DNA from: a virus
DNA: 64,000 nt
Virus record (IMG/VR): IMGVR_UViG_3300025892_002699
Direction: 5' to 3' (one strand)
Part shown: piece after piece, positions 1 through 64,000 of the stretch
Layout: the number at the start of each line of letters is the position of its first letter
Position numbering within the stretch: the first letter of the stretch is position 1
Notes under the pieces: model-generated
What the model was told of the DNA's origin: nothing
What the model saw: the letters and a program-made list of their open reading frames with translations, nothing else
Databases searched by the model: none
Made by a program: the position numbers and the translations under genes

Positions 1-225
1 CCAGATGGAAAAATGCATGAAGGTTTTCATGACATGGAAACACTTTTATCTAAAGGTTGTAAGAAACAAAAATTGAGAGCACACAGCGAACGATTACCAA
101 ATCGTGCTGTAAATGAATGGGCATTGAGTTTTCTACCGCAACTAGACATACAAGTTGAAGCCAAGATGAAGAATCAAGCGGCGGAAGATTTACACAATCA
201 GGCTGTTGAGTTGGGTTTAGTATAA
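1..225 (+). CDS. uvsE: UV-damage endonuclease (UvsE/UVDE family), C-terminal part; gene starts before the window
   Basis: Frame is open from base 1. Motifs RAHSE and LDIQVEAKMKNQA resemble the UVDE C-terminal RAHxD...DIMIEAKxKE pattern. Confidence 0.6.
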   Translation, partial: PDGKMHEGFHDMETLLSKGCKKQKLRAHSERLPNRAVNEWALSFLPQLDIQVEAKMKNQAAEDLHNQAVELGLV

Positions 226-227
226 CG

Positions 228-234
228 ATAAATA
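228..234 (+). promoter_or_regulatory. T4-late-like promoter ATAAATA inside a 20-bp palindrome (222-241)
   Basis: ATAAATA lies 5 nt before the ATG at 240. ATAACGATA-AA-TATCGTTAT is an inverted repeat. Confidence 0.6.
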
Positions 235-239
235 TCGTT

Positions 240-794
240 ATGAAACTAGAACACCTTACTGAATCAAAACAAAATAGAGAATCAAAACTAGAAGTGGTAA
301 AACTGCCTTTCAAAATGAAAGAACTATCACCTGTATTATCTGAAGCAAATATCGATTATCATTACAATGTATTAACCAAAGCATACGTGAGAAGATACAA
401 TGATGGTGAAGGTGATGCAGATTTTAATTACGGTGGAGCAAAACTTCACAATATGTTTTGGTTACAATTACAAGCACCTCGTCCAGGTAATAAACCAACT
501 GGTGAAATCAAAACTTTAATAGAATCAAAACACGAATCATTTGAAGCATTCAAAAAAGAATTAATTAGATCAGCAATGACCATACAAGGTTCAGGCTGGG
601 TGTATGTTGCCAAAAATGGTAACATCAAAACTACACCAAATCAATCATATAGAACAGACATTCTAATGCCTGTAGATATGTGGGAACATTCATTTTCGGA
701 TTATGTGCCTGCAAAAGATGCCAAGAAAAAATATATAGAAGGCATGATGAGAATAATTAATTGGGAGTCAATAAATTTAAGACTACAATCTTAA
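240..794 (+). CDS. sodA: Fe/Mn superoxide dismutase, Mn-type signatures
   Basis: Metal ligands DYH, LHN and DMWEH are present, plus GSGW. The GG before the second His and the PNQ motif are MnSOD-type. Confidence 0.88.
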   Translation: MKLEHLTESKQNRESKLEVVKLPFKMKELSPVLSEANIDYHYNVLTKAYVRRYNDGEGDADFNYGGAKLHNMFWLQLQAPRPGNKPTGEIKTLIESKHESFEAFKKELIRSAMTIQGSGWVYVAKNGNIKTTPNQSYRTDILMPVDMWEHSFSDYVPAKDAKKKYIEGMMRIINWESINLRLQS

Positions 795-809
795 AAAAAG
801 GAGACTAAT

Positions 810-983
810 ATGATCAATCAAGTACAAAAATGGATTAATGCCAGAATCAAAGAAAGAACAACACTAGATGGTGCTCTTTTAATTGCGGCAGGAATTTCAT
901 TCTTAATATTCAAACCTATTGCTTCGATTGTTGCTTATGCGGCAATTGTGTATGGTGGTTGGACTATTTGGAAATCAGAATAA
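810..983 (+). CDS. Small membrane protein (57 aa), not in the ORF track
   Basis: AGGAG SD, ATG at 810, TAA at 981-983. MINQVQKWINARIKERTTLDGALLIAAGISFLIF... has two hydrophobic segments. Confidence 0.7.
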   Translation: MINQVQKWINARIKERTTLDGALLIAAGISFLIFKPIASIVAYAAIVYGGWTIWKSE

Positions 984-1271
984 TCACAATTTACTGATAG
1001 GAATATCGCTGGATGCATTCATGCCCAAAACCTGTCTTTGTTTTACACCTTGTTGTTGAGCAAAACGTTTTGGGTCGCATTCAGAACACACGTGTTTATA
1101 AAAAGTAGATAGACGCTTTTTTTCAACTTTGCCTTTGGCTCTTTTAAATTCTTTCTCACACGCATCACATTTGAAGACATGAAACGTTTTAGTGCGTTTG
1201 CATTGGTGTTTCACACCTAGTTTGCTCACACGTTCTGTCTTTGATTCTACTGTTTTTTCACCTAAATACAT
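984..1271 (-). CDS. Zinc-ribbon protein
   Basis: CDAC and CSEC pairs. It has its own GTAAATA motif 5 nt upstream on the minus strand. Confidence 0.7.
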   Translation of the reverse strand: MYLGEKTVESKTERVSKLGVKHQCKRTKTFHVFKCDACEKEFKRAKGKVEKKRLSTFYKHVCSECDPKRFAQQQGVKQRQVLGMNASSDIPISKL

Positions 1272-1276
1272 ATAGG

Positions 1277-1283
1277 TATTTAC
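1277..1283 (-). promoter_or_regulatory. Late-type promoter GTAAATA, divergent from the one at 1305
   Basis: The plus strand reads tatttac, 5 nt from the start codon at 1271. Confidence 0.5.
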
Positions 1284-1304
1284 ATTAGCATTTATAAAAT
1301 TTCC

Positions 1305-1311
1305 ATAAATA
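1305..1311 (+). promoter_or_regulatory. Late-type promoter ATAAATA heading iscA and the tail block
   Basis: Intergenic motif matching T4 late TATAAATA apart from the first base. Confidence 0.6.
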
Positions 1312-1333
1312 CAACAAACGACAACATTACATT

Positions 1334-1684
1334 ATGGCTATTTTAACACTGACGAGCACTGCACAAACACAGATTAAAGCATTGTGCGAAAAAAACAGCA
1401 AGTATGCTGTAAGATTGGGTATTAAAGGCGGTGGATGTGCTGGTTTTTCCTATGATTGGAGTTTTGCTGATCAATCTCAAATTGAATCAGGAGACGAACT
1501 GATCGAAGTAGATGGTGGAAAATTAGTGGTAGATACCAGTAGTGTGATGTTCTTGTTTGGAACTGAAATTGATTACGTCGACGAAGTATTTGGTTCACAG
1601 TTTCAAATCAACAATCCAAACACCAAGAGTGCTTGTGGTTGTGGAGAAAGTATTCAATTTGATATGGATAGGGTAAATGGCTAA
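1334..1684 (+). CDS. iscA: A-type Fe-S cluster carrier (IscA/ErpA/HesB)
   Basis: GGGCAGFSY and CGCGES motifs. Confidence 0.93.
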   Translation: MAILTLTSTAQTQIKALCEKNSKYAVRLGIKGGGCAGFSYDWSFADQSQIESGDELIEVDGGKLVVDTSSVMFLFGTEIDYVDEVFGSQFQINNPNTKSACGCGESIQFDMDRVNG

Positions 1685-4600
1685 ACAGTTTATTAATATT
1701 GGTATAGAAGGGAACGATGGTACAGGTGATAGTATCAGAGATGCGTTCAATAAATCCAATGAAAATTTTACAGAATTATATGCTGTATTTGGACAAGGTG
1801 GACAGATAGGTTTCACTTCATTAAGTGATACACCTGATACATTAGGTGCAGATAAAATTCCTGTAACCAATTCAGCAGGAACTGCCATCACAATGAAAGG
1901 AATTGCTGGAACAGGTATTTCAGTAGATTTCACAGATCCTAACAATCTTTTATTAACAGTTGATTCTATCAATTTATCAACTGACACAACACCCGACTTG
2001 GGTGGTCCATTAAATGCCAACACATATGCTATCGGTAACGTAGGCATTAATCAAACAGTGGTAGATGATTTCAACAGTGCCCATGGCACAAACATCACTC
2101 AAGATGATTTAGTTATTGATAAAGGATATGCTGACAGAAGATATTTAAGAAGTTCAGGTGTCGGTGGTGTTGCTGGTGAAGTTAGAGTTCGTACAGAACC
2201 TTCTGATGCAACAGAATACACAAAAACAATTTCAGCATATGTAAGTGGAAATTTAAATATTCCATCACACGGATTCTCAACAACATCGAATGGCTTACCG
2301 TTTGTTTATAATTCTACAGGAACAGATGCCAACAATGTTACAAGTGGACAAAATTATTATATTAGATATGTTGATGCAAACACAATTTCTTTGCACACAT
2401 CATCAGCAGAAGCAACCAACGACAATGATGCAACAAGAATCACAATCACAGTGTCAGGTGGAACCGGTGTTCAAACAGTAACTGACGGAGCATACAACAG
2501 TTCACTTTCAGGAAATTATCTTTCAACAGAAGCAATACAGAGAACATCAGCAGTAAGACGTCAAGGTGACACCATGACAGGATCTCTTTTCCTAAATGAT
2601 CATCCAGGAGATTTAGCAGGAACAGGAACTCCAAATGGTGCTGACGATTTACAAGCGGCTTCTAAATTTTATGTTGACACAACATCATATGCTTCTACAA
2701 CAAATTTATTTGTGAGTCAAGATGGTGATGACACTATGTCAGGAGTACCTGCTGACAAATATGGTAGATCATTAGCATATGCTTATAAAACTATTTCCAA
2801 AGCGGCTCAAAGAGCAGAACAAATTATTGACACGGCTCCATTTGAAACAGGACCATACACTCAGGTAATAACCTACAACAATGGTGCTAGTAATTCAGCA
2901 GTTGTCACAGCAGGAATAACAACGCCATCAGGACAAACACAATTAGAATCTTTAATGGCATCCAACAGACAGTTTATTATTAAAGAAACTATTGCTTACA
3001 TAAATGCCACGTATCCAAATTTTTCATATGATACAACATTGTGTGAAAGAGATTTAGGATTAATTGCTGATGCTGTGGTGCTTGACGTTACAAGTGGTTT
3101 AACAGCAAATCAACAATCTATCCAAGCAGGAAAAAGATATTACAACAGCAACAGTGGACTAAAAGCAATCAATCAACAAGCAACTGAAACATTAGCATCA
3201 ATCACATTTGCTCAAAATTTAGTGGTTAATTTTGTATTGACCAACACAGCACCTGGTACTTTGTATCAGACTGATGTTGCACAAACAATTGATCTAACTA
3301 AAGTGGTTCCTCAATCAGGTAAAGATTCTGCCAATGCAAAATTTATCATTATAAAAGGAATAATACAAGATTACAATTACATAGTGACACAGGTGGATGG
3401 AAGCACATACACCATAACAATTTCAAATGGTAATACAGGATTTGTAGATCAAAATCAACCAAACAACAAAGACTTGGTTCCAGGAAAAATTATCGTAGGT
3501 AAAACTTCAGGAGCAAAAGGAGAAATAGTTTCAATCACAGCAGGTGGAACCAATGACACTGTGCAGATATTTTTAAGAGAGCCAATTAATTTCACCGTTG
3601 GTGAAGAAATGGAATTTGGTAACAAAGTTAAAAACAAACAGATCACAATCAGAGTAGAATCAGGAATTTATGATGAACATTTACCAATTAAGATTCCAGC
3701 AAACGTTTCAATAAAAGGAGACGAATTTAGAAGAACTATAATCAGACCATTGGATGGTATTTCACAATCTCCATGGGCCAATGTTTATTTCTTTAGAAAC
3801 ACAACTTTTGACAGTTTAACAATTGGCACACAAGAATACGGATATCATTATGCAGACGATGTAACAAAACCAATCAACACAACAGTTCCAAGCAATGACC
3901 CTGCATACAACACAGCCATAAACAATAGTGAAATGGATGTGTTCTTAATGAACGATGCTTCTGTTGTTAGAAATATTACTTTCCAAGCACATGGTGGTTT
4001 TGCTGAAGTTCTAGATCCAAATGGTCAAGTGCTTACAAAATCTCCATACACACAAACAGGATCTTCTTTTTCACAGAGTGCAAACACTAAAAAATTCAGA
4101 GGTGGTATGTATGTTGATGGTTACGCAGGTAACGTACAAACAGCAGTCACAGGAGTTACCAATGCATTCAACCTTCAAGTTTCATCGGCGGCTGGCACTG
4201 GATTATTTTTACGTAAACCACAAACACCTTGTCCATTCTACATACTGGGAGCAAGATATCAAGTTGCGGCAATCACAGATTACGATCAAAGTGCTGGAAC
4301 AGCCACATTGTTATTAGCACCTGGTTCTAATGCAGGCAACGGTTGGGACGGAACTTATGCAACACCTTACAACATAATAATTCAAACAGCAGGTAATAGA
4401 TCATTACTTGCCAATGACTTTGTACAGATAAATGATTTAGCATATGGACTTGTTGCTACCAATGGTGGCTTATCAGAACAGGTATCCACTTTCACATACT
4501 ACACTCACATTGCCATGTATGCAAACAACGGTGGACAAATTCGTGCATTGAATTGTTCTTCTGCACACGGTGATTACGGATTAGTTGCTGAAGGTTCTAA

Positions 4601-7600
4601 TCCTAATGAAAAAATTGACGCCATCACATTGGCAAACAACATGACTCAACAAGCAATGGTGTTTGATGATGGATCTACAGATTATGATCAACCACTTTTA
4701 GGCACAGCAGTTTATGTGTATGATGTGGATTACATTCCGTATCAACAATCAGAGATAGAAATTGATCATGGTGGATCAATAGGTATTGTGAGATATGAAG
4801 TTACAAATATTGAAACAACCACAGCACCTTCACAACCAGCCACAAGAGATGGCACAGTTTACAAAATTAATTTGGGAACAGGTGGTTCAAATTTAACTTC
4901 AACAACAGGACTTAAAGCACCTCTTGTTGATGGAATGACAGTGATCATAAGATCCAGCAGAACATTTAGATTTAATGATTTAGAAGACGTTTCACCTACA
5001 AGACCTTCCACAGCAATTGTGTTTGATGAATACACTGCGGCTGTTTACAGAAGTGTATCTTTCCAAAGCAATGACCCAGTTGGAATTCCTTTACCATCGG
5101 GTGCGGCAATTATAGGAATTGATGCACCATACGACACTGTAAAAATGAATGTAAACATGGATGAAGTCGTCAACAACACATATGCAGGATCAGGTACCAC
5201 AATGGGTGACACTGCTGGTGATGTTGTGATTGCTATCGACTTAGTAACACAACAATCAGACATTGATAGAATTAATGCTGGTGACATGATATTTGGTTGG
5301 GATGGAAAAGTTCACAGAGTTACAGGTTACACAGACAGAGTCACATATGCCACAATCACAATTCAAGATGTGAGTGACATCAATGCCACTCCAATAGGAA
5401 CAGGTCTACACAGTTCTATGTACAGAGCAGGTGCGTCTGTAAATTTAAGAGCAAACCTGGCGGCATTGGAAACAGGAACTTTGACTGTGTCCATTTCAAC
5501 TTGTAGAGCCACTGGACACGATTTCTTAGATATTGGAACAGGTGGGTTCAACACAACAAACTATCCTAATGTGGTATTTGGTGATCCACAAGCACCAGTA
5601 CAAGCACAAGAAGTTGATGAACGTGGAAAAGGAAGAGTGTTTTATGTTTCAACTGACCAAGACGGATTCTTTAGAGTAGGTAAATTTTTCACAGTTGACC
5701 AAGGTACAGGAAGTGTAACATTCTCGGCATCAATTGCATTGAGTAATTTGGATGGTATTGGATTTAAACGTGGTGTTGTTGTTGCAGAATTTTCATCTGA
5801 CACAGCAATGACTGACAATGCTTCTGACACAGTGCCAACTGAATCTGCTGTTAGAGGATACACAAACAGAAGATTGCATTTTGATCAACAAGGTCAATTG
5901 GTAACCAATCCAATTGGTCCAGGTGTTGTGGCAAGAGATGGTTCTACTCCATTCACAGACAACATTGGTGCAGGTGGATATAAAATTACAAATTTACAAG
6001 ATCCTAGTCAGGATCAAGATGCGGCAACAAAATCATATGTTGACCAAGTCAACTACGACACAGATGAATTAATAGACAATAGAGATGTAAACATTTCAAC
6101 TCCAATATCATCAGGACAAATGTTGGTATTCAATGGAGCAAAAAGAATTTACACATCACCAGCAGACGGTGGACAATTTGCAGGAGGGAACACAATCACT
6201 GGAAGCAATTCAGGGGCAACAGCGGTTATCTATGATTTAATTCAAGAAACAGTTCCAGGATATGGATTGGCCACAAGAATCTCATACAATCAAACTTCTG
6301 TTGCAGATTTCAATCTTAATGATTTAATAGATAATGGTGCAGGTGTTACAGCCAATGTAATTGATAGAGGCATTGATGAAATAGGTAATGGAATTTTAGA
6401 TGCTGGCTCTGACATAACTGTTACTGCTTCAAGAACGAATTCACAAACAACAATCAACTATCAAATTAACGCAGGAACAATTATAAATGCAGATGTATCG
6501 GCAACTGCCGCAATCAGTCAAAGTAAATTGGCAATGCAGGCGGCAACCACAAGAGCCAATGACACAGGAATTACACAGGCAGATTTAGGATTAGTAAGTT
6601 TTGATTCAGGAGACTTCACAGTAACAAATGGTTGGGTAACACTGAAAAGTGCCTCAGTTGATTTTGCTGATTTACCTGAATTAGATAACGCATTCGCATT
6701 TGGTAGATCCACAGCAGGAACAGGTGCACCAGAGGCAGTTTCATTTTCAACAATAGTTGGAACAGGTGGTGGACTAGAAGATGGAGATTTTGTTAGTGAA
6801 ATAGGAGCGGCGGCTGATCCAGGCAATGCACTGATTAAAACAGGTGTCAACACTTATGCATACACCAATGTTTCTAGCACAGGTGAAGCAAACAGTATCA
6901 CAAAAACTGATGCCGCAGGACAATTAGATGTCAGTTCATTGGCAATAGACGGCAATTTAGTTTTTGATATTGACAGTTCAACTTTAGAAGTTACAACTCC
7001 AGGTGGAGTCACAGTTTACACAGCAATTGGATCTGCATCAGCAAACACAGTACAGACTTTCACAGGAAACGAATTTGGATTTGGTGGAGCAAGTGCGGCA
7101 ACATCACCAAGCAACAACAATGGAGCAAATCAAAACACAGATCCTGCGTTGGCTTCAACTTATATCTACACAAAATTTATTGAATCACAAGGTAAAGGTG
7201 CTAACTTTACAGGACTAGCATTAGGAAATGATAATCCATACATTGTGGGACTAGACGAATCTTCAGAAGGTCAAGTGGCTTTTGTGGCAGATGGTGTGGT
7301 TCCAGTAATTGCAACACCACAAGGTTTAATACCTGGTGATGACAACATGGATATTGGTTCATCATCCGGCAAACGATACAAAACTGTGTATGCAGAAACA
7401 TTTGATGGTATTGCCACTAAGGCTCAATATGCTGACTTGGCTGAGAATTATCTTGCAGACAACACTTATGATGTTGGTACAGTTTTAATATTTGGTGGAG
7501 ATGCAGAAGTTTCCACAACAACATTGAAAAACGACACAAGAGTTGCTGGAGTTGTTTCAGACAAACCGGCATACTTGATGAACAGTAAATTACACGGCGA

Positions 7601-7808
7601 TCATGTGACAGCAGTTGCATTAACTGGAAGAACCACTGTGAAGGTCATAGGCATAATAGAAAAAGGTGACCTTTTGGTTAGTTCAACAACACCAGGTTAT
7701 GCAAGAAGAAACAATGATGCATCAACAGGAACAGTGATCGGTAAAGCACTGCAAAGAAAAGTGACTGCAGGTGCAGGCATAATTGAAGCAGTGGTAGGGA
7801 GAGTATAA
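1677..7808 (+). CDS. Giant baseplate/tail-fibre protein (2043 aa)
   Basis: N-terminal INIGxxxNDGTGDxxRxAF motif (T4 gp9/gp10-like), Thr/Gly/Asn-rich beta segments, and a C-terminal AQYADLAE...VGTVL domain resembling autocleaving chaperone domains. Confidence 0.8.
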   Translation: MAKQFINIGIEGNDGTGDSIRDAFNKSNENFTELYAVFGQGGQIGFTSLSDTPDTLGADKIPVTNSAGTAITMKGIAGTGISVDFTDPNNLLLTVDSINLSTDTTPDLGGPLNANTYAIGNVGINQTVVDDFNSAHGTNITQDDLVIDKGYADRRYLRSSGVGGVAGEVRVRTEPSDATEYTKTISAYVSGNLNIPSHGFSTTSNGLPFVYNSTGTDANNVTSGQNYYIRYVDANTISLHTSSAEATNDNDATRITITVSGGTGVQTVTDGAYNSSLSGNYLSTEAIQRTSAVRRQGDTMTGSLFLNDHPGDLAGTGTPNGADDLQAASKFYVDTTSYASTTNLFVSQDGDDTMSGVPADKYGRSLAYAYKTISKAAQRAEQIIDTAPFETGPYTQVITYNNGASNSAVVTAGITTPSGQTQLESLMASNRQFIIKETIAYINATYPNFSYDTTLCERDLGLIADAVVLDVTSGLTANQQSIQAGKRYYNSNSGLKAINQQATETLASITFAQNLVVNFVLTNTAPGTLYQTDVAQTIDLTKVVPQSGKDSANAKFIIIKGIIQDYNYIVTQVDGSTYTITISNGNTGFVDQNQPNNKDLVPGKIIVGKTSGAKGEIVSITAGGTNDTVQIFLREPINFTVGEEMEFGNKVKNKQITIRVESGIYDEHLPIKIPANVSIKGDEFRRTIIRPLDGISQSPWANVYFFRNTTFDSLTIGTQEYGYHYADDVTKPINTTVPSNDPAYNTAINNSEMDVFLMNDASVVRNITFQAHGGFAEVLDPNGQVLTKSPYTQTGSSFSQSANTKKFRGGMYVDGYAGNVQTAVTGVTNAFNLQVSSAAGTGLFLRKPQTPCPFYILGARYQVAAITDYDQSAGTATLLLAPGSNAGNGWDGTYATPYNIIIQTAGNRSLLANDFVQINDLAYGLVATNGGLSEQVSTFTYYTHIAMYANNGGQIRALNCSSAHGDYGLVAEGSNPNEKIDAITLANNMTQQAMVFDDGSTDYDQPLLGTAVYVYDVDYIPYQQSEIEIDHGGSIGIVRYEVTNIETTTAPSQPATRDGTVYKINLGTGGSNLTSTTGLKAPLVDGMTVIIRSSRTFRFNDLEDVSPTRPSTAIVFDEYTAAVYRSVSFQSNDPVGIPLPSGAAIIGIDAPYDTVKMNVNMDEVVNNTYAGSGTTMGDTAGDVVIAIDLVTQQSDIDRINAGDMIFGWDGKVHRVTGYTDRVTYATITIQDVSDINATPIGTGLHSSMYRAGASVNLRANLAALETGTLTVSISTCRATGHDFLDIGTGGFNTTNYPNVVFGDPQAPVQAQEVDERGKGRVFYVSTDQDGFFRVGKFFTVDQGTGSVTFSASIALSNLDGIGFKRGVVVAEFSSDTAMTDNASDTVPTESAVRGYTNRRLHFDQQGQLVTNPIGPGVVARDGSTPFTDNIGAGGYKITNLQDPSQDQDAATKSYVDQVNYDTDELIDNRDVNISTPISSGQMLVFNGAKRIYTSPADGGQFAGGNTITGSNSGATAVIYDLIQETVPGYGLATRISYNQTSVADFNLNDLIDNGAGVTANVIDRGIDEIGNGILDAGSDITVTASRTNSQTTINYQINAGTIINADVSATAAISQSKLAMQAATTRANDTGITQADLGLVSFDSGDFTVTNGWVTLKSASVDFADLPELDNAFAFGRSTAGTGAPEAVSFSTIVGTGGGLEDGDFVSEIGAAADPGNALIKTGVNTYAYTNVSSTGEANSITKTDAAGQLDVSSLAIDGNLVFDIDSSTLEVTTPGGVTVYTAIGSASANTVQTFTGNEFGFGGASAATSPSNNNGANQNTDPALASTYIYTKFIESQGKGANFTGLALGNDNPYIVGLDESSEGQVAFVADGVVPVIATPQGLIPGDDNMDIGSSSGKRYKTVYAETFDGIATKAQYADLAENYLADNTYDVGTVLIFGGDAEVSTTTLKNDTRVAGVVSDKPAYLMNSKLHGDHVTAVALTGRTTVKVIGIIEKGDLLVSSTTPGYARRNNDASTGTVIGKALQRKVTAGAGIIEAVVGRV

Positions 7809-8800
7809 TGGCTATTCAAACAATAAACATTGGAACAAGTGCAAACAAAGGTGATGGTGATCCTTTAAGAACAGCATTTAAAAAAATCAACGATAACTTT
7901 GCAGAACTTGATGTAACCAACACAAGAAGAGATGTAGTAGGCAGTGTGTTTGGAGATGATTCAACACTGCTAGTAGATGCTGTTAACAGTTTAATACCAA
8001 GTTCGGTGTTATCTGGTAACTTACCAGCATTAGATGGTTCAGCATTAACAAACTTAACTATTCCGGCACAGACGTTTGCTTCACTTACAAGTAAACCAAC
8101 AACAGTGTCAGGATATGGTATAACAGATGCACTGGCAATACCTGGTGATAGTATTGCATTAGGAACATCATCTTCTGCAGGTGCAGAAGCAGTCGCAATA
8201 GGTAAAGGAACAGCCGGTGTTGGTGATTATGCACAAGCAATAGGTAATAATGCAGGTAACTCAGGACAAGGAGTAGCCGCAGTAGCATTAGGTAGTCAAG
8301 CAGGGGAAACCAGTCAAGGTACAAAAGCAATAGCCGTAGGTCAGTATGCAGGTCAAACAAGTCAAGGATCAAAGTCAGTAGCCATTGGTGATGCGGCAGG
8401 TAATGCAACTCAAGGTGCAGGTGCAATAGCCGTTGGATCCGAGGCAGGTGGAGTAGTTCAAGGTGCAAGTTCAGTAGCACTTGGTAAATCAGCAGGTTAT
8501 GACAATCAAGGTGACAACGCAGTGGCAGTTGGGTACGGCGCAGGTCAAACTAACCAAGCGGCAAACTCAATTGTAATTAATGCTTCAGGTATTGCATTAC
8601 AAAATACCACAGCAAGTAGTTTAGTAATTAAACCAATTAGAAATGCTACAATGACAACCATACTTGGTTACGATGCAACTTCAGGGGAAGTTACGCACAA
8701 TGCGGCTATACCAGGTTACATTAATATAGCAGATTTAAAAACAGAGGTAGCGGCAAGTGCCGACTTTGCTGACTTCAAAACAAGAATAGCGGCATTATAA
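7808..8800 (+). CDS. Tail fibre/adhesin with 14-aa QGxxAVAIGxxAG repeats
   Basis: Same N-terminal attachment motif as the gene at 1677. About 8-10 YadA-head-like repeats. Confidence 0.75.
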   Translation: MAIQTINIGTSANKGDGDPLRTAFKKINDNFAELDVTNTRRDVVGSVFGDDSTLLVDAVNSLIPSSVLSGNLPALDGSALTNLTIPAQTFASLTSKPTTVSGYGITDALAIPGDSIALGTSSSAGAEAVAIGKGTAGVGDYAQAIGNNAGNSGQGVAAVALGSQAGETSQGTKAIAVGQYAGQTSQGSKSVAIGDAAGNATQGAGAIAVGSEAGGVVQGASSVALGKSAGYDNQGDNAVAVGYGAGQTNQAANSIVINASGIALQNTTASSLVIKPIRNATMTTILGYDATSGEVTHNAAIPGYINIADLKTEVAASADFADFKTRIAAL

Positions 8801-8810
8801 GGATAAAGAT

Positions 8811-11693
8811 ATGGCAAACAGAATACCACTTATAGTAGACACAACAGACGGTAACAAGATAAAAGAATTACCGATCAATGATAATCTTGATCTTACAAAT
8901 TCAAACCTTGTAGGTGTTAATTCTGTACAAACACAAACATTGAGTATTGCTGGAACACCATTCACTTTACAATACAGTGAATTACAAGGTGCACCCACAA
9001 TACCAGCAGACATTTCTGATCTTACAGACACACAAAGTTTATTAGGACAAGGTGGTGGCGGAGGAATCACCAACATACAAGGTGGTGGTGGTTTAATTGT
9101 TACAGCAGATGATTCTGTGGCAAGAACTGTTTTACCAGGCAACACATTAAAAATTCAAGGTTCGGGCAATGTGACCACAACACTCACAGAAGAAAATGGC
9201 ACAGACGTATTAACTATCGCATCAAGTGGTGGTGGAGGTGGAGTAGCAGATGGCAATACCACATACACATTGACTGGTGCAGATGGAGATGATGCCAACA
9301 GTAAAAAATTAAGATTGAGAGACAGCACAGATGCTATACAGGATATCACTTTGGTTGCAGGCACAAATGTAGGAATCACAAGAAATTCAAATTCATTAAC
9401 ATTTACCAGCACGGATACCGATACAACCTATGGCATATCAAGTGCCCAAGATGATGATGGCGATAAAGTTATTAGATTACAAAGTTCAACTGGTGTCACT
9501 GACGATTTAAAAATAATTGCTGGAACAAATGTATCTGTAACAAGAGCAGATGAAAATTCAATCACAATCAATAACACACAGACATTGTCCAATGCTTTTG
9601 GCACAGTAAGAGTAGGAGTCACAGATGTTGTAGCAGATGCTACCAATGACACATTAACTTTATTAGCAGGCACAGGCATTGTGCTTACACCTAATGCTGG
9701 CAATGACACTATTCAGATTGATAGTTCTGTAACACAACAAAATATTTTCCAAACAATTAGTGGAGACACAGGAACTAAAACAGCAGGAACACAAACCGAC
9801 ACTTTAAATGTTGTGGGCGGCTCATCAATTTCTACCAGTCTATCAGGAAGCACATTAACAATCAATTACACAGGTAACGTAGGTGGTGAAGCCAACAACT
9901 TTGAAATAGTTGCAATAGGAACTCCAGGAGACAATGTTGAATTAATTGCAGACGATCCCAATGATGTATTGTACATAGGCGGTGGATCAGGAATCACAGT
10001 CAGTGCAACAGGAACTGGTTCAGGTCCTGGTGGAGCAGTTGACCAAGTAACAATCACAAATGATGCACCCAACGTGGATCAAAATATTTTCTACAATGTA
10101 GCAGACGATGACGACACAACAATCACAGCATCTTCTATTACAGATACTTTAAAAATTATTGGCGGCACTGACATTTCAACAAATGTTGTTGCTGGCGAAT
10201 TACAAATTTCTTACACAGGTAGCAACAGTAATTTCAATGTTGCAGACAACTTTGCTTACAAAACTTTTGCAATAACACCATCAGGTGGATCAACAACTGC
10301 TAGTTCAAATGTAGACACATTAAACTTCCAAACTGGTGTCGGTATCACAATGACTGCTGTTAATGATTTAATCACAATCACAAACTCATCACCCAATGTG
10401 GATCAAAACATATTTCAAAATGTATTAGCAGGTGGTGTCACAATCACAGCAGATACAACCACAGACACATTGGCATTTACAGCAGGTACAGGTATTACTG
10501 TCACAGGAGATGCTGTAGGTGATGCTGTTACAATCACAAACTCATCACCCAATGTGGATCAAAATATTTTTGCTTCTATAGTATATGGTGCCACTTCTAT
10601 AACTCCTGCTACTTCAAGTCAAGCATTGACATTGGTAAATGGTGGAGGAGTTGATTTTACTTTAAATAATACAAGTAAATCATTAACAATCGCCAACACA
10701 TCTCCAAATGTGGATCAAAACATTTTCAGCACAGTAAGAGTATCAGGTGAAACAGATGTAACCACTGCTTCTACAAATGGTGTGTTAACATTCGTAGCAG
10801 GTACAAACACAACTCTTACCACAGACAACACAGGAAAAAGTGTAACAATTAATTCTTCAGGTTCAACACAAAATTTATTCGCAACTGTTAGTGCTGATGC
10901 AGGCAACACAACAGCAAATTCGGCAACTGACACATTAACTGTAACAGGCGGAAGTGACATCACAACAGCCATTACTGGTGATACTCTGACAATTACAAAC
11001 GCATCACCAAATGTAGATCAAAATTTATTTGCCAATGTTGCAGTTGCAGGACAATCAACAGTTACAGCAGAAACAACAACAGATACATTAAATCTAGTTG
11101 CAGGTACAAACGTTACAATCACTACTGACGCAGGTACAGATTCAATCACAATCAACGCATCAGGTGGTGGGGGTAGTCAGAATTTATGGTCAACCATTAC
11201 AGGTGATTCTGGATTTACCACAGCAAACACAACCACAGACAATTTGACTATTGCTGGTGGTACAGGTATCACATCAGCAGTGACAGGTGACACATTAACA
11301 ATAAGTTCAGATATAGGCACAAGAGGCACAGTGGCAGGCACAACAAGTTCTATTGCCAACAACGCATCTACTAATTTAGATATCACTGGACACAAAGGTT
11401 ACTTCTTGTACAAGATTCAAACATCGGCGGCGGCATGGGTTAGAATTTATTCAAGTGCTTCTGTTAGAACATCAGATTCAGCAAGAAGTGAAACATCTGA
11501 TCCTACACCGGGTTCAGGAGTGATAGCAGAAGCAATCACAACAGGTGCTCAAACAGTTTTGATTACACCGTTTGCAGGTGGCTTTAATGATGAAAATCCG
11601 GTAACAACTACTATTCCATGTGCTGTAACTAACAAAAGTGGATCCACGCAAACAATCACAGTAACATTGACAGTAGTACCAGTAGAGGTATAA
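8811..11693 (+). CDS. Repeat-rich tail fibre-like protein (about 11 units of about 50 aa)
   Basis: Recurring SPNVDQNIF...DTLxxxAGTGI units. Confidence 0.75.
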   Translation: MANRIPLIVDTTDGNKIKELPINDNLDLTNSNLVGVNSVQTQTLSIAGTPFTLQYSELQGAPTIPADISDLTDTQSLLGQGGGGGITNIQGGGGLIVTADDSVARTVLPGNTLKIQGSGNVTTTLTEENGTDVLTIASSGGGGGVADGNTTYTLTGADGDDANSKKLRLRDSTDAIQDITLVAGTNVGITRNSNSLTFTSTDTDTTYGISSAQDDDGDKVIRLQSSTGVTDDLKIIAGTNVSVTRADENSITINNTQTLSNAFGTVRVGVTDVVADATNDTLTLLAGTGIVLTPNAGNDTIQIDSSVTQQNIFQTISGDTGTKTAGTQTDTLNVVGGSSISTSLSGSTLTINYTGNVGGEANNFEIVAIGTPGDNVELIADDPNDVLYIGGGSGITVSATGTGSGPGGAVDQVTITNDAPNVDQNIFYNVADDDDTTITASSITDTLKIIGGTDISTNVVAGELQISYTGSNSNFNVADNFAYKTFAITPSGGSTTASSNVDTLNFQTGVGITMTAVNDLITITNSSPNVDQNIFQNVLAGGVTITADTTTDTLAFTAGTGITVTGDAVGDAVTITNSSPNVDQNIFASIVYGATSITPATSSQALTLVNGGGVDFTLNNTSKSLTIANTSPNVDQNIFSTVRVSGETDVTTASTNGVLTFVAGTNTTLTTDNTGKSVTINSSGSTQNLFATVSADAGNTTANSATDTLTVTGGSDITTAITGDTLTITNASPNVDQNLFANVAVAGQSTVTAETTTDTLNLVAGTNVTITTDAGTDSITINASGGGGSQNLWSTITGDSGFTTANTTTDNLTIAGGTGITSAVTGDTLTISSDIGTRGTVAGTTSSIANNASTNLDITGHKGYFLYKIQTSAAAWVRIYSSASVRTSDSARSETSDPTPGSGVIAEAITTGAQTVLITPFAGGFNDENPVTTTIPCAVTNKSGSTQTITVTLTVVPVEV
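10374..10564 (+). repeat. Exact 35-nt direct repeat (10374-10408 and 10530-10564) within the fibre gene
   Basis: acaatcacaaactcatcacccaatgtggatcaaaa occurs twice, 156 nt apart and in frame. Confidence 0.85.
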
Positions 11694-11694
11694 T

Positions 11695-13374
11695 ATGTCA
11701 GACACTCTTAAAGAGTATATAGTAACACTTCATAACTTTGAAAATTTAGATGCTTTCTATAATGACATGGAAACTCCTGGTGGAGACCTTTATATTCCCA
11801 ACAGATCAGTAGATGTCAAGCATAGAAGAAACATAAGTAGAAACACTCACTATATGCTTAATGACGCAGAAGCAGAAACTTTACGAAATGATTCAAGAGT
11901 TCTAGCAGTAGAACAACCACCTTCAGCATTAGGTATACAAAAAATTGCACATTGGGAACAAACTTCCAATTTTGAAAAAGATAATAGCATATTGGGAAAT
12001 TTTAATAACACTGATAAAAATTGGGGATTATTAAGAGTAACAGAAGGATCTAATTTAGCCAATTGGGGAACTAACGGTTCATTTACACAAACCAATCAAA
12101 CAGTAAAAACAACAAGCAGTGGCAAAAATGTTGACGTGGTGATGGTTGATTCACATATTAAAACTGATCACCCTGAATTTGCAGTTAATTCAGACGGATC
12201 AGGAGGATCAAGAGTGCAACAATTTAATTGGTTCAGTTTAAATTCTCAACTGGGAATTAATGCAGGATCAAGCAACTATGATTATTCTGATATAAGTAGC
12301 AACCATGGCACACACACAACAGGCACAGTGGCAGGCAATACTCAAGGTTGGGCAAGAGATGCCAACATTTATTATATGGAATTTAATTACACAGGAACAT
12401 TCACTCCAGGTAATTGGGAACTTTACCTTTATGATTACATTAGAGAGTGGCACAAAACAAAAGCAGTTAATCCTGTAACAGGTAGAAGAAATCCTACTGT
12501 GTGTAATAATAGTTGGGGGTACAATTACGGTAATATTTCTCTTTCAGGTATTAACGGTCATACCTACAGAGGAACATTTACTGATATTTCAGGTCAACCA
12601 GATGCAACCAAAAAAACATCACTGGAAACAAATGGTGTGCCGGTTCCTGCAAATACATACCTATTTCGTATGCCGGCAGTATCGGCGGGAGTTGATGCTG
12701 ATGTGGTAGACGCCATTGCAGACGGAGTAATAATGGTAGGCTCTGCTGGTAACAGTTATTGGCCTTGTGTAAAAAATGCCAATGCAAATTATAACAATAG
12801 TATAAGATTTGGTGTGAGTGATTATGTTCACTCACAAGGATCAAGTCCTGCAAGAGTAATGATATGTGTCGGCAATGCTGGCACAAAAACTCAACAATAT
12901 AAAGATACAAGCAGTAATTATGGAGACAGAGTCGACATCTGGGCGCCTGGAGAAAACATTATTTCTGCAGTTTATAACGGTCCCGGAGATGAAACACCTA
13001 CTCCTTACACTAATACATTGACCGATACAAGGGACAGTAATTATTATATCGCATCTATATCAGGAACAAGTATGAGTGGTCCACAAGTCGCAGGTGTATT
13101 GGCTAGTAGAGCAGAACAAGATCCTAACATGACTCATGCCGAAGCATTAGATTATTTGATTGATAATTCAACATCAGGAGACATAAGCAGTACTGGTAGT
13201 GATTATGGGGACAGTGAATGGTTAGGTGATGGATCAATTAATGATCAAAACAAATATTTGAGATACATTTATCATAGACCATTAAACGGAACAGCATTTC
13301 CACATCAAGATCATAAAAAAAGACCAGTATCAGGGTCGGTATATCCAAGAAATAAGGTTAGACATAAAGGATAA
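11695..13374 (+). CDS. Subtilisin-like serine protease (S8) in the tail module
   Basis: Catalytic triad motifs VDVVMVDS, HGTHTTGTVAG and GTSMSGPQVAG. The N-terminal roughly 80 aa looks like a propeptide. Confidence 0.9.
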   Translation: MSDTLKEYIVTLHNFENLDAFYNDMETPGGDLYIPNRSVDVKHRRNISRNTHYMLNDAEAETLRNDSRVLAVEQPPSALGIQKIAHWEQTSNFEKDNSILGNFNNTDKNWGLLRVTEGSNLANWGTNGSFTQTNQTVKTTSSGKNVDVVMVDSHIKTDHPEFAVNSDGSGGSRVQQFNWFSLNSQLGINAGSSNYDYSDISSNHGTHTTGTVAGNTQGWARDANIYYMEFNYTGTFTPGNWELYLYDYIREWHKTKAVNPVTGRRNPTVCNNSWGYNYGNISLSGINGHTYRGTFTDISGQPDATKKTSLETNGVPVPANTYLFRMPAVSAGVDADVVDAIADGVIMVGSAGNSYWPCVKNANANYNNSIRFGVSDYVHSQGSSPARVMICVGNAGTKTQQYKDTSSNYGDRVDIWAPGENIISAVYNGPGDETPTPYTNTLTDTRDSNYYIASISGTSMSGPQVAGVLASRAEQDPNMTHAEALDYLIDNSTSGDISSTGSDYGDSEWLGDGSINDQNKYLRYIYHRPLNGTAFPHQDHKKRPVSGSVYPRNKVRHKG

Positions 13375-13377
13375 ATA
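13371..13377 (+). promoter_or_regulatory. Late-type promoter ATAAATA
   Basis: 5 nt before the ATG at 13383, with no SD. Confidence 0.6.
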
Positions 13378-13382
13378 TTGTT

Positions 13383-14060
13383 ATGGCAATCAGCACAATC
13401 AACATAGGAACACTAGCAAACGACGGTACAGGTGATGATCTGAGAGAAGCCTTTGTTAAGGTTAATAATAACTTCACTGAACTAGACGCTCGTCAGGCAG
13501 AAAACACAACAGCATCTAATAGATTGGCAGATGATGGTACTACAAAAGGTGTGTTTGCTGAAAAATCCAGTGATAACTTAATTTTTAAAAATTTAAAAGC
13601 AGGACCTAATGTTTCATTAAGTGCTGATAACAATCAAATCACAATCACATCATCAGGTATTGTGAGCATTTTGTTCACAACAGATTTAGGTTCTTTAAAT
13701 CCAATTGGATCACAAGGACAAGTTACTGTTCAAGGTACAGGTGGAACAACCACAGCAGGTTCAGGATCGAACATTACAATAGATTCATCATTATCAAATG
13801 AAACTTCTCCTACATTATCAACAACACTTGATGCTGATGGTAACAACATGATCAACGTTGGCACTATTACAGGAACCAATTTTAATGGTTTGGTAAAAGG
13901 TGTAGACGTAGATGATCTAGACAGTCTTGTAGGATTTGATTTCGGTGGTGTGCAAAACCCTGTAAACAACTTGTTGCAGTGGCTTGAATCTTTCAATCCA
14001 GTCGATATGGGCACAATTGCGTCACCATCCGCTACTGGCATTGACTTTGGATCTATCTAA
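13383..14060 (+). CDS. Baseplate wedge/fibre protein with gp9/gp10-like N-terminus
   Basis: MAISTINIGTLANDGTGDDLREAFVKVNNNFTEL, the third copy of this motif. Confidence 0.75.
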   Translation: MAISTINIGTLANDGTGDDLREAFVKVNNNFTELDARQAENTTASNRLADDGTTKGVFAEKSSDNLIFKNLKAGPNVSLSADNNQITITSSGIVSILFTTDLGSLNPIGSQGQVTVQGTGGTTTAGSGSNITIDSSLSNETSPTLSTTLDADGNNMINVGTITGTNFNGLVKGVDVDDLDSLVGFDFGGVQNPVNNLLQWLESFNPVDMGTIASPSATGIDFGSI

Positions 14061-14075
14061 GCATTTTACAACTCG

Positions 14076-14082
14076 ATAAATA
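14076..14082 (+). promoter_or_regulatory. Late-type promoter ATAAATA
   Basis: Intergenic, 8 nt before the ATG at 14091. Confidence 0.6.
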
Positions 14083-14090
14083 CATATATC

Positions 14091-17000
14091 ATGCACGATT
14101 TATGGACAGTTCAAACAGGTTATAATTTAGGTACGTATCAAGAAAGAGTGCCTACCACAATTACATTGCCCGTTTCAGGTGCTGACACAATTACAACAAT
14201 AGCAGGCACAATACCGCCTGGATTAAGATTATCAGGACAAACACTGATTGGAACACCTTTTCAAGTCAGTCGATCCACAAAATTTGAATTTTGCCTTAGA
14301 GCCAAACACGACACAAGAATACAGGATAGAACTTTTACAATTAATATTGAAGGACCTGATGCACCAACATGGATAACACCAGCAGGCACATTGCCTATTG
14401 GAGCAGACAGTCAATTGTTCATATTGGACAGTTCATATGTAGATTTTCAATTGGAGGCTCAAGATGCTGATTTAAGTGCAAACACAGTTTTAGAATATTA
14501 TATTCCAGAAGGTGGTGGAGAATTACCACCTGGATTGACATTAAGTAAATCAGGAAAAATTTCTGGATTGGTAGATCCTATTAGAGCTCTTGACATCTTA
14601 TCAAGTTCAGGGTATTATGATTCTAATGATTATGCATCTGCACCTTTTGACTTTGGTTTATCCGGTTCAATTGCCAACAGAAGTTTTTACTTTGATGTGC
14701 AAGAGTTTTCAGATTTATACAATACACAAGTCGGAACAAGAAATCAAAGAAAATTAAATCGCTATTACAGTTTTAACGTAAATGTGACAGACGGTGATAC
14801 CACCGAGACTAGAACATTCAAAATATTTGTAGTAGGTGATGATTTTTTAAGAGCAGACAACACTATCATGCAGTTGGGAACAGGTGTATTCACATCAGAT
14901 GGAACATATCTTAGAACACCACAGTGGTTAACACCAACTGATTTAGGATTCAAAAGAGCAAACAACTATGTTACAATATTTTTAGAACTTTACGATCCAA
15001 ACACAGTGCCTGGAAAAATAAGTTACATTTTAGAAAACACAAATGATGACAACACTGATTCTATCATACCACCAGGTATGACATTGGATGCTGTTACAGG
15101 AGAAATAGCAGGCAGAGTTCCTTATCAACCTGCTGTAAACAAAGAATATAAATTTACTGTGAGTGCAGTCAGAGCCGGTGTGGGTAGTGATCTGGTCACA
15201 GTGGTTGTAACTCCATACGAAGATCAACCTCAAGGTGGAGACACTTTAAAAATACAAAAATTACCAGTGGGTGAAGCAGATGGATTGGATGATTTAGAAA
15301 GTTTAGTTGGTGAAAAAATTACAATTAACAAAGAAGAATACACAGTATTAGGAGTAGATGGTTCAGATCAAGATTATGAATTACTTACACTGAACAGAAA
15401 CCTTACAGCAAACGATTTATTAGTTTACACTGGCACAGTGTACAATCCCAGTGATTACAGCAATGGAATTCAAACACCAATTGTGAGAGCAAACAACGAA
15501 ATATTTGTTTACAACAGAATATCAAAAGACAAATACAAAAATAGAACATTGAGAATTGGATCTAGTGAATATATTATTTCTGACATACAATCTTTATTGG
15601 CAGAAGGCGAACCTGCATTACAAGGAATTGCAAGTGCAACAGCAATGGAAAAATTGATTCTTAATATTCCATTAACCGATAATTTTGTTAATGAACAAAA
15701 TATAAGCATTGCCGCATTCAAAGACGAATCATACAGCAAAAACTTTTTACTTAACAGCACAGATACAGAACCCACAGCAACCAAAACATTCACAGTTAAA
15801 GTATTAGGAGAAGTTGACAGTACAATAACTTGGACAACAGCATCAGCATTGGGCACTTTGAAAGCAAACTTAACCAGTCATCTTAGATTAGAGGCTACAA
15901 GCACTGTGACTGATGCTAAAATGAAATACTTATTAATGAGTGGCAGTTTGCCTCCAGGACTTAGTCTATCTTTAGATGGTGAAATTGTAGGAAATGCAAG
16001 ATTGTATAGCGAAGATTCGTTACCGGGTATTACATCTTTTGATGATAACCTGTTGACACTTGATGGTGCTACAACCACTGTGGACGAAAGTTATTCATTC
16101 ACTGTGAAAGCTCAAGATAGATTTGGATTCAGTTCTGTTGAACGTACTTTTACTTTGGTGATTGATACAGATGTCACAAAAACATTTACAGATTTATATG
16201 CTCAACCATTATTAAAGTCAACACAACGCAATTACTTTAAAGATTTTATCAGTAACACAAACATATTTGCAATAGATAAAATTTATAGACCTAATGATTC
16301 TAATTTTGGACTACAAAAAACAATGCGTATGTTGGTGTATTCAGGAATTGAAAAGAAAGTTGTTGGTAATTATGTAACAGCAGTTGCAAAGAATCATAAA
16401 CGGGCTAGATTTAACTTTGGAGACATCAAAACAGCAGTGGCAAAATATCCAGGAACAAATAATATTGCCTACGAACTGGTTTATGCAGATGTGGTTGATG
16501 TAAGAGATTCAAAAACATCAAGCACAAGATCATCTTTAAAAATTAATCCACAAAATAAAATTAAAATCAATCAAACTCAATTGGAAGTCACAGATGATTC
16601 AACAAAATTAAATGTTGGTGGTTCTGCTTACACTATTTTTGCTCAAGCAGATTCAAGTTTAAGTGTAGCAGGTGTTGGAACCAGTTTAGAAATTTTTGCA
16701 AGAACAGGCAGACTGTTAGTGGATGTTCCTAATGGAGAATTATTGATAGATATGCAGTCAGGTCCTGATTTATCTGTGGGCACTGTGGAACAAGTGAACG
16801 GTGATCCATTCAGATTCAGACCAAAAAATTCTGTTATCAAAGTGGACAGCAATTTGTTAGAGGCAAGTATGAGCAATGACGAATTGAGATACATCAGCAA
16901 CATTTCTAATATGAGAAACAACATCAAATCTTTAGGCACAACTGAAGGAGGTTTATTACCTCTCTGGATGCGTACAGCACAGACTGGTAATCAAGCATTA

Positions 17001-17192
17001 GGATACACCACAGCAGTGCCATTGTGTTATTGTAAAGAAGGCACTAGCCAAAATATTGCTCTAGCAGTAAAAAACAGTGGATTTGATATCAAAAATATCA
17101 ACTTTGAAATTGATAGATACATAGTTGAAGGAACAGAGGGCAATAGTGCTGATCAGTACATTCTTTTTCCTAACTATCAATACAATGTATAA
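14091..17192 (+). CDS. Baseplate protein with Ig/cadherin-like (LPPGLTL) repeats
   Basis: IPPGLRL, LPPGLTL, IPPGMTL and LPPGLSL repeats, located in the structural block. Confidence 0.7.
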   Translation: MHDLWTVQTGYNLGTYQERVPTTITLPVSGADTITTIAGTIPPGLRLSGQTLIGTPFQVSRSTKFEFCLRAKHDTRIQDRTFTINIEGPDAPTWITPAGTLPIGADSQLFILDSSYVDFQLEAQDADLSANTVLEYYIPEGGGELPPGLTLSKSGKISGLVDPIRALDILSSSGYYDSNDYASAPFDFGLSGSIANRSFYFDVQEFSDLYNTQVGTRNQRKLNRYYSFNVNVTDGDTTETRTFKIFVVGDDFLRADNTIMQLGTGVFTSDGTYLRTPQWLTPTDLGFKRANNYVTIFLELYDPNTVPGKISYILENTNDDNTDSIIPPGMTLDAVTGEIAGRVPYQPAVNKEYKFTVSAVRAGVGSDLVTVVVTPYEDQPQGGDTLKIQKLPVGEADGLDDLESLVGEKITINKEEYTVLGVDGSDQDYELLTLNRNLTANDLLVYTGTVYNPSDYSNGIQTPIVRANNEIFVYNRISKDKYKNRTLRIGSSEYIISDIQSLLAEGEPALQGIASATAMEKLILNIPLTDNFVNEQNISIAAFKDESYSKNFLLNSTDTEPTATKTFTVKVLGEVDSTITWTTASALGTLKANLTSHLRLEATSTVTDAKMKYLLMSGSLPPGLSLSLDGEIVGNARLYSEDSLPGITSFDDNLLTLDGATTTVDESYSFTVKAQDRFGFSSVERTFTLVIDTDVTKTFTDLYAQPLLKSTQRNYFKDFISNTNIFAIDKIYRPNDSNFGLQKTMRMLVYSGIEKKVVGNYVTAVAKNHKRARFNFGDIKTAVAKYPGTNNIAYELVYADVVDVRDSKTSSTRSSLKINPQNKIKINQTQLEVTDDSTKLNVGGSAYTIFAQADSSLSVAGVGTSLEIFARTGRLLVDVPNGELLIDMQSGPDLSVGTVEQVNGDPFRFRPKNSVIKVDSNLLEASMSNDELRYISNISNMRNNIKSLGTTEGGLLPLWMRTAQTGNQALGYTTAVPLCYCKEGTSQNIALAVKNSGFDIKNINFEIDRYIVEGTEGNSADQYILFPNYQYNV

Positions 17193-17193
17193 G

Positions 17194-17200
17194 ATAAATA
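17194..17200 (+). promoter_or_regulatory. Late-type promoter ATAAATA
   Basis: Intergenic motif before 17220. Confidence 0.55.
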
Positions 17201-17219
17201 ACAGTAGGAAACAAAAATT

Positions 17220-17774
17220 ATGAGTGATATAGATTCAACAAGCATAGACGCAACATATCCTATAGCAGGACAAGACAACAATAGTCAAGGATTTAGAGAT
17301 AATTTCAACACAATCAAAACTGGTTTAGCCACAGCGAAAACAGAAATCACTGCTTTAGAAACCAATTCAGCAAAACTTAACGCAACCAACAACTTTGCAG
17401 GCAACGAAGTTAGTGGTGCTTTATTCAAAGGTAACTTTACAAAAAGTCATAGTGCAGGATCAGTAACTACTGATCAAAACATCAGTTTGTCCAATGGTAA
17501 TTTTCAAACAATTACTGTGGGAGCAAATGTAACATTAACATTGGCTGATTGGAGTTCACAAGCAAATGCATTAGAAAGTGTTGTTGTACAACTTGTAAAA
17601 TCAGGTGGAGACAGAACAGTGACTTGGGCGGCAGATGGTGGCACAATCAAAACTGCATCTGGATTTCCAGATCCATTTACTGTTGACAGCACAACAAATC
17701 CTTTGGTTGTAGAATTTTACACATACGACAGCGGAGTAACTGTGTTTGCCAGATATATTGGTCAATTCAGTTAA
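17220..17774 (+). CDS. Virion structural protein, hypothetical
   Basis: N-terminal GQDNNSQGFRDNF coiled-coil and beta-rich C-terminus; late promoter upstream. Confidence 0.6.
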   Translation: MSDIDSTSIDATYPIAGQDNNSQGFRDNFNTIKTGLATAKTEITALETNSAKLNATNNFAGNEVSGALFKGNFTKSHSAGSVTTDQNISLSNGNFQTITVGANVTLTLADWSSQANALESVVVQLVKSGGDRTVTWAADGGTIKTASGFPDPFTVDSTTNPLVVEFYTYDSGVTVFARYIGQFS

Positions 17775-17780
17775 TATTTT

Positions 17781-18014
17781 ATGTTCCATCCATTGGACAA
17801 AGACTACAAAGACATTTCAACTCAAGAATTAGAAAACAAACTCACGGAGTTGCGTACCAAATATTTGAGAGCAACCAATCCACAAGTACGCAATCAAATC
17901 AATATGTTCATCGCAGGTTACACAGAAGAATTGAAAATGCGTTGGTACCAAGAGCAAAAAGAAATAGACAAAAATTCTGGTAAAGATATAGATGATTTAA
18001 TCAAAGTAGATTAA
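17781..18014 (+). CDS. Hypothetical protein
   Basis: ORF fits the gene tiling; helical and charged. Confidence 0.7.
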   Translation: MFHPLDKDYKDISTQELENKLTELRTKYLRATNPQVRNQINMFIAGYTEELKMRWYQEQKEIDKNSGKDIDDLIKVD

Positions 18015-18017
18015 TCA

Positions 18018-18046
18018 TTGACTTTTTGAGTTAAATCACATATAAT
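18018..18046 (+). promoter_or_regulatory. sigma70 promoter TTGACT-N17-TATAAT, leaderless geometry
   Basis: The -10 box ends 6 nt before the ATG at 18053. Confidence 0.8.
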
Positions 18047-18052
18047 ACACTT

Positions 18053-18574
18053 ATGAAAATTGACACTTTAGGTTTGCCGAAGTACGGTGTAGAAGATTGT
18101 ATGGATCTTATATACAAAGGCAAGTTGGATACACTGTTCAAAGTGTATGTGGAAAAAAATTCAGAAACTGAACAATTTAATCTGTCTATCAAAGAAACAG
18201 GTGACGGACAAATGCTGAAGTTTTATGAGCCATTAGACATAAGTTTGAAAGATTTTGACAATCTTTTACAATCAGAATGGTTTATGCCAAACAGTTACAA
18301 GCAGTTTGATATTGAAAAATTTTTGATAGCACAGTGTCCAGACAAACCAGAAGCAAAAACAAGAGTTATTGAAGAATTAAACAAGTTCAAAGAATTAGGA
18401 CATCTAAATTTATTGAAGTTTTTACATTTTTTGGTAACATTTATGAAAGAAAACAAGATTGTGTGGGGTGTAGGCAGAGGCAGTTCGGTAGCAAGTTACG
18501 TATTGTATCTATTGGGCATACACAAAATTGATTCGATCCAGTATCGACTAGACTGGAAGGAATTCATCAGATAA
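18053..18574 (+). CDS. Stand-alone fragment of DNA polymerase III alpha (DnaE-like)
   Basis: VWGVGRGSSVASYVLYLLGIHKID matches DnaE VGPGRGSxAGSLVAYxLGITxID. It ends before the catalytic PDIDxD motif. Confidence 0.8.
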   Translation: MKIDTLGLPKYGVEDCMDLIYKGKLDTLFKVYVEKNSETEQFNLSIKETGDGQMLKFYEPLDISLKDFDNLLQSEWFMPNSYKQFDIEKFLIAQCPDKPEAKTRVIEELNKFKELGHLNLLKFLHFLVTFMKENKIVWGVGRGSSVASYVLYLLGIHKIDSIQYRLDWKEFIR

Positions 18575-18577
18575 ATA
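18571..18577 (+). promoter_or_regulatory. Late-type promoter ATAAATA
   Basis: Overlaps the stop of the DnaE fragment; followed by an AGGAG SD. Confidence 0.55.
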
Positions 18578-18600
18578 CACATATAATAGGAGAATAGAAA

Positions 18601-18948
18601 ATGGCAGTAAAACAAACAGGCAAAAAAGTTTATAAGACCATGCAGGGTAAAACCGTGGACATGGATCTTTTGAGAAAAAGAAATGAATTAACTCCAGCAG
18701 TTGGCAATGCCAAAGTAAATGCTAGAGGTGACGAATTAGGAGCAGGTGGCAAAATCATCAAAAAAAGAGAAGATGTTTTAGCAGATTATTACAGAGATAA
18801 TCCTGAAACTGTTTCTCATAAAGAAAAAACTCCAGAGCCTGTAGCACAACCAGTTGTAGAAGAACCTGTTGCAGAAGCACCAGCACAAGAAAACAACGAT
18901 TGGGTTGAAGATGCAGACGGCAACTTTGTTAAAAAAGATCAAGAATAA
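18601..18948 (+). CDS. Hypothetical phage protein
   Basis: SD present; acidic Pro-rich C-terminus. Confidence 0.75.
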   Translation: MAVKQTGKKVYKTMQGKTVDMDLLRKRNELTPAVGNAKVNARGDELGAGGKIIKKREDVLADYYRDNPETVSHKEKTPEPVAQPVVEEPVAEAPAQENNDWVEDADGNFVKKDQE

Positions 18949-19328
18949 TGGTGTCTACACAAATCTATCAAGGCACACTTACTCCAATACATAACAGAGT
19001 AATAGTAACTGATATGGATTTCGGCGAGCAAAAAACTGCTGGCGGAATTATTATTGCATCAGATGATGGTCAATCCAGAGGTATTCATCCTCGTTGGGGC
19101 AAAGTTTTTGCCAAAGGTCATGAGAACGATGACGACTATCAAATAGGAGATTGGATTTTAGTTGAACACGGAAGATGGAGCAGAGGCGTTACCATGGAAG
19201 ATGAAAATGGTATCAAAACTGTTGTGCGTGTTGTCGAAGCAGAATCCGTTTTAGGAACTTCCAAAGAAAAACCATCAGATGTATTGTCTAGAAAAGTAGA
19301 CAATGATACGCCATATTTGGCTGAATAA
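18948..19328 (+). CDS. groES: GroES-like co-chaperonin (gp31 analogue)
   Basis: PIHNRVIV, KTAGGIII and GDWILV match the Cpn10 pattern. Confidence 0.85.
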   Translation: MVSTQIYQGTLTPIHNRVIVTDMDFGEQKTAGGIIIASDDGQSRGIHPRWGKVFAKGHENDDDYQIGDWILVEHGRWSRGVTMEDENGIKTVVRVVEAESVLGTSKEKPSDVLSRKVDNDTPYLAE

Positions 19329-19331
19329 TAC

Positions 19332-19360
19332 TTGACAAATTGCAGTATATCACATATACT
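19332..19360 (+). promoter_or_regulatory. sigma70 promoter TTGACA-N17-TATACT, leaderless geometry
   Basis: The -10 box ends 6 nt before the ATG at 19367. Confidence 0.75.
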
Positions 19361-19366
19361 GTATGA

Positions 19367-19534
19367 ATGAAACTTCCAGTAATACAATCTAAAGGATTAA
19401 ACACAACCGGCGTAACTGGCATTGTGTTAATGACTTTACACTTAACAGGCACAATCACAGGATGGGGTTGGCCTTTGTTATACATCATATTAATATTAAG
19501 TGGCATGGGCCAAGAATACATGAGGAGAGATTGA
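19367..19534 (+). CDS. Small membrane protein (55 aa), not in the ORF track
   Basis: MKLPVIQSKGLNTTGVTGIVLMTLHLTG...GWGWPLLYIILIL; promoter directly upstream. Confidence 0.65.
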   Translation: MKLPVIQSKGLNTTGVTGIVLMTLHLTGTITGWGWPLLYIILILSGMGQEYMRRD

Positions 19535-19540
19535 TATAGT

Positions 19541-19690
19541 ATGGATTTATTTTTATTGATGCTTTTTATAATATTGTGTGCTTTGTCAATCGCATATTTT
19601 GTAGAGGCTAGGTTCTACATTTACCTAGTATTAGGTTCAATGATTAGAGATATTAAACAGTTTATTAACAAAATTTTAGGTAAAAAATAA
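19541..19690 (+). CDS. Small membrane protein (49 aa), not in the ORF track
   Basis: GAGGAG upstream; hydrophobic N-terminal half; stop abuts the next ATG. Confidence 0.55.
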   Translation: MDLFLLMLFIILCALSIAYFVEARFYIYLVLGSMIRDIKQFINKILGKK

Positions 19691-19691
19691 C

Positions 19692-20606
19692 ATGAAAGAT
19701 TTATGGGTAGAAAAATATCGTCCTAAAACAGTAGACGGTTATGTGTTCAGAGATGAACATCAAAAGAATCAAGTAAAACAATGGATCAACGAAAAGACTA
19801 TTCCGCATTTATTATTCAGTGGTAATGCAGGTATTGGTAAGACAACACTTGCAAAACTTTTGTTCAATGAACTTGAAGTAAATGACTTGGATATATTAGA
19901 AATAAATGCAAGTAGAACAAACAGTGTAGATGATATAAGAAATACAATCATTAACTTTGTACAAATGATTCCATTTGGTGACTTTAAAATTGTACTGCTA
20001 GATGAAGCAGATTATCTATCACCTAATGCACAGGCGGCACTGCGTGGTGTGATGGAAGAATATCACACAACAAGTAGATTTATTTTGACTTGTAACTATC
20101 CCAACAGAATTATTCCTGCACTGCACAGCAGATGCCAAGGCTTCCATATAGAACGTATTGATCAAACAGAATTTACCACAAGAGTTGCTAAAATTTTAAT
20201 GGATGAAGGCGTAACTCCGGACTTAGATATATTAGACACATATGTAAAAGCAACATATCCAGATTTAAGAAAATGTATTAACACTGTGCAAATGAATTCA
20301 CAAGAAGGCACACTGATTGCTCCTGCCAATGCAGACAAAGGCGAAGCAGATTATAAATTGGAAATGACTGAATTGTTTAAAGCAGGCAAGATCACTGAAG
20401 CAAGAAAACTGGTTTGCAGTCAAGCACGTCCAGATGAAATTGAAGACATTTACAAATGGCTGTATGATAACATCACATTGTTTGGTGATGAAGTACGTCA
20501 AGAAAAAGCAATATTGGTTATCAAACAAGGACTGGTAGATCACACATTGGTTGCTGATCCAGAAATAAATCTTGCGGCTACAATGATTAAACTACAAAAT
20601 ATCTAA
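19692..20606 (+). CDS. Sliding-clamp loader AAA+ subunit (RFC small/T4 gp44-like)
   Basis: WVEKYRP, Walker A GNAGIGKT, LLDEAD and HSRC motifs. Confidence 0.93.
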   Translation: MKDLWVEKYRPKTVDGYVFRDEHQKNQVKQWINEKTIPHLLFSGNAGIGKTTLAKLLFNELEVNDLDILEINASRTNSVDDIRNTIINFVQMIPFGDFKIVLLDEADYLSPNAQAALRGVMEEYHTTSRFILTCNYPNRIIPALHSRCQGFHIERIDQTEFTTRVAKILMDEGVTPDLDILDTYVKATYPDLRKCINTVQMNSQEGTLIAPANADKGEADYKLEMTELFKAGKITEARKLVCSQARPDEIEDIYKWLYDNITLFGDEVRQEKAILVIKQGLVDHTLVADPEINLAATMIKLQNI

Positions 20607-20607
20607 A

Positions 20608-20778
20608 ATGCGTAATTGGTTCAAAGTTTGGCTGTATGCACTAGGCAGTTTTTCAGATAAGAAAACCAAACCTTACGACAAACAAGTTGCTATGGTGAGA
20701 ACTTTTTGGGTGGTGCTACACATATTAACTTGCACTATGATAATTGTAGGCAATGGTAGAATATTAGGTTGGTGGTAA
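20608..20778 (+). CDS. Small membrane protein (56 aa), not in the ORF track
   Basis: MRNWFKVWLYALGSFSD...; tiles exactly between its neighbours. Confidence 0.6.
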   Translation: MRNWFKVWLYALGSFSDKKTKPYDKQVAMVRTFWVVLHILTCTMIIVGNGRILGWW

Positions 20779-20779
20779 A

Positions 20780-21025
20780 ATGAAAATTAGATATTACAAA
20801 AATATTGATGGCTGGAGATGGTTAGGATTTATATTGGCAATGGTGAGTGCCTTTTTGTTGAGCAGTGGTCAATCAGAAATACAATGGATAGGTTGGGCTG
20901 TTGCCTGTTTCAGTTGCAGTATATGGATAAGAATGGGAATTAAAGACAAAGACACACCAAGAGCATTAATGGAATTGATGTATTTGCTGTTGGCAATCAG
21001 AGGTGTGTGGAACTGGTTGGCATAA
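20780..21025 (+). CDS. Small multi-pass membrane protein
   Basis: Three hydrophobic, Trp-rich helices; similar in character to 41945-42184. Confidence 0.7.
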
Positions 21026-21348
21026 TGACTTATGTAGTTAATGATAAATGCATCATGTGTAAACACACTACCTGTGTGTCCGTTTGCCCTGTAGATTGCT
21101 TCTATGAGGGCGACAATATGCTGGTTATTAAACCCGACGAGTGTATTGATTGTGGTGTGTGTGAACCAGAATGTCCTGAAGATGCCATTAAAGCAGACAC
21201 AGATCCTGAGGGAGAAGGTTGGGTAGAGTTTAATAGACAATGGGCAGAAGCATGGCAAGTATTAGACACACAAAAAGAACCAATGCCAGGCTACGAAAAG
21301 CATTCAGGCGAAGCAGACAAATTAAAGAAATATTTTAAAGACAAATGA
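21025..21348 (+). CDS. fdxA: 7Fe/8Fe dicluster ferredoxin (FdxA type)
   Basis: [29 protein letters not shown]...[12 protein letters not shown]. Start corrected to the ATG at 21025 (TAATG overlap). Confidence 0.92.
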
Positions 21349-21974
21349 TCGTAGAACTAGTAGACAAAATGGGTACAGACTTATCTGTGGTGAATGCCGC
21401 AAGAGTAAGTTACAGTAAAAACAAAGAAACATTTGAAGCATCAGATGAAAAATTAATCAAGTATCTTGCTGAACACAATCACTGGTCTCCTTTTGCTCAT
21501 GCATCATTACAATTTAGAATCAAAGCACCAATATTTGTTGCAAGACAACTTGTGAAACATCAAGTTGGTTTAGTATGGAATGAAGTATCAAGACGATACG
21601 TTGACTTTCCGCCTGAATTATACAGCACAAAAACATGGAGAGGTAGACCACAAAATTCTAAACAAGGCAGTGCTGGCGAAATTGAATTAGATCCCACAAT
21701 GAAACATATGATGGAAACAACAATGGAAAGTTGTCTAATTTTATACAATGCATTGATACAAAAAGGTGTAGCACCAGAACAGGCACGTATGGTTTTACCA
21801 CAAAATATGATGACCGAATGGTATTGGTCAGGCACACTATATGCCTTTGCTAGAGTTTGCAATCTACGTTGTGCTAAAGATACTCAAGAAGAAACACGTG
21901 ATATAGCAGATAGAATACATAATATTTGTAAAGAGGAGTTTCCAACAAGTTGGAAGTATTTAAAAAATGAGTAG
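21345..21974 (+). CDS. thyX: Flavin-dependent thymidylate synthase
   Basis: [21 protein letters not shown] and ARMVLP motifs. Confidence 0.93.
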
Positions 21975-22308
21975 ATGTAGTCACATATTAATTGCACACG
22001 AAGACGCAACAAGAAGTCAACGAAATGTATCAAGAGAAGAAGCACTATTTTTAATTGCTGATATTCAAAAAAAGATGTTGGACAACGAATTAACATTCGA
22101 GCAAGCCGCAAAAATGTATAGCGATTGTCCTAGTGGAAAAGCCAATGGCGGTGATCTAGGAAAAATTAAACGTGAACAAATGGATAAAGATTTTATGATT
22201 TACCTAGACGGATTACAGCCTGGTGACACCAGCGGTATTTGTTGTACAGCATTTGGTTTCCACATTATTCGTAGAAATCAAGATGTAACTATAAATCAGT
22301 CTCCGTAA
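21967..22308 (+). CDS. ppiC: Parvulin-type peptidyl-prolyl isomerase
   Basis: CSHILI, FEQAAKMYSDCPSG, GGDLG and FGFHII motifs. Confidence 0.9.
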   Translation: MSRCSHILIAHEDATRSQRNVSREEALFLIADIQKKMLDNELTFEQAAKMYSDCPSGKANGGDLGKIKREQMDKDFMIYLDGLQPGDTSGICCTAFGFHIIRRNQDVTINQSP

Positions 22309-23009
22309 ATACTTAAAACTTCTTTGACTGCTTCGTGCCTTTGAACATCACTTTTAATAAAGTTCACAATATCAATTAAACTACTTGACTTTTGATTAAG
22401 TTTATCAATGAAGTCAGACAATCCATTGTCATTGGGTCTATCTGTCTGAGCGAGATCTCCAGTTACTGCTAATTTGCTTCGACTGCCTATTCTCGTTAAC
22501 AACATCTTCATCTGATTTGCTGAGGCGTTTTGCATTTCATCTGCCACTATGTAACAATTATGAAAAGTTCTACCTCGCATAAAAGCCAAGGGTGATATTT
22601 CAATCACACCTTCAAACAGCATATTTTGTATATCTGCTGTGGTGAAGTATAATTTAAACACATCGAATATAGGTATAGTCCATGGAGCCATTTTTTCTTC
22701 TAAATTACCTGGAAGAAAACCTATGTCTTCATCTACACTTACTACCGGACGTGTTACTACTATTTTATTGATTTGTTTGTCTTTGAACATTTTGATAGCC
22801 ACCTGAACAGCGATCAACGTCTTTCCCGTACCTGCCGGACCTACACCAAACACAATGTCTTTGGCTGGATCCAATAACTTAAGAAGGTAAGATTCCTGAT
22901 TAACGTTTCTAGGAACGATCTTGACATCTTGAGGTTTCTCTGGAAGGTATTGTTTAATTGGTAGGACGTTTGCCCTGTTATGGCGCTTTCTGGATGTTTT
23001 TTTACCCAT
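22296..23009 (-). CDS. phoH: PhoH family ATPase
   Basis: GPAGTGKT, RGRTF and DEMQN motifs. Start moved to the ATG at 23009, which has an AAGGAG SD. A GTAAATA motif lies at 23055-23061 on the minus strand. Confidence 0.93.
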   Translation of the reverse strand: MGKKTSRKRHNRANVLPIKQYLPEKPQDVKIVPRNVNQESYLLKLLDPAKDIVFGVGPAGTGKTLIAVQVAIKMFKDKQINKIVVTRPVVSVDEDIGFLPGNLEEKMAPWTIPIFDVFKLYFTTADIQNMLFEGVIEISPLAFMRGRTFHNCYIVADEMQNASANQMKMLLTRIGSRSKLAVTGDLAQTDRPNDNGLSDFIDKLNQKSSSLIDIVNFIKSDVQRHEAVKEVLSIYGD

Positions 23010-23107
23010 TAGCACTCCTTTGTTTATTAAGCAAAATAATTGTTTGCATACTATTATTTACGGTATATCATAGGAGACATAAATGCTCACATAAGTTTAG
23101 GCTTATG

Positions 23108-23114
23108 ATAAATA
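23108..23114 (+). promoter_or_regulatory. Late-type promoter ATAAATA, divergent from the phoH promoter
   Basis: Intergenic motif. Confidence 0.55.
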
Positions 23115-23134
23115 CATAAAAAAGGTATCTATCA

Positions 23135-23647
23135 ATGCAAGACATAAAAGACGTCATAAAAACCATAGAAAATGTGTACGATAATGACACAGCATTCACT
23201 ATTCTTAAAGATTTTGAACGTGTGCTGGATGAGTTAAATCTATACGTATATGACAACTGGATGGATGGTGAATTAGCAGAAGGTCCTGAAATTTTAAGAC
23301 ATTTTGTGACTGCCACGTTCATGTGGCCCAGAGATAAAATGCCTGATCCAGATGGTGGTAAAAGACTTACAGATTATGGTTGCAAAGTTTTTTACAAAAA
23401 AGATGTTTATGTCTATCCAAGACAGGTGTTACAATCAGACGATTTCAGACCAGGCACTAAAAAAGGCAAACTGGATCAAATGCCAATATGGTTAGTAACC
23501 ATCAGAATGCCTAAAGATTTAATTAGAACAATATACAGTGGATACGAGATAGAACAAGAATACAACAAAGAGCCTGCCAATGCAGAAATAGTTGACGGTG
23601 CTGATTCTGTTGAGGCCGCAGACGAAATTGCACCAGAAGGTTTATAA
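23135..23647 (+). CDS. Hypothetical phage protein
   Basis: Long ORF with normal codon use. Confidence 0.8.
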   Translation: MQDIKDVIKTIENVYDNDTAFTILKDFERVLDELNLYVYDNWMDGELAEGPEILRHFVTATFMWPRDKMPDPDGGKRLTDYGCKVFYKKDVYVYPRQVLQSDDFRPGTKKGKLDQMPIWLVTIRMPKDLIRTIYSGYEIEQEYNKEPANAEIVDGADSVEAADEIAPEGL

Positions 23648-24372
23648 TGGGTTTAAGACAGAACGATCTACAATACACTATCGACAACGTTTTTGAAATT
23701 GATTCTTACAAATCAAAAATGGGAGATGACGCAGATATCGTCACTCTAAGTTTTGCTGTAAAAGGTGATCAACCTGCACAAGATTTAGTAAAATTTATTG
23801 AAACAGGATATGACTATGTGTTGGATGCTGACAAAACTTCAGGCGAACAAGCAGATGGAAAGTACAGAGTGTTTGTAGAAATAGAACGTTCAAAAAAATC
23901 ACCAGATCAAATAATAGAAATTTTAGATGGAATCAAGAAGATTTCTAATCAAGAAGATTTACGTTTTAGATACTATAAAAATTTCAGAAGTCATTCAGCA
24001 GATGAATCCAACATTAACGAACAAATTCCATTAGATCCAGGTGCTTATGATATCAAAACCAACGAGACGCAGATGGAGAATTATAAAAATTTCTTTGCTG
24101 ACAGTTACATTGATGAAGTGTACATGGAAGACAACACAGTGATTTTAACCAAAAAATATGCTGATAAAATTATGTTTGAATTTGTTGACATGGGATTCAA
24201 AACACAAATACTTGAAAACATAAAAGAATCAATTCAAATCGAAGCCTTTCCAGAAGTTATATTCTTAAGTAAGTACGTAGGTGATTACAATATTACCAAA
24301 TTTGGAAACAAATTGGTATTTGAAAACAAAGGTCACTGCGTGGTACTGGAGAAAAAATATGAGACTATCTAA
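23647..24372 (+). CDS. Hypothetical phage protein
   Basis: TAATG-coupled ORF. Confidence 0.8.
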   Translation: MGLRQNDLQYTIDNVFEIDSYKSKMGDDADIVTLSFAVKGDQPAQDLVKFIETGYDYVLDADKTSGEQADGKYRVFVEIERSKKSPDQIIEILDGIKKISNQEDLRFRYYKNFRSHSADESNINEQIPLDPGAYDIKTNETQMENYKNFFADSYIDEVYMEDNTVILTKKYADKIMFEFVDMGFKTQILENIKESIQIEAFPEVIFLSKYVGDYNITKFGNKLVFENKGHCVVLEKKYETI

Positions 24373-24820
24373 AAATTTTACATTACAAGAATACACAAAA
24401 AGTCAGACAGCAACAAGAAAAGGGTTAGACAACACACCTGGAGAAGAACATCTTGCAAAGGCAAAATCATTATTTGAAAAAGTGGTACAGCCTGTAAGAG
24501 ACAAATTTGGTGTGACCACTATCAACTCAGGATACAGAGGACCAGCATTGAATGAAGCAGTGGGTGGATCGAGCAGATCTCAACATTGTAAAGGAGAAGC
24601 AGTAGATATAGAATGTCCAGGTACATCCAATTACACAGTGGCGAAATTCATCGAAGACACACTGGATTACGATCAATTGATATTAGAATTTTACACTCCG
24701 GGCATACCTGATTCAGGATGGGTTCATGTGAGTTACATAGGTGAAGGCAACAGAAAACAGAGCCTTACTGCCATGAAAGAAAATGGCAAGACTGTGTACA
24801 AACCTGGACTGATTGAATAA
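24359..24820 (+). CDS. Endolysin, peptidase M15 family
   Basis: MRLSKNFTL, SGYR, SQH...AVD and WVHVS motifs. Start corrected to the ATG at 24359. Confidence 0.88.
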   Translation: MRLSKNFTLQEYTKSQTATRKGLDNTPGEEHLAKAKSLFEKVVQPVRDKFGVTTINSGYRGPALNEAVGGSSRSQHCKGEAVDIECPGTSNYTVAKFIEDTLDYDQLILEFYTPGIPDSGWVHVSYIGEGNRKQSLTAMKENGKTVYKPGLIE

Positions 24821-24835
24821 TTCATTTTTCCATTG

Positions 24836-24842
24836 ATAAATA
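24836..24842 (+). promoter_or_regulatory. Late-type promoter ATAAATA heading the spanin operon
   Basis: Intergenic motif. Confidence 0.55.
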
Positions 24843-24857
24843 GTAGCATATAATACT

Positions 24858-25007
24858 ATGACTACAAAAGACACACAACATTGTTTAAACTGCGGTAACG
24901 AAGCACATGACGGGCCTCTGTACAGAACAGAAAAAGATTATGATGGCAGAGAATACAAAATTGAGGTGTGTAGACACAGTCGTAGCGGAGAATTAGAATC
25001 AGAATGA
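24858..25007 (+). CDS. Small Cys/His protein (49 aa), not in the ORF track
   Basis: CLNCGNEAH...CRH; ATGA overlap with the next gene. Confidence 0.6.
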   Translation: MTTKDTQHCLNCGNEAHDGPLYRTEKDYDGREYKIEVCRHSRSGELESE

Positions 25008-25480
25008 TATTTGGACAAATAAAAATGATGATCACAATCTTGCTAATCACAGGAATAGCAGGAGCAGGCATCTATGTGATGAAATTGAGAGCGGACAATG
25101 CCACACTCAAAGCAAATCAAATTAAATTAGAAACAGCAGTTGAAGAACAGAACAAAGTGTTGGAACAACAGAAGGCGGACTTCACTGCCATACTGGAAAG
25201 CAACAAGAAACTTAATGTGTTGATAAACACATTCAAAAAAGATTTACAAGACCTAGACAAAAGATTCACAAAGAAAAATAGAGACATTGGCAAACTGGCA
25301 ATAGACAGAACAAAAGCCATTGAGAGAATCATCAACAAAGGTGGTAAGAATGCGGCTAGATGTATAGAGTTGGCATCAGGTGCAGAGCATACTGAAGCAG
25401 AATTAAAAGCAACTTTGAAATCAGAAATCAACCCAGAGTGCCCGGCACTTGCAAATCCAAACTATGTACCATATCAATAA
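25004..25480 (+). CDS. Inner-membrane spanin (Rz-like)
   Basis: N-terminal TM helix followed by a long coiled coil and two Cys; follows the endolysin. Confidence 0.7.
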   Translation: MIFGQIKMMITILLITGIAGAGIYVMKLRADNATLKANQIKLETAVEEQNKVLEQQKADFTAILESNKKLNVLINTFKKDLQDLDKRFTKKNRDIGKLAIDRTKAIERIINKGGKNAARCIELASGAEHTEAELKATLKSEINPECPALANPNYVPYQ

Positions 25481-25826
25481 AATATTTGCACTAGCAATAA
25501 TCGTATTACTCACAGGATGTAGCATCGGTGGTGAGAAGCGGATCAAGATATTCTCAGTGGAAGAACCAAGACAGAAACTGGATTATCCAATGCCCACGGC
25601 ACTGCAACTTGAAGAATTAAAATGGATCATAATCACTTCAGAGAACGCACAGGAAGTATTCAAGAAACTAGAAGAGTCAGGTATAGATCCTGTGTTGTTT
25701 GGAATCACTGACAAGGACTTCCAAGTGCTGGCTAGGAACTTCGCACAGATAAGACAGAAGTTACAAGAGACAAATAACCTACTGGAAGAATATAAAAAAT
25801 ATTACGAATCAGAGGAGAAGGAATAA
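25464..25826 (+). CDS. Outer-membrane lipoprotein spanin (Rz1-like)
   Basis: MYHINKIFALAIIVLLTGC lipobox; overlaps the 3' end of the i-spanin gene. Confidence 0.72.
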   Translation: MYHINKIFALAIIVLLTGCSIGGEKRIKIFSVEEPRQKLDYPMPTALQLEELKWIIITSENAQEVFKKLEESGIDPVLFGITDKDFQVLARNFAQIRQKLQETNNLLEEYKKYYESEEKE

Positions 25827-26503
25827 TGGCAACAAAAGCAAAAGCAAAGACAACAAAGAGCTCAGCCAAGGCGGGTGCAAACGCAGACACATCAAAGAAC
25901 CTGGGTAAAGGCACAACAGCCAACGCAGGTGCATACGCAGAAACAGAAGCAGGTGCAGTAGCAAAAGCAAAAAAAGGCAACGCAAGTGCCAACGTAGGTG
26001 CTCACGCAGAAGTGGGAGCATACTCAAACGTGGAGAATGAAACCAAGGTCGGTGGAGTTGGAGTCAAATCAGAAGCACACGCAGGAACAAAAGTTTATTC
26101 AGACGTGGGAGTCTCAGGTCAGATAGGAACCAACGGTGCCAAGGGTGAAGCAGGTGCAATAGCAGGTTCATGTGCTGAAGTGGGAGCAAGTACCACGGTT
26201 GGTGGCGAAAGAAACAATGCAGGAATTGGTGCAAAAGTTTCAGTTGGTCCACAGATCGGTGCCAAAGTGGGCGGCGGTGCAACAGTGGAAGATGGCAAAC
26301 TGACAGTGGGTGCAGACATTAAACTGGCACTTGGTGTTGGTGTTACACTATCACCACAAATTACAGTTGACACGAGACCAGTTGCAAACGCAACTAAAAA
26401 AGTTATCGTGGAACCAGCAAAGAAGGTTGGTAACGCAATCGCGGCTCCATTCAAAAAAATAAAAAAACCATCAAATCCCTTCAAGAGAAAGAAAAAGAAA
26501 TAG
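25826..26503 (+). CDS. Gly/Ala/Val-rich beta-strand protein with Lys-rich termini
   Basis: Alternating-residue strands such as AGAYAETEAG and AGIGAKVSVG; coupled to the spanin gene. Confidence 0.75.
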   Translation: MATKAKAKTTKSSAKAGANADTSKNLGKGTTANAGAYAETEAGAVAKAKKGNASANVGAHAEVGAYSNVENETKVGGVGVKSEAHAGTKVYSDVGVSGQIGTNGAKGEAGAIAGSCAEVGASTTVGGERNNAGIGAKVSVGPQIGAKVGGGATVEDGKLTVGADIKLALGVGVTLSPQITVDTRPVANATKKVIVEPAKKVGNAIAAPFKKIKKPSNPFKRKKKK

Positions 26504-26507
26504 AACA

Positions 26508-26963
26508 ATGAAAAGACTAGATATCAGCGATCAAACTGCAATCAGTATGCCAATGAAAAATTTGATATCCATCGTGGCGGCAGTCGCAGTTGGAGTATGG
26601 GGATATTTTGGTCTAGTGGAAAGAATTACACTGTTGGAAATGAGAAATGCATCACTGACAAAAGATCTAGAACACGCAGAACAAAAACTTACAGCAGACA
26701 TTGAGAAGAACAACGAATTCCGAATCAAATATCCAAGAGGTGAGTTAGGACAGAGCTCACAGGACATAGAACAGTTCATGCTGATAGAAGACCTTTACAC
26801 CACTGTGGATAGAATGCAAAAGCATCTAGACAGTATGTCCAACAACAAGATCAACATAGAATTTCTTAACAAGCAGATGGAGAAAGCACAGAGCAACATC
26901 GAAGCACTCAAAGACGCTGACAGAGAAATTGTGTACAAGAACGGTAATGGAGACTCACACTAA
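26508..26963 (+). CDS. Membrane-anchored coiled-coil hypothetical protein
   Basis: One TM segment followed by a coiled coil. Confidence 0.7.
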   Translation: MKRLDISDQTAISMPMKNLISIVAAVAVGVWGYFGLVERITLLEMRNASLTKDLEHAEQKLTADIEKNNEFRIKYPRGELGQSSQDIEQFMLIEDLYTTVDRMQKHLDSMSNNKINIEFLNKQMEKAQSNIEALKDADREIVYKNGNGDSH

Positions 26964-27178
26964 TGGTTATAGAAACAGTTGTAGCATTGTTGATGATTAT
27001 AAATGGTGAGATCAAAGAACATCGTATACAAGATTCAATGGCAATGTGCCTAAGAGGTAAGCGTACAGCAGAAAGACAGTACAGTCAAGGAACAAAATAT
27101 CAATGTCTCAAAGTAAAAGCAGAACTTGAGTCCAACATAGACGGCAGTAAATCAATTAAGAAAATCATACTGGAGTAA
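26963..27178 (+). CDS. Hypothetical protein
   Basis: Coupled ORF with two Cys. Confidence 0.7.
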   Translation: MVIETVVALLMIINGEIKEHRIQDSMAMCLRGKRTAERQYSQGTKYQCLKVKAELESNIDGSKSIKKIILE

Positions 27179-27179
27179 G

Positions 27180-27186
27180 ATAAATA
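27180..27186 (+). promoter_or_regulatory. Late-type promoter ATAAATA
   Basis: Intergenic, followed by a GAGG SD. Confidence 0.55.
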
Positions 27187-27211
27187 CGGGTATTAAACGA
27201 GGGATAAAAAA

Positions 27212-27817
27212 ATGGAAATATTTGGATTAGACATCATAGCATTGGCAATGAAATTTTGGCAGTGGACAGTATTGATCGCTGTTGTATTAGTAGCGGCGGT
27301 AATCAATCACTTCGACGACAACTACGGCAAAGTAAAATTAAAATTTTCTTTCTTGGAACTACCACACTTACAACCTTTGAAACTAGACACAAAGGGACAT
27401 GGATTCTGGAAAGGCATAATCACTTGGTTGCTTGGAACAAGGAACTGGGAGATCACAAAGGACTGGCACTACAAGATAGATGGCACTGACTATGTCATCC
27501 CAGCAGGTTTCCAATTTGATGGTGCGAGTATTCCAAAATTCCTGAGAGCATTCTTCTCACCAGTTGGAGTTCTATTGGTGGGCGGACTGGTGCACGACTA
27601 CGCATACAAGTACACGACACTTTTAAAAGATAATAAAAAAGACACCATGGGTGATATCACACAGAAGAGAGCAGATCAAATATTCAGAGACATCAACTGT
27701 AACGTGAATGGTTTCTACACCATGAACTACCTGGCATACTGGTCATTGAGAATAGGTGGCTTCGTTGCTTGGAATGGACACAGAAAAAGAAACGCAAAAA
27801 TCAAAGGTGTAAAATAA
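27212..27817 (+). CDS. DUF1353-like protein with N-terminal TM segment
   Basis: IPAGFQFDGASIP, LVHDYAY and RADQIF motifs. Confidence 0.75.
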   Translation: MEIFGLDIIALAMKFWQWTVLIAVVLVAAVINHFDDNYGKVKLKFSFLELPHLQPLKLDTKGHGFWKGIITWLLGTRNWEITKDWHYKIDGTDYVIPAGFQFDGASIPKFLRAFFSPVGVLLVGGLVHDYAYKYTTLLKDNKKDTMGDITQKRADQIFRDINCNVNGFYTMNYLAYWSLRIGGFVAWNGHRKRNAKIKGVK

Positions 27818-28134
27818 TGGCTGAACAACTGAACGAAGACAAACTTGTACAAAAGAAAAAAATTAACATAGAACTTGATGTAGACACAAATGTGCATGAC
27901 AGTTCTAAAAACAAGTTTCAAGTATTAATTGACCTAGCAAGAGCAGTAGACAGTTGGAGAATATTTCCAAGAGTGTTTATTTCTACCTACATATTCCTAC
28001 TGTACAAAGTGGTAATATGGTACATGGATCTAGCGGCTCCCACAATGGAACAATCAGGTTTGGTAAGTATCGTTGTTGGTGCGGGTGCGGCATGGTTTGG
28101 TCTGTACACAGGTTCAAGAGCAAAATCCAAATAA
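27817..28134 (+). CDS. Two-TM membrane protein, holin candidate
   Basis: Start corrected to the ATG at 27817 (TAATG). WRIFPRVF... has two TM segments and a basic C-terminus, near the lysis genes. Confidence 0.55.
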   Translation: MAEQLNEDKLVQKKKINIELDVDTNVHDSSKNKFQVLIDLARAVDSWRIFPRVFISTYIFLLYKVVIWYMDLAAPTMEQSGLVSIVVGAGAAWFGLYTGSRAKSK

Positions 28135-28139
28135 TATCG

Positions 28140-28232
28140 TTGACTTTTAAACCAAAATCCTATACAATATAGTTGTGACTTTAAAAATTTAATATTAAAT
28201 ACTATTGACATTTAAAAAAGAATTACTATATT
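28140..28232 (+). promoter_or_regulatory. Tandem sigma70 promoters (TTGACT-N17-TACAAT at 28140-28168; TTGACA-N16-TATATT at 28205-28232)
   Basis: The second -10 box ends 6 nt before the dnaJ ATG. Confidence 0.7.
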
Positions 28233-28238
28233 AAACAC

Positions 28239-29087
28239 ATGGATTATTATAAAACACTAGGCGTCAACAGAAACGCATCCGAAACAGAAATCAAACAGGC
28301 ATACAAAAAGCAAGCCATGAAACATCATCCAGACAAAGGTGGAAATGGCACAGAGTTTCAAAAAATTAATGAAGCATATGACACACTTAAAAATCCTCAA
28401 AAGAAAACACACTATGATAGATTTGGTACTAGTCCAGGAATGAATCAAGGCGGTAATCGTTCATATGAATTCAGATCAGATGATTTTCCACAAGACATAG
28501 GAGATGTGTTTAATCAATTTTTCGGTGGAGGAGGCAGTCCATTTAGAAGACCACAAGCACAAAGAAAAAATAGAGACATCATCATAGAAGCACAAATAGA
28601 ACTTGAAGATGTTTTAAAAGGAAAAGAATTAGTGGCTTCTTACAGATTAACTAATGGTCGTGAACAAAGTGTAAATTTAACTTTGCCTAAAGGTATTGAA
28701 AACAACAGCACAATTAAATTTCCTTCACTAGGAGATGATTTACAAAAAAGTCTACCTAGAGGAGATTTACTTGTTAGAATTAAAATTAGACCACATGCCA
28801 AATGGGCAAGAGATGGTATCAACTTGCATTGTATTGAAAGAGTCAATGTGTTTGATTTAATGCTAGGCACAAAACAAACTATTAAGACATTAGAAGGAAG
28901 AAACTTGGCAATATCAGTTCCTAAAGGCACACAACCAGGCACTGTGTTAAGTGTAAGTGAACAAGGATTACCCACTAGAGGTGGACGCAGAGGCAATATA
29001 TATTTGACAATACAAGCAGACATACCATCTGTCAGCAAACAAGAATGGGTAGAAACATTAACTAGGATTCGAAATGAAATTAATTAA
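28239..29087 (+). CDS. dnaJ: DnaJ-class chaperone (type II, CbpA-like, no Zn finger)
   Basis: J-domain with HPD (KHHPDKGG), a G/F-rich linker and the C-terminal GDLLVRI domain. Confidence 0.92.
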   Translation: MDYYKTLGVNRNASETEIKQAYKKQAMKHHPDKGGNGTEFQKINEAYDTLKNPQKKTHYDRFGTSPGMNQGGNRSYEFRSDDFPQDIGDVFNQFFGGGGSPFRRPQAQRKNRDIIIEAQIELEDVLKGKELVASYRLTNGREQSVNLTLPKGIENNSTIKFPSLGDDLQKSLPRGDLLVRIKIRPHAKWARDGINLHCIERVNVFDLMLGTKQTIKTLEGRNLAISVPKGTQPGTVLSVSEQGLPTRGGRRGNIYLTIQADIPSVSKQEWVETLTRIRNEIN

Positions 29088-29565
29088 AGCACCAGACGAT
29101 TTTTTAGAAAAGAAAGTTAACGATTTTGATTTTAATCAAATGGATGCTGAGAAAATATCTTCAGAAATGTTTGATATAATGAAAAAATATGAAGGTGTTG
29201 GACTTGCCGCAAACCAAGTAGGCATAGACGCACAAATCTTTATCATGGGAGAAGATAAACCCATGACCATTATCAATCCTTTGGTAACAGAAGTCAGCAC
29301 AAATCAAGTGGAAATGATGGAAGGTTGTTTAAGTTTTCCTGGATTGTTTATGAAAGTAAAAAGACCAGACACAGTGGCAGTGAAATACCTTGACACACAA
29401 CAAAAAGAATGTATAATAAAGTTAGAAGGTTTTCATGCAAGAGTATTTCTTCATGAATACGACCATCTTCAAGGCATTACCTTTGATCAAAGAGTTTCAA
29501 AAATGCGTTTGGATATGGCAAGAAAGAAACAAGAAAAAATATTAAAAGGATTTATAAATGGTTGA
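29074..29565 (+). CDS. def: Peptide deformylase
   Basis: GVGLAANQVG, EGCLS and HEYDH motifs. Confidence 0.95.
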   Translation: MKLIKAPDDFLEKKVNDFDFNQMDAEKISSEMFDIMKKYEGVGLAANQVGIDAQIFIMGEDKPMTIINPLVTEVSTNQVEMMEGCLSFPGLFMKVKRPDTVAVKYLDTQQKECIIKLEGFHARVFLHEYDHLQGITFDQRVSKMRLDMARKKQEKILKGFING

Positions 29566-31807
29566 ACCTAGCAGTGCTTTACAAAGTGTTTTTGATAGAG
29601 CAGTAAAATTATCTAAATCTTATACGCATGAATATGTAACACTTGAACATATGTTGTATTCTATGTGTGAAGATGAAAAATTTTGTAATATCTTAAAAGG
29701 ATATGGCACAGATGTGGATAATTTAAAGAATCATTTAATAACGTATTTGGATAATAAATTAGATGGGATTAAATTAAAAGTTACCAAATTTAAACCTAAA
29801 AAAACTATCAGTGTTGAAAGAGTTCTCAACAGAGCATTTACACAAGTTTTATTCAGTGGTAGAACAAACATAGACTTAACAGATGTATTTTTAAGTTTAA
29901 TGAGTGAATCAAAAAGTTGGGCATACTATTATCTAGTTGAAGCAAAAGTTGATAAAGATAAGTTTATGGATTATCTACACAGCGAAATTGAAGAAATATA
30001 TGAAGATGAAGTTGATCAAAGTGAAACTAAAAGAGCACTTAACAAATACACATCAAACTTAAATGCCGAAGTTAAGAAGAAAAAAATTGATCCTGTAATA
30101 GGAAGAATTGATGAGTTAAATCAGATAGCATTAACCATTGGACGTAGAATGAAGAACAATGTTATACTTGTAGGTGATCCAGGTGTTGGTAAAACTGCGA
30201 TAGCAGAAGGATTAGCATTCAATATTGTGAATGAAACTTGTCCGGAATTTTTAAAAGGATATGAAGTGTACAATCTAGACATAGGTGCAATGTTGGCTGG
30301 ATCTAAATATCGAGGAGATTTTGAAGAAAGATTCAAAATGGTATTGAACGGATTGAAGAAAAAAGGCAAAGCAATATGTTTTATAGATGAAGCACACAAT
30401 ATTTCAGGTGCAGGTGCAGGTGGTGGCGGAAACACTGCTAATGACTTGGCTAACCTTTTAAAACCAGTTTTAACAAAAGGAGAACTTAAAGTGGTTGCTT
30501 CTACAACTTGGGAAGAATACAGAAAGTACTTCGAAAAAGACAGAGCATTAATGAGACGTTTTGCTAGAATAACTGTGGACGAGCCTGACAAAACAACTTC
30601 ATTAGAAATATTACAAGGACTTAAAAAGTATTACGAAGAATATCATAATGCAACAATAACAGATGATGCAATTTCTTCTGCTGTAAAATTAAGTGTAAAG
30701 TATCAAACAGATAAAAAACTGCCAGATAAAGCAATAGATTTAATCGACCTTGCTTGTTCACGTTTTAATTTGATAGAGAAACAATCAGATAGGATTGTTA
30801 ACGATGAAGCAATTCAATACGAACTGTCCAAGTTGGTGAAAATGCCTGTAGAAAATATTGCAGAAAAAGAATCCAGTAACCTTGCTAATTTGTCTAAAAA
30901 TATGAAAGCCAATGTGTATGGACAAGATGACGCAATAGACATGGTTGTAGACAAAGTGTTAGTTGCTCAAGCAGGACTTAAACGTGACAACAAGCCTATT
31001 GGTTCATTTGTATTCATGGGTCCTACCGGCTGTGGTAAAACAGAAACTGCCAAACAACTGTCTGAACAACTGGGTGTAAAATTAATTAGATTTGATATGT
31101 CAGAATATCAAGAAAAACATGCAGTGGCAAAACTTATTGGTTCGCCTCCAGGATATGTAGGTTTTGAAGAGAACACAGGATTGTTGGTAACAAAATTACA
31201 AGAAAATCCAAACTGTGTGTTATTGTTGGATGAAATAGAAAAAGCCCATCCAGATGTATCGCAAATATTATTACAGATCATGGACGAAGGATCAATTCAA
31301 GGTAACAATGGTAAAACAGCAAGTGCTAAAAACATAGTGCTTGTTCTAACTACTAACCTTGGTGCTGAAGAAAATGAAAAAAATGTAATGGGATTCGGTG
31401 CAGTGAAAGATTCTACATATGATGATAAGGATATCAAACGTTATTTTGCTCCTGAATTTAGAAATAGACTAGATGGCACAGTTGTATTCAAGAAACTTGC
31501 TAAAGAAGTTTTGATCAAAATTGTTGGTAAGTTTATGCTAGAGTTGAAAACTCAATTGAAAGAAAAAGATGTGGCATTAGAACTTACAGATGAAGCCATA
31601 GATTATCTAGTAGAAAATGGGTATGATGATAAAATGGGTGCTAGACCTATGCAAAGATTAATAGATAATAAGATCAAAAAAGACCTTTCAAAAGAATTAC
31701 TGTTTGGATCGCTAAAAAATGGTGGTGTCGTTAAGGTCACAGTTAAAGATAAAAAATTGGCTTTGGACGTTGGCGATGGTGTCAAACTGCTTGAAAAACA
31801 AGCCTAA
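29558..31807 (+). CDS. clpA: ATP-dependent Clp protease ATPase subunit ClpA
   Basis: Clp N-domain; two AAA modules (GDPGVGKT, GPTGCGKT); KLPDKAIDLID; no ClpB middle domain. Confidence 0.92.
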   Translation: MVEPSSALQSVFDRAVKLSKSYTHEYVTLEHMLYSMCEDEKFCNILKGYGTDVDNLKNHLITYLDNKLDGIKLKVTKFKPKKTISVERVLNRAFTQVLFSGRTNIDLTDVFLSLMSESKSWAYYYLVEAKVDKDKFMDYLHSEIEEIYEDEVDQSETKRALNKYTSNLNAEVKKKKIDPVIGRIDELNQIALTIGRRMKNNVILVGDPGVGKTAIAEGLAFNIVNETCPEFLKGYEVYNLDIGAMLAGSKYRGDFEERFKMVLNGLKKKGKAICFIDEAHNISGAGAGGGGNTANDLANLLKPVLTKGELKVVASTTWEEYRKYFEKDRALMRRFARITVDEPDKTTSLEILQGLKKYYEEYHNATITDDAISSAVKLSVKYQTDKKLPDKAIDLIDLACSRFNLIEKQSDRIVNDEAIQYELSKLVKMPVENIAEKESSNLANLSKNMKANVYGQDDAIDMVVDKVLVAQAGLKRDNKPIGSFVFMGPTGCGKTETAKQLSEQLGVKLIRFDMSEYQEKHAVAKLIGSPPGYVGFEENTGLLVTKLQENPNCVLLLDEIEKAHPDVSQILLQIMDEGSIQGNNGKTASAKNIVLVLTTNLGAEENEKNVMGFGAVKDSTYDDKDIKRYFAPEFRNRLDGTVVFKKLAKEVLIKIVGKFMLELKTQLKEKDVALELTDEAIDYLVENGYDDKMGARPMQRLIDNKIKKDLSKELLFGSLKNGGVVKVTVKDKKLALDVGDGVKLLEKQA

Positions 31808-31828
31808 TCATTCAAACCGCCCAATAGG

Positions 31829-31835
31829 CTAAATA
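31829..31835 (+). promoter_or_regulatory. Late-type promoter variant CTAAATA
   Basis: 7 nt before the ATG at 31843. Confidence 0.45.
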
Positions 31836-31842
31836 TACACAT

Positions 31843-32196
31843 ATGCCAGCAACAAGCGAAATAATATTGTCAGCAACAACACATCCGGGAGATAGTACGG
31901 TTGAAACAGTTGTGAGTGAAAAATTCAAAGGTGACGGTTATTATGGTAGATCAGATGGATTTCACACTGTGCAAATCAATGTAAATGGAGTTGCAGGAAC
32001 AGTTCAAATACAAGGTACATTAGCAACCACACCAGCAACTGCTGATTGGTTCAATATAGACGGTGCTTTGTACGACAGTCAAACTGCTGGTAAAGACGGT
32101 GCCTTTGTGTATAATTTTACAGGAAATTTTGTTTGGATAAGAGCAAGTATTTCTTATACCGACGGAACAATTAACAACATATTATTAAATCATTAA
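31843..32196 (+). CDS. Hypothetical beta-rich virion-type protein
   Basis: VQIQGTLATTP...WF and GNFVWIRA segments. Confidence 0.7.
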   Translation: MPATSEIILSATTHPGDSTVETVVSEKFKGDGYYGRSDGFHTVQINVNGVAGTVQIQGTLATTPATADWFNIDGALYDSQTAGKDGAFVYNFTGNFVWIRASISYTDGTINNILLNH

Positions 32197-32199
32197 ACT

Positions 32200-32787
32200 A
32201 TGCATCATTATATTAACATTATTAAAGATACACCTTTTACAGAAGACGAAATTAATACAGCAATCAATTTAAGCACAATTGGTTTATTGGAAGACGAAAC
32301 AAAATATATCACATACGAAAACACTGAAGGACAACATGTGTTAACTGTTGAACTACATAGACAATTAGATGTAGTAGAATCTGATGATTTTGTGGAAGAT
32401 TTAGAATTAGTTTACAATAAACAAGGACTAAAAGATTACGTGGTTGAAGTGAGTGACAATGATCCTATGGAAGAAACATACAATGGTGATGATTTTTTTG
32501 AAGCATACGGAGACATGTGGTTTGATGAAGATGAGTCATTAGACGAAGCAGAATATCAAGGACGTAAAGTTAAACTTGGTAAACCAATGCAAGGTGATGT
32601 AAAAAAATTTAAAGTGTATGTTCGTGATCCAAAAACTAAAAATGTTAAAAAAGTTAATTTTGGTGATCCAAACATGAGAATTAAAAAATCAAATCCTGCA
32701 AGACGTAGAAGTTTTAGAGCAAGACATAATTGTGCTAATCCTGGTCCAAGAACAAAAGCAAGATATTGGAGTTGTAGAAAATGGTAA
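32200..32787 (+). CDS. Hypothetical protein: acidic N-domain plus basic Cys-containing C-module after LDEAE
   Basis: Sharp switch from acidic to basic at SLDEAEYQG. Confidence 0.75.
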   Translation: MHHYINIIKDTPFTEDEINTAINLSTIGLLEDETKYITYENTEGQHVLTVELHRQLDVVESDDFVEDLELVYNKQGLKDYVVEVSDNDPMEETYNGDDFFEAYGDMWFDEDESLDEAEYQGRKVKLGKPMQGDVKKFKVYVRDPKTKNVKKVNFGDPNMRIKKSNPARRRSFRARHNCANPGPRTKARYWSCRKW

Positions 32788-33086
32788 GACTGAACGAATT
32801 CAATCAAATAGAACAAGAACCTAAATTAGATTATGATCTAATGGATGACATGTATTTCTATGCAATAAATGATGACGATTTTTATAGAAAAAATTACTAC
32901 CCTGTAATGAACAAGTGTAAGCAAACTGGTGACAACGAAGGTGTTATGCCTTTAATTGATTCTTTAATTAATGCATATTGCACCAAGTACAAAATTCCAA
33001 AACAATTAGCAGATCAAATAACTACTCAAGACAAAACTTTGTTGATGCAAAGAATGATGGACGCCGAAAAAGAAAATGAGGAATAA
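32781..33086 (+). CDS. Probable internal head protein
   Basis: N-terminus MVRLNEF resembles a capsid-targeting sequence. Confidence 0.6.
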   Translation: MVRLNEFNQIEQEPKLDYDLMDDMYFYAINDDDFYRKNYYPVMNKCKQTGDNEGVMPLIDSLINAYCTKYKIPKQLADQITTQDKTLLMQRMMDAEKENEE

Positions 33087-33088
33087 TC

Positions 33089-33664
33089 ATGTTGATCACG
33101 GAGATAGTAGAAGCACCAAATAAGACTGCGGCGTTTGCCTTTGGCAGAATGAATCCACCAACAGCAGGACACAAAAAAATTGGAGAAGTGATCAAAGCAC
33201 AACCAGGTGATCCTTTTATCTTTATCACTCACACTCAAAACGCAAAAACTGATCCTTTATCATTTGCACAAAAATTAACCTTTGCTCAAAAAATGTTTCC
33301 CATGATTAAAGTAGGAGACACAGCAGTGCGAACATGGGTACAAGCCATGCAGAAATTAGAACAAATGGGATATACAGATATCATCTATGTGGCAGGTTCT
33401 GACAGGGTAAATCAATTCAATGAATTGCTGAACAAATACAATGGCAAAGAATACAATTTCAATTCAATAAAAGTGGTGAGTGCAGGTGAAAGAGATCCGG
33501 ATGCACAAGGTCTAGAAGGCATGAGTGCTTCTAAAATGCGTGATTTAGCCGCTCGTGGAGACAAAAAAACTTTTATAAATGCTGTTCCTATTGACCCTAA
33601 AACAGCAGAAGAGATGTATAATCAAGTGAGAACAGGACTCAAACTAAATCCTGTAACTGTATAA
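33089..33664 (+). CDS. Cytidylyltransferase-like (HxGH) nucleotidyltransferase with CTS-like N-terminus
   Basis: FGRMNPPTAGH, VAGSDR and MSASKMR motifs; starts MLITEIVEA. Confidence 0.82.
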   Translation: MLITEIVEAPNKTAAFAFGRMNPPTAGHKKIGEVIKAQPGDPFIFITHTQNAKTDPLSFAQKLTFAQKMFPMIKVGDTAVRTWVQAMQKLEQMGYTDIIYVAGSDRVNQFNELLNKYNGKEYNFNSIKVVSAGERDPDAQGLEGMSASKMRDLAARGDKKTFINAVPIDPKTAEEMYNQVRTGLKLNPVTV

Positions 33665-33676
33665 AACAATATAAAT

Positions 33677-33886
33677 ATGAATATAAGTGATTTAAAACGT
33701 TTAGCAGGCATTGGCACAGACAACAATGAACCGTCTATGGGCGAAAACATTAGTCAAACTGCTACTGCTTTAAAACAAAAAGAAAGAAAACTAGGCTTAA
33801 AGCCAGGTGATCAAGATTGGTTTAAATTATGGTTCTCAAAACCATACATGACTGGCCCTGTAAAGTTTAGAGGTAGAAAGAAATGA
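33677..33886 (+). CDS. Probable internal head protein
   Basis: MNISDLKRLAGI N-terminus. Confidence 0.65.
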   Translation: MNISDLKRLAGIGTDNNEPSMGENISQTATALKQKERKLGLKPGDQDWFKLWFSKPYMTGPVKFRGRKK

Positions 33887-35868
33887 AATTAAGAGATTTA
33901 TTTGTAGTAGAATTTAAAATAGCAAATCAACCTGATCCAAAAGACAGAGATGATTACAAAGCCAAAATGGCTTCATTACAAGACATTCAAAAAGATCCTA
34001 AAATGGCTGATGCTAGAACGCAGGCGGTGATAGCCAAAAGGAAAGAAGAATTACGTAGATGGGCTGAGAAAAATTTAAGAACAGAAGACAATGTTCAAGA
34101 AAGAATGCCAGCATCAGTTATCAAAAGCAAACAAAGATATGCAGATATGACTGACCAAGAACTTGCAGATAGATTTAAAGATTCAGATGAAAAAACTTTA
34201 AGACAGATGGCTTGGAGACACGGCTATGGCAATATGAGTTCACACTATTTTGATAGAGTTCAAAAAGGCAAATCTCAAACAGAAGATGGTGTACAGCCTA
34301 CAGATATGAAAAGAATGGGTGCAGAAACTAAAACATTGTACGTTCACAAAGATGGTAAAACAATTATGATTCCAGCAGAACGTGAAAAAGATTTTATTCA
34401 AAAAGGATTCAAAAGATCAGCATTGAGAACAGAAGAAACTAACGAAGGCGAAATGCGTTTAGACAAATCAGCATTTGTTCAAATGTTAGCAGACAAAATT
34501 AAAGAACCTCAAAAAGGACATGGAAGACCAGAGTACGACAACAGACTGTTGGCAAAGATGTACAAATTGATTACAGGTAAAGATGTAGATTTTGAAGGCA
34601 ACAAGTTTACTATCACAATGAATAAACCAACAACTGAAGGAACTTATCTGGATGAAGGTTGGTTAGACACTTTAAAAGCGGCAGGCAGAAAAATTGTTCC
34701 GGATCAAGTCAGAGCATTGTATGATCCAGCAACAGCGGCAAAAGTTCAAGCAGATGATCAAGCAAAAGTTCAAATGGATACTTTATTCAAAGACATTAAC
34801 ACCGTGGCAGGTTTAAATCAAACCGATGTGTCTCAAGGATATCCTGCAGATTTAGTTGTAGCATATTTGAGAAAGTATGTTGCGCCTAAACATCCTGATG
34901 CATTTAAAAGAATGGATGCTCAAGGAGATTTAAAAAAAATGTTTCCAGCAGGACAAAAAATAAGTTCAGGTACGTTAAAAGGAAATTTAAATAAAGTTGC
35001 TGTCGAACTTGGTAAAGTAAATTTAAGTCCAGATCAAGGACAACAACCTACACAACAACCTACACAACAACCTCAATTAGTTCCGGCTTCTATGGACAAT
35101 GAAGAAACAGTTTCAGAAGAGGCACCGTTTGGATCAGGCATGGATCTTGTGAGAATGGCTGTGATGAGAAAATTTATATCAGCAGAAGAATATACGGCTT
35201 ACGCAAAAGAATTAAAAGCGGCGGGAGAGGAAGTAGAACAAGAATATGATGATTGGCCAGATGGAGAAGGATTTGGTTCATCAGATGGAAACTTTGCTAT
35301 TAAAGATTTAATGGGAAAAGCAGGCTACGAGTTTGACGAGCAGGATAAAGGCGGTAGGTTCATAGTCACAAAGATGCCTGAGAAATTAGAAAAGATGGGC
35401 ATTAAAAATGTAAGAATGAAAGATGCAGTTGCAACTGAAGATTCAGTTAAAGAAGGTGCATCAATGATTCCTTATTTTAAAACTGAAAAAGATTTTGATG
35501 GAGAGAAAACTACTGTGTATGAATTTCCAATGGCTTGGGCAAAAGATAAAGAGTTGGATACTCCTTACTTGAGTAACGCCAGCATGAGACAATTTTTAAT
35601 GGATCTTGGTTACGGTGGCGACTTTGAGAATATGAGTGCTGTGCCTGTGGAAGAATTTATTGCTGTAACAACACAATGGTTGCAAAAGAATATAGATAAA
35701 AAATCGCCAGAAGAACCAACCACAATAGATAAAAATCCAGATGGGCCAACCATGATATCAGGTGGTAAACCAGAAGGTTACATGAATAGGCAAGTGAAAC
35801 TCCACAACGAACTTGCTAGAAAAATTAAACAAAAATATCCAGAAGTCACGCATTTAGGTTTCAATTAA
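33883..35868 (+). CDS. Modular internal-head polyprotein candidate (661 aa)
   Basis: MKLRDLFVVEF start and repeated xTE(D/E/G) linkers separating unrelated blocks. Confidence 0.65.
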   Translation: MKLRDLFVVEFKIANQPDPKDRDDYKAKMASLQDIQKDPKMADARTQAVIAKRKEELRRWAEKNLRTEDNVQERMPASVIKSKQRYADMTDQELADRFKDSDEKTLRQMAWRHGYGNMSSHYFDRVQKGKSQTEDGVQPTDMKRMGAETKTLYVHKDGKTIMIPAEREKDFIQKGFKRSALRTEETNEGEMRLDKSAFVQMLADKIKEPQKGHGRPEYDNRLLAKMYKLITGKDVDFEGNKFTITMNKPTTEGTYLDEGWLDTLKAAGRKIVPDQVRALYDPATAAKVQADDQAKVQMDTLFKDINTVAGLNQTDVSQGYPADLVVAYLRKYVAPKHPDAFKRMDAQGDLKKMFPAGQKISSGTLKGNLNKVAVELGKVNLSPDQGQQPTQQPTQQPQLVPASMDNEETVSEEAPFGSGMDLVRMAVMRKFISAEEYTAYAKELKAAGEEVEQEYDDWPDGEGFGSSDGNFAIKDLMGKAGYEFDEQDKGGRFIVTKMPEKLEKMGIKNVRMKDAVATEDSVKEGASMIPYFKTEKDFDGEKTTVYEFPMAWAKDKELDTPYLSNASMRQFLMDLGYGGDFENMSAVPVEEFIAVTTQWLQKNIDKKSPEEPTTIDKNPDGPTMISGGKPEGYMNRQVKLHNELARKIKQKYPEVTHLGFN

Positions 35869-36593
35869 TGCGTATTTTGGAACTAAATTCCAATATTGAC
35901 AAATACAACAAAAAGTTGTATAATGAAGATATGGAAACGAAACCAATTGTGTATCTAGACATGGACGGAGTTATGGCAGACTTCTTTGGTGGTATCGAAA
36001 AACTGTACGGTGTTGCACACTGGAAAGAACTTACATCAGATAGAACCAAAGACTTGAAAGCAGAAGTGATTGAAAAAATTACTGGCACAAACTTTTTTGA
36101 AACTTTACCTAAATTTACAAGTGCAGATCAATTGATTAAAATGGTTAAAGAATTCACAGGTGGAACTTTTTCAATTTGTTCTTCACCATTAAGAGGCGAC
36201 AATGCCAATTCAGCAAAATGGAAAAAAGTATGGATCAACAAAAACATTGAACAGCCTCAAGAAACAATTATTACTGGTAGAAAAGAATCTTATGCTGTAA
36301 ACAAGCAAACCAAACAGCCCAACATATTGATAGATGACAGACCAATCAATATTCAAAAATGGAACAGTGCTGGTGGATTTGGAATACTGTATCAAGCCAA
36401 CAGAGATTCATTAAGCAAGATCAAAACAGAATTAGAAGCATACACACAGCAACATCAAACAAAACAGGAAGGTGTTGGAATTATCACCAAACAAAACACA
36501 ACCGCAGATGTTAAGCCTGGCGAAACACAACGTCAAGCGGCAAAGTTTGGATTCAAAATAGATAAAAAAGGTAATCCACCTAGATTAAGATGA
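35868..36593 (+). CDS. 5'(3')-deoxyribonucleotidase-like HAD hydrolase with CTS-like extension; internal start at 35931
   Basis: YLDMDGVMADF and LIDD motifs; N-terminal MRILEL. Confidence 0.82.
   Translation: MRILELNSNIDKYNKKLYNEDMETKPIVYLDMDGVMADFFGGIEKLYGVAHWKELTSDRTKDLKAEVIEKITGTNFFETLPKFTSADQLIKMVKEFTGGTFSICSSPLRGDNANSAKWKKVWINKNIEQPQETIITGRKESYAVNKQTKQPNILIDDRPINIQKWNSAGGFGILYQANRDSLSKIKTELEAYTQQHQTKQEGVGIITKQNTTADVKPGETQRQAAKFGFKIDKKGNPPRLR
35896..35924 (+). promoter_or_regulatory. Perfect sigma70 promoter TTGACA-N17-TATAAT embedded in the CDS
   Basis: The -10 box ends 6 nt before the in-frame ATG at 35931. Confidence 0.8.
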
Positions 36594-37585
36594 AACTGAG
36601 AGACATCATTGGCGAATTCATAATCATGCCTCAAACCATCAAGCCTCAAGGTTTGATTCATAAAAAAGGCACAGGCCCAAACAACAGGTTTGATTTCAAG
36701 AACAAGGGTAACAACAGAGCCAACGAAAACAAAATAAAACTGTCAACAGACCCAAAATATTTTGGTGCAATCGGCGTGGAAAAATACAAAGCCACAGGCC
36801 CACAAGTCAACATTCCTATTAAACAATTGGTTGGGTTCGAACCCGAAGACAAGATGAGAGACCCTAAGAGCATGGCCAAAGTGGATCAAATAGCAAAGGC
36901 TGTACAAAGTAAAAAACCCATGGGACCTATACTTGCAAGAAAATACAAGAACGGTTACCAGGTCATCGATGGACACCATCGTTTCTGGGGACATAGGAAA
37001 GCAGGTGCCGATTCCATAAAGGCACAAATTGTTCCACCTCAAGACATAGAAGAAGAGGCTGAATTCCTAGAAAACATTGATCCAAAAGTGTGGACTGAAC
37101 TACGGGCAAAAGGACTCGTGAGGCCAATGCACTTTGATAGTCCCGAGGTCAGAGCGGCATACAAAGAAAAAGGACTACCTTACAAACCCGACATCAGTAT
37201 TATCACCAAAGATAACTTGGATCAGTTTAGAACAAAAGAGCCGGAGAGATTAAAACAATTGAAACCAATCCAAGTAAGTGATCAGCAGTGGATTAATTAC
37301 ATGGATAAGTGGTGGAGGACTGAAAGGTTGAAACCTAAGGCAAAAGATAAAGTGCAACAGATAAAAAATGCCTATAAACTTTTATATAAAAAAGATATGG
37401 TGGAGAACTTCGCAGACGGTAAGAAAAAGGGCAAAAGCAGACCAGGCAGAGTAAAGAAGTCAGGTGCCAGTTGCAATGGTAGTGTAACATCATTGCGTAA
37501 GAAGGCTAAAAACGCATCCGGAGAGAAGGCTAAGATGTATCATTGGTGTGCTAACATGAAGTCTGGCAGAGCAAAATCTAAATAA
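36590..37585 (+). CDS. ParB/Srx-domain protein with CTS-like N-terminus and basic C-module
   Basis: YQVIDGHHR motif; MKLRDIIGEF start; MVENFADGKK...HWCANMK module. Confidence 0.75.
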   Translation: MKLRDIIGEFIIMPQTIKPQGLIHKKGTGPNNRFDFKNKGNNRANENKIKLSTDPKYFGAIGVEKYKATGPQVNIPIKQLVGFEPEDKMRDPKSMAKVDQIAKAVQSKKPMGPILARKYKNGYQVIDGHHRFWGHRKAGADSIKAQIVPPQDIEEEAEFLENIDPKVWTELRAKGLVRPMHFDSPEVRAAYKEKGLPYKPDISIITKDNLDQFRTKEPERLKQLKPIQVSDQQWINYMDKWWRTERLKPKAKDKVQQIKNAYKLLYKKDMVENFADGKKKGKSRPGRVKKSGASCNGSVTSLRKKAKNASGEKAKMYHWCANMKSGRAKSK

Positions 37586-37588
37586 ATA
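37582..37588 (+). promoter_or_regulatory. Late-type promoter ATAAATA
   Basis: Overlaps the stop codon; GAGGA SD downstream. Confidence 0.5.
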
Positions 37589-37612
37589 AACACAAACAAA
37601 GAGGAATAAACA

Positions 37613-37855
37613 ATGGCTGAATTTATAGAAAGATTAATTGAAGCACGTGACTCAAAAACAGGTTGGGTACAAGAAACTGCTTCTTCAATGCTATCATTAA
37701 AACGTAGATTTGAAAATGGTGATATTACAGAAGCAAAATACATCGCAGGCTTAGATGCATTAAAATCTGGTGATAATGAAGTTGGATCAGGTGGTAGTTA
37801 TAATGAACGAGCAATCGTTGATAATGGTATTATCTGTCTAAAAGAATTAATTTAA
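37613..37855 (+). CDS. Hypothetical protein
   Basis: SD present; starts MAEFIERLIEAR. Confidence 0.7.
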   Translation: MAEFIERLIEARDSKTGWVQETASSMLSLKRRFENGDITEAKYIAGLDALKSGDNEVGSGGSYNERAIVDNGIICLKELI

Positions 37856-37859
37856 TATT

Positions 37860-37952
37860 ATGTGGAAAAAAGCAAAGAAAAAATTAAAAACGTGGTACAC
37901 TTGTTCTAAAGTAAGTTTACTTGTAGACAAAATTAAGAAAAAATTCAAGTAG
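37860..37952 (+). CDS. 30-aa Lys-rich peptide, not in the ORF track
   Basis: MWKKAKKKLKTWYTCSKVSLLVDKIKKKFK; fills the gap between neighbours exactly. Confidence 0.5.
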   Translation: MWKKAKKKLKTWYTCSKVSLLVDKIKKKFK

Positions 37953-37953
37953 T

Positions 37954-38136
37954 ATGCGTTATAAGGACATCAAAATGGTGGAGGCTCGTGTGGACTATCA
38001 TTATGGATTGGATCCTGAAATGCTGGTATACACTCACAAGGTGGGCGACATATACGGTAAAAAGAACCTCAAAGTGCCACACGCCAAATACACCACATCT
38101 AAACGTGTTAAAAATTTACACAAAGACGGTAAATAA
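37954..38136 (+). CDS. Probable internal head protein
   Basis: MRYKDIKMVEAR N-terminus. Confidence 0.65.
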   Translation: MRYKDIKMVEARVDYHYGLDPEMLVYTHKVGDIYGKKNLKVPHAKYTTSKRVKNLHKDGK

Positions 38137-38140
38137 TATT

Positions 38141-38371
38141 ATGCGTATCAGAGACATTATATCAGAAGTTGCAACAGCAGGTGCTACATCGGCTGGCAGT
38201 ATTGCAACAGTGGCTAATCCACAAATAGCAATAGGTGATAAAAAAGCACGTGATGCCTATGGCAAAAAAGGTGCTTCTGCAAAACCACCTAAAGCAAAAA
38301 TGCAAAAACCAACTGACAATGCTTTAGATATGAAAGGGACATCGATATTTGGTGCTCCAATAAAGAGATAA
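38141..38371 (+). CDS. Probable internal head protein
   Basis: Start corrected to 38141 (MRIRDIISEVA); GTAAATA at 38129-38135 lies 5 nt upstream. Confidence 0.7.
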   Translation: MRIRDIISEVATAGATSAGSIATVANPQIAIGDKKARDAYGKKGASAKPPKAKMQKPTDNALDMKGTSIFGAPIKR

Positions 38372-38379
38372 ATATTACT

Positions 38380-39057
38380 ATGAAACATTCAGATTTAACA
38401 AAAAAAGACGTTGCTAAAGAAGGTAAAATGCCACAAGCGGCTATTGACGCTCTAGCAAAGAAGAACGGCAAAAGCAACAAAAAAGATTCTAAAAAAGAAG
38501 TACAAACAGAAGACCTAGCACTGATGGCTCAGAAAGCAGAGATGGATCATGAAGTTCAAATGGCAAGATCAGATTTGTACAAAGCGGCAAAATATTCAAT
38601 CAAACTGCACGAACTGTTAAAAAATGTTTCTGAAGAACAAGGTTTAGAAGGTTGGGTAGCGGCTAAGATTACCAAAGCGGCAGATTATTTGAGTTCAGTA
38701 AAACATTACATGGAATATGAAATGATATCTGGACAAGAGACAGCAATGGCTGAACCAACTGAAGCAATAGCAGAAAATATTTGCAAAACGTGTGGTTGTG
38801 ATATTGAAATGCCTAAACCAGCATGTAAATGCACACATGATTACAAAGAATCATTAGCAAACAAATTACAGAATAAATTAAAAGAATCCGCAAAAACTTG
38901 TAAAGAGTGTAACAAACCAACATGGGAAACACTGGATGAAGCAGAAAAGCAAAAAGGTGTTGATGGTAAAGTGTGTTGGAAAGGCTACAAAAGAATGGGC
39001 ACCAAGATGAAGGGTGGCAAAAGAGTAGACAACTGCGTTCCAATTAAGAAAAAATAA
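38380..39057 (+). CDS. Modular protein with Glu linkers and small Cys modules
   Basis: VQTED, IAEN, LKES and LDEAE linkers; CxxC and CWKGY...NCV modules; ATAAATA at 38368-38374. Confidence 0.7.
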   Translation: MKHSDLTKKDVAKEGKMPQAAIDALAKKNGKSNKKDSKKEVQTEDLALMAQKAEMDHEVQMARSDLYKAAKYSIKLHELLKNVSEEQGLEGWVAAKITKAADYLSSVKHYMEYEMISGQETAMAEPTEAIAENICKTCGCDIEMPKPACKCTHDYKESLANKLQNKLKESAKTCKECNKPTWETLDEAEKQKGVDGKVCWKGYKRMGTKMKGGKRVDNCVPIKKK

Positions 39058-39108
39058 AAATCCAATAAATACACACAGTTATTATTTAAACCATGAGAGG
39101 ACTGTGTC

Positions 39109-39759
39109 TTGAACTTTGTTGCAAATATACCATACATCAAATGTTGGGTCAAAAAAGAATACGTACACGATTTCCAACGTGGGCATGGTGATTTCATAGA
39201 AGCAATTCTTATAGCAGTTAAATCAGTACAGGGTAGAGCATTAATGTTTGAAGCATACTTGCCAGAGTATGGAGCCTGTTACGACAAGTTTCCAATATCA
39301 GCATTTGTTTGGCGCACAGACATCAAAGAAGAAGAACAACTTCCACTTGGTACACTTGAACTTTGGGATTCATTCAGTTCCAATATACAAGTTTGGACCA
39401 AAGCCATGTTGAAAAATTGTGATGTCGAAATCATGTTGAAGGGTGGTGGCAGAATGAAAGGTGAATATTTGTTCACTGTTGATGCATGTCATGGAGATCC
39501 CAACACCGTCAATACCGGAGTTTCCGAAGTACCCTCAGAACACAAACAACACAATTTTGGTAGATTGGCAAATGGACAATACTTTGCACAACCAAATAAT
39601 AGAATGCTTTGGTTTGAACAATCACTCACGGCATCAGAATTAAAAATACCAGACTTTCAAGTCAGCACCAAAGAGTTTTTCTGTGAAAATGAAAGCACAG
39701 TTACTTTTGGTGATTCCGACGATTATTTCTACGAAGATAAATTAAGAGATTCCAAATAA
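39109..39759 (+). CDS. Hypothetical phage protein (TTG start)
   Basis: GAGG SD and ATAAATA at 39065-39071. Confidence 0.75.
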   Translation: MNFVANIPYIKCWVKKEYVHDFQRGHGDFIEAILIAVKSVQGRALMFEAYLPEYGACYDKFPISAFVWRTDIKEEEQLPLGTLELWDSFSSNIQVWTKAMLKNCDVEIMLKGGGRMKGEYLFTVDACHGDPNTVNTGVSEVPSEHKQHNFGRLANGQYFAQPNNRMLWFEQSLTASELKIPDFQVSTKEFFCENESTVTFGDSDDYFYEDKLRDSK

Positions 39760-39764
39760 GACAC

Positions 39765-39793
39765 TTGACTTCTTGAAAAAAATTAAGTATAAT
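39765..39793 (+). promoter_or_regulatory. sigma70 promoter TTGACT-N17-TATAAT
   Basis: Consensus match; the leader contains AGGAG. Confidence 0.8.
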
Positions 39794-39814
39794 AGCGAAT
39801 AAGAAGGAGAACAT

Positions 39815-40240
39815 ATGTCTTTAAAAGGAACAAAAACATCAGATAATCTGAGAGCCGCGTTTGCAGGCGAGAGTGAAGCAAACAGAAGATACCTTTATTT
39901 TGCTCAAAAGGCAGACATTGAAGGTGCACCAGATGTTGCATCAGTATTTAGAAGCACAGCAGAAGGTGAAACAGGACACGCACACGGACATCTAGAATAT
40001 TTAGAAGAAGTGGGAGATCCTGCAACAGGTGAACCAATGGGTGAAACTGAAGACAATCTTAAATCAGCAGTGAAAGGTGAAGTGCATGAGTACACTGATA
40101 TGTACCCAGGCATGGCAAGAACTGCTAGAGAAGAAGGTTTTGAAGAAATCGCAGATTGGTTTGAAACACTTGCAAAGGCTGAGAAGTCACACGCAGGTAA
40201 GTTTCAAAAAACACTAGACGCATATCTAGAAAGCAAATAA
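39815..40240 (+). CDS. rbr: Rubrerythrin-like ferritin-fold protein (no rubredoxin domain)
   Basis: AFAGESEANRRY, ETGHAHGH, EVHEYTDMYP and EKSH motifs. Confidence 0.9.
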   Translation: MSLKGTKTSDNLRAAFAGESEANRRYLYFAQKADIEGAPDVASVFRSTAEGETGHAHGHLEYLEEVGDPATGEPMGETEDNLKSAVKGEVHEYTDMYPGMARTAREEGFEEIADWFETLAKAEKSHAGKFQKTLDAYLESK

Positions 40241-40247
40241 TTATATC

Positions 40248-40268
40248 GGAGCGGCATCATGTCGCTCC
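40248..40268 (+). other. GC-rich stem-loop (9-bp stem) in the intergenic gap
   Basis: GGAGCGGCA-TCA-TGTCGCTCC, with no U-tract. Confidence 0.55.
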
Positions 40269-40292
40269 ATACAACCACACAAGGAGAACAAA

Positions 40293-40553
40293 ATGGCAGG
40301 CAGAACATACGGTCCAGAAGAACAAGCAAAACTTAAAAGAATTATAGATGAAGGAGCCAACGTTCTTTCAGAAGTTGAAGATTTAAGTGGCGGATTAAAA
40401 GACACTGTGAAAGCAGTTGCAGAAGAATTAGAAATCAAACCAGCACTTATAAACAAGGCAATTAAGATTGCTCACAAAGGTGAATGGCACAAATATTCAG
40501 ACGACTTTGATTCATTAGAAAACTTGATTATTGCAGTTGGTAAAGACCAATAG
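40293..40553 (+). CDS. Small dsDNA-binding protein (T4 DsbA/DUF2312-like)
   Basis: LKRIIDE...KDTVKAVAEELEIKPALINKAIKIAHK pattern. Confidence 0.6.
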   Translation: MAGRTYGPEEQAKLKRIIDEGANVLSEVEDLSGGLKDTVKAVAEELEIKPALINKAIKIAHKGEWHKYSDDFDSLENLIIAVGKDQ

Positions 40554-40566
40554 TCGTGTACAACTT

Positions 40567-40893
40567 ATGAAGTATATGGTTGACATTGACAACACAATTT
40601 GTTATAATGAAAACAGTAACTATGTAGACAGTAAGCCAGACCTTGTTCGCATAGCGAAACTTAACGCACTGTACGATAAAGGCAACGAAATACATTATTG
40701 GACAGCACGAGGTGGTAATTCAGGCAAAGACTGGACTGAACTTACACATCAACAGTTAAAGGATTGGAATGTAAAGCACACTTCAATCACAATGAAAAAA
40801 CCGGTGTACGATGTCTGGATAGATGACAGAGCCATAAATGCAACAGACTTTTTTGGCGGATATGAGTTGAGAACAACAGACGAAGGAATATGA
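40567..40893 (+). CDS. Small HAD phosphatase (capsule-biosynthesis-phosphatase-like)
   Basis: VDIDNTI, YWTARG, KP and WIDDRA motifs; start corrected to 40567. Confidence 0.8.
   Translation: MKYMVDIDNTICYNENSNYVDSKPDLVRIAKLNALYDKGNEIHYWTARGGNSGKDWTELTHQQLKDWNVKHTSITMKKPVYDVWIDDRAINATDFFGGYELRTTDEGI
40580..40608 (+). promoter_or_regulatory. sigma70 consensus TTGACA-N17-TATAAT with TGn extension, inside the HAD gene
   Basis: Exact consensus overlapping the DxD codons; would drive guaC. Confidence 0.5.
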
Positions 40894-41942
40894 GAATAGA
40901 TTATAACATACATTTAGATTACTCAGACGTACTATTACAACCTAAAAGATCAACATTAAATTCAAGACGTGATGTAGATATCATGCGTGAGTTTAAATTT
41001 AAAAACAGTGGCAAGACTCTTTCATATGTGCCGATCATGGCATCGAACATGGATGGTGTTGGCACATTTTCAATGGCAAGAGTGCTACAAGAATTTAAAA
41101 TGCTTACAGTAATTAGAAAGCATTACACTATAGATGATTGGAAAAACGCCGCAGGCACAGGATTAAAATTCAAATATGTTTCTGCCTGTGTTGGTACAGG
41201 AGCGATGTGGGACGAAAACGCACAGGACTATCAAACATTGAAACAAGTGATGTCTGCATTTCCTGACATTCCATGTATTACAGTTGATGTTGCCAATGCT
41301 TATCATGAATCATTTGTGGATTTTGTTACAAAAATTAGAGAGGAGTATCCGGAAAAAGTTATCATTGCAGGTAACGTTGTTACTCCTAACATGACAGAAG
41401 AATTAATTATTAAAGGTGCAGATATTGTCAAGGTAGGAATTGGACCTGGATCAGTTTGCACAACAAGAACGCAGACAGGAGTAGGTGTTCCACAATTTTC
41501 AGCGATCATGGAATGTTCAGATGCCGCAAATGGTGTGGGAGGACATATCATTGCAGACGGTGGATGCACTCAGCCAGGTGATGTTGCCAAAGCATTGAGT
41601 GGTGGTGCACATTTTGTCATGCTAGGTGGAATGTTAGCAGGACATGATGAATCAGAATTAGAGTTAAAAGATGGCAAGAGAGTGTTTTATGGTATGGCTT
41701 CACAGACAGCATTAAGCACACATGGACAAAGAAAAGACGGATACAGAGGCGTAGAAGGCAAAACAGTAACACTACAAGACAAAGGCTCAGTTAAAGAAAC
41801 TGTTGAACAAATACTAGGTGGAGTCAGAAGCACTTGCACTTACATTGGAGCAAGACGAATCAAAGACATGCCTAAAGCGGCACACTTTGTAAGAGTCAAC
41901 AATGTGATCAACAGAGTCTTTGATAGATTCGAAACAAAATAA
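40890..41942 (+). CDS. guaC: GMP reductase
   Basis: DVANAY, KVGIGPGSVCTTR, ADGGC, FYGMAS and EGK motifs; no CBS domains. Confidence 0.9.
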   Translation: MRIDYNIHLDYSDVLLQPKRSTLNSRRDVDIMREFKFKNSGKTLSYVPIMASNMDGVGTFSMARVLQEFKMLTVIRKHYTIDDWKNAAGTGLKFKYVSACVGTGAMWDENAQDYQTLKQVMSAFPDIPCITVDVANAYHESFVDFVTKIREEYPEKVIIAGNVVTPNMTEELIIKGADIVKVGIGPGSVCTTRTQTGVGVPQFSAIMECSDAANGVGGHIIADGGCTQPGDVAKALSGGAHFVMLGGMLAGHDESELELKDGKRVFYGMASQTALSTHGQRKDGYRGVEGKTVTLQDKGSVKETVEQILGGVRSTCTYIGARRIKDMPKAAHFVRVNNVINRVFDRFETK

Positions 41943-41944
41943 TT

Positions 41945-42184
41945 ATGGAAAAAGTAAACACAGGCAACAACCTAAAATGGTTAGCAACAGCAATTTTAAT
42001 TATAGGCACATTCGTAAATGCGGGATTTCCTGAACTATATCCTGCAGGTCCACTGCTTCTGGCAATGGGCGGAATAGTTTGGTTAATAGTATCCATTCTT
42101 TGGAAAGAACCGGCACTGATTGTAACAAATTTAGTATTGACAGCAATGGGTTTCGGAGGTATACTATTATATTATATAAAGTAA
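41945..42184 (+). CDS. Small three-TM membrane protein
   Basis: Hydrophobic; LKWLATAILIIG start. Confidence 0.7.
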   Translation: MEKVNTGNNLKWLATAILIIGTFVNAGFPELYPAGPLLLAMGGIVWLIVSILWKEPALIVTNLVLTAMGFGGILLYYIK

Positions 42185-42190
42185 GGCAAT

Positions 42191-42243
42191 ATCAGCCACA
42201 ATTGATTTTAGGTATTTTGTCAGCCACAAATGACAAAAAGGAG
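42191..42243 (+). promoter_or_regulatory. Tandem hairpins with GCCACAAW loops abutting the polB SD (candidate translational operator)
   Basis: ATCA-GCCACAAT-TGAT at 42191-42206, TTTTGTCA-GCCACAAA-TGACAAAA at 42215-42238, then AGGAG at 42239-42243. Confidence 0.65.
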
Positions 42244-42248
42244 AACAA

Positions 42249-44918
42249 ATGAGTTACATAGACGGATACTTTGACAGAAATTCTGATATTATAAGAATTG
42301 TTGAAAGACAAAACAAAGAAAGAGTATTCAAAGAATATCCAATCAAATACACATTCTATCACGAAGATCCAGGTGGCAAATACAAGAGTACTACAGGTAA
42401 GCCTTTAAACAGAATCGTATCTAAGAACACAAAAGATTTTCATAAAGAACTTGCAATCAATAGAAATAAAACTTTATTCGAATCAGACATAAATCCAATC
42501 TTTCAATGTTTAAGTGAAAATTATCTTAATCAAAATGCACCCGATTTAAATATAGCATTCTTTGATATTGAAGCAGACTTTGATCCTGAAAAAGGATTCA
42601 GTCAACCTAGTGATCCATTTATGCCAATCACAGCAATCACAGTTTCATTGCAATGGTTAAACACTATGGTTACGTTTGCTATACCTCCTAAAACAATGGG
42701 TATAGAAGAAGCAAAAGAATTAACAAAAGGCATAGAGAATGTGTATCTTTATAAAGATGAAGCAGATATGCTTAAAGCATTTTTAGATATCATCCAAGAT
42801 GCTGATGTAATATCAGGATGGAATTCAGAAGGTTATGACTTGCCATACATCATAAACAGAATTAAAAAGGTAATGAGTAAAGATGACACAAGACGTTTGT
42901 GTTTATGGAAACAGATGCCAAAGAAAAGAACTTTTGAAAGATATGGTAGAGAACAGGAAACTTATGACCTAGTGGGCAGAGTGCATTTAGATTCATTAGA
43001 ACTTTATAGAAAATACACCTATGAAGAAAGACATTCGTACAGGTTAGATGCTATAGGTGAACATGAAATAGGTGAAAGAAAAACTGTGTATGAAGGTAGT
43101 TTGGATCAACTTTATAATCAAGACTTCAGAACATTTATAGAATACAACAGACAAGATACTGCGTTGTTAGACAAATTGGATCGTAAACTTAGATTCATAG
43201 CACTTTCAAATGAATTAGCACACGCCAACACTGTGTTACTTCAAACAACACTAGGAGCAGTGGCAGTAACAGAACAAGCAATTATAAATGAAGCACATAG
43301 ACGAGGAGTGCAAGTTCCTAATAGACCAAAACGAGATGAAGATTCTACAACAGCCGCAGGTGCATATGTGGCATATCCAAGAAAAGGTTTACACAGTTGG
43401 ATAGGTTCGATGGATATTAATTCACTGTATCCATCTGTGATTAGAGCCTTGAACATGGCTCCAGAATGTGTGATGGGACAATTGAGACCAACATACACAG
43501 ACGAATACATCGAAGAACAAATGACATTGCAGAAGAAGTCATTTGCTGGTGCTTGGGAAAATCATTTTGGATCATTGGAATATGATGCTGTGATGGATAA
43601 AAGAAAAGATATCAGTATTAATGTAGATTGGGAAGATGGTAAATCAGATGTAATGAGTGGTGCTGAAATTTACAAGATGGTATTTGACAGCAACAATCCT
43701 ATGATGATCAGTGCAAATGGAACAATATTTACAAGTGAGTTTGAAGGTGTAATACCTGGACTACTTGCTCGTTGGTACAAAGAAAGAAAAGAAATGCAGG
43801 CAATGTTGAAAAAAGCCAAAGAGGCAAAGAATGATGCAGAGATTGAATTTTGGGATAAACGACAGTTGGTTAAGAAGATTAACTTGAACAGTTTGTATGG
43901 TGCTATTCTAAATCCTGGTTGTAGATTCTTTGACAAACGTATTGGACAATCAACAACACTGTCGGGCAGACAGATATCCAAACACATGGCATCCAAGATC
44001 AATGAAGTAATAACAGGCGAATACAATCATGTTGGTAAAGCAATGATATATGGTGATACAGATTCAGCATACTTTTCAGCATATGAAGTATTGAAAAAAG
44101 AAATAGACGAAGGAAAAATTCCTTGGACTAAAGAAAGTGTTGTGAAACTGTATGATCAAGTGGCAGGTGAAGTGAACAATTCATTTAAAAAGTTTATGGG
44201 ACAAGCATTTCATTGTATGAGATCAAGAGCAGAAGTTATTCAAGCAGGTAGAGAAAGTGTGGCAACATCAGGTTTGTTTATTACAAAGAAAAGATATGCC
44301 ATATTGATATATGACTTAGAAGGATTTAGAACTGATCAAGAAGGCAAAAGTGGAAAAATTAAAGCAATGGGATTAGATTTAAAAAGATCAGATACACCTG
44401 TTTACATTCAAAATTTTTTATCTGAATTATTATTAATGGTGCTGAACAATAACACAGAAGAACAAGTGTTGGATAAAATCACACAATTCAGAAATGAATT
44501 TAAAACTAGACCTGGCTGGGAGAAAGGATCTCCACGTAGAGCAAACAACATAGGCGAATATGCTAAAAAAGAAGCACGTCAAGGTAAAGCAAATATGCCT
44601 GGACACGTTAGAGCAAGTATCAACTGGAACACACTTAAACGTATGAACAGCGACAAGTATTCACAAGAAATTATGGATGGCATGAAAGTAATTGTATGTA
44701 AATTGAAAAAGAATCCATTGGACTTTACTAGTGTTGCATATCCTGTAGACGAATTGCATATTCCACAATGGTTTAAAGAATTGCCATTTGATGATGCTAC
44801 AATGGAAAGCACAATAATTGATAACAAATTAGGCAACTTGCTTGGAGTATTAGGTTGGGATATCAAGTCAACTGAAAGCAAAAATACATTTAACAACCTA
44901 TTTGATTTTGGAGGATAG
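42249..44918 (+). CDS. polB: Family B DNA polymerase (T4 gp43-like)
   Basis: Exonuclease motifs FDIEAD, GWNSEGYD and YNRQD; polymerase motifs MDINSLYPS, KINLNSLYG and YGDTDS. Confidence 0.96.
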   Translation: MSYIDGYFDRNSDIIRIVERQNKERVFKEYPIKYTFYHEDPGGKYKSTTGKPLNRIVSKNTKDFHKELAINRNKTLFESDINPIFQCLSENYLNQNAPDLNIAFFDIEADFDPEKGFSQPSDPFMPITAITVSLQWLNTMVTFAIPPKTMGIEEAKELTKGIENVYLYKDEADMLKAFLDIIQDADVISGWNSEGYDLPYIINRIKKVMSKDDTRRLCLWKQMPKKRTFERYGREQETYDLVGRVHLDSLELYRKYTYEERHSYRLDAIGEHEIGERKTVYEGSLDQLYNQDFRTFIEYNRQDTALLDKLDRKLRFIALSNELAHANTVLLQTTLGAVAVTEQAIINEAHRRGVQVPNRPKRDEDSTTAAGAYVAYPRKGLHSWIGSMDINSLYPSVIRALNMAPECVMGQLRPTYTDEYIEEQMTLQKKSFAGAWENHFGSLEYDAVMDKRKDISINVDWEDGKSDVMSGAEIYKMVFDSNNPMMISANGTIFTSEFEGVIPGLLARWYKERKEMQAMLKKAKEAKNDAEIEFWDKRQLVKKINLNSLYGAILNPGCRFFDKRIGQSTTLSGRQISKHMASKINEVITGEYNHVGKAMIYGDTDSAYFSAYEVLKKEIDEGKIPWTKESVVKLYDQVAGEVNNSFKKFMGQAFHCMRSRAEVIQAGRESVATSGLFITKKRYAILIYDLEGFRTDQEGKSGKIKAMGLDLKRSDTPVYIQNFLSELLLMVLNNNTEEQVLDKITQFRNEFKTRPGWEKGSPRRANNIGEYAKKEARQGKANMPGHVRASINWNTLKRMNSDKYSQEIMDGMKVIVCKLKKNPLDFTSVAYPVDELHIPQWFKELPFDDATMESTIIDNKLGNLLGVLGWDIKSTESKNTFNNLFDFGG

Positions 44919-45467
44919 ATGGCTATACACGGAATGATAGATTTAGAAACATTGAGCACCAGACCAGATGCTACTGTATTGACATTGGGTGCTATAAAGT
45001 TTGATCCTTACACAGATTCAGAACCACACGCAGGATTGTACCTACGAGTAGATGTAGATGAACAAAGTGAATTAAGTCGACACGTTGATGAAGGCACTTT
45101 AGAATGGTGGGGTCGACAAGATGAAAAAATTAGAGATGAAGCACTAGGAGATGAAGATAGAGTTTCATTAAACAGTATGGTAAAACAATTAAACAAATGG
45201 TGTGTAGGCATAGACGAATTATGGTGCCAAGGTCCACTTTTTGATTACGCCATATTACAGAATTTGTATGCTCAATTGGGACAACCGGTCCCATGGAACT
45301 ATTGGCAAATTAGAGATTCAAGAACTCTATTCAATATGTTACCAAAAGATCCAAGAAAAGACATACAAATGTCACTACACAACGCATTGGCTGATTGTTA
45401 TTTTCAAGCCAAAAGTGTGCAGAAGGCTTATAAACATTTTGGAGTGAAATCAAGATGGAACAATTAG
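44919..45467 (+). CDS. DEDD 3'-5' exonuclease (DexA-like)
   Basis: MIDLETL, FDYAIL, RDSRTL and HNALADC motifs. Confidence 0.85.
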   Translation: MAIHGMIDLETLSTRPDATVLTLGAIKFDPYTDSEPHAGLYLRVDVDEQSELSRHVDEGTLEWWGRQDEKIRDEALGDEDRVSLNSMVKQLNKWCVGIDELWCQGPLFDYAILQNLYAQLGQPVPWNYWQIRDSRTLFNMLPKDPRKDIQMSLHNALADCYFQAKSVQKAYKHFGVKSRWNN

Positions 45468-45470
45468 TCA

Positions 45471-45499
45471 TTGACTTTTCGTCAAAACCTAAATATAAT
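45471..45499 (+). promoter_or_regulatory. sigma70 promoter TTGACT-N17-TATAAT
   Basis: Consensus match; AGGAG leader. Confidence 0.8.
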
Positions 45500-45522
45500 G
45501 TAATAAACAGGAGAATAATAAT

Positions 45523-46251
45523 ATGAAAGACATCTTACAAGACATCGTTGCACATACACACTCGCTAGGATTTCTTAGCCTTGTAAAAGTAAGCAATGAA
45601 GAACAAACAAAAATAGAAAGTATGGCTGAAGACAGATCAGTTATTCTTTCAGCAAACACAAATAATAAAGTAAATGAATTTGATGGTGTATTTGGTATGC
45701 CTAATTTAGACAAATTGGCTTTGCACTTGAAATGTCCAGAGTATCAAAAAGAAGCAAAGATCGAAGTTAAGTCAGCAGAGAGAAATGGCAAAACTATTCC
45801 AACGCATATTCACTTTGAAAATGCAGGCGGTGATTTTAAAAATGATTACAGATTTATGAGTACTGAAATTATTAATGAAAAATTAAAATCTGTTAAATTT
45901 AAAGGATCCAATTGGGATATTGATTTTGAACCTAAACTTGCGGCAATACAAAGATTAAAATTACAAGCGGCGGCACACGTTGAAGAAACTGTGTTTACTG
46001 TGAAGACAGAAAATAATGCATTGATGTTTTATTTTGGTGATGCTAATTCACACGCAGGATCATTTGTATTTCAATCTGATATAACAGGTGAATTAAAAAA
46101 CACTTGGAGTTGGCCGATACAACAAGTAATCAGTATTTTAAGTCTTGATGGGAAAGTTAAAATGAGTATTTCTGATCAAGGAGCAATGCAGATAACAGTT
46201 GATAGTGGAATTGGTGAATACAATTACATACTACCAGCACAGACAAAATAA
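45523..46251 (+). CDS. Probable DNA sliding clamp (gp45/PCNA-like)
   Basis: 242 aa alpha/beta protein next to polB; ends YILPA as PCNA-like clamps do; clamp loader is present in the window. Confidence 0.55.
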   Translation: MKDILQDIVAHTHSLGFLSLVKVSNEEQTKIESMAEDRSVILSANTNNKVNEFDGVFGMPNLDKLALHLKCPEYQKEAKIEVKSAERNGKTIPTHIHFENAGGDFKNDYRFMSTEIINEKLKSVKFKGSNWDIDFEPKLAAIQRLKLQAAAHVEETVFTVKTENNALMFYFGDANSHAGSFVFQSDITGELKNTWSWPIQQVISILSLDGKVKMSISDQGAMQITVDSGIGEYNYILPAQTK

Positions 46252-46252
46252 T

Positions 46253-46450
46253 ATGCAAAAAAAGAAAAAACCAGGCATAATAGATAGAATAGGTAAAATG
46301 CATTCTAAAGTTTTTACCTATGTGAGTAAAAAAGCAAAAACATCTAGACTTTGGGCTATACTACTGACAGTTCTTGTGATCTATGAATTGATAGAACACT
46401 TGATATATCCTTGGTTAGTTCCACTTTTAGCAATTAAGGCATTTGGATAA
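46253..46450 (+). CDS. Small membrane protein
   Basis: Start corrected to 46253; basic N-terminus and a TM segment. Confidence 0.65.
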   Translation: MQKKKKPGIIDRIGKMHSKVFTYVSKKAKTSRLWAILLTVLVIYELIEHLIYPWLVPLLAIKAFG

Positions 46451-47933
46451 TATGGATAAGAAAATCATACCCACTGACAACCTAACTGAAAAGCAAAAAG
46501 ACTACGCAACATTTTTGCCAGCATTAAGCAGTTTTTATGCTAGGGATCTTGGTAAAGCAAGACATCAAGAAGACTATATAAAACCTGAAAGAGTGCCTCA
46601 AAACTTTGAACATGGTGTTGAAGGAATGAATTACATGAGTTCCAAAGACACTTATTTCTATTACAAGTGGCATCTATATTCGGCGGGTCATGCTGATTTA
46701 AACATGGATCATTTTTCTGTAAGAGATGATATAATCAGAAACAGAGACAGAAAAGACAATTGGGTATTAGGTGATTCAGGGGGATTTCAGATAGGTAAAG
46801 GTGTTTGGGAAGGCGATTGGAAAGATCCTAATTGCCCTAAAGCCAAAAAGAAACGTGAACAGGTGTTGGCGTTTATGGATGGTAACATGGACTATGGTAT
46901 GATATTGGATATACCTGCTTGGGTATCTCGTTCTCCTGCGGGTGCGGCGGCAAGTAAAATCAGTTCATATCAAGAAGCAGTTGATGGCACAAAAATTAAC
47001 AATGACTATTTTATGAAAAATCGTAATGGTAATTGTAAGTTCTTAAATGTATTACAAGGTGAAAACTTTCAACAAGCAGATGATTGGTACACACAGATGA
47101 AACACTATTGTGATCCTAAACAATTTCCTAGCACACATTTTAATGGTTGGGCAATGGGTGGTCAAAATATGTGTGATATACACTTGGCATTGAAACGTTT
47201 GGTTGCTTTGAGATTTGATGGATTATTGGAAAAGGGTGTGCATGATGTTATGCACTTCTTAGGTACAAGTAAATTAGAGTGGGCAGTGTTGCTGACAGAC
47301 GTTCAGAGAGCGATTAGAAAGTATCATAATGAGAACTTTATGATCACATTTGATTGTGCTTCACCGTTCCTAGCCAGTGCTAATGGACAAATTTATACAG
47401 ATATTGAAATTGAAGACAAAAAGAAATGGACTTATAGAATGCAACCTAGTGTTGACAACAAGGATTTTTCATCTGAAACAAAATTGTTTAGAGAGGCTGT
47501 GTTAGAAAAAGGCATCTTTAATAATTTCATGGACAGTGCAATCAGCAAAAGACTGATGCTGAAAGACATCACTTGTTACAAGCCAGGTGATCTAAACAAA
47601 ATGGGCAACGAAGGTAAAACTTCTTGGGATTCATTCAGTTACACATTACAAATGGCACACAATGTTTGGACACACATTTCAGCAGTACAAGAAGCAAATC
47701 GTCAATACGATGCAGGATTAAATCCTAAAATGTTAGTGGAAGAAAAATTTGACAGAGTTGCTTTTAAAGATATTGTGAATGCTGTGTTTGCCACAAGCAG
47801 TAGAGATGAAGCAAATGCAGTAGTAGAAGAGTTTTCCAGATTCTGGATGTCAATTATTGGCACTAGAGGAGCAACAGGTAAAAAGACTGTGAATGCAAGT
47901 ACACAGTTTTCTAACTTATTTGAGGAGGCATAA
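46443..47933 (+). CDS. dpdA: TGT-fold base-exchange transglycosylase (DpdA-like)
   Basis: GDSGGFQ, MILDIP, VLQG, HFLG, TFDCASP and HN motifs; no CxCxxC; same cluster as folE and queE. Confidence 0.78.
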   Translation: MDNMDKKIIPTDNLTEKQKDYATFLPALSSFYARDLGKARHQEDYIKPERVPQNFEHGVEGMNYMSSKDTYFYYKWHLYSAGHADLNMDHFSVRDDIIRNRDRKDNWVLGDSGGFQIGKGVWEGDWKDPNCPKAKKKREQVLAFMDGNMDYGMILDIPAWVSRSPAGAAASKISSYQEAVDGTKINNDYFMKNRNGNCKFLNVLQGENFQQADDWYTQMKHYCDPKQFPSTHFNGWAMGGQNMCDIHLALKRLVALRFDGLLEKGVHDVMHFLGTSKLEWAVLLTDVQRAIRKYHNENFMITFDCASPFLASANGQIYTDIEIEDKKKWTYRMQPSVDNKDFSSETKLFREAVLEKGIFNNFMDSAISKRLMLKDITCYKPGDLNKMGNEGKTSWDSFSYTLQMAHNVWTHISAVQEANRQYDAGLNPKMLVEEKFDRVAFKDIVNAVFATSSRDEANAVVEEFSRFWMSIIGTRGATGKKTVNASTQFSNLFEEA

Positions 47934-47934
47934 T

Positions 47935-48108
47935 ATGGTACAACCAAAAGAAAGTAAAACATCAAGACACTTTAAATTTAGTATAGCAAAGAGTGGAATA
48001 CGATTTGTTGGATACGGCTTAATGGCATTTTCTGGAATCAATATTATTGCGTTAGCAGGCATTTTGTTGATAGGTGCAGAGGTGTTAGGAATAATGGAGG
48101 AGATGTAA
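47935..48108 (+). CDS. Small membrane protein
   Basis: GAGGAGG SD; start corrected to 47935. Confidence 0.65.
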   Translation: MVQPKESKTSRHFKFSIAKSGIRFVGYGLMAFSGINIIALAGILLIGAEVLGIMEEM

Positions 48109-48109
48109 A

Positions 48110-48301
48110 ATGGCAAATAAAAGTAAAAAAGTAAAAGCAATAGAAAAAGAGTACCACTGGTACAAAGGCAAAGTAGATGAAATGGAATCTGAACGTTCAT
48201 ATGACAGATCATGGGACGGGAAAGAATTGCTTTTAAAATTTAAAAAAATGAAACTGTTTTTAAAAACACAGTTGAAGAAAATGCAGGAAACATTACAATA
48301 A
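48110..48301 (+). CDS. Hypothetical helical protein
   Basis: GGAGG SD; coupled to the next gene. Confidence 0.7.
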   Translation: MANKSKKVKAIEKEYHWYKGKVDEMESERSYDRSWDGKELLLKFKKMKLFLKTQLKKMQETLQ

Positions 48302-49212
48302 TGAAAAGTTTGGTTGTTGGGTTAGGGTTCGGACAGTTATACGTTGACATTCTAAAAAGAATGGGGCATGAAGTGATCACTGTTGATATAAATCCTGATG
48401 CTAATGGAGACTTTACTGAACTCACCACAGCCATAAGTGCTCATGCACCATTTGACACTGCTCATATTTGTGTGCCTAATCATTTGCATTACAAGACAGC
48501 ATTAAAATTAGCAGAACACACAAAGATTGTGTTTGTAGAAAAGCCAGGAGTTGAAACAATCAATCACTGGAGATTGCTTACGAACCTAAATAAGTCCACA
48601 AGATTTATGATGACAAAGAACAATCAATGGAGAAATAATATAAAAGATATCACAAAAAATTGTGAAGCAAGTGATTTGATACAGATTAATTGGGTTAATA
48701 AAAATAGAATTCCTGGACCAGGAACATGGTTTACAGATAAGAGCAAAGCATTTGGAGGAGTGAGCAGAGATCTATTACCTCACTTGATGAGTATAATGAT
48801 GTCTGTGAACAAGAACACTTATCAAGATTTTAAAGTTAAAAAATATCATACAGAGCAAAGATGGAACTTGTCGGATTGTACAGGTACAGATTATGGTGTT
48901 GTTAATGAAAATGGAGTTTATGATGTGGATGATTCAGCCACTATGGAATTGACAGATGGTAACAAAACCTATATACTGTATGCTAATTGGAAAAATAACT
49001 TACACGATGATATGGCTATACATTTTTACAAAGACGGAGAATCGCATTTAGAATCAATATCTTTAGGATTATGTCCAGAACAAGCATATGAAGAAATGAT
49101 TAAAAACAGTTTGATACATCTAGAAGATGATATGTTTTGGAACAACCAACTAGAACAAGATTTATACATACAGGAAAAAATTAATGACGAAAGTAAAGAT
49201 ATTATACACTGA
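48301..49212 (+). CDS. Gfo/Idh/MocA family oxidoreductase
   Basis: VVGLGFG Rossmann motif, ICVPNHLH and VEKP. Confidence 0.85.
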   Translation: MKSLVVGLGFGQLYVDILKRMGHEVITVDINPDANGDFTELTTAISAHAPFDTAHICVPNHLHYKTALKLAEHTKIVFVEKPGVETINHWRLLTNLNKSTRFMMTKNNQWRNNIKDITKNCEASDLIQINWVNKNRIPGPGTWFTDKSKAFGGVSRDLLPHLMSIMMSVNKNTYQDFKVKKYHTEQRWNLSDCTGTDYGVVNENGVYDVDDSATMELTDGNKTYILYANWKNNLHDDMAIHFYKDGESHLESISLGLCPEQAYEEMIKNSLIHLEDDMFWNNQLEQDLYIQEKINDESKDIIH

Positions 49213-50086
49213 AGGCAAAGGCGAATTCAAAGAAGGTGAATTTGATGTTCCCGATATCATGCCTAATCAAATAAGAGTAAAAAGTATTTTTACTGGCGTA
49301 TGTAGAAGCGATATTGATATGATGAACGGCGACTTTGGTCCACTTCCTATGAATATGCAAGGTCATGAAGGTTTAGGTGAAGTATTAGAAATAGGCAAGG
49401 ACGTAAAAGATGTCAACATTGGAGACTATGTTGCAACACGAGGCGAGCCTGCATATGCTGATCAGTACAATGCAGACATAGGAACTTATGTAAATGTTCC
49501 AGAGGCAGACCCTAAATACATTATAGAACCAGTTGCTTGTGGTTTGAATGTGGTAATGCAAGAAGAACATCAATTTGAAAAACGTAACAGTAAAGAATCA
49601 AGAATTGCTATTATAGGCAGTGGATTTTTAAGTTGGGTTGTGTATCAATATCTAAATGCAAATTATTTCTTTCAAATAGATGTAATAGGCAGTCATAACA
49701 AAGAACGTTGGGGCGATAATTTGAAAAACTCATTTGAAGGGACATACGACATTGTGATAGATTTAAACACAAGAGACGAAGTGTTTGTGAGAGATATCAT
49801 AAAACCACAAGGATTGATTGTGCTTGGAGCAGAAAAAACAAATAAAATCACAACATCATTCAGTAAACTGTTGTGGAATGCTGTTACAGTGATTTTTCCA
49901 AGTCCGAGACAAAAAGACTTTCATAGATGCATGAAGATGGCAGTAAACATGATTGAAAAAGGTGCTTTAAACATAGACAAATTTTGGAGCATGGGGTATG
50001 ATAGAAAAACTGAATGGCAAGATGCTTTTAAAGAAGGCAATCAAAGAATGCCAGGATACAGCAGAGGATACATAGAATGGCTTTAG
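49184..50086 (+). CDS. Zn-dependent medium-chain (sugar/polyol) dehydrogenase
   Basis: GVCRSD, GHEGLG, EPVAC and IIGSGF motifs. Confidence 0.85.
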   Translation: MTKVKILYTEGKGEFKEGEFDVPDIMPNQIRVKSIFTGVCRSDIDMMNGDFGPLPMNMQGHEGLGEVLEIGKDVKDVNIGDYVATRGEPAYADQYNADIGTYVNVPEADPKYIIEPVACGLNVVMQEEHQFEKRNSKESRIAIIGSGFLSWVVYQYLNANYFFQIDVIGSHNKERWGDNLKNSFEGTYDIVIDLNTRDEVFVRDIIKPQGLIVLGAEKTNKITTSFSKLLWNAVTVIFPSPRQKDFHRCMKMAVNMIEKGALNIDKFWSMGYDRKTEWQDAFKEGNQRMPGYSRGYIEWL

Positions 50087-50604
50087 ACACAGCAAAAAGA
50101 AAACAGGTAATATACTTCACAGGCACAGAGATTGAAAACACAATAGCAAAAGGCTGGCAAACATTGTTTGTGGTTGGTACACGTCCAGTAGATGAAATTG
50201 CAAAATTGGCAACACAACATAATGCAAAACACATTTACTTTGGAACAAGTCAAAGTTTTGTGATTAATACCCCAGAAGATTTGAAACCATGGCACGAAAT
50301 GATCCAGTCATTGTTAGACAAAGATTTTTGGGTTACACTTGATTTTGGTATAGAATATATGGAAACTGTTACAAGCACAGGTTTAATGAGTTATAAAAAG
50401 TTTATTCCAATGATAAGTGCCAAAATTCCCAACATCTACAAAGTAAATGGTAATGCTACTCTTAAAATAGATGATGTGACGTGGGGACATTCAAACACAG
50501 GTGTTTGGAGCAGGAATCTTAATGAAATTACAAAAGATATGCACTATACAGATTGGAAAGAATATGTGGGGGACACAGTAATTGACGTTGACACAGACGA
50601 ATAA
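50077..50604 (+). CDS. Hypothetical protein in the modification cluster
   Basis: Overlapping ORF; no motif recognised. Confidence 0.75.
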   Translation: MALDTAKRKQVIYFTGTEIENTIAKGWQTLFVVGTRPVDEIAKLATQHNAKHIYFGTSQSFVINTPEDLKPWHEMIQSLLDKDFWVTLDFGIEYMETVTSTGLMSYKKFIPMISAKIPNIYKVNGNATLKIDDVTWGHSNTGVWSRNLNEITKDMHYTDWKEYVGDTVIDVDTDE

Positions 50605-50616
50605 AATTGCTATAAT
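50588..50616 (+). promoter_or_regulatory. sigma70 promoter TTGACA-N17-TATAAT, leaderless geometry
   Basis: The -35 box lies inside the upstream CDS; the -10 box ends 5 nt before the ATG at 50622. Confidence 0.75.
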
Positions 50617-50621
50617 TAATT

Positions 50622-51005
50622 ATGAATAAAAAAACATTTATATGGGTAACATTTAAAAAAGAAGGCATTCATAAATATCCTGCGGCATTGGATGATCCAA
50701 AGTTAGCAACAGGTGATGAATATGATGTATCATTTTTAGGATATCCTCACAGACATATATTTCATTTTAAAGTAGAAATAGAAGTATTTCACGATGATCG
50801 AGACATCGAATTTATTCAATTCAAAAGATGGTTAGAAAAACTGTATGCAGAAAAAACTTTACAGTTAGATTATAAATCTTGCGAAATGATAAGTGATGAT
50901 CTATATGAAACAATTACTAAAAGATATCCAGGTAGAGAGATTATCATCAACGTTAGCGAAGATGGTGAGAATGGTAGTGAGACCATCTACCATGTTGAGG
51001 ACTAG
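50622..51005 (+). CDS. QueD-like T-fold protein (LxxxHRHxF motif; QueD or DpdL-type)
   Basis: FLGYPHRHIFHF and SCEMI motifs. Confidence 0.7.
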   Translation: MNKKTFIWVTFKKEGIHKYPAALDDPKLATGDEYDVSFLGYPHRHIFHFKVEIEVFHDDRDIEFIQFKRWLEKLYAEKTLQLDYKSCEMISDDLYETITKRYPGREIIINVSEDGENGSETIYHVED

Positions 51006-51008
51006 TCC

Positions 51009-51176
51009 TTGACATACGTGTTCGGCATTATTGCTTTTGTTTGTCTGATAGGGTATAGTATTACTATGCCTCATCCATTGACAGGCAATGGCAATGAAAT
51101 GCTGAGTGACATTTTCTTTATGTCATTCATAGCATTTGCCGGATTAAGTTTTATTTTTAATATGAAAGACCAATGA
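51009..51176 (+). CDS. Small two-TM protein (TTG start), not in the ORF track
   Basis: GAGG SD at 50997-51000; ATGA overlap with the glycosyltransferase. Confidence 0.55.
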   Translation: MTYVFGIIAFVCLIGYSITMPHPLTGNGNEMLSDIFFMSFIAFAGLSFIFNMKDQ

Positions 51177-52249
51177 CAGTTTATATTGTAGATTTAGAAG
51201 CAGTTGACACAAGGTACACGAAAGAGTGGAAGTACAATCTTCCTAAACAACTCAAACGTGCTACTAATTCAGATGTTGTATCTATCAGTGGTGGCGATAC
51301 TCCACAAGCAACTACACCTGGAGCATTTTTAAACTTTGGTGGTACTAATGTTTACAAAGCCAATCAAATGCAACAAATAGGTAAACTGTTCTGCGATGGC
51401 AAAATAAAAGATGGCGATTACTTCTTGTACACAGACGCATGGAATCCAACAGTACTACAATTGAAGTATATGGCAGAACTGTTAAAAGTAAAAATTAAAA
51501 TAGGTGGTATGTGGCACGCCGGTTCATATGATCCACAAGACTTCTTAGGTAGACTGATTGGAGATAAACCTTGGGTAAGAAACACAGAACAGGCAATGTT
51601 TGATGTGTTTGATAATAATTTTTATGCCACAGACTTTCATATTGATTTATTCTGTGAAACATTTACAAAAGCAGAACAGTATGTAGGTTTAAATGCTCCA
51701 AAAGGTAACAAGGTATGTAGAGTAGGTTGGCCCATGGAGTACATGGAACACACTTTGGATATATATCAGAACATGGATAAGAAAAATATTATTCTTTTTC
51801 CGCACAGATTGGCTCCTGAAAAGCAACCTGCTATATTTCAAGATTTAAAAAATTCTTTACCACAATATGAATTTATTACGTGTCAAGAAAAGCCTTTAAC
51901 TAAAAATGAATATCACAACTTAATAGGTCAAGCAAAATTAATGTTCTCTGCTAATTTACAGGAAACATTAGGTATCAGTTGGTATGAAGGTGCTATACTT
52001 GGAGTTATTCCAATGATGCCTGATAGATTGAGTTATAAAGAAATGGCACTAAATGAATTCTTATATCCAAGCGATTGGACCGAGAATATGGAAACTTACA
52101 AAAAAAATAAAAAACAGTTAATGGCAAAGATTGAAGACTACATGGAAAATTATTCAAAATATGCTCCTGCTGTTTTAAAACAAAAAACAAAACTGAGAGA
52201 TCAATATTTTTCAGGTAACAAACTATATGGAGTAGTATCAAATGGCTAA
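51173..52249 (+). CDS. GT-B fold glycosyltransferase
   Basis: IILFPHRLAPEK and QETLGISWYEG (GT4-like ExxGxxxxE) motifs. Confidence 0.78.
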   Translation: MTVYIVDLEAVDTRYTKEWKYNLPKQLKRATNSDVVSISGGDTPQATTPGAFLNFGGTNVYKANQMQQIGKLFCDGKIKDGDYFLYTDAWNPTVLQLKYMAELLKVKIKIGGMWHAGSYDPQDFLGRLIGDKPWVRNTEQAMFDVFDNNFYATDFHIDLFCETFTKAEQYVGLNAPKGNKVCRVGWPMEYMEHTLDIYQNMDKKNIILFPHRLAPEKQPAIFQDLKNSLPQYEFITCQEKPLTKNEYHNLIGQAKLMFSANLQETLGISWYEGAILGVIPMMPDRLSYKEMALNEFLYPSDWTENMETYKKNKKQLMAKIEDYMENYSKYAPAVLKQKTKLRDQYFSGNKLYGVVSNG

Positions 52250-52805
52250 AAAAGGTTTATCATCACCAGTACCACAAAATCATCTAGCATCTAATGGTGT
52301 GTATGTTTTAATGGAAGAAATTACAATGGAGTCTTGTAGAAATTGTTTAACTTGGATTATGAATCATAATCTAGCAGAAACAAGACTTCCACAATTAACT
52401 TTAATTATTAATTCACCAGGTGGCGATGTTCACGCCGCATTTGCATTAATTGACACAATGAAAGCAAGTACTATACCAATTAAAACTGTGGGATTAGGAT
52501 TAATTGCTTCGTGTGGATTTTTATTATTCATAGCAGGGAAAAAAGGTTCAAGAATATTAACACCTAACACTGCAATACTATCACACCAATACAGTTGGGG
52601 CAGTGCAGGAAAAGAACATGAACTGTATGCAAGAGTAAAAGAGTTTGAATTGAGTACAAACAGAATGATTGAACACTACAAAAAATGTATTGGTATGAGC
52701 GAGAAGCAAATAAGAGAAATTTTACTTCCACCGCAAGACGTTTGGTTATCTGCCAAAGAAGCAAAGAGACTTAAAATTTGTGACAAAGTAGAAGAGTTAT
52801 ACTAA
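52242..52805 (+). CDS. clpP: ClpP-like protease subunit
   Basis: INSPGG; catalytic Ser in IASCG, His in LSHQ and Asp in QDVWLSA. Confidence 0.85.
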   Translation: MAKKGLSSPVPQNHLASNGVYVLMEEITMESCRNCLTWIMNHNLAETRLPQLTLIINSPGGDVHAAFALIDTMKASTIPIKTVGLGLIASCGFLLFIAGKKGSRILTPNTAILSHQYSWGSAGKEHELYARVKEFELSTNRMIEHYKKCIGMSEKQIREILLPPQDVWLSAKEAKRLKICDKVEELY

Positions 52806-53209
52806 TGCGTGAAGACTTGATGGTGCAACAACAAGTTTCAAACACTTGGCAACACATGGTGGGTGTTATTTGCTTGAATCAAACTAATCGTAAACAAGTC
52901 AAAGCAGTACTGCCTAAACTGTTTAAAAAATGGGCAACACATACAGAACTTCTCAGTTCTGCAAACATTTCTGATCTTGAGAAAATACTCAAGCCATTAG
53001 GAATGCAAAAAAAGAAAGCAGAAAGAATATACAGAATGAGTCAACAATTTAGCGGTTGGAACGGTGATGATGCCACAGAGTTATACGGCATAGGCAAATA
53101 CGGTTCAGACAGTTATAGATTGTTTTATAAAAATGAAGTACCAACGAATGTTGGTGATCATGAACTTAACAGATATATCATAGAGGAGTTAAATTTATAT
53201 GGCGAGTAA
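52805..53209 (+). CDS. MBD4-like HhH DNA glycosylase (stand-alone catalytic domain)
   Basis: LNQT, KPLG, ELYGIGKYGSDSYRLF and DHELNRY closely follow the MBD4 glycosylase signature. Confidence 0.8.
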   Translation: MREDLMVQQQVSNTWQHMVGVICLNQTNRKQVKAVLPKLFKKWATHTELLSSANISDLEKILKPLGMQKKKAERIYRMSQQFSGWNGDDATELYGIGKYGSDSYRLFYKNEVPTNVGDHELNRYIIEELNLYGE

Positions 53210-53585
53210 AAAAGATAAAGACGAAGTTAAAGAAGTATGGAGTGTGAGTGAAGATTCAATTACAGGAGGTTGGGCACCACAGGCAGAAAATTATACAGTT
53301 TCTTATGAAACAGAACCTATGGGAGTAACACATGGCACATTAGATTCCACGTATTCAGGACCAATTGACTTTGGAGCAGATGCAGGTAAAGGGTTTGAAA
53401 ATATGACATTTAAGGATTACTTACCTGGGAAACCTTTTGAAGATACAGTACCAACTTTAGAAACTATAGATAAAGTATGTGAAGATTATCCTTCATTACA
53501 AATAGCATACGAAAAGTTTAAGAACGTTTGGAGAATCTGTTACACAGATTACTGTTCTAAAAACCCAGATGAGGAGAACTATTAA
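53199..53585 (+). CDS. Hypothetical acidic protein
   Basis: Coupled ORF. Confidence 0.7.
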   Translation: MASKKDKDEVKEVWSVSEDSITGGWAPQAENYTVSYETEPMGVTHGTLDSTYSGPIDFGADAGKGFENMTFKDYLPGKPFEDTVPTLETIDKVCEDYPSLQIAYEKFKNVWRICYTDYCSKNPDEENY

Positions 53586-54034
53586 TGGACAATAAAGTTT
53601 ATTTTACAATGATACAGATTCGAAACGGTATGGATAAAATCTGTGAGCAAATGGGTAAAGATGGATTTGAACCTGACCTTGTTATGGGTATTAACAGAGG
53701 TGGATGTATTCCGGGTGTGTATATGAGTCATCGATTACATATACCACATGAAGCATTGGATGTTAGATTGAGAGATCATAAAGCAAAACCAGATTTACGT
53801 AATCTAGAAAAAGCCTATGCATTTCAAAAAAAAATATTGATAATAGACGACATCAATGATTCTGGTAATACATTCAAATTCATTCGTGAAAATTTTGGTG
53901 GAGAAGATAGAGTAAAAACAGCCGCAATCATACACAATGAGCCAAGCAAGTTTGACACATTAGATTATTGGTGCTATAATATAAACAAAGAGGAAAATCC
54001 GCAGTGGATTGTATTTCCTTGGGAACAGTGGTAA
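53585..54034 (+). CDS. Type I phosphoribosyltransferase (purine PRT-like)
   Basis: GINRGG, ILIIDDINDSGNT and WIVFPWE motifs. Confidence 0.87.
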   Translation: MDNKVYFTMIQIRNGMDKICEQMGKDGFEPDLVMGINRGGCIPGVYMSHRLHIPHEALDVRLRDHKAKPDLRNLEKAYAFQKKILIIDDINDSGNTFKFIRENFGGEDRVKTAAIIHNEPSKFDTLDYWCYNINKEENPQWIVFPWEQW

Positions 54035-54417
54035 TGATAAAAGTAGACACATTAGAAAAAGCAAGAGAAGATGGCAGAGCACCTTGGACAGACGTTGTGT
54101 ATGATTTTAAAGATATGATGTGGTACAATGACGGATATCCAGTTACAGAAGGACATTCTTTGATAGTGCCTAAAGAAGCAACACAAGAAAGACTTATTAG
54201 ATGTGTTGAACTTGCAATTAAAATAGGCAATGATAATGTTGCCAAAGGTGTTGTTGACGGATACAATGTTGGGATCAATGTTGGTGAAGCGGCAGGACAA
54301 ACTGTGATGTATCCACACGTTCATCTTATTCCTAGGAAAAAAGGTGATTGTGAAAATCCCAAAGGTGGTGTAAGGAATGTTATACCAGGCAAAGGGGATT
54401 ACACAAAAAATGAATAA
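54034..54417 (+). CDS. HIT family nucleotide hydrolase
   Basis: GHSLIVPK and GQTVMYPHVHLIPR (first triad His replaced by Tyr); start corrected to 54034. Confidence 0.85.
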   Translation: MIKVDTLEKAREDGRAPWTDVVYDFKDMMWYNDGYPVTEGHSLIVPKEATQERLIRCVELAIKIGNDNVAKGVVDGYNVGINVGEAAGQTVMYPHVHLIPRKKGDCENPKGGVRNVIPGKGDYTKNE

Positions 54418-54976
54418 TGAACCATTTATCAAAGTTTATGATGATTTAATACCTGCTTATTTGCAAGATCATCTTGAGTTGATTACATTAGGTGTTAAGA
54501 GCAAAGGTGAAGAGTTTATTGACCCCAGTGTTGATTTTAAATGCAAATATGAAATAACTGCTAAAGAAACAAATCAACCGCCATTAAGTTTTGTACATTT
54601 GCTTAAATCACATACATCGATCAGTAAACACCTTGACAATTTCGGAATGGTGGCTCAGGCTTTGTGCAATGTAAATGATTTAATATTGCAAAATATTATG
54701 TTAGCAAGAGTGTTTATCACAGTGCCACACCAAACAGATTTAAAACATTATGCACCTCACATTGATATAGAAGTTGAACACATGGTTGTGATTTATTTTA
54801 TTAATGATGCTGATGGTGACACAGTATTTTTTGACAATGATGGAAAAATTATAAAATCAGTTGAACCAAGAAAAGGTAGAGCAATTATCTTTGATGGTAA
54901 AATAAAGCATGGAGGCGGTATTCCTAAAAACGGCCCACGTTGTATTGCAAACTTTGATTTAAAGGTAAAACAATGA
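54410..54976 (+). CDS. 2OG-Fe(II) oxygenase
   Basis: PHID (HxD), GDTVF, distal His in KH, and RCIANF; start corrected to 54410. Confidence 0.8.
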   Translation: MNNEPFIKVYDDLIPAYLQDHLELITLGVKSKGEEFIDPSVDFKCKYEITAKETNQPPLSFVHLLKSHTSISKHLDNFGMVAQALCNVNDLILQNIMLARVFITVPHQTDLKHYAPHIDIEVEHMVVIYFINDADGDTVFFDNDGKIIKSVEPRKGRAIIFDGKIKHGGGIPKNGPRCIANFDLKVKQ

Positions 54977-55791
54977 GTAGAACACTTTTTATAGGCGATA
55001 GCCACACAGTAGGATATAAGACTATTGAAGGTCAGATTGGACCTGGCAGTTTTACATTCTGGAACGATAATAATTACGCAGTAAAATATTCTGAAATACA
55101 TGAAAAGGATATCGTAATTTATGCTCAACCAGGAGCAACCAATAACTTATATACAACCTGGTTGGCTAATATGTTTTCTAAATACAATGATATAGATGAA
55201 GTGTTTATTTGTTTGGCTCCGTTGAATAGAATTGAATTAAGTTTCGATCCAAACTTAGAATATGAAGCAGGTCCGTTAGATCAATTTACATATGAACATC
55301 CGGAATCAACTGAGAATGTTAGAAAATTTTCTGATCAACCTATTGCTGGAAGCACTGTGCAGATATTACAGAAGCCTGTGGGAGATGATTATAAAAAAAT
55401 ACCAAGTATTGGCTTTTCAGCAGAACAAGGATTGACTTCACCTGATTTGAGAAAAGACTCTTATATGTCTGTAAAACTATTTTATGAATGTAACACAATA
55501 ATAGAAAAAAGAGAATTTCTTAAAAATATGTATATGTGGGATAAGATGTGTACAGAAAACAACACAAAGTTGTATGTGTTTAATTTTAGATCCAGAGGCG
55601 TATGGCCCAGTGAAACAGATTATTTTGGTAAGATTGATACCATGAAAAGAGCCAACCAGAGTGTGGAACAACATCTAAATACATTAGGGCACAAAGCAGA
55701 AGATTATTTTATTGAAGACAAAGAACATTTTAATAATCAATATCATAATTTAATAGCAACAGAATATTTGAAATGGCTAAAAGAATATTAA
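54973..55791 (+). CDS. SGNH/GDSL-like protein
   Basis: FIGDSH and C-terminal DKEH (DxxH). Confidence 0.65.
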   Translation: MSRTLFIGDSHTVGYKTIEGQIGPGSFTFWNDNNYAVKYSEIHEKDIVIYAQPGATNNLYTTWLANMFSKYNDIDEVFICLAPLNRIELSFDPNLEYEAGPLDQFTYEHPESTENVRKFSDQPIAGSTVQILQKPVGDDYKKIPSIGFSAEQGLTSPDLRKDSYMSVKLFYECNTIIEKREFLKNMYMWDKMCTENNTKLYVFNFRSRGVWPSETDYFGKIDTMKRANQSVEQHLNTLGHKAEDYFIEDKEHFNNQYHNLIATEYLKWLKEY

Positions 55792-56381
55792 TAGCAGGCG
55801 ACAGTTTTGGTTGTGAATGGCCCAACGGTGAAGGCATTGGATGGCCTTTGATTCTATCTGAAACCCATGCTGTAAACAACGTGGCTCAGGCTGGAGTGGG
55901 AGAATACAAAATATTAAAACAACTGCACGATTTAAGTGCCCGTGATTCTTATTGGGTAAACAATTACGATTGCGTGATTGTGTGTCATACAAGTCCTAGC
56001 AGAATACACACACCCAAACATCCTGTACACAAACAAGGTTTACATGCAGATTGTGATTTAATATATTCAGACATTACCAACAAGTTTGATTGGTTCAATC
56101 CTAGATTGAAAACTGCGAAAAATTGGTTTTATCATCATTATGACGATGACTACCAAAAAGATCTATATCAAATATTACGTGAAGAAATAAACAGATATGT
56201 TACAATTCCATATTTGGCTGTGGATAATTTTAGTATCAGTAACCAATTTGCTAAAGAAACACACACATTGGATTTAACAGATATTTGGCCCGAACACCGA
56301 GGCGAAGTCAATCACTATACCAAAGAAGGCAACCAAATTGTACTTAAACAAATCATTGACAAATTGGATAAAATTTGTTAA
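55773..56381 (+). CDS. SGNH/GDSL-like protein
   Basis: IAGDSF, NVAQAG and VNHY motifs. Confidence 0.65.
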   Translation: MAKRILIAGDSFGCEWPNGEGIGWPLILSETHAVNNVAQAGVGEYKILKQLHDLSARDSYWVNNYDCVIVCHTSPSRIHTPKHPVHKQGLHADCDLIYSDITNKFDWFNPRLKTAKNWFYHHYDDDYQKDLYQILREEINRYVTIPYLAVDNFSISNQFAKETHTLDLTDIWPEHRGEVNHYTKEGNQIVLKQIIDKLDKIC

Positions 56382-56384
56382 TAT
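56356..56384 (+). promoter_or_regulatory. sigma70 promoter TTGACA-N17-TAATAT (TGn-extended) for the folE-queE operon
   Basis: Embedded in the 3' end of the upstream CDS; AGGAG leader. Confidence 0.6.
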
Positions 56385-56411
56385 TAATAATATAAAAATA
56401 GGAGAAAAACA

Positions 56412-56624
56412 ATGGCAAGTAGACAACACATATATGACGCAATGGTGGCACACGCCAAAGGACATATAGAAAAACACGCAACAAATGTGCAAATTTATAT
56501 GGAAAAGGCTGTGGGAATTGGTGAACACGGAGACATTCTTGAAACTATAGAAAAAGAATTAAAAGTGATTGCTGAATATCATGATCAATTAGAAGTTTTA
56601 GAAAAATATATCAAGAGGGACTAA
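56412..56624 (+). CDS. Hypothetical helical protein
   Basis: SD present; coupled to folE. Confidence 0.75.
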   Translation: MASRQHIYDAMVAHAKGHIEKHATNVQIYMEKAVGIGEHGDILETIEKELKVIAEYHDQLEVLEKYIKRD

Positions 56625-57298
56625 TGAAAGCATCAGAACGAATAAGACAAAGGCTGAAGGAAAAAGATATTAGATTTCACAGTAATGATAATATCGCTGA
56701 TTTTATAGAACAAGGTGAACTGGAAGAACTTCAAAAAGAAGTTGAAGAAAATTTTGCAGGAGTTCTTGATGCATTGGTGATTGATACTGAAAATGATCAC
56801 AACACAAAAGAAACTGCAAGACGTGTTGCTAAAATGTACATAAAAGAAATATTTGGTGGTAGATTTGTTCAACCGCCTAAAGTTACTTCTTTTCCTAATA
56901 TGGGATATAGAAGTTTATACACTAGCGGTCCGATTAGTGTTAAGTCTACGTGTGCTCACCATTTTCAGAACATTGTAGGAAAATGTTGGGTTGGTGTATT
57001 GCCGGAGAAGGAAGTAATAGGACTTTCTAAATTTAATAGAATAGTTCATCATATTGCAGAACGTCCGCAGATACAAGAAGAGATGACAACACAGATTGCA
57101 GAAGCATTACAGAAATATGCAAAAACTCCTAACGTGGCTGTATTGATAAAAGCAGAACATCATTGTATGACACACAGAGGTGTAAGAGAACATGAATCAG
57201 ATATGACAACTGCTATCATGCTAGGTGCATTTGATAGCCATGCTCCACTTAAGAAAGAGTTTTATGATATTTGTATGAGTATGAAGGGTCATGAGTAA
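56624..57298 (+). CDS. folE: GTP cyclohydrolase I
   Basis: TARRVAK, STCAHH, GLSKFNR, RPQIQEE and HHCM..RG motifs. Confidence 0.95.
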   Translation: MKASERIRQRLKEKDIRFHSNDNIADFIEQGELEELQKEVEENFAGVLDALVIDTENDHNTKETARRVAKMYIKEIFGGRFVQPPKVTSFPNMGYRSLYTSGPISVKSTCAHHFQNIVGKCWVGVLPEKEVIGLSKFNRIVHHIAERPQIQEEMTTQIAEALQKYAKTPNVAVLIKAEHHCMTHRGVREHESDMTTAIMLGAFDSHAPLKKEFYDICMSMKGHE

Positions 57299-58187
57299 AC
57301 TTAGATATTCAGAAGCATTTTATTCCATACAGGGCGAAGGTCGTTTTGTGGGAGTACCAAGTGTATTCTTGAGAACATTCGGTTGTAATTTTCGTTGTAT
57401 GAACTTTGGTTTAGATAAAGAACCAAACAGAGCAGAAAAACTCAAACAAGGAATAAAATTCAATCCGGAAGTTAAAAAGTTATTGGATGAAGGGATTACT
57501 GACAAAGTGGATAAGTTTGAAGACTTGCCAATAGTACACACAGGCTGTGACACTTATGCCAGTATATACCCTGAGTTCAAAAAGTATATGATGGACAAGA
57601 CCATTGACGAAGTGGTGGATCATGTGTTATCATTAACTCCTGAAGGAAAGTGGACTATGTCTAATGGACAAGATGTACACTTTATATTAACAGGTGGTGA
57701 GCCTTTGTTAGGATGGCAAAGAACTTACATAGAATTATTTGAACATCCTAGAATGAAGGATTTAAAAAATGTTACTTTCGAAACAAATACAACGCAGACT
57801 TTACATAAGGATTTTGAAGATTATCTCAGAAAACAAGACAGATTCCAGGTCACTTGGTCATGCTCTCCAAAACTTTCCGTATCAGGTGAACCTTGGGACA
57901 CTGCTATCAAGCCTGAAATTGCTAGGTCTTATAATGGGATTCCTAATAGCGAAATGTATTTCAAATTTGTGGTTGCTGATGCTTCCGATGTTGATGAAGT
58001 TGCACAGGCAGTTGCCGAGTTCAATCAAGTGGGAATCAACGTTCCCGTTTATGTCATGCCACTGGGAGGAAGATCAGAAACATACAGCCTCAACACAAAA
58101 AAGGTTGCCGAACTTGCAATGGCAAGAGGATGGAGATACACTCCAAGACTACACGTCGACATATTCGGAAATGCCTGGGGGACTTGA
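57291..58187 (+). CDS. queE: 7-carboxy-7-deazaguanine synthase (radical SAM)
   Basis: FYSIQGEG, FLRTFGCNFRC...GCDT, LTGGEP, ETN, SPK and RLH motifs. Confidence 0.9.
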   Translation: MSKLRYSEAFYSIQGEGRFVGVPSVFLRTFGCNFRCMNFGLDKEPNRAEKLKQGIKFNPEVKKLLDEGITDKVDKFEDLPIVHTGCDTYASIYPEFKKYMMDKTIDEVVDHVLSLTPEGKWTMSNGQDVHFILTGGEPLLGWQRTYIELFEHPRMKDLKNVTFETNTTQTLHKDFEDYLRKQDRFQVTWSCSPKLSVSGEPWDTAIKPEIARSYNGIPNSEMYFKFVVADASDVDEVAQAVAEFNQVGINVPVYVMPLGGRSETYSLNTKKVAELAMARGWRYTPRLHVDIFGNAWGT

Positions 58188-58226
58188 TAAGATCAACACA
58201 GACAAAAAAGAAATGGAGAATAAAAA

Positions 58227-58622
58227 ATGGATATCATAAAAAAGATTAAAGAAGTAAAAGACAAATTTGTTAAAAAGAAAGAAACAACTGCGGAAGACAC
58301 TGGTAAAAATCCTAAGTTGGATGCTTTGATGAAAGAGAAACAAGAAGCAACAGCAAAAGGTGAACCTTGGGTTGCTGTGTTAGATACAAAGATTAATAAA
58401 GAAAATATTAAAAACGGGTTCTTTGAATTGGATTGGAACAATGAATTTATTGAACAGTTGTTGAATGCAGGCTATAAAGGTGAAACAAATGAACAAATAG
58501 TGGATGGTTGGTTCAGAACAATAGCACAAAACATACTGCAAGAAGAAGGTTTAGATCCATCAAGAGGTGCTGGATATATCAACACTAAAAACTTAGGCAA
58601 AGATAAATCAGAAATTAGTTAA
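58227..58622 (+). CDS. Hypothetical phage protein
   Basis: Coupled ORF. Confidence 0.75.
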   Translation: MDIIKKIKEVKDKFVKKKETTAEDTGKNPKLDALMKEKQEATAKGEPWVAVLDTKINKENIKNGFFELDWNNEFIEQLLNAGYKGETNEQIVDGWFRTIAQNILQEEGLDPSRGAGYINTKNLGKDKSEIS

Positions 58623-59620
58623 TGAATTATATAATTGTAGACACAGCCAATACATTTTTTAGAGCCAAACACGCAATACAAAGCGATTTGGATTCTAAGA
58701 TAGGAATGGCTCTACATATCACATTAAACAGTATTCGTAAAGTATGGCAAGATTTCAAAGGTGACCATGTTGTATTTTGCTTGGAAGGTAGAAGTTGGCG
58801 TAAAGACTTTTATGAACCTTATAAACGCAATAGAAAGAATGCTAGAGATGCCAGAACAGAAAAAGAAGTTGAAGAGGATTTAGTGTTCTGGGAAACTTTT
58901 GATAACTTCAAGGAATTCATAGATACAAAAACAAACTGCACAGCAATTCAGAATCCACAACTTGAAGCAGATGATTTAATTGCAGGCTGGGTACAAGCAC
59001 ATCCAAATGACAATCATATAATTGTATCAACAGATGGTGACTTTGCTCAATTGATTGCTCCTAATGTGTGTCAATACAACGGTATCACAGAAGTTACAAT
59101 CACACATGAAGGATATTTTGACGCAAAAGGAAATAGAGTAATAGACAAAAAGACTAAAGAAGAAAAACCTGCACCCAATCCTGCATGGTTATTGTTTGAA
59201 AAATGCATGAGAGGTGATACTGCTGACAATGTGTTTTCAGCATATCCTGGTGTAAGAACAAAAGGAACCAAAAAGAAGGTTGGTTTACAAGATGCATTCG
59301 ACGACAGAGATTCTAAAGGATACAACTGGAACAACATGATGCTACAACGTTGGGTTGATCATAATGGCGATGAGCATAGAGTTATGGAAGACTTTCAAAG
59401 AAATGTAACACTGTGTGATTTGACAGCACAACCTAAGGAAATAAGAACATTAATTGACGACACTATAAACAGTGTGAAACCTAAAGAGGTAGAACAAGTA
59501 GGATTAAAACTAATAAAATTTTGTGCTAAATGGGACATGCAAAAAATTGCAGAATATCCGCAAACATATGCTGAGCCATTGAATGCAAAATATAAACTTA
59601 AAGAGGAGGCAACAGCATGA
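58622..59620 (+). CDS. rnh: 5'-3' exonuclease/flap endonuclease (T4 RNase H-like)
   Basis: IVD, YKRNR, EADD, STDGD and GDTADN motifs. Confidence 0.9.
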   Translation: MNYIIVDTANTFFRAKHAIQSDLDSKIGMALHITLNSIRKVWQDFKGDHVVFCLEGRSWRKDFYEPYKRNRKNARDARTEKEVEEDLVFWETFDNFKEFIDTKTNCTAIQNPQLEADDLIAGWVQAHPNDNHIIVSTDGDFAQLIAPNVCQYNGITEVTITHEGYFDAKGNRVIDKKTKEEKPAPNPAWLLFEKCMRGDTADNVFSAYPGVRTKGTKKKVGLQDAFDDRDSKGYNWNNMMLQRWVDHNGDEHRVMEDFQRNVTLCDLTAQPKEIRTLIDDTINSVKPKEVEQVGLKLIKFCAKWDMQKIAEYPQTYAEPLNAKYKLKEEATA

Positions 59621-60114
59621 CGAATAAATTTTTTGCAAAGCCGATATTGGAGAATAGATTCTGGATACTAGAATCTGATGGAGAAAAAGTAGGAACAATC
59701 TGTAGACAAGAGGATAGACGGTACATGTACAGTTGTCCAGATGGTACAAGAATATTTGACAATCAGCAACAACTTCAAAAGAATTTTAGTGGAGAATGGA
59801 TGTGGGGTTCAACTGTAAGTGCTCCAAAAGAAGAAAAAGAAAATGAAGATAATTCGGTTTATGATTATCCTTCAAAGTTTAAGCCATACAACATGGTGTT
59901 TGATGTAAAACGTAAACTACCACTGTTTAACAAAAGTAAAAAGTCAAAAAGTTTATACTGTGCTGGATACTATATCATTCAATTTGAAAAAGGTTGGGTA
60001 CGAAGTTATTGTCCTAAACTATTAACATTGGACAGTTATGCTTTTAAAGGACCATTCAGAACATCATTAGAAATGAAAACGGAGTTGAGCAATGCAAACA
60101 AAAGACCCTATTAA
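59617..60114 (+). CDS. Hypothetical phage protein
   Basis: ATGA-coupled ORF. Confidence 0.75.
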   Translation: MTNKFFAKPILENRFWILESDGEKVGTICRQEDRRYMYSCPDGTRIFDNQQQLQKNFSGEWMWGSTVSAPKEEKENEDNSVYDYPSKFKPYNMVFDVKRKLPLFNKSKKSKSLYCAGYYIIQFEKGWVRSYCPKLLTLDSYAFKGPFRTSLEMKTELSNANKRPY

Positions 60115-60331
60115 CACAGCAAGTCTACAACAGTTTATACAGCAAGTTAAAGGTGCTGACCTCAGCAACCAAAAAGAAGTGCGTTTAGACATCAATACAG
60201 CCAAGCAAGTCACATATAGCCTAGCCACAGTGTTGGCCCGTTTAGCAGGCGACTATGAGGGTCTAATGGCACAAAAAAGTAACACAGAAGCCGAAGCAAT
60301 AGAAGTCAAAGTAGACGGCGGTAATTTATAA
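60092..60331 (+). CDS. Hypothetical phage protein
   Basis: GGAG SD; helical. Confidence 0.7.
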   Translation: MQTKDPINTASLQQFIQQVKGADLSNQKEVRLDINTAKQVTYSLATVLARLAGDYEGLMAQKSNTEAEAIEVKVDGGNL

Positions 60332-60347
60332 TACTACCATAAAATAG

Positions 60348-60354
60348 ATAAATA
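60348..60354 (+). promoter_or_regulatory. Late-type promoter ATAAATA
   Basis: Intergenic motif. Confidence 0.55.
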
Positions 60355-60364
60355 CTCATATAAC

Positions 60365-60652
60365 ATGAGTAGACCTAAACCGACTATATTACTAGAATTC
60401 ACAGATCGCAAATCATACAAGAGCGAACAGGTACTTGCGGCTGAAGGTATATGGGCTGTATTCTATAAAAATAAGCCATTCAATTTGAAATCAGCAAACA
60501 TGCTGAACAACTATCCAGGACCAAAATACAAGAAGGTATCATTTTCGAATCCTGGACATGCATTCAATCTAGCCAAAAAATTGAACACCATGTTCAACAC
60601 TGAACACTTCACAGTGGTCAAATTGACCGAAGGTGAAACTGTTAGTGAATAA
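60365..60652 (+). CDS. Hypothetical phage protein
   Basis: MSRPKPTILLE start. Confidence 0.75.
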   Translation: MSRPKPTILLEFTDRKSYKSEQVLAAEGIWAVFYKNKPFNLKSANMLNNYPGPKYKKVSFSNPGHAFNLAKKLNTMFNTEHFTVVKLTEGETVSE

Positions 60653-61041
60653 TGAACTGGAAAGAAACCTACACCAAAATATTCTTAAAACATGCTGAAA
60701 TAGGCATCAGCGAAAGTACTCTCAAAGAGTATATGCCTACTTGGTGGAAGAACACTAGAGATAAAGGTTCAGGAGGTTTGCGACTTACTGACGATGGATT
60801 AACATTTGTCAAAGACAAGTTACAACTGCAAACATATGATGTACCATTTCCTGTTGATTTCAACCTTACCACTCAAACCATAATATTCTTAGACAAGTAT
60901 ATCAATTGTCCATACTATCTAGCAGACGATGGTGTAATTGTGACCAATGAAAAGAAAGCCATGGAATTGATGTTGTTTTCTGGAGATATCCGAAAATATG
61001 GTCTCAACAAAGCACTTTCTAGACTAGAATCCTCAGAATAA
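60652..61041 (+). CDS. Hypothetical phage protein
   Basis: TAATG-coupled ORF. Confidence 0.75.
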   Translation: MNWKETYTKIFLKHAEIGISESTLKEYMPTWWKNTRDKGSGGLRLTDDGLTFVKDKLQLQTYDVPFPVDFNLTTQTIIFLDKYINCPYYLADDGVIVTNEKKAMELMLFSGDIRKYGLNKALSRLESSE

Positions 61042-61042
61042 G

Positions 61043-61051
61043 TTATCCACA
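61043..61051 (+). promoter_or_regulatory. Single perfect DnaA-box sequence TTATCCACA
   Basis: Intergenic, upstream of the promoter at 61089. Confidence 0.3.
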
Positions 61052-61088
61052 GACGCTAGAACCCGCATAAACCTTGACTTCTTCGTGG

Positions 61089-61117
61089 TTGACTTTTGGT
61101 ATGTCAGAATGTATTAT
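61089..61117 (+). promoter_or_regulatory. sigma70 promoter TTGACT-N17-TATTAT
   Basis: Near-consensus; GAGGAG SD downstream. Confidence 0.7.
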
Positions 61118-61151
61118 TAGTACATAACAACAAATTAACGAGGAGTACAAA

Positions 61152-62264
61152 ATGGTAAAACAAAGTAAAACACAAGATGCTGGTCTTACAACTAGACAAC
61201 TTTCGCCTAACAAAGCAAAGGCAAGTATATTACACGCATTAAAAATTAAAAGACCAATATTTTTATGGGGCGGCCCTGGAATTGGTAAATCAGATATTAT
61301 TCACCAAATTTCAAAAGATATCAATGCTAAAGTGATTGATATTAGATTAAGTTTGTGGGAGCCTACAGATATTAAAGGTATTCCGTATTACAATTCAAAA
61401 GAAAACAACATGACGTGGGCTTCTCCTTCAGAATTGCCTACACAGGCAATGGCTAAAAAACACAAGAACATTGTGTTATTTTTAGATGAGATGAATTCTG
61501 CGGCACCTTCAGTACAGGCGGCGGCATACCAACTTATATTGAACAGAAGAGTAGGTCAATATGAATTGCCTGACAATGTGTTAATTGTAGCGGCTGGTAA
61601 CAGAGAGGCTGACAAAGGTGTTGTTTACAGAATGCCTGCTCCGTTGGCAAACAGATTTATCCACTTAGAAATGAAACCAGAGTTTGATGATTGGTTTGAA
61701 TGGTCAGTGGCTAACAACGTGAACAAAGACGTTGTTGGATATCTAACTTTTAGCAAAAAGGACCTATACGACTTTGATCCTAAATCACCTAGTCGTTCTT
61801 TTGCTACTCCGAGATCTTGGTCATTTGTGAGTGAATTACTTTCAGATGATTTAGATGAAAACACTATAACTGACCTGGTCAGTGGTGCAGTGGGTGAAGG
61901 ACTTGCAGTTAAGTTCATGGCTCACAGAAAGGTGGCTTCACAGTTACCTAATCCTTCAGAAATACTTGAAGGTAAAATAACAGAACTGAAATCGAAAGAA
62001 ATATCAGCAATGTACTCGCTTACGGTTTCATTATGTTATGAACTCAAAGAAGCAAATGACAAAAAAGATAAGAAGTTTAATGACAAAGTTAATAAATTTC
62101 TTAGATTTATGATGGACAATTTTGATACAGAACTTGTTGTTATGGGTATCAAGATGGCATTAACTCAGTATCAATTACCGATTGATCCTGATGCTGTCAA
62201 ATGTTTTGATGAATTCCACGAAAAATACGGCAAATATATTACTGCCGCTCAAAGCATCAAATAA
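61152..62264 (+). CDS. MoxR-like AAA+ ATPase
   Basis: GGPGIGKS, FLDEMN, AAGNR, LANRF and TPRSW motifs. Confidence 0.88.
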   Translation: MVKQSKTQDAGLTTRQLSPNKAKASILHALKIKRPIFLWGGPGIGKSDIIHQISKDINAKVIDIRLSLWEPTDIKGIPYYNSKENNMTWASPSELPTQAMAKKHKNIVLFLDEMNSAAPSVQAAAYQLILNRRVGQYELPDNVLIVAAGNREADKGVVYRMPAPLANRFIHLEMKPEFDDWFEWSVANNVNKDVVGYLTFSKKDLYDFDPKSPSRSFATPRSWSFVSELLSDDLDENTITDLVSGAVGEGLAVKFMAHRKVASQLPNPSEILEGKITELKSKEISAMYSLTVSLCYELKEANDKKDKKFNDKVNKFLRFMMDNFDTELVVMGIKMALTQYQLPIDPDAVKCFDEFHEKYGKYITAAQSIK

Positions 62265-62274
62265 TAGTGTTGAA

Positions 62275-62303
62275 TATAGGGCACTTTTTACCGGTGCCCT
62301 ATA
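62275..62303 (+). terminator. 10-bp stem-loop after the ATPase gene (no U-tract)
   Basis: TATAGGGCAC-N9-GTGCCCTATA. Confidence 0.45.
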
Positions 62304-62314
62304 CCAAAAAAGAG

Positions 62315-62343
62315 TTGACTAATTTACCAAAAGAAAGTATAAT
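62315..62343 (+). promoter_or_regulatory. sigma70 promoter TTGACT-N17-TATAAT, leaderless geometry
   Basis: The -10 box ends 6 nt before the ATG at 62350. Confidence 0.8.
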
Positions 62344-62349
62344 AGTATT

Positions 62350-63606
62350 ATGAACACAGACACTTTAGAAATAGAAAAAAAAGAATTAAGTCCAGAAGAG
62401 TTGAAAACCCTTAGAGCAGAAGTTATTGATAAAATTGTGGTTGCTAGAGTTGGATTATTATTAAGACATCCTTTCTTTGGTAATATGGCGACAAGATTAC
62501 AAATTAAAGAATGTGATGAATGGTGTCCTACTGCCGCAACTGATGGCAGAAACTTATTTTTTAACACAGAGTTTTTTAGCAAGATGACATCTAAAGAAAT
62601 TGAATTCGTTATAGCACACGAAATACTTCATTGTGTATTTGATCATATGACAAGAAGAGAAGACCGAGATCCACAACTTCATAATATTGCTTGTGATTAT
62701 ATTGTGAACAATACTTTGGTTAGAGATAACATTGGAGAAAAACCAAAAGATGTACAAATATTTCAAGATTGGAAATATGATGGTTGGGCAAGTGAAGCCG
62801 TGTATGATGATATCTACAAAAAAGGTAAAGAACAAATGGAACAGTTGGGTAAACTGTTAGATGAACACATTGATTGGGAAAATGGTGAAAGCACAGGTGG
62901 TGGTGGAGATAAACAGGACAATAAAGATAAAAAGAAAGGTCCTTCATACTCTAAAGAAGAATTAGAAAATATTAAGAATGAAATTAAAGAAAGCATGATG
63001 GCGGCGGCACAGGCATCAGGTGCGGGTAATATGCCTAAAGAAATTGAAAGAATTATTCAACAATTCACAGAACCTAAAATGAATTGGAGAGAATTATTAC
63101 AACAACAAATACAGAGTGTGATTAAAAATGATTATACATTTGCTAGACCTAGTAGAAAAGGTTGGCACTCAGGTGTTATACTTCCAGGCACTAATTACGA
63201 TGACACAATAGATATTTGTATTGCTATTGACACATCAGGTTCAATACAGAATGAACAGGTTGAAGATTTCTTAGGCGAAGTTCAAAGTATTATGGATCAA
63301 TACAAAGATTACAATATTAAGATATGGTGCTTTGACACAGACGTACACAATGAACAAGACTTTAATGCATCTGGTCAAGCACTAGACACATACAAAATAG
63401 AAGGTGGCGGTGGTACAGATTTTATGGCTAATTGGGAGTATATGAAAGAAAATGACATTGTGCCTAAAAAATTCATCATGTTTACAGATGGTTACACATG
63501 GGACGGTTGGGGAGAAGATGATTACTGTGATACTGTGTTTGTTATTAATGGTCATCATGACAAGAACATGGAAGCACCTTTTGGTACTACTGTTCATTAT
63601 GAATAA
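62350..63606 (+). CDS. Metallopeptidase-like plus VWA domain protein (DUF2201-type), MoxR partner
   Basis: TAATDG, HEILH (HExxH), MIDAS IDTSGS, GGGGTDF and FTDG motifs. Confidence 0.87.
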   Translation: MNTDTLEIEKKELSPEELKTLRAEVIDKIVVARVGLLLRHPFFGNMATRLQIKECDEWCPTAATDGRNLFFNTEFFSKMTSKEIEFVIAHEILHCVFDHMTRREDRDPQLHNIACDYIVNNTLVRDNIGEKPKDVQIFQDWKYDGWASEAVYDDIYKKGKEQMEQLGKLLDEHIDWENGESTGGGGDKQDNKDKKKGPSYSKEELENIKNEIKESMMAAAQASGAGNMPKEIERIIQQFTEPKMNWRELLQQQIQSVIKNDYTFARPSRKGWHSGVILPGTNYDDTIDICIAIDTSGSIQNEQVEDFLGEVQSIMDQYKDYNIKIWCFDTDVHNEQDFNASGQALDTYKIEGGGGTDFMANWEYMKENDIVPKKFIMFTDGYTWDGWGEDDYCDTVFVINGHHDKNMEAPFGTTVHYE

Positions 63607-63893
63607 TGTTTTCAAAAACTAATCAAGTAAATCCGTTAAATTATTTCAACTGTAGACAGTTTACCAAAAAACCTCGTGGGTTAGAATTCCTAAAATTAAA
63701 TTATGATTGGAACGACAACGAAGAACTTATGGAAAAATGGATTCTAGAAAACCTTAGAGGAAGATTCTATATTGGTAAACATCAAGGTGTAGACACAGAT
63801 GGAAAAATAGTAAACCAAATTTTGGTAGGATTCGAAAACTCAAAAGAACTGTCAATATTCAATCTTAGTTGCCCTTTCATCAAACGTTATTAA
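63606..63893 (+). CDS. Hypothetical phage protein
   Basis: TAATG-coupled ORF. Confidence 0.7.
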   Translation: MFSKTNQVNPLNYFNCRQFTKKPRGLEFLKLNYDWNDNEELMEKWILENLRGRFYIGKHQGVDTDGKIVNQILVGFENSKELSIFNLSCPFIKRY

Positions 63894-63929
63894 ATACTTC
63901 TGTATACAATAATAAAGGAGCATTTTAAA

Positions 63930-64000
63930 ATGACAGATACAAACCAAACAAAAACTGCCACAACTCCGACTCAAGATCAAATAGTTGGAAAAGATGTAGC
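63930..64000 (+). CDS. Start of a gene truncated by the window end
   Basis: AAGGAG SD followed by MTDTNQTKTATTPTQDQIVGK. Confidence 0.6.
   Translation, partial: MTDTNQTKTATTPTQDQIVGKDV

Follow-up and report, generated by a model that had tools for sequence, protein, structure and literature searches.

Restriction-site avoidance is a textbook phenomenon in phages, and the purging of GATC from Staphylococcus phage K and of GGCC from Bacillus phages are among its classical cases. As profiled in a published survey, avoidance concerns orthodox Type II sites of non-temperate dsDNA phages, about one genome in ten having lost such sites almost completely (PMC6286503); the present case matches that profile. 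A second group of described systems involves the modification of guanine: the phage DpdA enzymes are context-specific, acting at GA in one case and at GA plus GGC in another (PMC10484667), and the DNA of phage 9g, which carries dG+, is still cut by AluI, HhaI, HinP1I and BstUI (PMC5567051). The case described here is an unusually clean and large instance of avoidance.

The stretch analysed, referred to as the window, consists of 64,000 nucleotides of one strand of IMGVR_UViG_3300025892_002699, and its source is an uncultured, cosmopolitan marine jumbo myovirus with a genome of about 360 kb. The nearest cultured phages are of the Atu_ph07, Phosso and Rak2 types, whose hosts are alphaproteobacterial and enterobacterial, and about half of the window genes (37 of 77) have Shine-Dalgarno-type starts. 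The gene for a family B DNA polymerase (polB; 42249..44918, plus strand, Pfam DNA_pol_B) served as the marker for collecting 380 relatives and for the tree. At least half of its sampled sequence words were present in runs of seven studies dating from 2014 to 2025; six of the seven contained 98-99% of them, and the label is marine for most.

Depletion was assessed against four null models, among them a codon shuffle which preserves every protein and its codon usage. By exact count the window contains no copy of GCWGC (GCAGC and GCTGC, equivalent to GCAGC read on both strands), where 64-75 are expected under the Markov models and 63 +/- 4 under the codon shuffle (z = -15). AGCT occurs four times, always as AGCTC, compared to expected counts of 214 from base composition, 198 from a dinucleotide Markov model, 137 from a maximal-order Markov model and 164 +/- 9.5 from the codon shuffle (z = -17). 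A first-pass annotation had reported these counts, with AGCT at 14585, 16109, 25859 and 26754, and all of them are exact; the avoidance it proposed holds against both the Markov and the codon-shuffled nulls, with observed/expected ratios far below 1. Site positions bear out that polB and the gene for a ClpA/ClpB-like AAA+ chaperone (29558..31807, plus strand; Pfam AAA_2, AAA_lid_9, ClpB_D2-small and Clp_N) are free of AGCT, and both also lack GCWGC; GATC, GANTC, CCWGG and GCSGC are common, as had been stated (231, 174, 77 and 78 copies). The GCSGC count is in excess of the 27 expected (2.9-fold, z = +12) and the GCNGC total is close to expectation, which implies that the central W has been swapped for S. 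In an unbiased scan of 5/6-mers, every word of the top tier derives from AGCT or GCWGC. These results demonstrate that short palindromic words of Type II character are underrepresented in the window relative to composition-aware nulls.

The sites have been removed by synonymous, context-dependent codon choice which leaves the proteins unchanged, and the removal is visible in this form because the proteins must be kept. Alanine is encoded in the window by GCA (818), GCT (319), GCC (150) and GCG (89), but the first codon of the 70 Ala-Ala pairs is GCG in 53 and GCC in 17, and never GCA or GCT. The rewriting of such runs that the first-pass annotation had cited takes the form GCG-GCG-GCA in all four of its examples (11427..11435 on the plus strand, and at 45967, 61518 and 63001). 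GCT accounts for 2 of 471 cases when the preceding codon ends in A and for 317 of 909 in other contexts, AGC for 2 of 217 with T next and 109 of 947 elsewhere, and xAG-CTN is absent from Lys-Leu, Glu-Leu and Gln-Leu pairs. Sites present in the polB of a non-avoiding relative are synonymously rewritten in the window, for example from GAA GCT to GAA GCA and from AAG CTA to AAA TTG. In the proposed mechanism, mutation would create new sites and selection would then clear them, leaving GCG or GCC before Ala, xAA before CTN, and AGT or TCN before T.

The purge is specific to a clade. Forty-two independent marine IMG/VR contigs of the window's PolB clade (aLRT 100) have AGCT counts near 0 and no GCWGC, and a 148 kb clade member has 0 GCWGC against 140 expected and 5 AGCT against 485; relatives at about 70% identity are mostly without it. 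The purge has also recurred independently, since L046, L047 and L049 avoid GCWGC alone, with their sister L045 normal, and L080 avoids AGCT alone; L041 shows partial avoidance. Because each motif is avoided singly in distinct lineages, AGCT and GCWGC represent separate pressures, and the independent loss of these two words in different sublineages suggests that phages of this kind often meet AluI-like and TseI-like barriers in their marine hosts. Maintenance is ongoing: the window and the related contig G001 (84% identity) are separated by 8,601 substitutions, which when placed at random in a simulation generate 146 +/- 12 AGCT and 39 +/- 6 GCWGC, compared to the 4 and 0 observed. Selection against both words is still active, and the depletion is not a relic.

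Methylated motifs cause systematic long-read base-calling errors, and a change from GCWGC to GCSGC needs one base, so that a sequencing or assembly artefact, or a mutational bias such as the deamination of methylated cytosine, might be considered as the source of the depletion. The chance of this is negligible. It is effectively refuted by the recurrence of an identical purge in the 42 contigs, which come from dozens of metagenome assemblies, by changes which are synonymous and fall on any silent position, with no preference for C to T at a methylated base, and by sister lineages of the same gene content which are unaffected; in addition, the long ORFs are intact, and polB is found near word for word in the runs of six studies from 2014-2025.

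Several further words, missed by the first-pass annotation, are depleted in the window: GCGC (5 against 39 expected), CGCG (2 against 15), GGCC (24 against 60), and GCATGC, which is absent where 3.7 copies are expected from the codon shuffle and 14 from the dinucleotide model. The depletion of RCATGY is weaker, as it is for GCGC, CGCG and GGCC. The set of purged palindromes differs lineage by lineage among related phages, and even between genomes that are 84% identical: G001 additionally purges RCATGY (0 observed, 210 expected) and TTGCAA (5 observed, 112 expected), G002 purges CTGCAG, GTGCAC and ACGCGT, and G003 purges GTGCAC, AGCGCT, GTCGAC and ACGCGT. The lineage would accordingly be pictured as under continuous purifying selection against double-stranded AGCT and GCWGC, with weaker selection, variable between sublineages, against GCGC, CGCG, GGCC, RCATGY and a few hexamers. 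At least six specificities are involved. This is a large number for any one host, a point against host restriction as the cause, and it implies that the lineage meets a varied population of hosts.

The first-pass annotation had offered as an alternative that a phage-encoded nuclease is aimed at these sites in host DNA, in which case the site-free phage genome would be a form of self-protection. The near-total absence of sites is what self-protection would need, and a trait that spread among lineages along with a nuclease gene would fit the patchy recurrence. The idea gained no support, however: neither a nuclease of the avoided specificity nor a cognate methyltransferase was recognised among the 40 window ORFs scanned, of 77, or in the 148 kb available from G001. 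This search covered about half of the clade's genome of about 360 kb, and it is limited by the difficulty of recognising restriction nucleases by sequence. Five related contigs (G001-G005) contain no C5 or D12 methyltransferase, and their sole N6/N4 methyltransferase is an orphan insertion in G001, absent from the window, with nothing recognisable as a nuclease next to it. Moreover, at least six depleted words which differ at 84% identity would call for several phage nucleases with fast turnover, the residual sites, some of which fall within tRNA genes, would be cut by the phage itself, and the tolerance of a 5' G flank common to different motifs (see below) is hard to fit to unrelated enzymes. 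We consider self-protection quite improbable.

The depletion is, in our judgement, probably restriction-site avoidance driven by putative Type II-like nucleases of the hosts; a site-free genome would be uncuttable at any methylation state. The first-pass annotation had proposed long-term selection by host restriction systems, and this receives indirect support from a selection-driven purge at AluI-like and TseI/BbvI-like words which affects short Type II-style palindromes, is clade-specific, active and synonymous, and is accompanied by the purging of other words in relatives; the host enzymes it named are still putative. Its suggestion that the motifs be matched to published methylomes in order to predict the host did not succeed, since no organism in them has both: in marine and lake methylomes the m4C motif AGCT belongs to Thaumarchaeota and the m4C motif GCWGC to Chloroflexi, the two do not co-occur, and the methyltransferases are orphan (PMC6329791, PMC8919816). 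A search through the ClpA-like gene gave no lead to a host. That no known host fits the AGCT and GCWGC pair is an observation which counts against host restriction.

The avoided event might instead be methylation itself, if host methyltransferases, often orphan, mark AGCT or GCWGC and the Type IV or Type IIM nucleases of the next host destroy the marked DNA. The two m4C motifs are among the commonest in aquatic metaepigenomes, with methyltransferases that have no partner nuclease (PMC6329791, PMC8919816), GCWGC is among the listed Type IIM recognition sites (PMC6286503), and McrBC acts on M.AluI-methylated DNA (PMC12707154). Modification-dependent enzymes are nevertheless associated with weak avoidance only, which the survey explains by the overlap of their sites with those of Type II enzymes (PMC6286503), and both the Shine-Dalgarno-type starts and the alphaproteobacterial and enterobacterial hosts of the cultured relatives make Thaumarchaeota and Chloroflexi improbable hosts. 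We regard avoidance of methylation as unlikely, although sequence alone does not discriminate it from classical restriction.

The sites which survive follow a rule of their own. The four AGCT sites of the window are GAGCTC at 14585..14588 and AAGCTC (GAGCTT on the other strand) at 16109..16112, both in the ORF of an Ig-domain tail-fibre-like protein (14091-17192; Pfam He_PIG), and GAGCTC at 25859..25862 and 26754..26757, in ORFs 26508-26963 (the latter site) and 25826-26503 (the former) without a family match. Leftover sites of AGCT, GCGC and GGCC persist almost exclusively where a G flanks them on the 5' side. When sites are classed by whether none, one or both of their flanks are of this kind, the observed counts and codon-shuffle expectations are 0/404 (HAGCTD), 5/135 and 4/9.3 for AGCT, 0/53, 27/67 and 3/8.8 for GCGC, and 27/143, 58/60 and 0/3.5 for GGCC, HGGCCD being depleted despite its internal GG step; for GCWGC a flanking G brings no tolerance (0/47 and 0/3.5). 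GAGCT accounts for 16 of the 18 distinct AGCT sites that remain, compared to a background of 0.28 (p = 1e-7), and the residual AGCT sites of L080 are G-flanked in 3 of 3 cases. No account of such tolerance was found in the survey of avoidance in PMC6286503, from which the word "flank" is absent.

A similar rule is found in two other phages. Pelagibacter phage HTVC008M retains GATC and GANTC solely when G-flanked (0/208, 0/141 and 0/91 unflanked), with GATC at 55/78 and 28/7 in the flanked classes, and homologues of the deazaguanine genes are absent from it. In Vibrio phage KVP40, where the rule applies to GGCC and GGWCC, the GGCC counts are 11/173 against 16/55 and 5/4; this phage carries FolE and QueE homologues and is therefore no clean control either way. 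Purged palindromes thus survive mainly with a 5' G in both phages, as in the window, but the motifs are others, GGCC in HTVC008M is spared by the opposite flank, and the AGCT rule of the window is a GA step and not a repeated outer base. GGATCC in HTVC008M is in excess (28 against 7) while other GATC is purged, which hints at positive retention of some flanked sites, and GAGCTC makes up three of the four window survivors; these points might indicate that AGCT and GCWGC are reserved as the phage's own packaging, nicking, replication or transcription signals and excluded elsewhere. But GCWGC has no copy that could serve as a signal, the survivors lie within ordinary coding sequence of unrelated genes, no conserved survivor position was seen among clade members, and several unrelated palindromes are hit in sets that differ among close relatives, so that a signalling role is very improbable.

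Guanine modification is suggested by the gene content. The window encodes enzymes of 7-deazaguanine precursor synthesis, namely GTP cyclohydrolase I (FolE; 56624..57298, plus strand, PF01227 E = 3.9e-46, phrog_2197), which performs the first step, and a QueE-like radical-SAM enzyme of the 7-carboxy-7-deazaguanine synthase family (57291..58187, plus strand, phrog_2076 E = 1.2e-51). A QueD-like ORF (50622-51005) has an unannotated PHROG as its sole match, and the first-pass annotation saw no QueC in the window. An ORF at 46443..47933 (plus strand) is a candidate divergent TGT/DpdA-fold protein, a putative DNA guanine transglycosylase, on the basis of motifs and predicted fold: LGDSGGFQ and GWAMGG blocks are invariant in 20 homologues, and for the AF2 model (pTM 0.75, pLDDT 68) the best 50 of 110 Foldseek PDB matches (E <= 0.001) are all tRNA-guanine transglycosylases at probability 1.0, with E about 1e-4 and TM 0.3-0.4. 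It has no sequence-level match in Pfam (TGT), PHROGs or PDB, and tblastn against cultured phages found homologues in PA5oct-like phages, Phosso and one Vibrio jumbo phage only. Non-avoiding relatives also carry the TGT-like gene together with the other genes of the cluster, an observation that speaks against a role for modification, as do the lack of flank tolerance at GCWGC and the depletion of HGGCCD.

The first-pass annotation had supposed that the restriction responsible acts in spite of the base modification, and this is plausible given the three genes, the G-flanked survivors and the cutting of 9g DNA by four such enzymes (PMC5567051), although HTVC008M follows a similar rule without the genes. 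It is possible, if on balance doubtful, that guanine modification by FolE, QueE and the TGT-fold enzyme covers some G contexts only, so that unshieldable sites are purged and AGCT, GCGC and GGCC sites with a 5' G, where a modified G would abut, are partly or fully tolerated. More tentative still is the proposal that the flank rule records, in a form legible from sequence, the reach of a context-specific guanine shield, in which a 7-deazaguanine derivative placed at G-purine steps by the divergent enzyme would block nucleases nearby, and only uncovered sites (HAGCTD, HGCGCD, HGGCCD and all GCWGC) would be purged. The 5'-G tolerance is statistically very strong. If it reflects guanine modification, modification and avoidance complement each other, and both the modification motif and this division of labour could be inferred from uncultured genomes alone, and the rule in HTVC008M would indicate that other marine phages have another shield, as yet unrecognised. 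The alternative, at which HTVC008M hints, is that no guanine modification lies behind the tolerance and that marine phages have a general, unexplained protection of G-flanked sites. The avoided words (AGCT, GCWGC, GCGC, CGCG, RCATGY and others) form a defence fingerprint which could tie the clade to hosts through restriction repertoires or methylomes.

Among known modification systems, the partial DpdA systems of CAjan (GA plus GGC), iggy (GA) and 9g (dG+) resemble the window, which carries FolE, QueE and a candidate TGT-fold enzyme (PMC7544227, PMC10484667, PMC5567051), and the enzymes which still cut modified 9g DNA target words that are depleted in the window. The putative transglycosylase of the window is so divergent as to be missed by sequence searches of Pfam, PHROGs and PDB, and term searches of the three papers gave no mention of avoidance combined with modification. 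The DpdA3 phages (Campylobacter CP220, Cellulophaga phiST and Flavobacterium immuto; PMC10516641) share with the window a distant TGT homologue, a putative one in the window, and a pathway apparently stopping at CDG, but are not among the tblastn homologues of its TGT-fold ORF; full replacement of G of the DpdA3 type would leave the purging of G-containing sites unexplained. The phages in the survey of Rusinov et al. (2018; PMC6286503) resemble the window in that a dsDNA phage of virulent type has lost almost all copies of Type II palindromes 4-5 bp in length, in synonymous codon choice and in differences among related phages. The window differs from them in that a tetramer has been effectively erased from the genome of about 360 kb of a phage abundant in the ocean, whose close relatives differ from one another by steps, and its clade differs in that two words have been purged independently in separate sublineages and that the survivors obey a 5'-G rule.

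The purge of AGCT and GCWGC from the window is real, extreme and biologically maintained. Direct counting reproduced every site number in the first-pass annotation, which had proposed from the sequence alone that both words are avoided: GCAGC and GCTGC have 0 copies, the four AGCT sites (14585, 16109, 25859 and 26754) all read AGCTC and fall outside the ClpA-like gene and polB, and GATC (231), GANTC (174), CCWGG (77) and GCSGC (78) are common. Three of the four AGCT sites lie in the context GAGCTC. The k-mer check which that annotation had suggested was carried out against Markov models and against a codon-shuffle null in which synonymous codons are permuted within each gene, leaving protein and codon usage unchanged, and the depletion holds. 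The 4 AGCT sites compare with 214 expected from base composition, 198 from a dinucleotide Markov model, 137 from a maximal-order Markov model and 164 +/- 9.5 from the codon shuffle (z = -17); the corresponding expectations for GCWGC, observed 0 times, are 44, 64, 75 and 63 +/- 4 (z = -15). GCSGC is in 2.9-fold excess (78 vs 27 expected) and total GCNGC is close to expectation; the middle base of GCNGC is swapped from W to S. The top tier of an unbiased scan of 5-mers and 6-mers in the window and one relative consists exclusively of words containing AGCT or GCWGC.

Codon-pair counts make the mechanism of the purge explicit. Alanine is encoded in the window by GCA 818 times, GCT 319, GCC 150 and GCG 89, yet an alanine codon preceding another alanine is GCG 53 times, GCC 17 times and never GCA or GCT; the four alanine runs offered as examples in the earlier annotation all prove to contain GCG-GCG-GCA. 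GCT occurs in 2/471 cases after an A-ending codon and in 317/909 elsewhere, and AGC in 2/217 cases ahead of T and 109/947 otherwise. Lysine, glutamate or glutamine followed by leucine is never written xAG-CTN, with xAG-TTR and xAA-CTN both in use. In PolB, a non-avoiding relative has seven AGCT sites, and five of these are synonymously rewritten in the window with the same amino acids, as in GAA GCT to GAA GCA, AAG CTA to AAA TTG, and AGC TTT to TCA TTT. A deamination or base-calling artefact was rejected as an explanation, because the pattern recurs in many independent assemblies and whichever position is silent is the one that is changed.

The distribution of the purge was mapped over 380 PolB relatives in IMG/VR. 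The window's clade in the PolB tree comprises 42 contigs from dozens of assemblies, with aLRT support of 100 and a long stem; each contig carries 0-4 copies of AGCT (14-70 expected), and GCWGC is absent from all 42. Relatives that are ~70% identical have normal counts in most cases. Contigs L046, L047 and L049 have lost GCWGC alone (their sister L045 is normal), L080, which sits on the other main branch, has been purged of AGCT alone (3 vs 38 expected), and L041 shows partial AGCT depletion. Because these single-word losses occur in separate lineages, AGCT and GCWGC are independent targets, each of which has been purged more than once. Two contigs that might be taken for leaky avoiders were rejected as such, since their leftover AGCT and GCWGC sites sit at one contig end only (L037:1-2434 and L047:1-330) and the contigs are otherwise purged, which suggests that these ends are segments recently recombined from non-avoiding relatives, or chimeric assemblies. 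The window aligns with G001, a 148 kb clade member, over 56.7 kb at 84% identity with 8,601 substitutions, and placing these at random, with type and codon position kept, generates 146 +/- 12 new AGCT and 39 +/- 6 new GCWGC sites, against 4 and 0 actually present; selection against the two words is therefore continuous rather than a relic.

Among the clade's 18 distinct AGCT sites that escape the purge, 16 have a 5' G on one strand (GAGCT, which is AGCTC on the opposite strand), against a GAGCT background of 0.28 in non-avoiding relatives (p = 1e-7), and all three residual sites of the independent avoider L080 are G-flanked. The rule that residual AGCT is always AGCTC does not generalize; its clade-wide form is a 5' G on either strand. 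Flank classes were evaluated in the window and G001 with a phase-aware codon-shuffle null, with which the dinucleotide model agrees. For sites flanked by a 5' G on neither side, one side and both sides, the observed/expected counts are 0/404, 5/135 and 4/9.3 for AGCT, 0/53, 27/67 and 3/8.8 for GCGC, and 27/143, 58/60 and 0/3.5 for GGCC; CGCG gives 1/33, 12/24 and 5/3.4 for a 5' C / 3' G flank. GCWGC is absent from every 5' G class (0/121, 0/47 and 0/3.5). No description of flank-conditional site survival was found in the accessible survey literature on site avoidance.

Further words are depleted in the window, including GCGC (5 vs 39 expected), CGCG (2 vs 15), GGCC (24 vs 60) and RCATGY (14 vs 104); GCATGC is absent, with few copies expected (3.7 by codon shuffle, 14 by the dinucleotide model). 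A single RGCY (CviJI-like) cause for the loss of AGCT and GGCC was rejected, as AGCC/GGCT occurs about as often as expected (227 vs 222). G001 has erased RCATGY (0 vs 210) and TTGCAA (5 vs 112), the latter not erased in the window (33 vs 51). The relative G002 is depleted in CTGCAG, GTGCAC and ACGCGT, and G003, another, in GTGCAC, AGCGCT, GTCGAC and ACGCGT. Sets of short palindromes that vary by lineage are the recognized mark that orthodox Type II restriction leaves on non-temperate dsDNA phages (PMC6286503). The non-palindromic AGCCC/GGGCT is ~10-fold rarer than expected in the clade (window 8 vs 36, G001 5 vs 87) and not in G002 (335 vs 406), and AGCCCT is absent (42 expected, both strands); an enzyme of Type IIS- or Type III-like specificity may lie behind this.

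That the phages themselves encode nucleases which cut AGCT and GCWGC, their own genomes being free of the sites, is very improbable: at least six specificities would be required, shifting between genomes that are 84% identical, and the nucleases would cut the residual sites of their own genomes, two of which lie in tRNA genes. A phage methyltransferase or restriction-modification pair was likewise rejected as cause or correlate. No C5 or D12 methyltransferase was found in five related contigs, and the lone N6/N4 DNA methyltransferase (295 aa, with a 113-aa ORF) is confined to G001, where it is inserted between the DnaJ and DUF1353 orthologues (L083:4678-5945) with no recognizable nuclease beside it; the window lacks it, having a 421-nt gap at that position (27818-28238). 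It is unlikely, if somewhat less so than self-encoded nucleases, that the phage avoids methylation and thereby methyl-dependent restriction, a reading which on sequence alone looks just like classical restriction. Both words are frequent m4C motifs in aquatic methylomes, but AGCT is found in Thaumarchaeota, GCWGC in Chloroflexi, and the two never co-occur (PMC6329791, PMC8919816). The earlier proposal to predict the host by matching methylomes accordingly failed, as no organism in the published methylomes matches the pair. A contig search with the ClpA-like gene returned best matches of at most 43% identity in scattered taxa, mostly gut Clostridia, which are attributable to AT-rich seed peptides and give no clue to the host, and a nucleotide search against cultured phages gave two short pelagiphage matches only, too weak for naming a host.

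All long ORFs of the window lie on the plus strand, and they encode tail fibre, baseplate, clamp loader, family B polymerase and exonuclease proteins, together with ClpA/B-like, ClpP, DnaJ and peptide deformylase proteins and a 7-deazaguanine cluster. The proteostasis set consists of DnaJ (28239-29087), peptide deformylase (29074-29565), a ClpA/B-like AAA+ protein (29558-31807) and ClpP (52242-52805), the last within the deazaguanine cluster. Immediately downstream of polB is an Rv2179c-like 3'-5' exoribonuclease gene (44919-45467), present in 39 of 43 loci of clade A, the window's PolB clade, and in 0 of 37 more distant relatives. The closest cultured PolB proteins are those of Sinorhizobium phage Phosso (49%), Agrobacterium phage Atu_ph07 (45.5%) and Rak2/121Q-type E. 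coli jumbo phages (44%). One relative with a 95% PolB match lies on a 148 kb contig of 41% estimated completeness, from which a genome of ~360 kb follows, and another, at 70%, has a complete genome of 400 kb. The window's polB is found near word-for-word (98-99% of sampled words) in runs of six studies dating from 2014 to 2025, mostly marine-labelled, and about half of the sampled words occur in runs of a seventh.

The deazaguanine cluster includes FolE (PF01227, 3.9e-46), a QueE-like enzyme (phrog_2076, 1.2e-51) and a 496-aa TGT-like protein (46443-47933), a candidate DNA guanine transglycosylase. Because searches of Pfam, PHROGs, PDB by phmmer and by profile, and genomes with PF01702 gave no match to the last, it was identified solely by fold search and conserved motifs: the best 50 of 110 PDB matches to its predicted structure (E <= 0.001) are all tRNA-guanine transglycosylases, verifying the TGT fold at the level of the model, and it contains invariant LGDSGGFQ and GWAMGG blocks, which we take to resemble TGT catalytic motifs. 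Homologues of 27-35% identity, annotated as hypothetical, occur in cultured jumbo phages, namely PA5oct-type Pseudomonas phages, Sinorhizobium phage Phosso and Vibrio phage 2.275.O. The cluster also holds a 134-aa HhH-GPD protein with a base-excision glycosylase fold (52805-53209), conserved in G001 and G003, which may serve in base exchange either together with the TGT-like enzyme or in its place.

A guanine modification shield is a possible, tentative cause of the flank rule. Published phage DpdA enzymes target either GA alone or GA together with GGC (PMC10484667), and AluI, HhaI, HinP1I and BstUI still cleave the dG+ DNA of phage 9g (PMC5567051); the words these four recognize are those depleted in the window. 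This fits the suggestion in the first-pass annotation that avoidance covers whatever the modification cannot; the accessible literature on the effect of 7-deazaguanine on AluI offered nothing usable besides the 9g paper. Four findings keep the link between shield and flank rule tentative: the cluster is equally present among non-avoiding relatives, HGGCCD is depleted although it contains an internal GG step, GCWGC has no flank effect, and Pelagibacter phage HTVC008M follows a flank rule although none of the deazaguanine genes of the window has a homologue there. HTVC008M keeps GATC and GANTC only with a 5' G (unflanked GATC 0/208, GAWTC 0/141, GASTC 0/91), and GGATCC is in 4-fold excess (28 vs 7); TCGA (2 vs 182) and CASTG (10 vs 256) are almost erased. 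Vibrio phage KVP40 spares GGCC and GGWCC mostly where they are G-flanked (GGCC by flank class, 11/173, 16/55 and 5/4), and was rejected as a modification-free control since it carries FolE and QueE homologues (70765-71298 and 153729-154610).

The purge is best classed as restriction-site avoidance, which is a strategy already known, here in a marine jumbo-phage clade that is both new and abundant; the flank-conditional survival of sites is a twist on that strategy.

Follow-up and report, generated by a model that had tools for sequence, protein, structure and literature searches.

A cassette of adjacent marine jumbo phage genes shares an N-terminal tag resembling the T4 head-loading signal

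Why should ten adjacent phage genes, whose products include a nucleotidyltransferase, a nucleotidase and a ParB/Srx-domain protein, begin with a common pattern? The question is raised by a 64,000-nucleotide stretch of viral DNA (IMG/VR record IMGVR_UViG_3300025892_002699, hereafter the window), in which the plus-strand genes of a cassette at 32781-39057 share the N-terminal pattern M-[KR]-h-x-[D/E]-h (h, hydrophobic), usually ending in hydrophobic-x-Glu at residues 8-11. The original prediction quoted eight of these N-termini and read them as capsid-targeting sequences of the T4 type. All eight were found at the genes named, with the gene of the 76-aa protein starting at 38141, and we added two further genes to the run, those at 37613 (MAEFIERLIEA) and 38380 (MKHSDL...). 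The source is an uncultured marine jumbo phage, a relative of the T4 superfamily rather than an ordinary T4-like phage.

The tag is not equally common elsewhere in the window. A strict motif, M[KR][ILVYFM]x[DE][ILFV], has five matches among the window's 86 genes, all within six consecutive genes (permutation p=5e-6) and confined to the cassette. A rule derived from T4, [LIVMF]-x-E with the Glu at residues 6-11, is matched by 7/10 cassette genes compared with 6/76 elsewhere (Fisher p=3e-5). Over residues 2-9 the mean pairwise BLOSUM score is -0.3 in the cassette against -6.3 +/- 1.2, and the top-scoring ten-gene run of the whole window begins precisely at 32781; residues 13-20, used as a control, gave no similarity excess among the cassette genes. 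The h-x-x-h-h spacing is identical to that of T4 in seven of the ten genes, in most of them shifted by one residue, and the products are predominantly basic (pI >8.9 in 7/10). Because the copies differ in their codons and the DNA upstream of them is unrelated, the tag is not a DNA repeat, and we rejected that origin; it is conserved as protein, not as DNA. We regard seven of the tags as convincing and the other three (33677, 37613 and 38380) as weak: the genes at 33677 and 38380 lack the Glu site, and the Glu of the gene at 37613 is not kept in relatives. Among the seven rule-matching genes, relatives keep the hydrophobic-x-Glu site in five (32781, 33089, 33883, 37954 and 38141). In seven related sources, 41 proteins carry the same tag; they belong to 14 or more unrelated families. 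Orthologues, including those of 45-60% identity, retain the tag.

The enzymes that carry the tag could be placed with different degrees of precision. The 191-aa (T/H)xGH nucleotidyltransferase (33089..33664, plus strand), which begins MLITEIVE/AP (slash, candidate cleavage site), matches PHROG 3041 at 5e-51, with Pfam below cut-off. In its AF2 model (pLDDT 88.7), residues 1-10 are coil (pLDDT 54) and the first beta-strand runs from residue 13; as modelled, the tag is a disordered extension outside the enzyme fold. Foldseek matches the fold about equally to PPAT and NaMNAT (probability 1.0, TM 0.57-0.69). The product has the marks of the (T/H)xGH nucleotidyltransferase superfamily, namely TxGH (PPTAGH at residues 23-28), an SxxxxR-type second motif (S146 and R151 are invariant) and a Rossmann-like fold. 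Its approximately 120 homologues all start in the manner of M-x-L-x-E-[IL]-x-E-A; the PBECO4 homologue is without the tag.

The 241-aa NT5C-type 5'-nucleotidase (35868..36593, plus strand) starts with the tag MRILEL and a linker of about 20 residues, followed by the domain with the DMDGV motif. It scores 26.5 bits against Pfam NT5C (PF06941; cut-off 24.8) and matches PHROG 2643 at 9e-26; among PDB sequences, where our searches yielded weak matches only, it resembles mitochondrial deoxyribonucleotidase. These features point to the NT5C 5'(3')-deoxyribonucleotidase (HAD) family. The core of its tag is present and the Glu site is irregular; its homologues also bear tags, and fusions to the nucleotidyltransferase are frequent among them. 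The 331-aa putative ParB/Srx-domain protein (36590..37585, plus strand; tag MKLRDIIGE/F) has a DGHHR motif and matches PHROG 1033 at 6e-8 and PDB ParB sequences at E about 0.01. Its ParB_N match (23.3 bits) falls below the Pfam cut-off of 26.3. A PADLOC search for defence systems matched nothing meaningful. The C-terminal part of the ParB protein is a basic Cys module that comes after MVE/NFADG and occurs in >595 IMG/VR contigs. Tags are also fused straight to this module, which in other proteins comes after an internal h-x-E (ITE/NFADG compared with MVE/NFADG), and one 67-aa relative is nothing but tag and module. Close relatives have a 104-aa version of the ParB protein only, and these shorter versions mostly lack the Glu.

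The remaining short products, all encoded on the plus strand, vary in how well they carry the tag. The tag of the 101-aa acidic protein (32781..33086; MVRLNEFNQIE) is conserved in relatives L003-L007 and comes nearest to the T4 register, with a hydrophobic residue at 4, Glu6, Phe7 and Glu11; the protein matched no Pfam or PHROG family. The 60-aa basic protein (37954..38136; MRYKDIKMVE/A) is 90% identical in G001, and its homologue in L113 begins MKIREIVE. In the 69-aa basic protein (33677..33886; pI 10.1), which starts MNISDL, the core stands without a Glu site. The 80-aa acidic protein (37613..37855; MAEFIERLIE/A) is a doubtful member, its Glu10 site reading RLVNA or KLINA in relatives. The 225-aa protein (38380..39057), which starts MKHSDL and is also weakly tagged, has an internal VQTED and a C-terminal basic CWKGY...NCVP module; relatives carry a 134-aa protein in which a tag is fused straight to the CWKGY module. 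The 76-aa basic protein (38141..38371) starts MRIRDIISE/VATAGATSAGSIATV and belongs to a family conserved in L012, L013, L016 and L113. In a single BLASTP comparison, 11/21 of its residues were identical to residues 36-56 of the capsid protein of a jumbo relative, G010 (E=7e-4), and in sequence it resembles the maturation-site region of that related phage's major capsid protein. The start of this protein doubles as a tag, inside a cassette of tagged genes.

The largest product is a 661-aa modular chain (33883..35868, plus strand; tag MKLRDLFVVE/F) whose modules meet at x-T-E-[D/E/G] or D-N-E junctions. The motif TE[DEG] occurs five times where 0.47 would be expected, and in relatives of 551-844 aa the insertions, deletions and moved modules all lie at junctions (alignment A1). 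The AF2 model is poor (pLDDT 44.5), with the junctions in low-confidence linkers; it was left out of the fold search for this reason, and an Atlas search with the chain gave no match. The x-T-E-[D/E/G] junctions are the probable sites at which the chain would be cleaved into its modules; unlike the T4 consensus, they carry no Leu or Ile at P3.

Promoter-like motifs bear on when these genes would be expressed. ATAAATA occurs 15 times in the window, exclusively on the plus strand (15:0) and nearly always just 5' of gene starts, those of tail-fibre genes included. Of these, three late-promoter-like copies lie in the cassette, where late motifs were originally noted: at 33671..33677 (full TATAAATA from 33670), at 37582..37588 (25 nt 5' of the gene at 37613) and at 38368..38374 (5 nt 5' of the gene at 38380). 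Within the tag-linker codons of the nucleotidase lies a perfect TTGACA-N17-TATAAT (12/12 matches; 35896..35933, plus strand) with an in-frame ATG at 35931. The motif has zero synonymous changes in L003-L008 and is almost intact in the distant L113; its flanks are variable. This predicted internal promoter, together with the ATG at 35931, would yield a form of the nucleotidase without the tag.

A gp21-type (S77) protease or head module was not found in the window, in a 148-kb relative or in five other related fragments. In G010, one contig holds both the nucleotidyltransferase and head genes in T4 order that include an S77 protease; the tagged nucleotidyltransferase is surrounded by tail and head genes, the gp67 position is occupied by a small protein beginning MRFNDL, and the capsid protein reads RRYISE/AADAG. 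By polymerase, Atu_ph07 is among the two nearest cultured relatives, and it encodes an S77 protease and a T4-type head module. In the window, the cassette is immediately preceded by genes for DnaJ, peptide deformylase and ClpA (28239-31807), in an order kept in relatives. The Atu_ph07 genome shares the DnaJ-ClpA neighbourhood and has no tagged cassette, so its virion proteome offers no comparison. The cassette itself is partly hypervariable among phages that are about 90% identical.

The sequences show a shared tag that is clustered, conserved and similar to T4 tags and cleavage sites. From this we infer targeting, cleavage, packaging and injection, and we hold it to be fairly probable that this marine jumbo myovirus, a member of the T4 superfamily, has its internal-protein (capsid cargo) locus in the cassette. 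Because the tag is closely like the T4 head-loading signal, the phage probably loads ready-made proteins into its capsid. Each cassette product would be headed by a propeptide of 8-11 residues that attaches to the prohead's scaffolding core through its hydrophobic residues, and a gp21-type (S77) head protease would cut it at the hydrophobic-x-Glu end. The mature, mostly basic proteins would remain associated with the packaged DNA and probably accompany it into the host. The predicted cargo comprises the (T/H)xGH nucleotidyltransferase, the NT5C 5'-nucleotidase, the ParB/Srx protein, several small basic proteins and the 661-aa chain, and an untagged nucleotidase may also be made early from the internal promoter. 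The capsid-targeting reading of the original prediction is the best-supported explanation. The tag has the hydrophobic spacing and the Glu end known from T4, it precedes the modelled enzyme fold and is missing from the PBECO4 homologue, and the chief external support is the detection of T4-type-tagged proteins, a homologous enzyme among them, in virions of the cyanophage S-CREM2. The nucleotidase and two small proteins are, however, without a clear cleavage site. Tentatively, and with rather less confidence than in the locus as a whole, we propose that this lineage uses a label and cut site that imitate its own capsid maturation site, loads with it a large, fast-changing cargo of enzymes, DNA-binding modules and a chain of exchangeable modules that the head protease cuts apart, and makes at least one enzyme in two forms, one untagged for the early cytoplasm and one tagged and late for the next host.

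Could the tags direct proteins to the prohead core without delivery to a host? The proteins might serve assembly, as scaffold accessories or protease decoys, and be lost before DNA packaging. This is unlikely, although the 76-aa protein mimics the cleavage region of a capsid protein, the G010 protein at the gp67 position has the same core motif, and gp22, gp67 and gp68 of T4 are core proteins cut by the protease. However, a nucleotidyltransferase, a nucleotidase and a ParB protein are improbable scaffolds, a homologous enzyme was detected by mass spectrometry in mature virions of S-CREM2, and the basic, DNA-binding-like C-terminal modules would suit retention with the DNA.

Two further readings do without the capsid. 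Clp unfoldases recognize N-terminal signals, and the block of DnaJ, deformylase and ClpA that adjoins the cassette in conserved order makes it conceivable that the shared N-terminus addresses another phage factor, either a ClpA-type unfoldase acting in folding or turnover or a modifying enzyme. But Atu_ph07 has the DnaJ-ClpA pair without the cassette, the tagged nucleotidyltransferase of G010 is not beside ClpA, cyanophage virions contain tagged homologues where the chaperone block is absent, and the Glu-ending pattern and its likeness to a capsid site are left unexplained; we regard such a signal as quite improbable. We give very little credence to a similarity without any sorting function, arising by common ancestry of 5' ends, by recombination or by selection on translation initiation. 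Expressed genes often have Lys or Arg at position 2 and early codons rich in A/T, and several cassette genes are translationally coupled through ATGA or TAATG overlaps, but the differing codons and unrelated upstream DNA speak against it, as do the dissimilarity of residues 13-20, the retention of the tag in orthologues as distant as noted above and the lack of the motif in the 76 other window genes, highly expressed structural ones included.

Should the tag function like its T4 counterpart, the set of proteins injected by abundant uncultured marine jumbo phages becomes readable from sequence. Capsid loading by such tags would also explain the enzymes, called 'non-structural', that recur in cyanophage virion proteomes, and it would let the pre-made nucleotidyltransferase, nucleotidase and ParB/Srx protein act ahead of any phage gene expression; the nucleotidyltransferase/nucleotidase pair and the ParB/Srx protein are candidates for early counter-defence or control of the nucleotide pool.

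The nearest parallel among virion proteomes is S-CREM2, a T4-like cyanophage in whose virions a cytidylyltransferase, a SAM hydrolase and an APH-like kinase were detected by mass spectrometry (PMC10665884). We read the starts of its four virion proteins with a T4-type tag as MKNFSSFLTE, MKDFDSFLEE, VKRFDAFLTE and MKDLHSFLTE. By our own gene calls, 3/3 of the S-CREM2 proteins that match the T4-derived pattern are in virions (p=0.012), and with the annotated GTG start of ORF14 this becomes 4/4, namely the cytidylyltransferase, SAM hydrolase, kinase and ORF13. These tags end in FLTE, like the LLTE/A of the same phage's capsid protein. The cytidylyltransferase, present in purified virions, is homologous to the cassette nucleotidyltransferase, and tagged homologues also occur in the cultured phages HTVC008M and Melnitz; the S-CREM2 tags are in exact T4 register, and the tagged genes are scattered over two loci of a 175-kb genome. 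The authors noted that abundant non-structural proteins might co-purify with virions, and no targeting sequence turned up in a search of their text (PMC10665884). Our literature search returned no paper tying a capsid targeting sequence to virion enzymes of cyanophages or marine jumbo phages, and the virion proteome of a second cyanophage, S-SCSM2R, does not list the cytidylyltransferase.

The prohead protease of phiKZ and SPN3US cuts at a consensus of small residue-x-Glu. These jumbo phages belong to a different lineage with a different site consensus, and they share with the cassette cleavage after Glu and the processing of large precursors at several sites, both of which are predictions for the cassette. 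Many head-internal ejection or inner-body proteins cut by the prohead protease after Glu are described for them, and the accessible portions of these reports describe no shared 10-residue N-terminal address tag (PMC5694885, PMC7411985, PMC10052503).

T4 itself remains the closest model. There, hydrophobic residues 4 and 7 direct capsid targeting (PMC9026906). In the T4 tag MKTYQEFIAE/A the key positions are h4, h7, h8 and E10; those of the cassette tags are h3, h6, h7 and E9 (or E10), and position 5 holds Asp or Glu. Because the cassette tags run one residue shorter, none of them, the gene at 32781 aside, fits the strict T4 pattern. In both systems unrelated and mostly basic proteins begin with a short propeptide, a predicted one in the cassette, with h-x-x-h-h-x-Glu spacing (a propeptide of about 10 residues with targeting hydrophobics is predicted for 7/10 cassette genes by spacing, mostly with the one-residue shift). 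In both, gene content varies among relatives, and the tag ends like a capsid-protein cleavage site, seen here through a relative's capsid protein; the cassette tag ends resemble the verified T4 gp21 sites IAE/A, ITE/A, LTE/A, LRE/S and LIE/A. T4 has three or four tagged genes compared with ten or more in this system. Unlike that of T4, the predicted cassette cargo extends to enzymes of metabolic type and a chain of several modules. This chain and the nested promoter would be two ways of organizing capsid cargo not described for T4.

As originally predicted, adjacent genes in the window share an N-terminus: ten consecutive + strand genes (32781-39057, the cassette, its genes named by start coordinate) begin MVRLNEFNQIE (32781), MLITEIVEAP (33089), MNISDL (33677), MKLRDLFVVE (33883), MRILEL (35868), MKLRDIIGE (36590), MAEFIERLIEA (37613), MRYKDIKMVE (37954), MRIRDIISE (38141) and MKHSDL (38380). 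The tag reads M-[KR]-h-x-[D/E]-h (h, hydrophobic), usually ending in hydrophobic-x-Glu at residues 8-11. Its strict form, M[KR]hx[DE]h, is not equally common elsewhere; all five occurrences among the 86 window genes lie inside six adjacent genes (p = 5e-6). Hydrophobic-x-Glu with the Glu at residues 6-11, a rule fixed beforehand from T4 sites, is found in seven of the ten cassette genes versus 6 of 76 others (p = 3e-5). Over residues 2-9, similarity within the cassette is far above that of random sets of the 86 genes, and the best-scoring ten-gene run begins exactly at 32781; the same comparison at residues 13-20 among window genes gives nothing. Three tags are weak (33677 and 38380 without a Glu site, 37613 with a Glu that is not conserved), and the nucleotidase (35868) has the tag core without the regular Glu site. 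Elsewhere in the window, a 184-aa protein that belongs to no known family (240-794), encoded directly under an ATAAATA and beside tail-fibre genes, starts MKLEHLTE, with an L-T-E site like that of T4 gp23; it may be a further tagged virion protein.

Two of the predicted enzymes are recognizable: 33089 is a (T/H)xGH nucleotidyltransferase (PHROG 3041 at 5e-51; PPTAGH motif) with a PPAT/NaMNAT-like fold in an AF2 model (pLDDT 88.7), and 35868 is, by sequence family, an NT5C-type nucleotidase. The proposed ParB/Srx domain of 36590 is indicated by its DGHHR motif, with a profile score under the Pfam cut-off. No known family was found for the remaining cassette genes; seven of the ten products are basic (pI above 8.9). 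In the nucleotidyltransferase model residues 1-10 are coil (pLDDT 54), the PBECO4 homologue starts right at the first strand without a tag, and cyanophage and pelagiphage homologues bear a different, T4-register tag (MKKFSAFLIE in S-CAM8, MKTLKELL in HTVC008M); the tag is thus an add-on to this enzyme.

The cassette and its tags are retained in close relatives (L003-L008 and the 148-kb G001), and in more distant ones (L012, L013, L016, L113) many genes start MKINE, MKIRD, MKIKE and similar. Among 506 ORFs of seven sources, 41 strict tags occur on at least 14 families, as judged after tag removal. In G001 the tag recurs in two more small gene groups (115588-119951 and 135218-135454; MKIRDIT, MKITEIV, MRLVEF, MKVQDV), so its tagged loci extend beyond the cassette. 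Nearly all of ~120 metagenomic nucleotidyltransferase homologues open with a conserved M-x-L-x-E-[IL]-x-E-A before the first strand. Tags are also present on most nucleotidase homologues, many of which exist as fusions with the nucleotidyltransferase; in metagenomic proteins P0036-P0120 the fusion is often a single tagged protein of ~388 aa with the start M[LHY]L[KR]ELFL[KR]ED. Because of these fusions, the two enzymes probably act in one pathway.

Three features make the source of the window an uncultured marine jumbo myovirus of the T4 superfamily: it encodes T4-type replication and tail-fibre genes, nearly all of them on the + strand; the closest relatives of its DNA polymerase are those of jumbo phages Phosso, Atu_ph07 and 121Q (44-49% identity); and related IMG/VR contigs of 37-148 kb have an estimated completeness of just 11-41%. 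The phage's own protease, scaffold and capsid genes were not seen in the window. A head module of the jumbo lineage is present on G010, a 71-kb contig (estimated ~20% complete) whose nucleotidyltransferase is 54% identical to the window's. It encodes, in T4 order, a portal, a 66-aa protein, a 277-aa acidic protein, an S77 protease, a scaffold and a capsid protein; the 66-aa protein, at the gp67 position, starts MRFNDL, and an S77 protease is also encoded by Atu_ph07, which by its polymerase is among the two closest cultured relatives. The capsid protein reads RRYISE/AADAGTT (slash, putative cut), and the 76-aa cassette protein (38141; RDIISE/VATAGATS) aligns to exactly this segment, with 11 of 21 residues identical. 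At the sequence level, the tags thus resemble the lineage's own putative capsid maturation site.

The cassette build fits units of 'cut site plus module', as judged from relatives in which tags sit directly on modules: one 67-aa relative is nothing but the tag ITE/NFADG and the C-terminal module of the ParB protein (36590), and another joins a tag straight to the CWKGY module that ends 38380. In the ParB protein itself this basic Cys module comes after MVE/NFADG. The 661-aa protein (33883) ranges from 551 to 844 aa among phages otherwise ~90% identical, and all insertions, deletions and relocated modules fall at x-T-E-[D/E/G] or D-N-E junctions (TE[DEG], 5 observed against 0.47 expected), which sit in low-confidence linkers of a model that is itself poor. 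Unrelated proteins share three different C-terminal modules that are short, basic and contain Cys (NFADG...HWC, CWKGY...NCVP and KVNFGD...RYWSC; window 37400-37585, the ParB C-terminus, 38900-39057 and 32530-32787); the NFADG...HWC module occurs on more than 595 IMG/VR contigs.

ATAAATA occurs at 15 sites (228-60354), all on the + strand (15:0), and is under-represented (23.8 in shuffles); almost every copy is followed by a gene start at a distance of 5-45 nt, tail-fibre genes included. Three are in the cassette, in agreement with the late motifs predicted there. At several late genes (240, 13383, 38380) only 5 nt separate the end of the motif from the ATG; such spacing suggests that leaders are very short or missing. 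The tag-linker of the nucleotidase contains a perfect TTGACA-N17-TATAAT with an in-frame ATG 6 nt later; six relatives keep it free of synonymous change and a distant one keeps it nearly intact. This suggests an early untagged form besides the tagged, translationally coupled one. The deformylase gene contains a second perfect copy (TTGACA-N16-TATAAT, 29390-29417), located 140 nt ahead of the start of ClpA, and near-perfect copies precede DnaJ (28205) and a rubrerythrin-like gene (39765); host sigma-70 probably reads all of these as early promoters. DnaJ, peptide deformylase and a ClpA-type ATPase (28239-31807) lie directly upstream of the cassette in an order kept in relatives. The DnaJ-ClpA pair recurs in Agrobacterium phage Atu_ph07 (gp293, gp292), and G001 additionally encodes DnaK-like and GroEL-like genes. 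Just 5′ of the cassette, a 117-aa gene (31843-32196) matches a PHROG annotated as virion structural protein (5.5e-10); its homologue adjoins ClpA in Atu_ph07 (gp290).

By analogy, the tagged cassette proteins would be packaged, cleaved and injected, with a putative anti-defence role, as the original prediction proposed. We also considered that they act in assembly only, that the tag is recognized as a signal by the upstream-encoded ClpA, DnaJ and deformylase, and that the similarity is a by-product without function. Codon usage differs between tag copies and the DNA upstream of the genes is unrelated; selection therefore acts on the tag peptide. As to packaging, mass spectrometry of cyanophage S-CREM2 found 52 virion proteins, including a cytidylyltransferase, a SAM hydrolase and a kinase, and cytidyltransferases are a frequent finding in cyanophage virions (PMC10665884). 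These three proteins start MKNFSSFLTE, MKDFDSFLEE and VKRFDAFLTE, and ORF13 starts MKDLHSFLTE; these tags end like the S-CREM2 capsid protein site LLTE/A. In a scan of 214-216 called ORFs, covering all but ~4 kb of the record, every match to a T4-derived pattern was a virion protein (3/3 of called genes, p = 0.012; 4/4 with the annotated GTG start of ORF14). Our search of the S-CREM2 paper found no mention of a targeting sequence (PMC10665884). ORF12, a virion 'Cas9-like' protein, is tagless at its annotated start; its residues 17-26, LRFASFMAEA, resemble a tag, and the protein may truly start or be cleaved there.

In T4, whose protein sequences we read directly from the genes and whose cut positions we take from the literature, the corresponding sites are MKTYQEFIAE/A (IPII, IPIII), TITE/A (IPI), MAKINELLRE/S (gp24), MLKEQLIAE/A (gp22), MEGLIE/A (gp67), LLIE/T (gp21) and FLTE/AEIGG (gp23). 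In the T4 tag, targeting is governed by residues 4 and 7 and processing by residues 8 and 10 (PMC9026906). The x-T-E junctions of the 661-aa protein lack Leu/Ile at P3, unlike the T4 consensus. The cassette tags have the T4 spacing, set one residue earlier (h3, h6, h7, Glu9) or with one extra residue (Glu10).

Follow-up and report, generated by a model that had tools for sequence, protein, structure and literature searches.

A consensus sigma70-type promoter inside a phage nucleotidase gene and the leaderless short form that it probably feeds

In an uncultured marine giant phage of the T4 superfamily, the coding sequence of a nucleotidase gene contains a 29-bp sigma70-type promoter element that matches the consensus at 12 of 12 hexamer bases with a 17-nt spacer, and that is followed by an in-frame ATG. 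The conservation of its bases among relatives goes further than the protein requires, and the same spacing of promoter and ATG returns at other genes in the window (the whole stretch of DNA analysed here, 64,000 nucleotides). Based on these comparisons, we consider it probable that the element is a working host sigma70 promoter within a coding sequence, feeding a leaderless form of the enzyme of 220 amino acids (aa).

Results

The promoter element and the internal start codon

The element and the start codon behind it comprise the following features.

35896..35901, plus strand: -35 hexamer TTGACA, inside the 241-aa NT5C/HAD nucleotidase ORF
35902-35918, plus strand: 17-nt promoter spacer between TTGACA and TATAAT
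35919..35924, plus strand: -10 hexamer TATAAT, formed by Tyr18 (TAT) and Asn19 (AAT) after Leu17 (TTG)
35931..36593, plus strand: predicted short leaderless isoform, 220 aa from Met22, with A35931 as the predicted transcript start

The six bases GAAGAT separate TATAAT from the ATG of Met22 (35931-35933), which begins at the seventh base past TATAAT, the expected +1. Met22 is in frame because 35931 lies 63 nt (21 codons) past the first ATG at 35868. The first-pass annotation of this DNA had described TTGACA-N17-TATAAT with an in-frame ATG 6 nt behind it at 35931, and the coordinates bear this out exactly. It had also described a TAATG coupling to the preceding gene, which is present as an overlap between the upstream TAA (35866-35868) and the ATG at 35868-35870. 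No GGAG/GAGG-type Shine-Dalgarno sequence was found before Met22, an extended -10 (TGn) is not present at this promoter, and no terminator-like hairpin was found on the plus strand between 28000 and 44000.

Allowing at most one mismatch, TTGACA-N17-TATAAT occurs 12 times in the window, always on the plus strand, where shuffled sequences lead one to expect 1.36; none of 100 shuffles reached 12, and such high-quality matches are 9-fold enriched. Of the 15 promoter matches with at least 11 of 12 bases, five are followed, at exactly 6 nt past the -10, by the start codon ATG of a long ORF (binomial P ~2e-5). Besides the nucleotidase gene, promoter-N6-ATG is found at 18053, 19367, 28239 and 62350, and a variant with N5 at 50622; the gene at 28239 encodes a J-domain protein whose domain starts from residue 2. 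Close relatives show the same preference, with 14 of 21 other promoter-to-ATG offsets being exactly 6; in distant relatives these offsets cluster at 23-37, with Shine-Dalgarno leaders. As judged from its sequence, this phage repeatedly uses promoter-N6-ATG as a leaderless layout for its early-type promoters. Such a habit suggests a host that is efficient at translating leaderless mRNA, which is a clue to the identity of that host. The literature that we searched contained no report of leaderless transcripts in marine T4-like phages, and among the reviews on isoforms from internal promoters it gave nothing directly applicable. Perfect promoters within genes are also present at 29390 and 40580. 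They have no ATG behind them, which indicates that embedded promoters in this compact genome need not create isoforms.

The nucleotidase and its neighbours

The gene and its product are organised as follows.

35868..36593, plus strand: long NT5C/HAD nucleotidase ORF, 241 aa (PF06941, phrog_2643)
35868..35930, plus strand: 21-codon N-terminal extension (MRILEL...NED), with a tag-like motif; holds the promoter
35958..35972, plus strand: HAD motif I DMDGV (Asp31, Asp33), invariant in alignment A1
36471..36590, plus strand: C-terminal tail, residues 202-241 (GVGIITKQN...), a module recurring in other cassette proteins of relatives

The translation of the ORF reads MRILELNSNIDKYNKKLYNEDM, then ETKPIVYLDMDGV. 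Residues 25-176 match PF06941 with 26.5 bits against a cut-off of 24.8, and the protein matches phrog_2643 (5'-3' deoxyribonucleotidase) with an E value of 9e-26. The family profile in turn matches solved mitochondrial and cytosolic 5'(3')-deoxyribonucleotidases (mdN/cdN) in the PDB. K139 and D156-D157 are invariant in A1, consistent with HAD motifs III/IV. Thus, by profile and motif, the ORF is predicted to encode an NT5C/HAD nucleotidase. The start of the Pfam match at residue 25 and the position of DMDGV (residues 31-35) confirm that Met22 stands just before the HAD domain, as had been noted earlier. The recurrence of the C-terminal tail was found by BLASTP of the ORFs of relatives against the proteins of the window; the tail is missing from relatives of 197-214 aa.

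The gene is flanked by the following genes.

33089..33664, plus strand: cytidylyltransferase/NMN-adenylyltransferase-like gene, 191 aa (PHROG cytidyltransferase, E 5e-51; weak PF01467)
33883..35868, plus strand: upstream 661-aa ORF, whose TAA stop overlaps the long-form ATG
36590..37585, plus strand: ParB-like gene downstream, 331 aa, coupled by ATGA; its product also begins with the N-terminal motif (MKLRDI)

The 661-aa ORF, called a polyprotein in the first-pass annotation, gave no Pfam or PHROG hit; its counterparts in relatives are mosaics built of varying numbers of modules, span 357-915 aa and are sometimes split. Cultured phage genomes, searched at the DNA level with 33800-37600, gave no match, and no solved relative of the adenylyltransferase-like protein was found by sequence.

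Most relatives have an adenylyltransferase-like domain joined in frame to the nucleotidase, giving proteins of 386-395 aa, and both domains score above the Pfam cut-offs in one such fusion. The fused relatives carry the promoter and the Met in the interdomain linker; a tree was made with 92 relatives, and in 69 of them the region is, as a fusion linker, unquestionably coding. With the element in the linker of adenylyltransferase-nucleotidase fusions, a long and a short form are to be expected. The more distant homologues are stand-alone genes, that of the Methylophilales phage Melnitz included. Several of these (again including Melnitz) have an intergenic TTGACA-16/17-TATAAT with a Shine-Dalgarno leader, separated from the DMDG motif by roughly the distance seen in the window. 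It had been proposed that an early gene was captured, promoter included, by fusion to a packaging tag. Capture of a gene together with its promoter is plausible, given that the stand-alone homologues have promoters of their own, but a packaging tag as the fusion partner is not supported, as most relatives have a whole adenylyltransferase-like domain instead. In a quick and unfinished tree the window-type sequences are basal, and the fusions form a clade with 99% support. Its root lies on a very long outgroup branch and two relatives, L009 and L017, form long, unstable rows, and we therefore draw no order of fusion-first or extension-first from it.

Conservation of the element among relatives

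The comparison set consisted of 91 distinct natural relatives with 58-95% aa identity. The -35 starts with TTG in all of them (TTGACG in 64, TTGACA in 13, TTGC.. in 12), the 17-nt spacer is kept in 91/91, and the -10 reads TATAAT in 87/91. An in-frame Met is present in every one of the 91; its ATG lies 6 nt past the -10 in 83, 9 nt in two and 15 nt in six, and in these last six the displaced ATG is preceded by the Shine-Dalgarno-like AGGTGAT. The sole relative without the promoter, L017, misses the internal Met too. The AGGTGAT at the displaced ATG and the absence of both promoter and Met from L017 argue that transcription and translation start here.

The codons that make up the element hardly vary. 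Leu17 is TTG in 91/91, Tyr18 is TAT in 90/91 and Asn19 is AAT in 88/88; conserved Leu columns other than Leu17 use four to six codons each. Likewise, Lys16 is AAG in all relatives, and conserved Lys columns elsewhere are mostly AAA. As a control, synonymous-codon entropy was calculated for the 112 columns with at least 90% aa conservation, using the same sequences and the same tree. The five lowest values belong to codons 14 and 16-19, and the probability of all five falling by chance within one run of six codons is ~5e-6. This pattern of synonymous variation indicates that the hexamer bases are under purifying selection independent of the encoded protein. That bases, silent positions included, are frozen in 91 relatives makes a short leaderless form of the enzyme very probable. 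According to the per-base profile, the block from -26 to -5 (22 nt) is nearly invariant. This exceeds what sigma70 needs, and it suggests that another function at the DNA or RNA level is superimposed on the promoter or is possibly the main one.

The N-terminal extension and a shared motif

AF2 gives a pLDDT <50 and no secondary structure for residues 1-24, which are thus predicted to be disordered; no predicted fold would explain the aa conservation there. No window-type relative has lost the ATG of the TAATG overlap. In codons 3 and 6 the variation is confined to the first and third positions; T is constant at the second, and the residues remain aliphatic as a result. Codon 5 differs at its third position alone and thus always encodes an acidic residue. 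The sole length change in the extension is an in-frame insertion of 12 nt, in L009. These substitution patterns, in about 12 sequences, suggest that the long form is translated in the lineage of the window.

The extension of window-type relatives follows the motif M-(R/K)-(I/L/V)-x-(D/E)-(L/I), and M-x-(I/L)-x-(D/E)-(I/L) is common to the N-termini of many unrelated neighbouring proteins; it is found on five consecutive genes of the window (33089-37585). In the loci of close relatives, M-x-(ILVFM)-x-(DE)-(ILVF) is present on 237 of 1014 unique ORFs (23%), versus 0.9% of internal Mets. MRILEL, singled out earlier as a tag-like sequence, is therefore a member of a real shared N-terminal motif. 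I-x-E occurs in MRILE and in some other tags, and many relatives have Asp at that position. A prohead protease of the gp21-type family PF03420 is encoded on the contig of one relative (E 4e-27).

The earlier proposals of a late long form, an early short form and a capsid-targeting tag found no support. As to the late long form, between 27179 and 37581 there is no GATAAATA late-type motif except one TATAAATA at 33670, which overlaps a start codon.

The inverted repeat in the spacer

35905..35919, plus strand: ACAAC-N5-GTTGT, an inverted repeat of the promoter spacer with arms of 7 bp in the window sequence

This repeat is a candidate operator or weak hairpin. The four bases of its two C:G pairs are invariant and synonymous, being the third positions of codons 13, 14, 16 and 17, and the local RNA fold of the window sequence has z = -2.6. 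We rejected RNA structure as an explanation of the conserved block, since the relatives share only its 5-bp core and do not pair the AUG consistently; the arms never vary and hence offer no covariation to test. The idea of a regulon was likewise dropped, with 8 sites at up to one mismatch versus 4.3 expected, which is not an enrichment. Just one other perfect copy exists in the window, at 55559, within a gene and without a -10 element.

Metatranscriptome contigs

RNA data came from four metatranscriptome runs of one study in the form of assembled Logan contigs only, which cannot show RNA ends. Two of the runs have contig breaks at 35905-35934, and in the other two contigs bridge 35868-35931. 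The breaks were rejected as a sign of a transcript start or of an expression level, as the loose ends read into fusion-type flanks, which identifies an assembly-graph branch; they arise because an invariant 30-mer is common to co-occurring fusion-type relatives.

Discussion

In the mechanism that we propose, host sigma70 RNA polymerase would begin at or next to A35931, so that the 5' end of the mRNA would be the AUG itself. On the assumption that the host is capable of leaderless translation, the ribosome would translate this AUG-first mRNA into a 220-aa nucleotidase consisting of the HAD domain alone. Transcripts from upstream would carry the ATG at 35868, coupled to the preceding stop, and give the 241-aa form, whose 21 additional residues, probably unstructured, open with the motif of the neighbouring proteins. 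In most relatives the long form would be the two-domain adenylyltransferase-nucleotidase fusion, with promoter and Met in its linker. In this way the element would uncouple expression of the nucleotidase domain from its N-terminal attachment.

It is possible to explain parts of these data differently. On the one hand, the gene might be an ordinary leaderless one that starts at 35931, the upstream 63 nt being a promoter region that is open by chance, with no long isoform in the lineage of the window. The layout, with a promoter directly after the upstream stop, is like that of the other leaderless modules, 21 codons may well stay open by chance, the residues concerned are predicted to be disordered, and gene callers always choose the longest ORF. 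We nevertheless regard this explanation as rather unlikely, because the ATG of the TAATG overlap is kept, codons 3, 5 and 6 are constrained and the sole indel preserves the frame; furthermore, the extension fits a motif that is far more frequent at the N-termini of ORFs than at internal Mets, and the same region is coding as a fusion linker in most tree-placed relatives. On the other hand, the 22-nt block might be kept mainly as an operator, an RNA hairpin or a recombination joint, its likeness to a promoter being secondary. Conservation of the 3' half of the spacer, which is unlike the other promoters of the window, would fit such a role, as would the C:G pairs of the repeat on invariant silent positions. 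The cassette is moreover a mosaic with frequent module exchange, and near-consensus early promoters are recombination sites in T4-type phages (PMC2839356, PMC4122927). Yet the TTG of the -35, at exactly 17 nt, is invariant as well and lies outside the block, and only starts at this place explain the ATG at 6 nt, the AGGTGAT upon its displacement and the joint loss in L017. The hairpin is weak (5 bp, two G:C) with inconsistent AUG pairing, and the repeat pattern is not enriched. This makes the explanation quite improbable, and an operator within the promoter would be compatible with the internal promoter that we propose, to whose role it would add.

A match by chance in AT-rich coding sequence, or by amino-acid selection together with codon bias, is scarcely credible. 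The genome has a G+C content of 36%, and weak promoter-like matches (9 of 12 bases) are about as numerous in the window as in shuffles (60 versus 54 expected), but the enrichment of high-quality matches, on the coding strand only, the codons of the hexamers, which are the least variable of the 112 conserved columns, and a Lys16 that is always AAG all speak against chance.

A wider reading, which we consider unlikely, is that the internal leaderless promoter is one half of a switch between tagged and untagged proteins across a whole hypervariable cassette of marine giant T4-like phages. In that case the tag M-(K/R)-(I/L)-x-(D/E)-(I/L), on about ten unrelated protein families including the adenylyltransferase-nucleotidase, might send enzymes to the capsid or to an adjacent Clp-type unfoldase of the phage itself, to be delivered with the DNA, and the palindrome in the spacer might gate the promoter, with which the same codons would yield a cytoplasmic nucleotidase without the tag. 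Were the motif at the N-termini a sorting signal, one gene would provide sorted and unsorted enzyme.

Whatever the role of the tag, the internal promoter that we favour would be a case of dual coding, in which six codons are selected for the protein and for the promoter alike; 91 independent natural variants provide the test. It would also mean that gene callers give one product at this locus where two are likely, and that they miss leaderless starts in this abundant group of uncultured marine phages.

The element is a variation on the known theme of nested genes and internal promoters. Nested phage genes that arise in frame from internal promoters or starts include T4 gene 49 (endonuclease VII, with two nested products), T4 gene 17, lambda C/Nu3 and T7 gene 4A/4B; T4 gene 49 uses a late promoter. 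Plasmid pIGRK is reported to have two in-frame Rep proteins (PMC6854812). As in these systems, one frame would encode a full-length and an N-terminally shortened protein, here predicted by comparison. Unlike in the nested phage genes, the internal start of the nucleotidase has no Shine-Dalgarno sequence, and its promoter would set the transcript start on the AUG; unlike in T4 gene 49, the element is a consensus host sigma70 site running through six conserved codons. The lambda cI mRNA made from PRM is leaderless. Leaderless transcripts are abundant in Deinococcus and mycobacteria (PMC4007540, PMC4633059). The element resembles known leaderless mRNAs in having the -10 about 6-7 nt before the AUG and no ribosome-binding site, and it differs from them in being nested in a longer ORF and recurrent in a marine T4-superfamily phage.

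The near-perfect TTGACA-N17-TATAAT and its setting in mosaic hyperplastic regions of T4 type recall PeSL cassettes (PMC2839356, PMC4122927). These are intergenic, with a stem-loop upstream of the promoter and a Shine-Dalgarno sequence and start codon downstream (PMC4122927). The element of the window, in contrast, lies within an ORF, with no upstream terminator-like hairpin and no Shine-Dalgarno sequence, and we therefore do not class it as a PeSL mobile regulatory cassette. T4 internal proteins carry a capsid targeting sequence (CTS; PMC3012670), which, like the tags described here, is a short conserved N-terminal peptide on diverse shuffled proteins. Several of the tags have (I/L/V)-x-E; however, many have Asp where T4 needs Glu, and the tagged set includes metabolic enzymes; the likeness described here is one of pattern. 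With the human mdN/cdN (4mum, 1mh9) and PF06941, the protein of the window shares the HAD fold and the DxDGV motif. It is 49% identical to the Melnitz homologue over residues 24-189. The Melnitz gene is a stand-alone one of 175 aa with an intergenic promoter and a leader, whereas the protein of the window has the N-terminal extension and an added C-terminal module of 40 aa.

The probable promoter inside the nucleotidase gene

The first-pass annotation had described a perfect sigma70 promoter written into a coding sequence and followed by an in-frame start codon. Inspection of the sequence showed its coordinates to be exact, with the hexamers, the spacing and the ATG all as claimed. The features at this locus are the following:

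35866-35868, + strand, stop codon TAA of the upstream 661-aa ORF, in a TAATG overlap with the ATG at 35868
35868-36593, + strand, nucleotidase ORF, 241 aa, NT5C/HAD-type (Pfam PF06941, PHROG 2643)
35896-35901, + strand, -35 box TTGACA, within codons 10-19 (IDKYNKKLYN)
35905-35919, + strand, inverted repeat ACAAC-N5-GTTGT, with 7-bp arms in the window
35919-35924, + strand, -10 box TATAAT, after a 17-nt spacer, within codons 10-19
35931, + strand, in-frame ATG (Met22), six bases past the -10 box

The match of the nucleotidase to PF06941 exceeds the cut-off and begins at residue 25, its match to PHROG 2643 has an E value of 9e-26, the profile of its family matches solved 5'(3')-deoxyribonucleotidases, and HAD motif I (DMDGV) occupies residues 31-35. 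The closest cultured homologue, which is 49% identical, is found in Methylophilales phage Melnitz. The window has a G+C content of 36%, and its long ORFs are all on the + strand. Its DNA polymerase shares 44-49% identity with those of the giant phages Phosso, Atu_ph07 and 121Q, and a related 196-kb contig, rated 55% complete, encodes a T4 gp21-type prohead protease; together, these two observations assign the window to an uncultured marine giant phage within the T4 superfamily.

Conservation of the element

Our comparative set consisted of 160 loci related to this one, taken from collections of viruses and metagenomes; 91 distinct sequences among them carry the element, and over the gene their amino-acid identity is 58-95%. 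The TTG of the -35 box and the 17-nt spacer are present in all 91 relatives, and TATAAT in 87. The in-frame ATG lies 6 nt past the -10 box in 83 of them, 9 nt in two and 15 nt in six, and in these six a ribosome-binding-like AGGTGAT has arisen directly ahead of the ATG. The sole close relative without the promoter, L017, has no internal Met either.

As an internal test, we calculated the synonymous-codon entropy of the same 91 sequences over the 112 amino-acid columns that are conserved at 90% or more. The five columns with the lowest entropy all fall within the element:

Lowest-entropy columns (residue, codon, sequences using it)
Asn14, AAC, 88/88
Lys16, AAG, 83/83
Leu17, TTG, 91/91
Tyr18, TAT, 90/91
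Asn19, AAT, 88/88

The remaining conserved Leu columns use 4-6 codons each, and the five lowest columns would cluster in a single run within six codons with a probability of about 5e-6. All columns come from one set of sequences on one tree, so relatedness is ruled out as the cause of the low entropy. Protein structure does not explain the conservation of the element either, since residues 1-24 have a pLDDT below 50 and no secondary structure in an AlphaFold2 model (of moderate quality, built from a shallow alignment) whose fold starts near residue 27. Comparison of the 91 relatives and of their synonymous codons thereby gives good support to the internal promoter and to the short leaderless isoform from Met22 that had been proposed, the transcript start being a predicted one.

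The per-base profile of the relatives shows that near-invariance extends beyond the hexamers, spanning bases -26 to -5. The two C:G pairs of the inverted repeat occupy four silent third positions (codons 13, 14, 16 and 17), for which a promoter alone would not account. The location of the repeat inside the spacer suggests that it is a candidate operator for a dimeric regulator, and hence that the promoter is regulated; alternatively, the repeat may act at the RNA level, as a weak hairpin of the long transcript. A second perfect ACAAC-N5-GTTGT is present at 55555-55578, within a GDSL-like hydrolase gene. It is not followed by TATAAT, and it codes for ENNTKLYV, which is close to the ENNKKLYN of the linker in relatives with a fused nucleotidase.

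A predicted class of leaderless starts

T4-like phages use host-type early promoters and T4-type late promoters. High-quality TTGACA-N17-TATAAT matches are nine times commoner in the window than in shuffles, and 12/12 are on the coding strand. A second, T4-late-promoter-like motif, GATAAATA, occurs 11 times on the + strand, each time preceding a gene start, and never on the - strand. These two patterns suggest that this phage, too, uses the two promoter types. The ATG of a long ORF lies exactly 6 nt past the -10 box in 5 of the 15 strong + strand promoter matches in the window (P about 2e-5).

18053, 19367, 28239, 35931, 62350, + strand, starts of the promoter-N6-ATG type
50622, + strand, start of the promoter-N5-ATG type
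18018-18055, 19332-19369, 28205-28241, 50588-50624, 62315-62352, early-type promoter-to-ATG modules that hold the above starts other than 35931, without a ribosome-binding site
227, 13370, 14075, 17193, 18570, 23107, 24835, 27179, 38367, 60347, + strand, starts of the GATAAATA motif

With six bases between TATAAT and ATG, the usual +1 falls on the A of the ATG, and we predict that the five other modules give rise to one class of leaderless mRNAs. The start at 28239 is secure, because the J-domain of its product begins at residue 2. Of 21 other promoter-to-ATG distances in close relatives, 14 equal exactly 6 nt; many of these come from one orthologous gene. In the loci of distant relatives the distances cluster at 23-37, with Shine-Dalgarno leaders. 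Judged by its sequence, the element at 35896-35933 is an ordinary member of this predicted class, differing by its position inside a longer frame.

Several GATAAATA copies lie just 5-10 nt ahead of an ATG, which could likewise leave some late transcripts with little or no leader. In four distant loci (L036, L045, L047 and L054), an early-type promoter precedes a CGATAAATACTA located only 4-6 nt ahead of the ATG of the nucleotidase homologue, placing early and late promoters in tandem ahead of a single start codon; these homologues begin with MRxxEL or a close variant (MQAKDL in L047). Two further perfect consensus promoters lie inside coding sequence, neither with a nearby ATG after it: one (40580-40608) spans the DxDxT motif (VDIDNTICYN) of a small HAD-like ORF, and the other (29390-29417) is 141 nt ahead of a Clp-type ATPase gene.

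In phages, the nesting of one in-frame product within another through an internal promoter or start is a classical theme, as in T4 gene 49, T7 gene 4 and lambda C/Nu3. Such products are described in plasmids also (PMC6854812), and leaderless mRNAs are well known (PMC4007540, PMC4633059). The plastic regions of T4-type genomes carry PeSLs, near-perfect sigma70 early promoters that are intergenic and have a stem-loop and a Shine-Dalgarno sequence; the element described here falls outside this definition (PMC4122927). What is new is the combination of four features: a consensus promoter kept through six codons, a start codon set on the predicted transcript start, conservation of the element both in a fusion linker and in an N-terminal extension, and a palindrome embedded in the promoter.

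The longer frame and its timing

In 69 of the 92 relatives placed in a tree, a cytidylyltransferase/NMN-adenylyltransferase-like domain is fused to the nucleotidase (386-395 aa), and the two domains of one such fusion both exceed the Pfam cut-offs. In these fusion-type relatives the promoter and the Met sit in the interdomain linker, so that the region is certainly translated and a product of the internal start would comprise just the nucleotidase domain. In the lineage of the window, the adenylyltransferase-like gene (33089-33664) is separate, a 69-aa and a 661-aa gene lie between it and the nucleotidase, and the latter has a 21-codon extension that starts in the TAATG overlap. This extension looks translated, judging from about a dozen window-type (unfused) sequences: codons 3 and 6 vary at their first and third positions, the second being always T, codon 5 varies at its third position only and stays acidic, and the sole length difference is an in-frame 12 nt.

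More distant nucleotidase homologues are stand-alone genes, and several of them, including that of Melnitz, have an intergenic consensus promoter and leader at a similar distance from the DMDG motif. This fits the earlier proposal that a self-contained early gene became part of a longer frame and brought its promoter along. A quick tree of the 92 relatives did not separate an extension-first from a fusion-first order of events.

The proposal that the long form is made late did not find support: between 27179 and 37581, the motif scan detected no late-type motif except one TATAAATA at 33670, which overlaps a start codon. The early-type promoters at 28205 or 29390 could supply the transcription from upstream, and an early/late switch between the two forms is speculation. 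The locus is present, as assembled contigs, in four marine metatranscriptome runs of one study, which contain 93-97% of the sampled words of 34800-37000, plus co-occurring fusion-type relatives (window 32500-39500). Contig breaks at 35905-35934 were considered as RNA ends and rejected, as they are caused by a shared invariant 30-mer.

The N-terminal tag

The beginning of the extension, MRILEL, fits the motif M-x-(ILVFM)-x-(DE)-(ILVF), which heads five consecutive genes in the window:

33089, + strand, MLITEI
33677, + strand, MNISDL
33883, + strand, MKLRDL
35868, + strand, MRILEL
36590, + strand, MKLRDI

In the loci of close relatives, the motif heads 237 of 1014 unique ORFs (23%); the corresponding figures are 0.9% for Mets inside these same proteins and 2.7% for the loci of distant relatives (loci with the motif: window 33089-37585, L002-L020 and L082-L161). 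It is found on at least 10 unrelated protein families, and fusion proteins bear it at their own N-terminus. The CTS-like tag noticed in the first-pass annotation is real as a motif; its role in capsid targeting is speculation. The internal proteins of T4 have only a capsid targeting sequence in common (PMC3012670), and the likeness consists of one short N-terminal motif on unrelated proteins, in a lineage with a gp21-type protease. However, many tags here have Asp where the T4 protease needs Glu. Alternatively, we infer that the tag might mark proteins at their N-terminus for recognition by the Clp-type ATPase whose gene lies just upstream (29558-31807).

The stretch that immediately precedes the tagged cassette, 28239-31807, encodes a J-domain protein, a 163-aa ORF and this 749-aa AAA+ ATPase, a two-ring protein with Clp_N, AAA, AAA_2 and ClpB_D2-small domains. 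The cassette at 33883-39057 is a mosaic of modules (L002, L004, L006, L007, L008, L013-L015). In some relatives a 331-aa ParB-like protein has shrunk to 104 aa, comprising its first 47 and last 60 residues, and two relatives, L006 (410 aa) and L007 (295 aa), have the nucleotidase joined to ParB-like parts. The counterpart of the 661-aa ORF varies in length between 357 and 915 aa and in some cases is split, and the C-terminal tail of the nucleotidase (residues 202-239) is found again in other proteins of the cassette in relatives.
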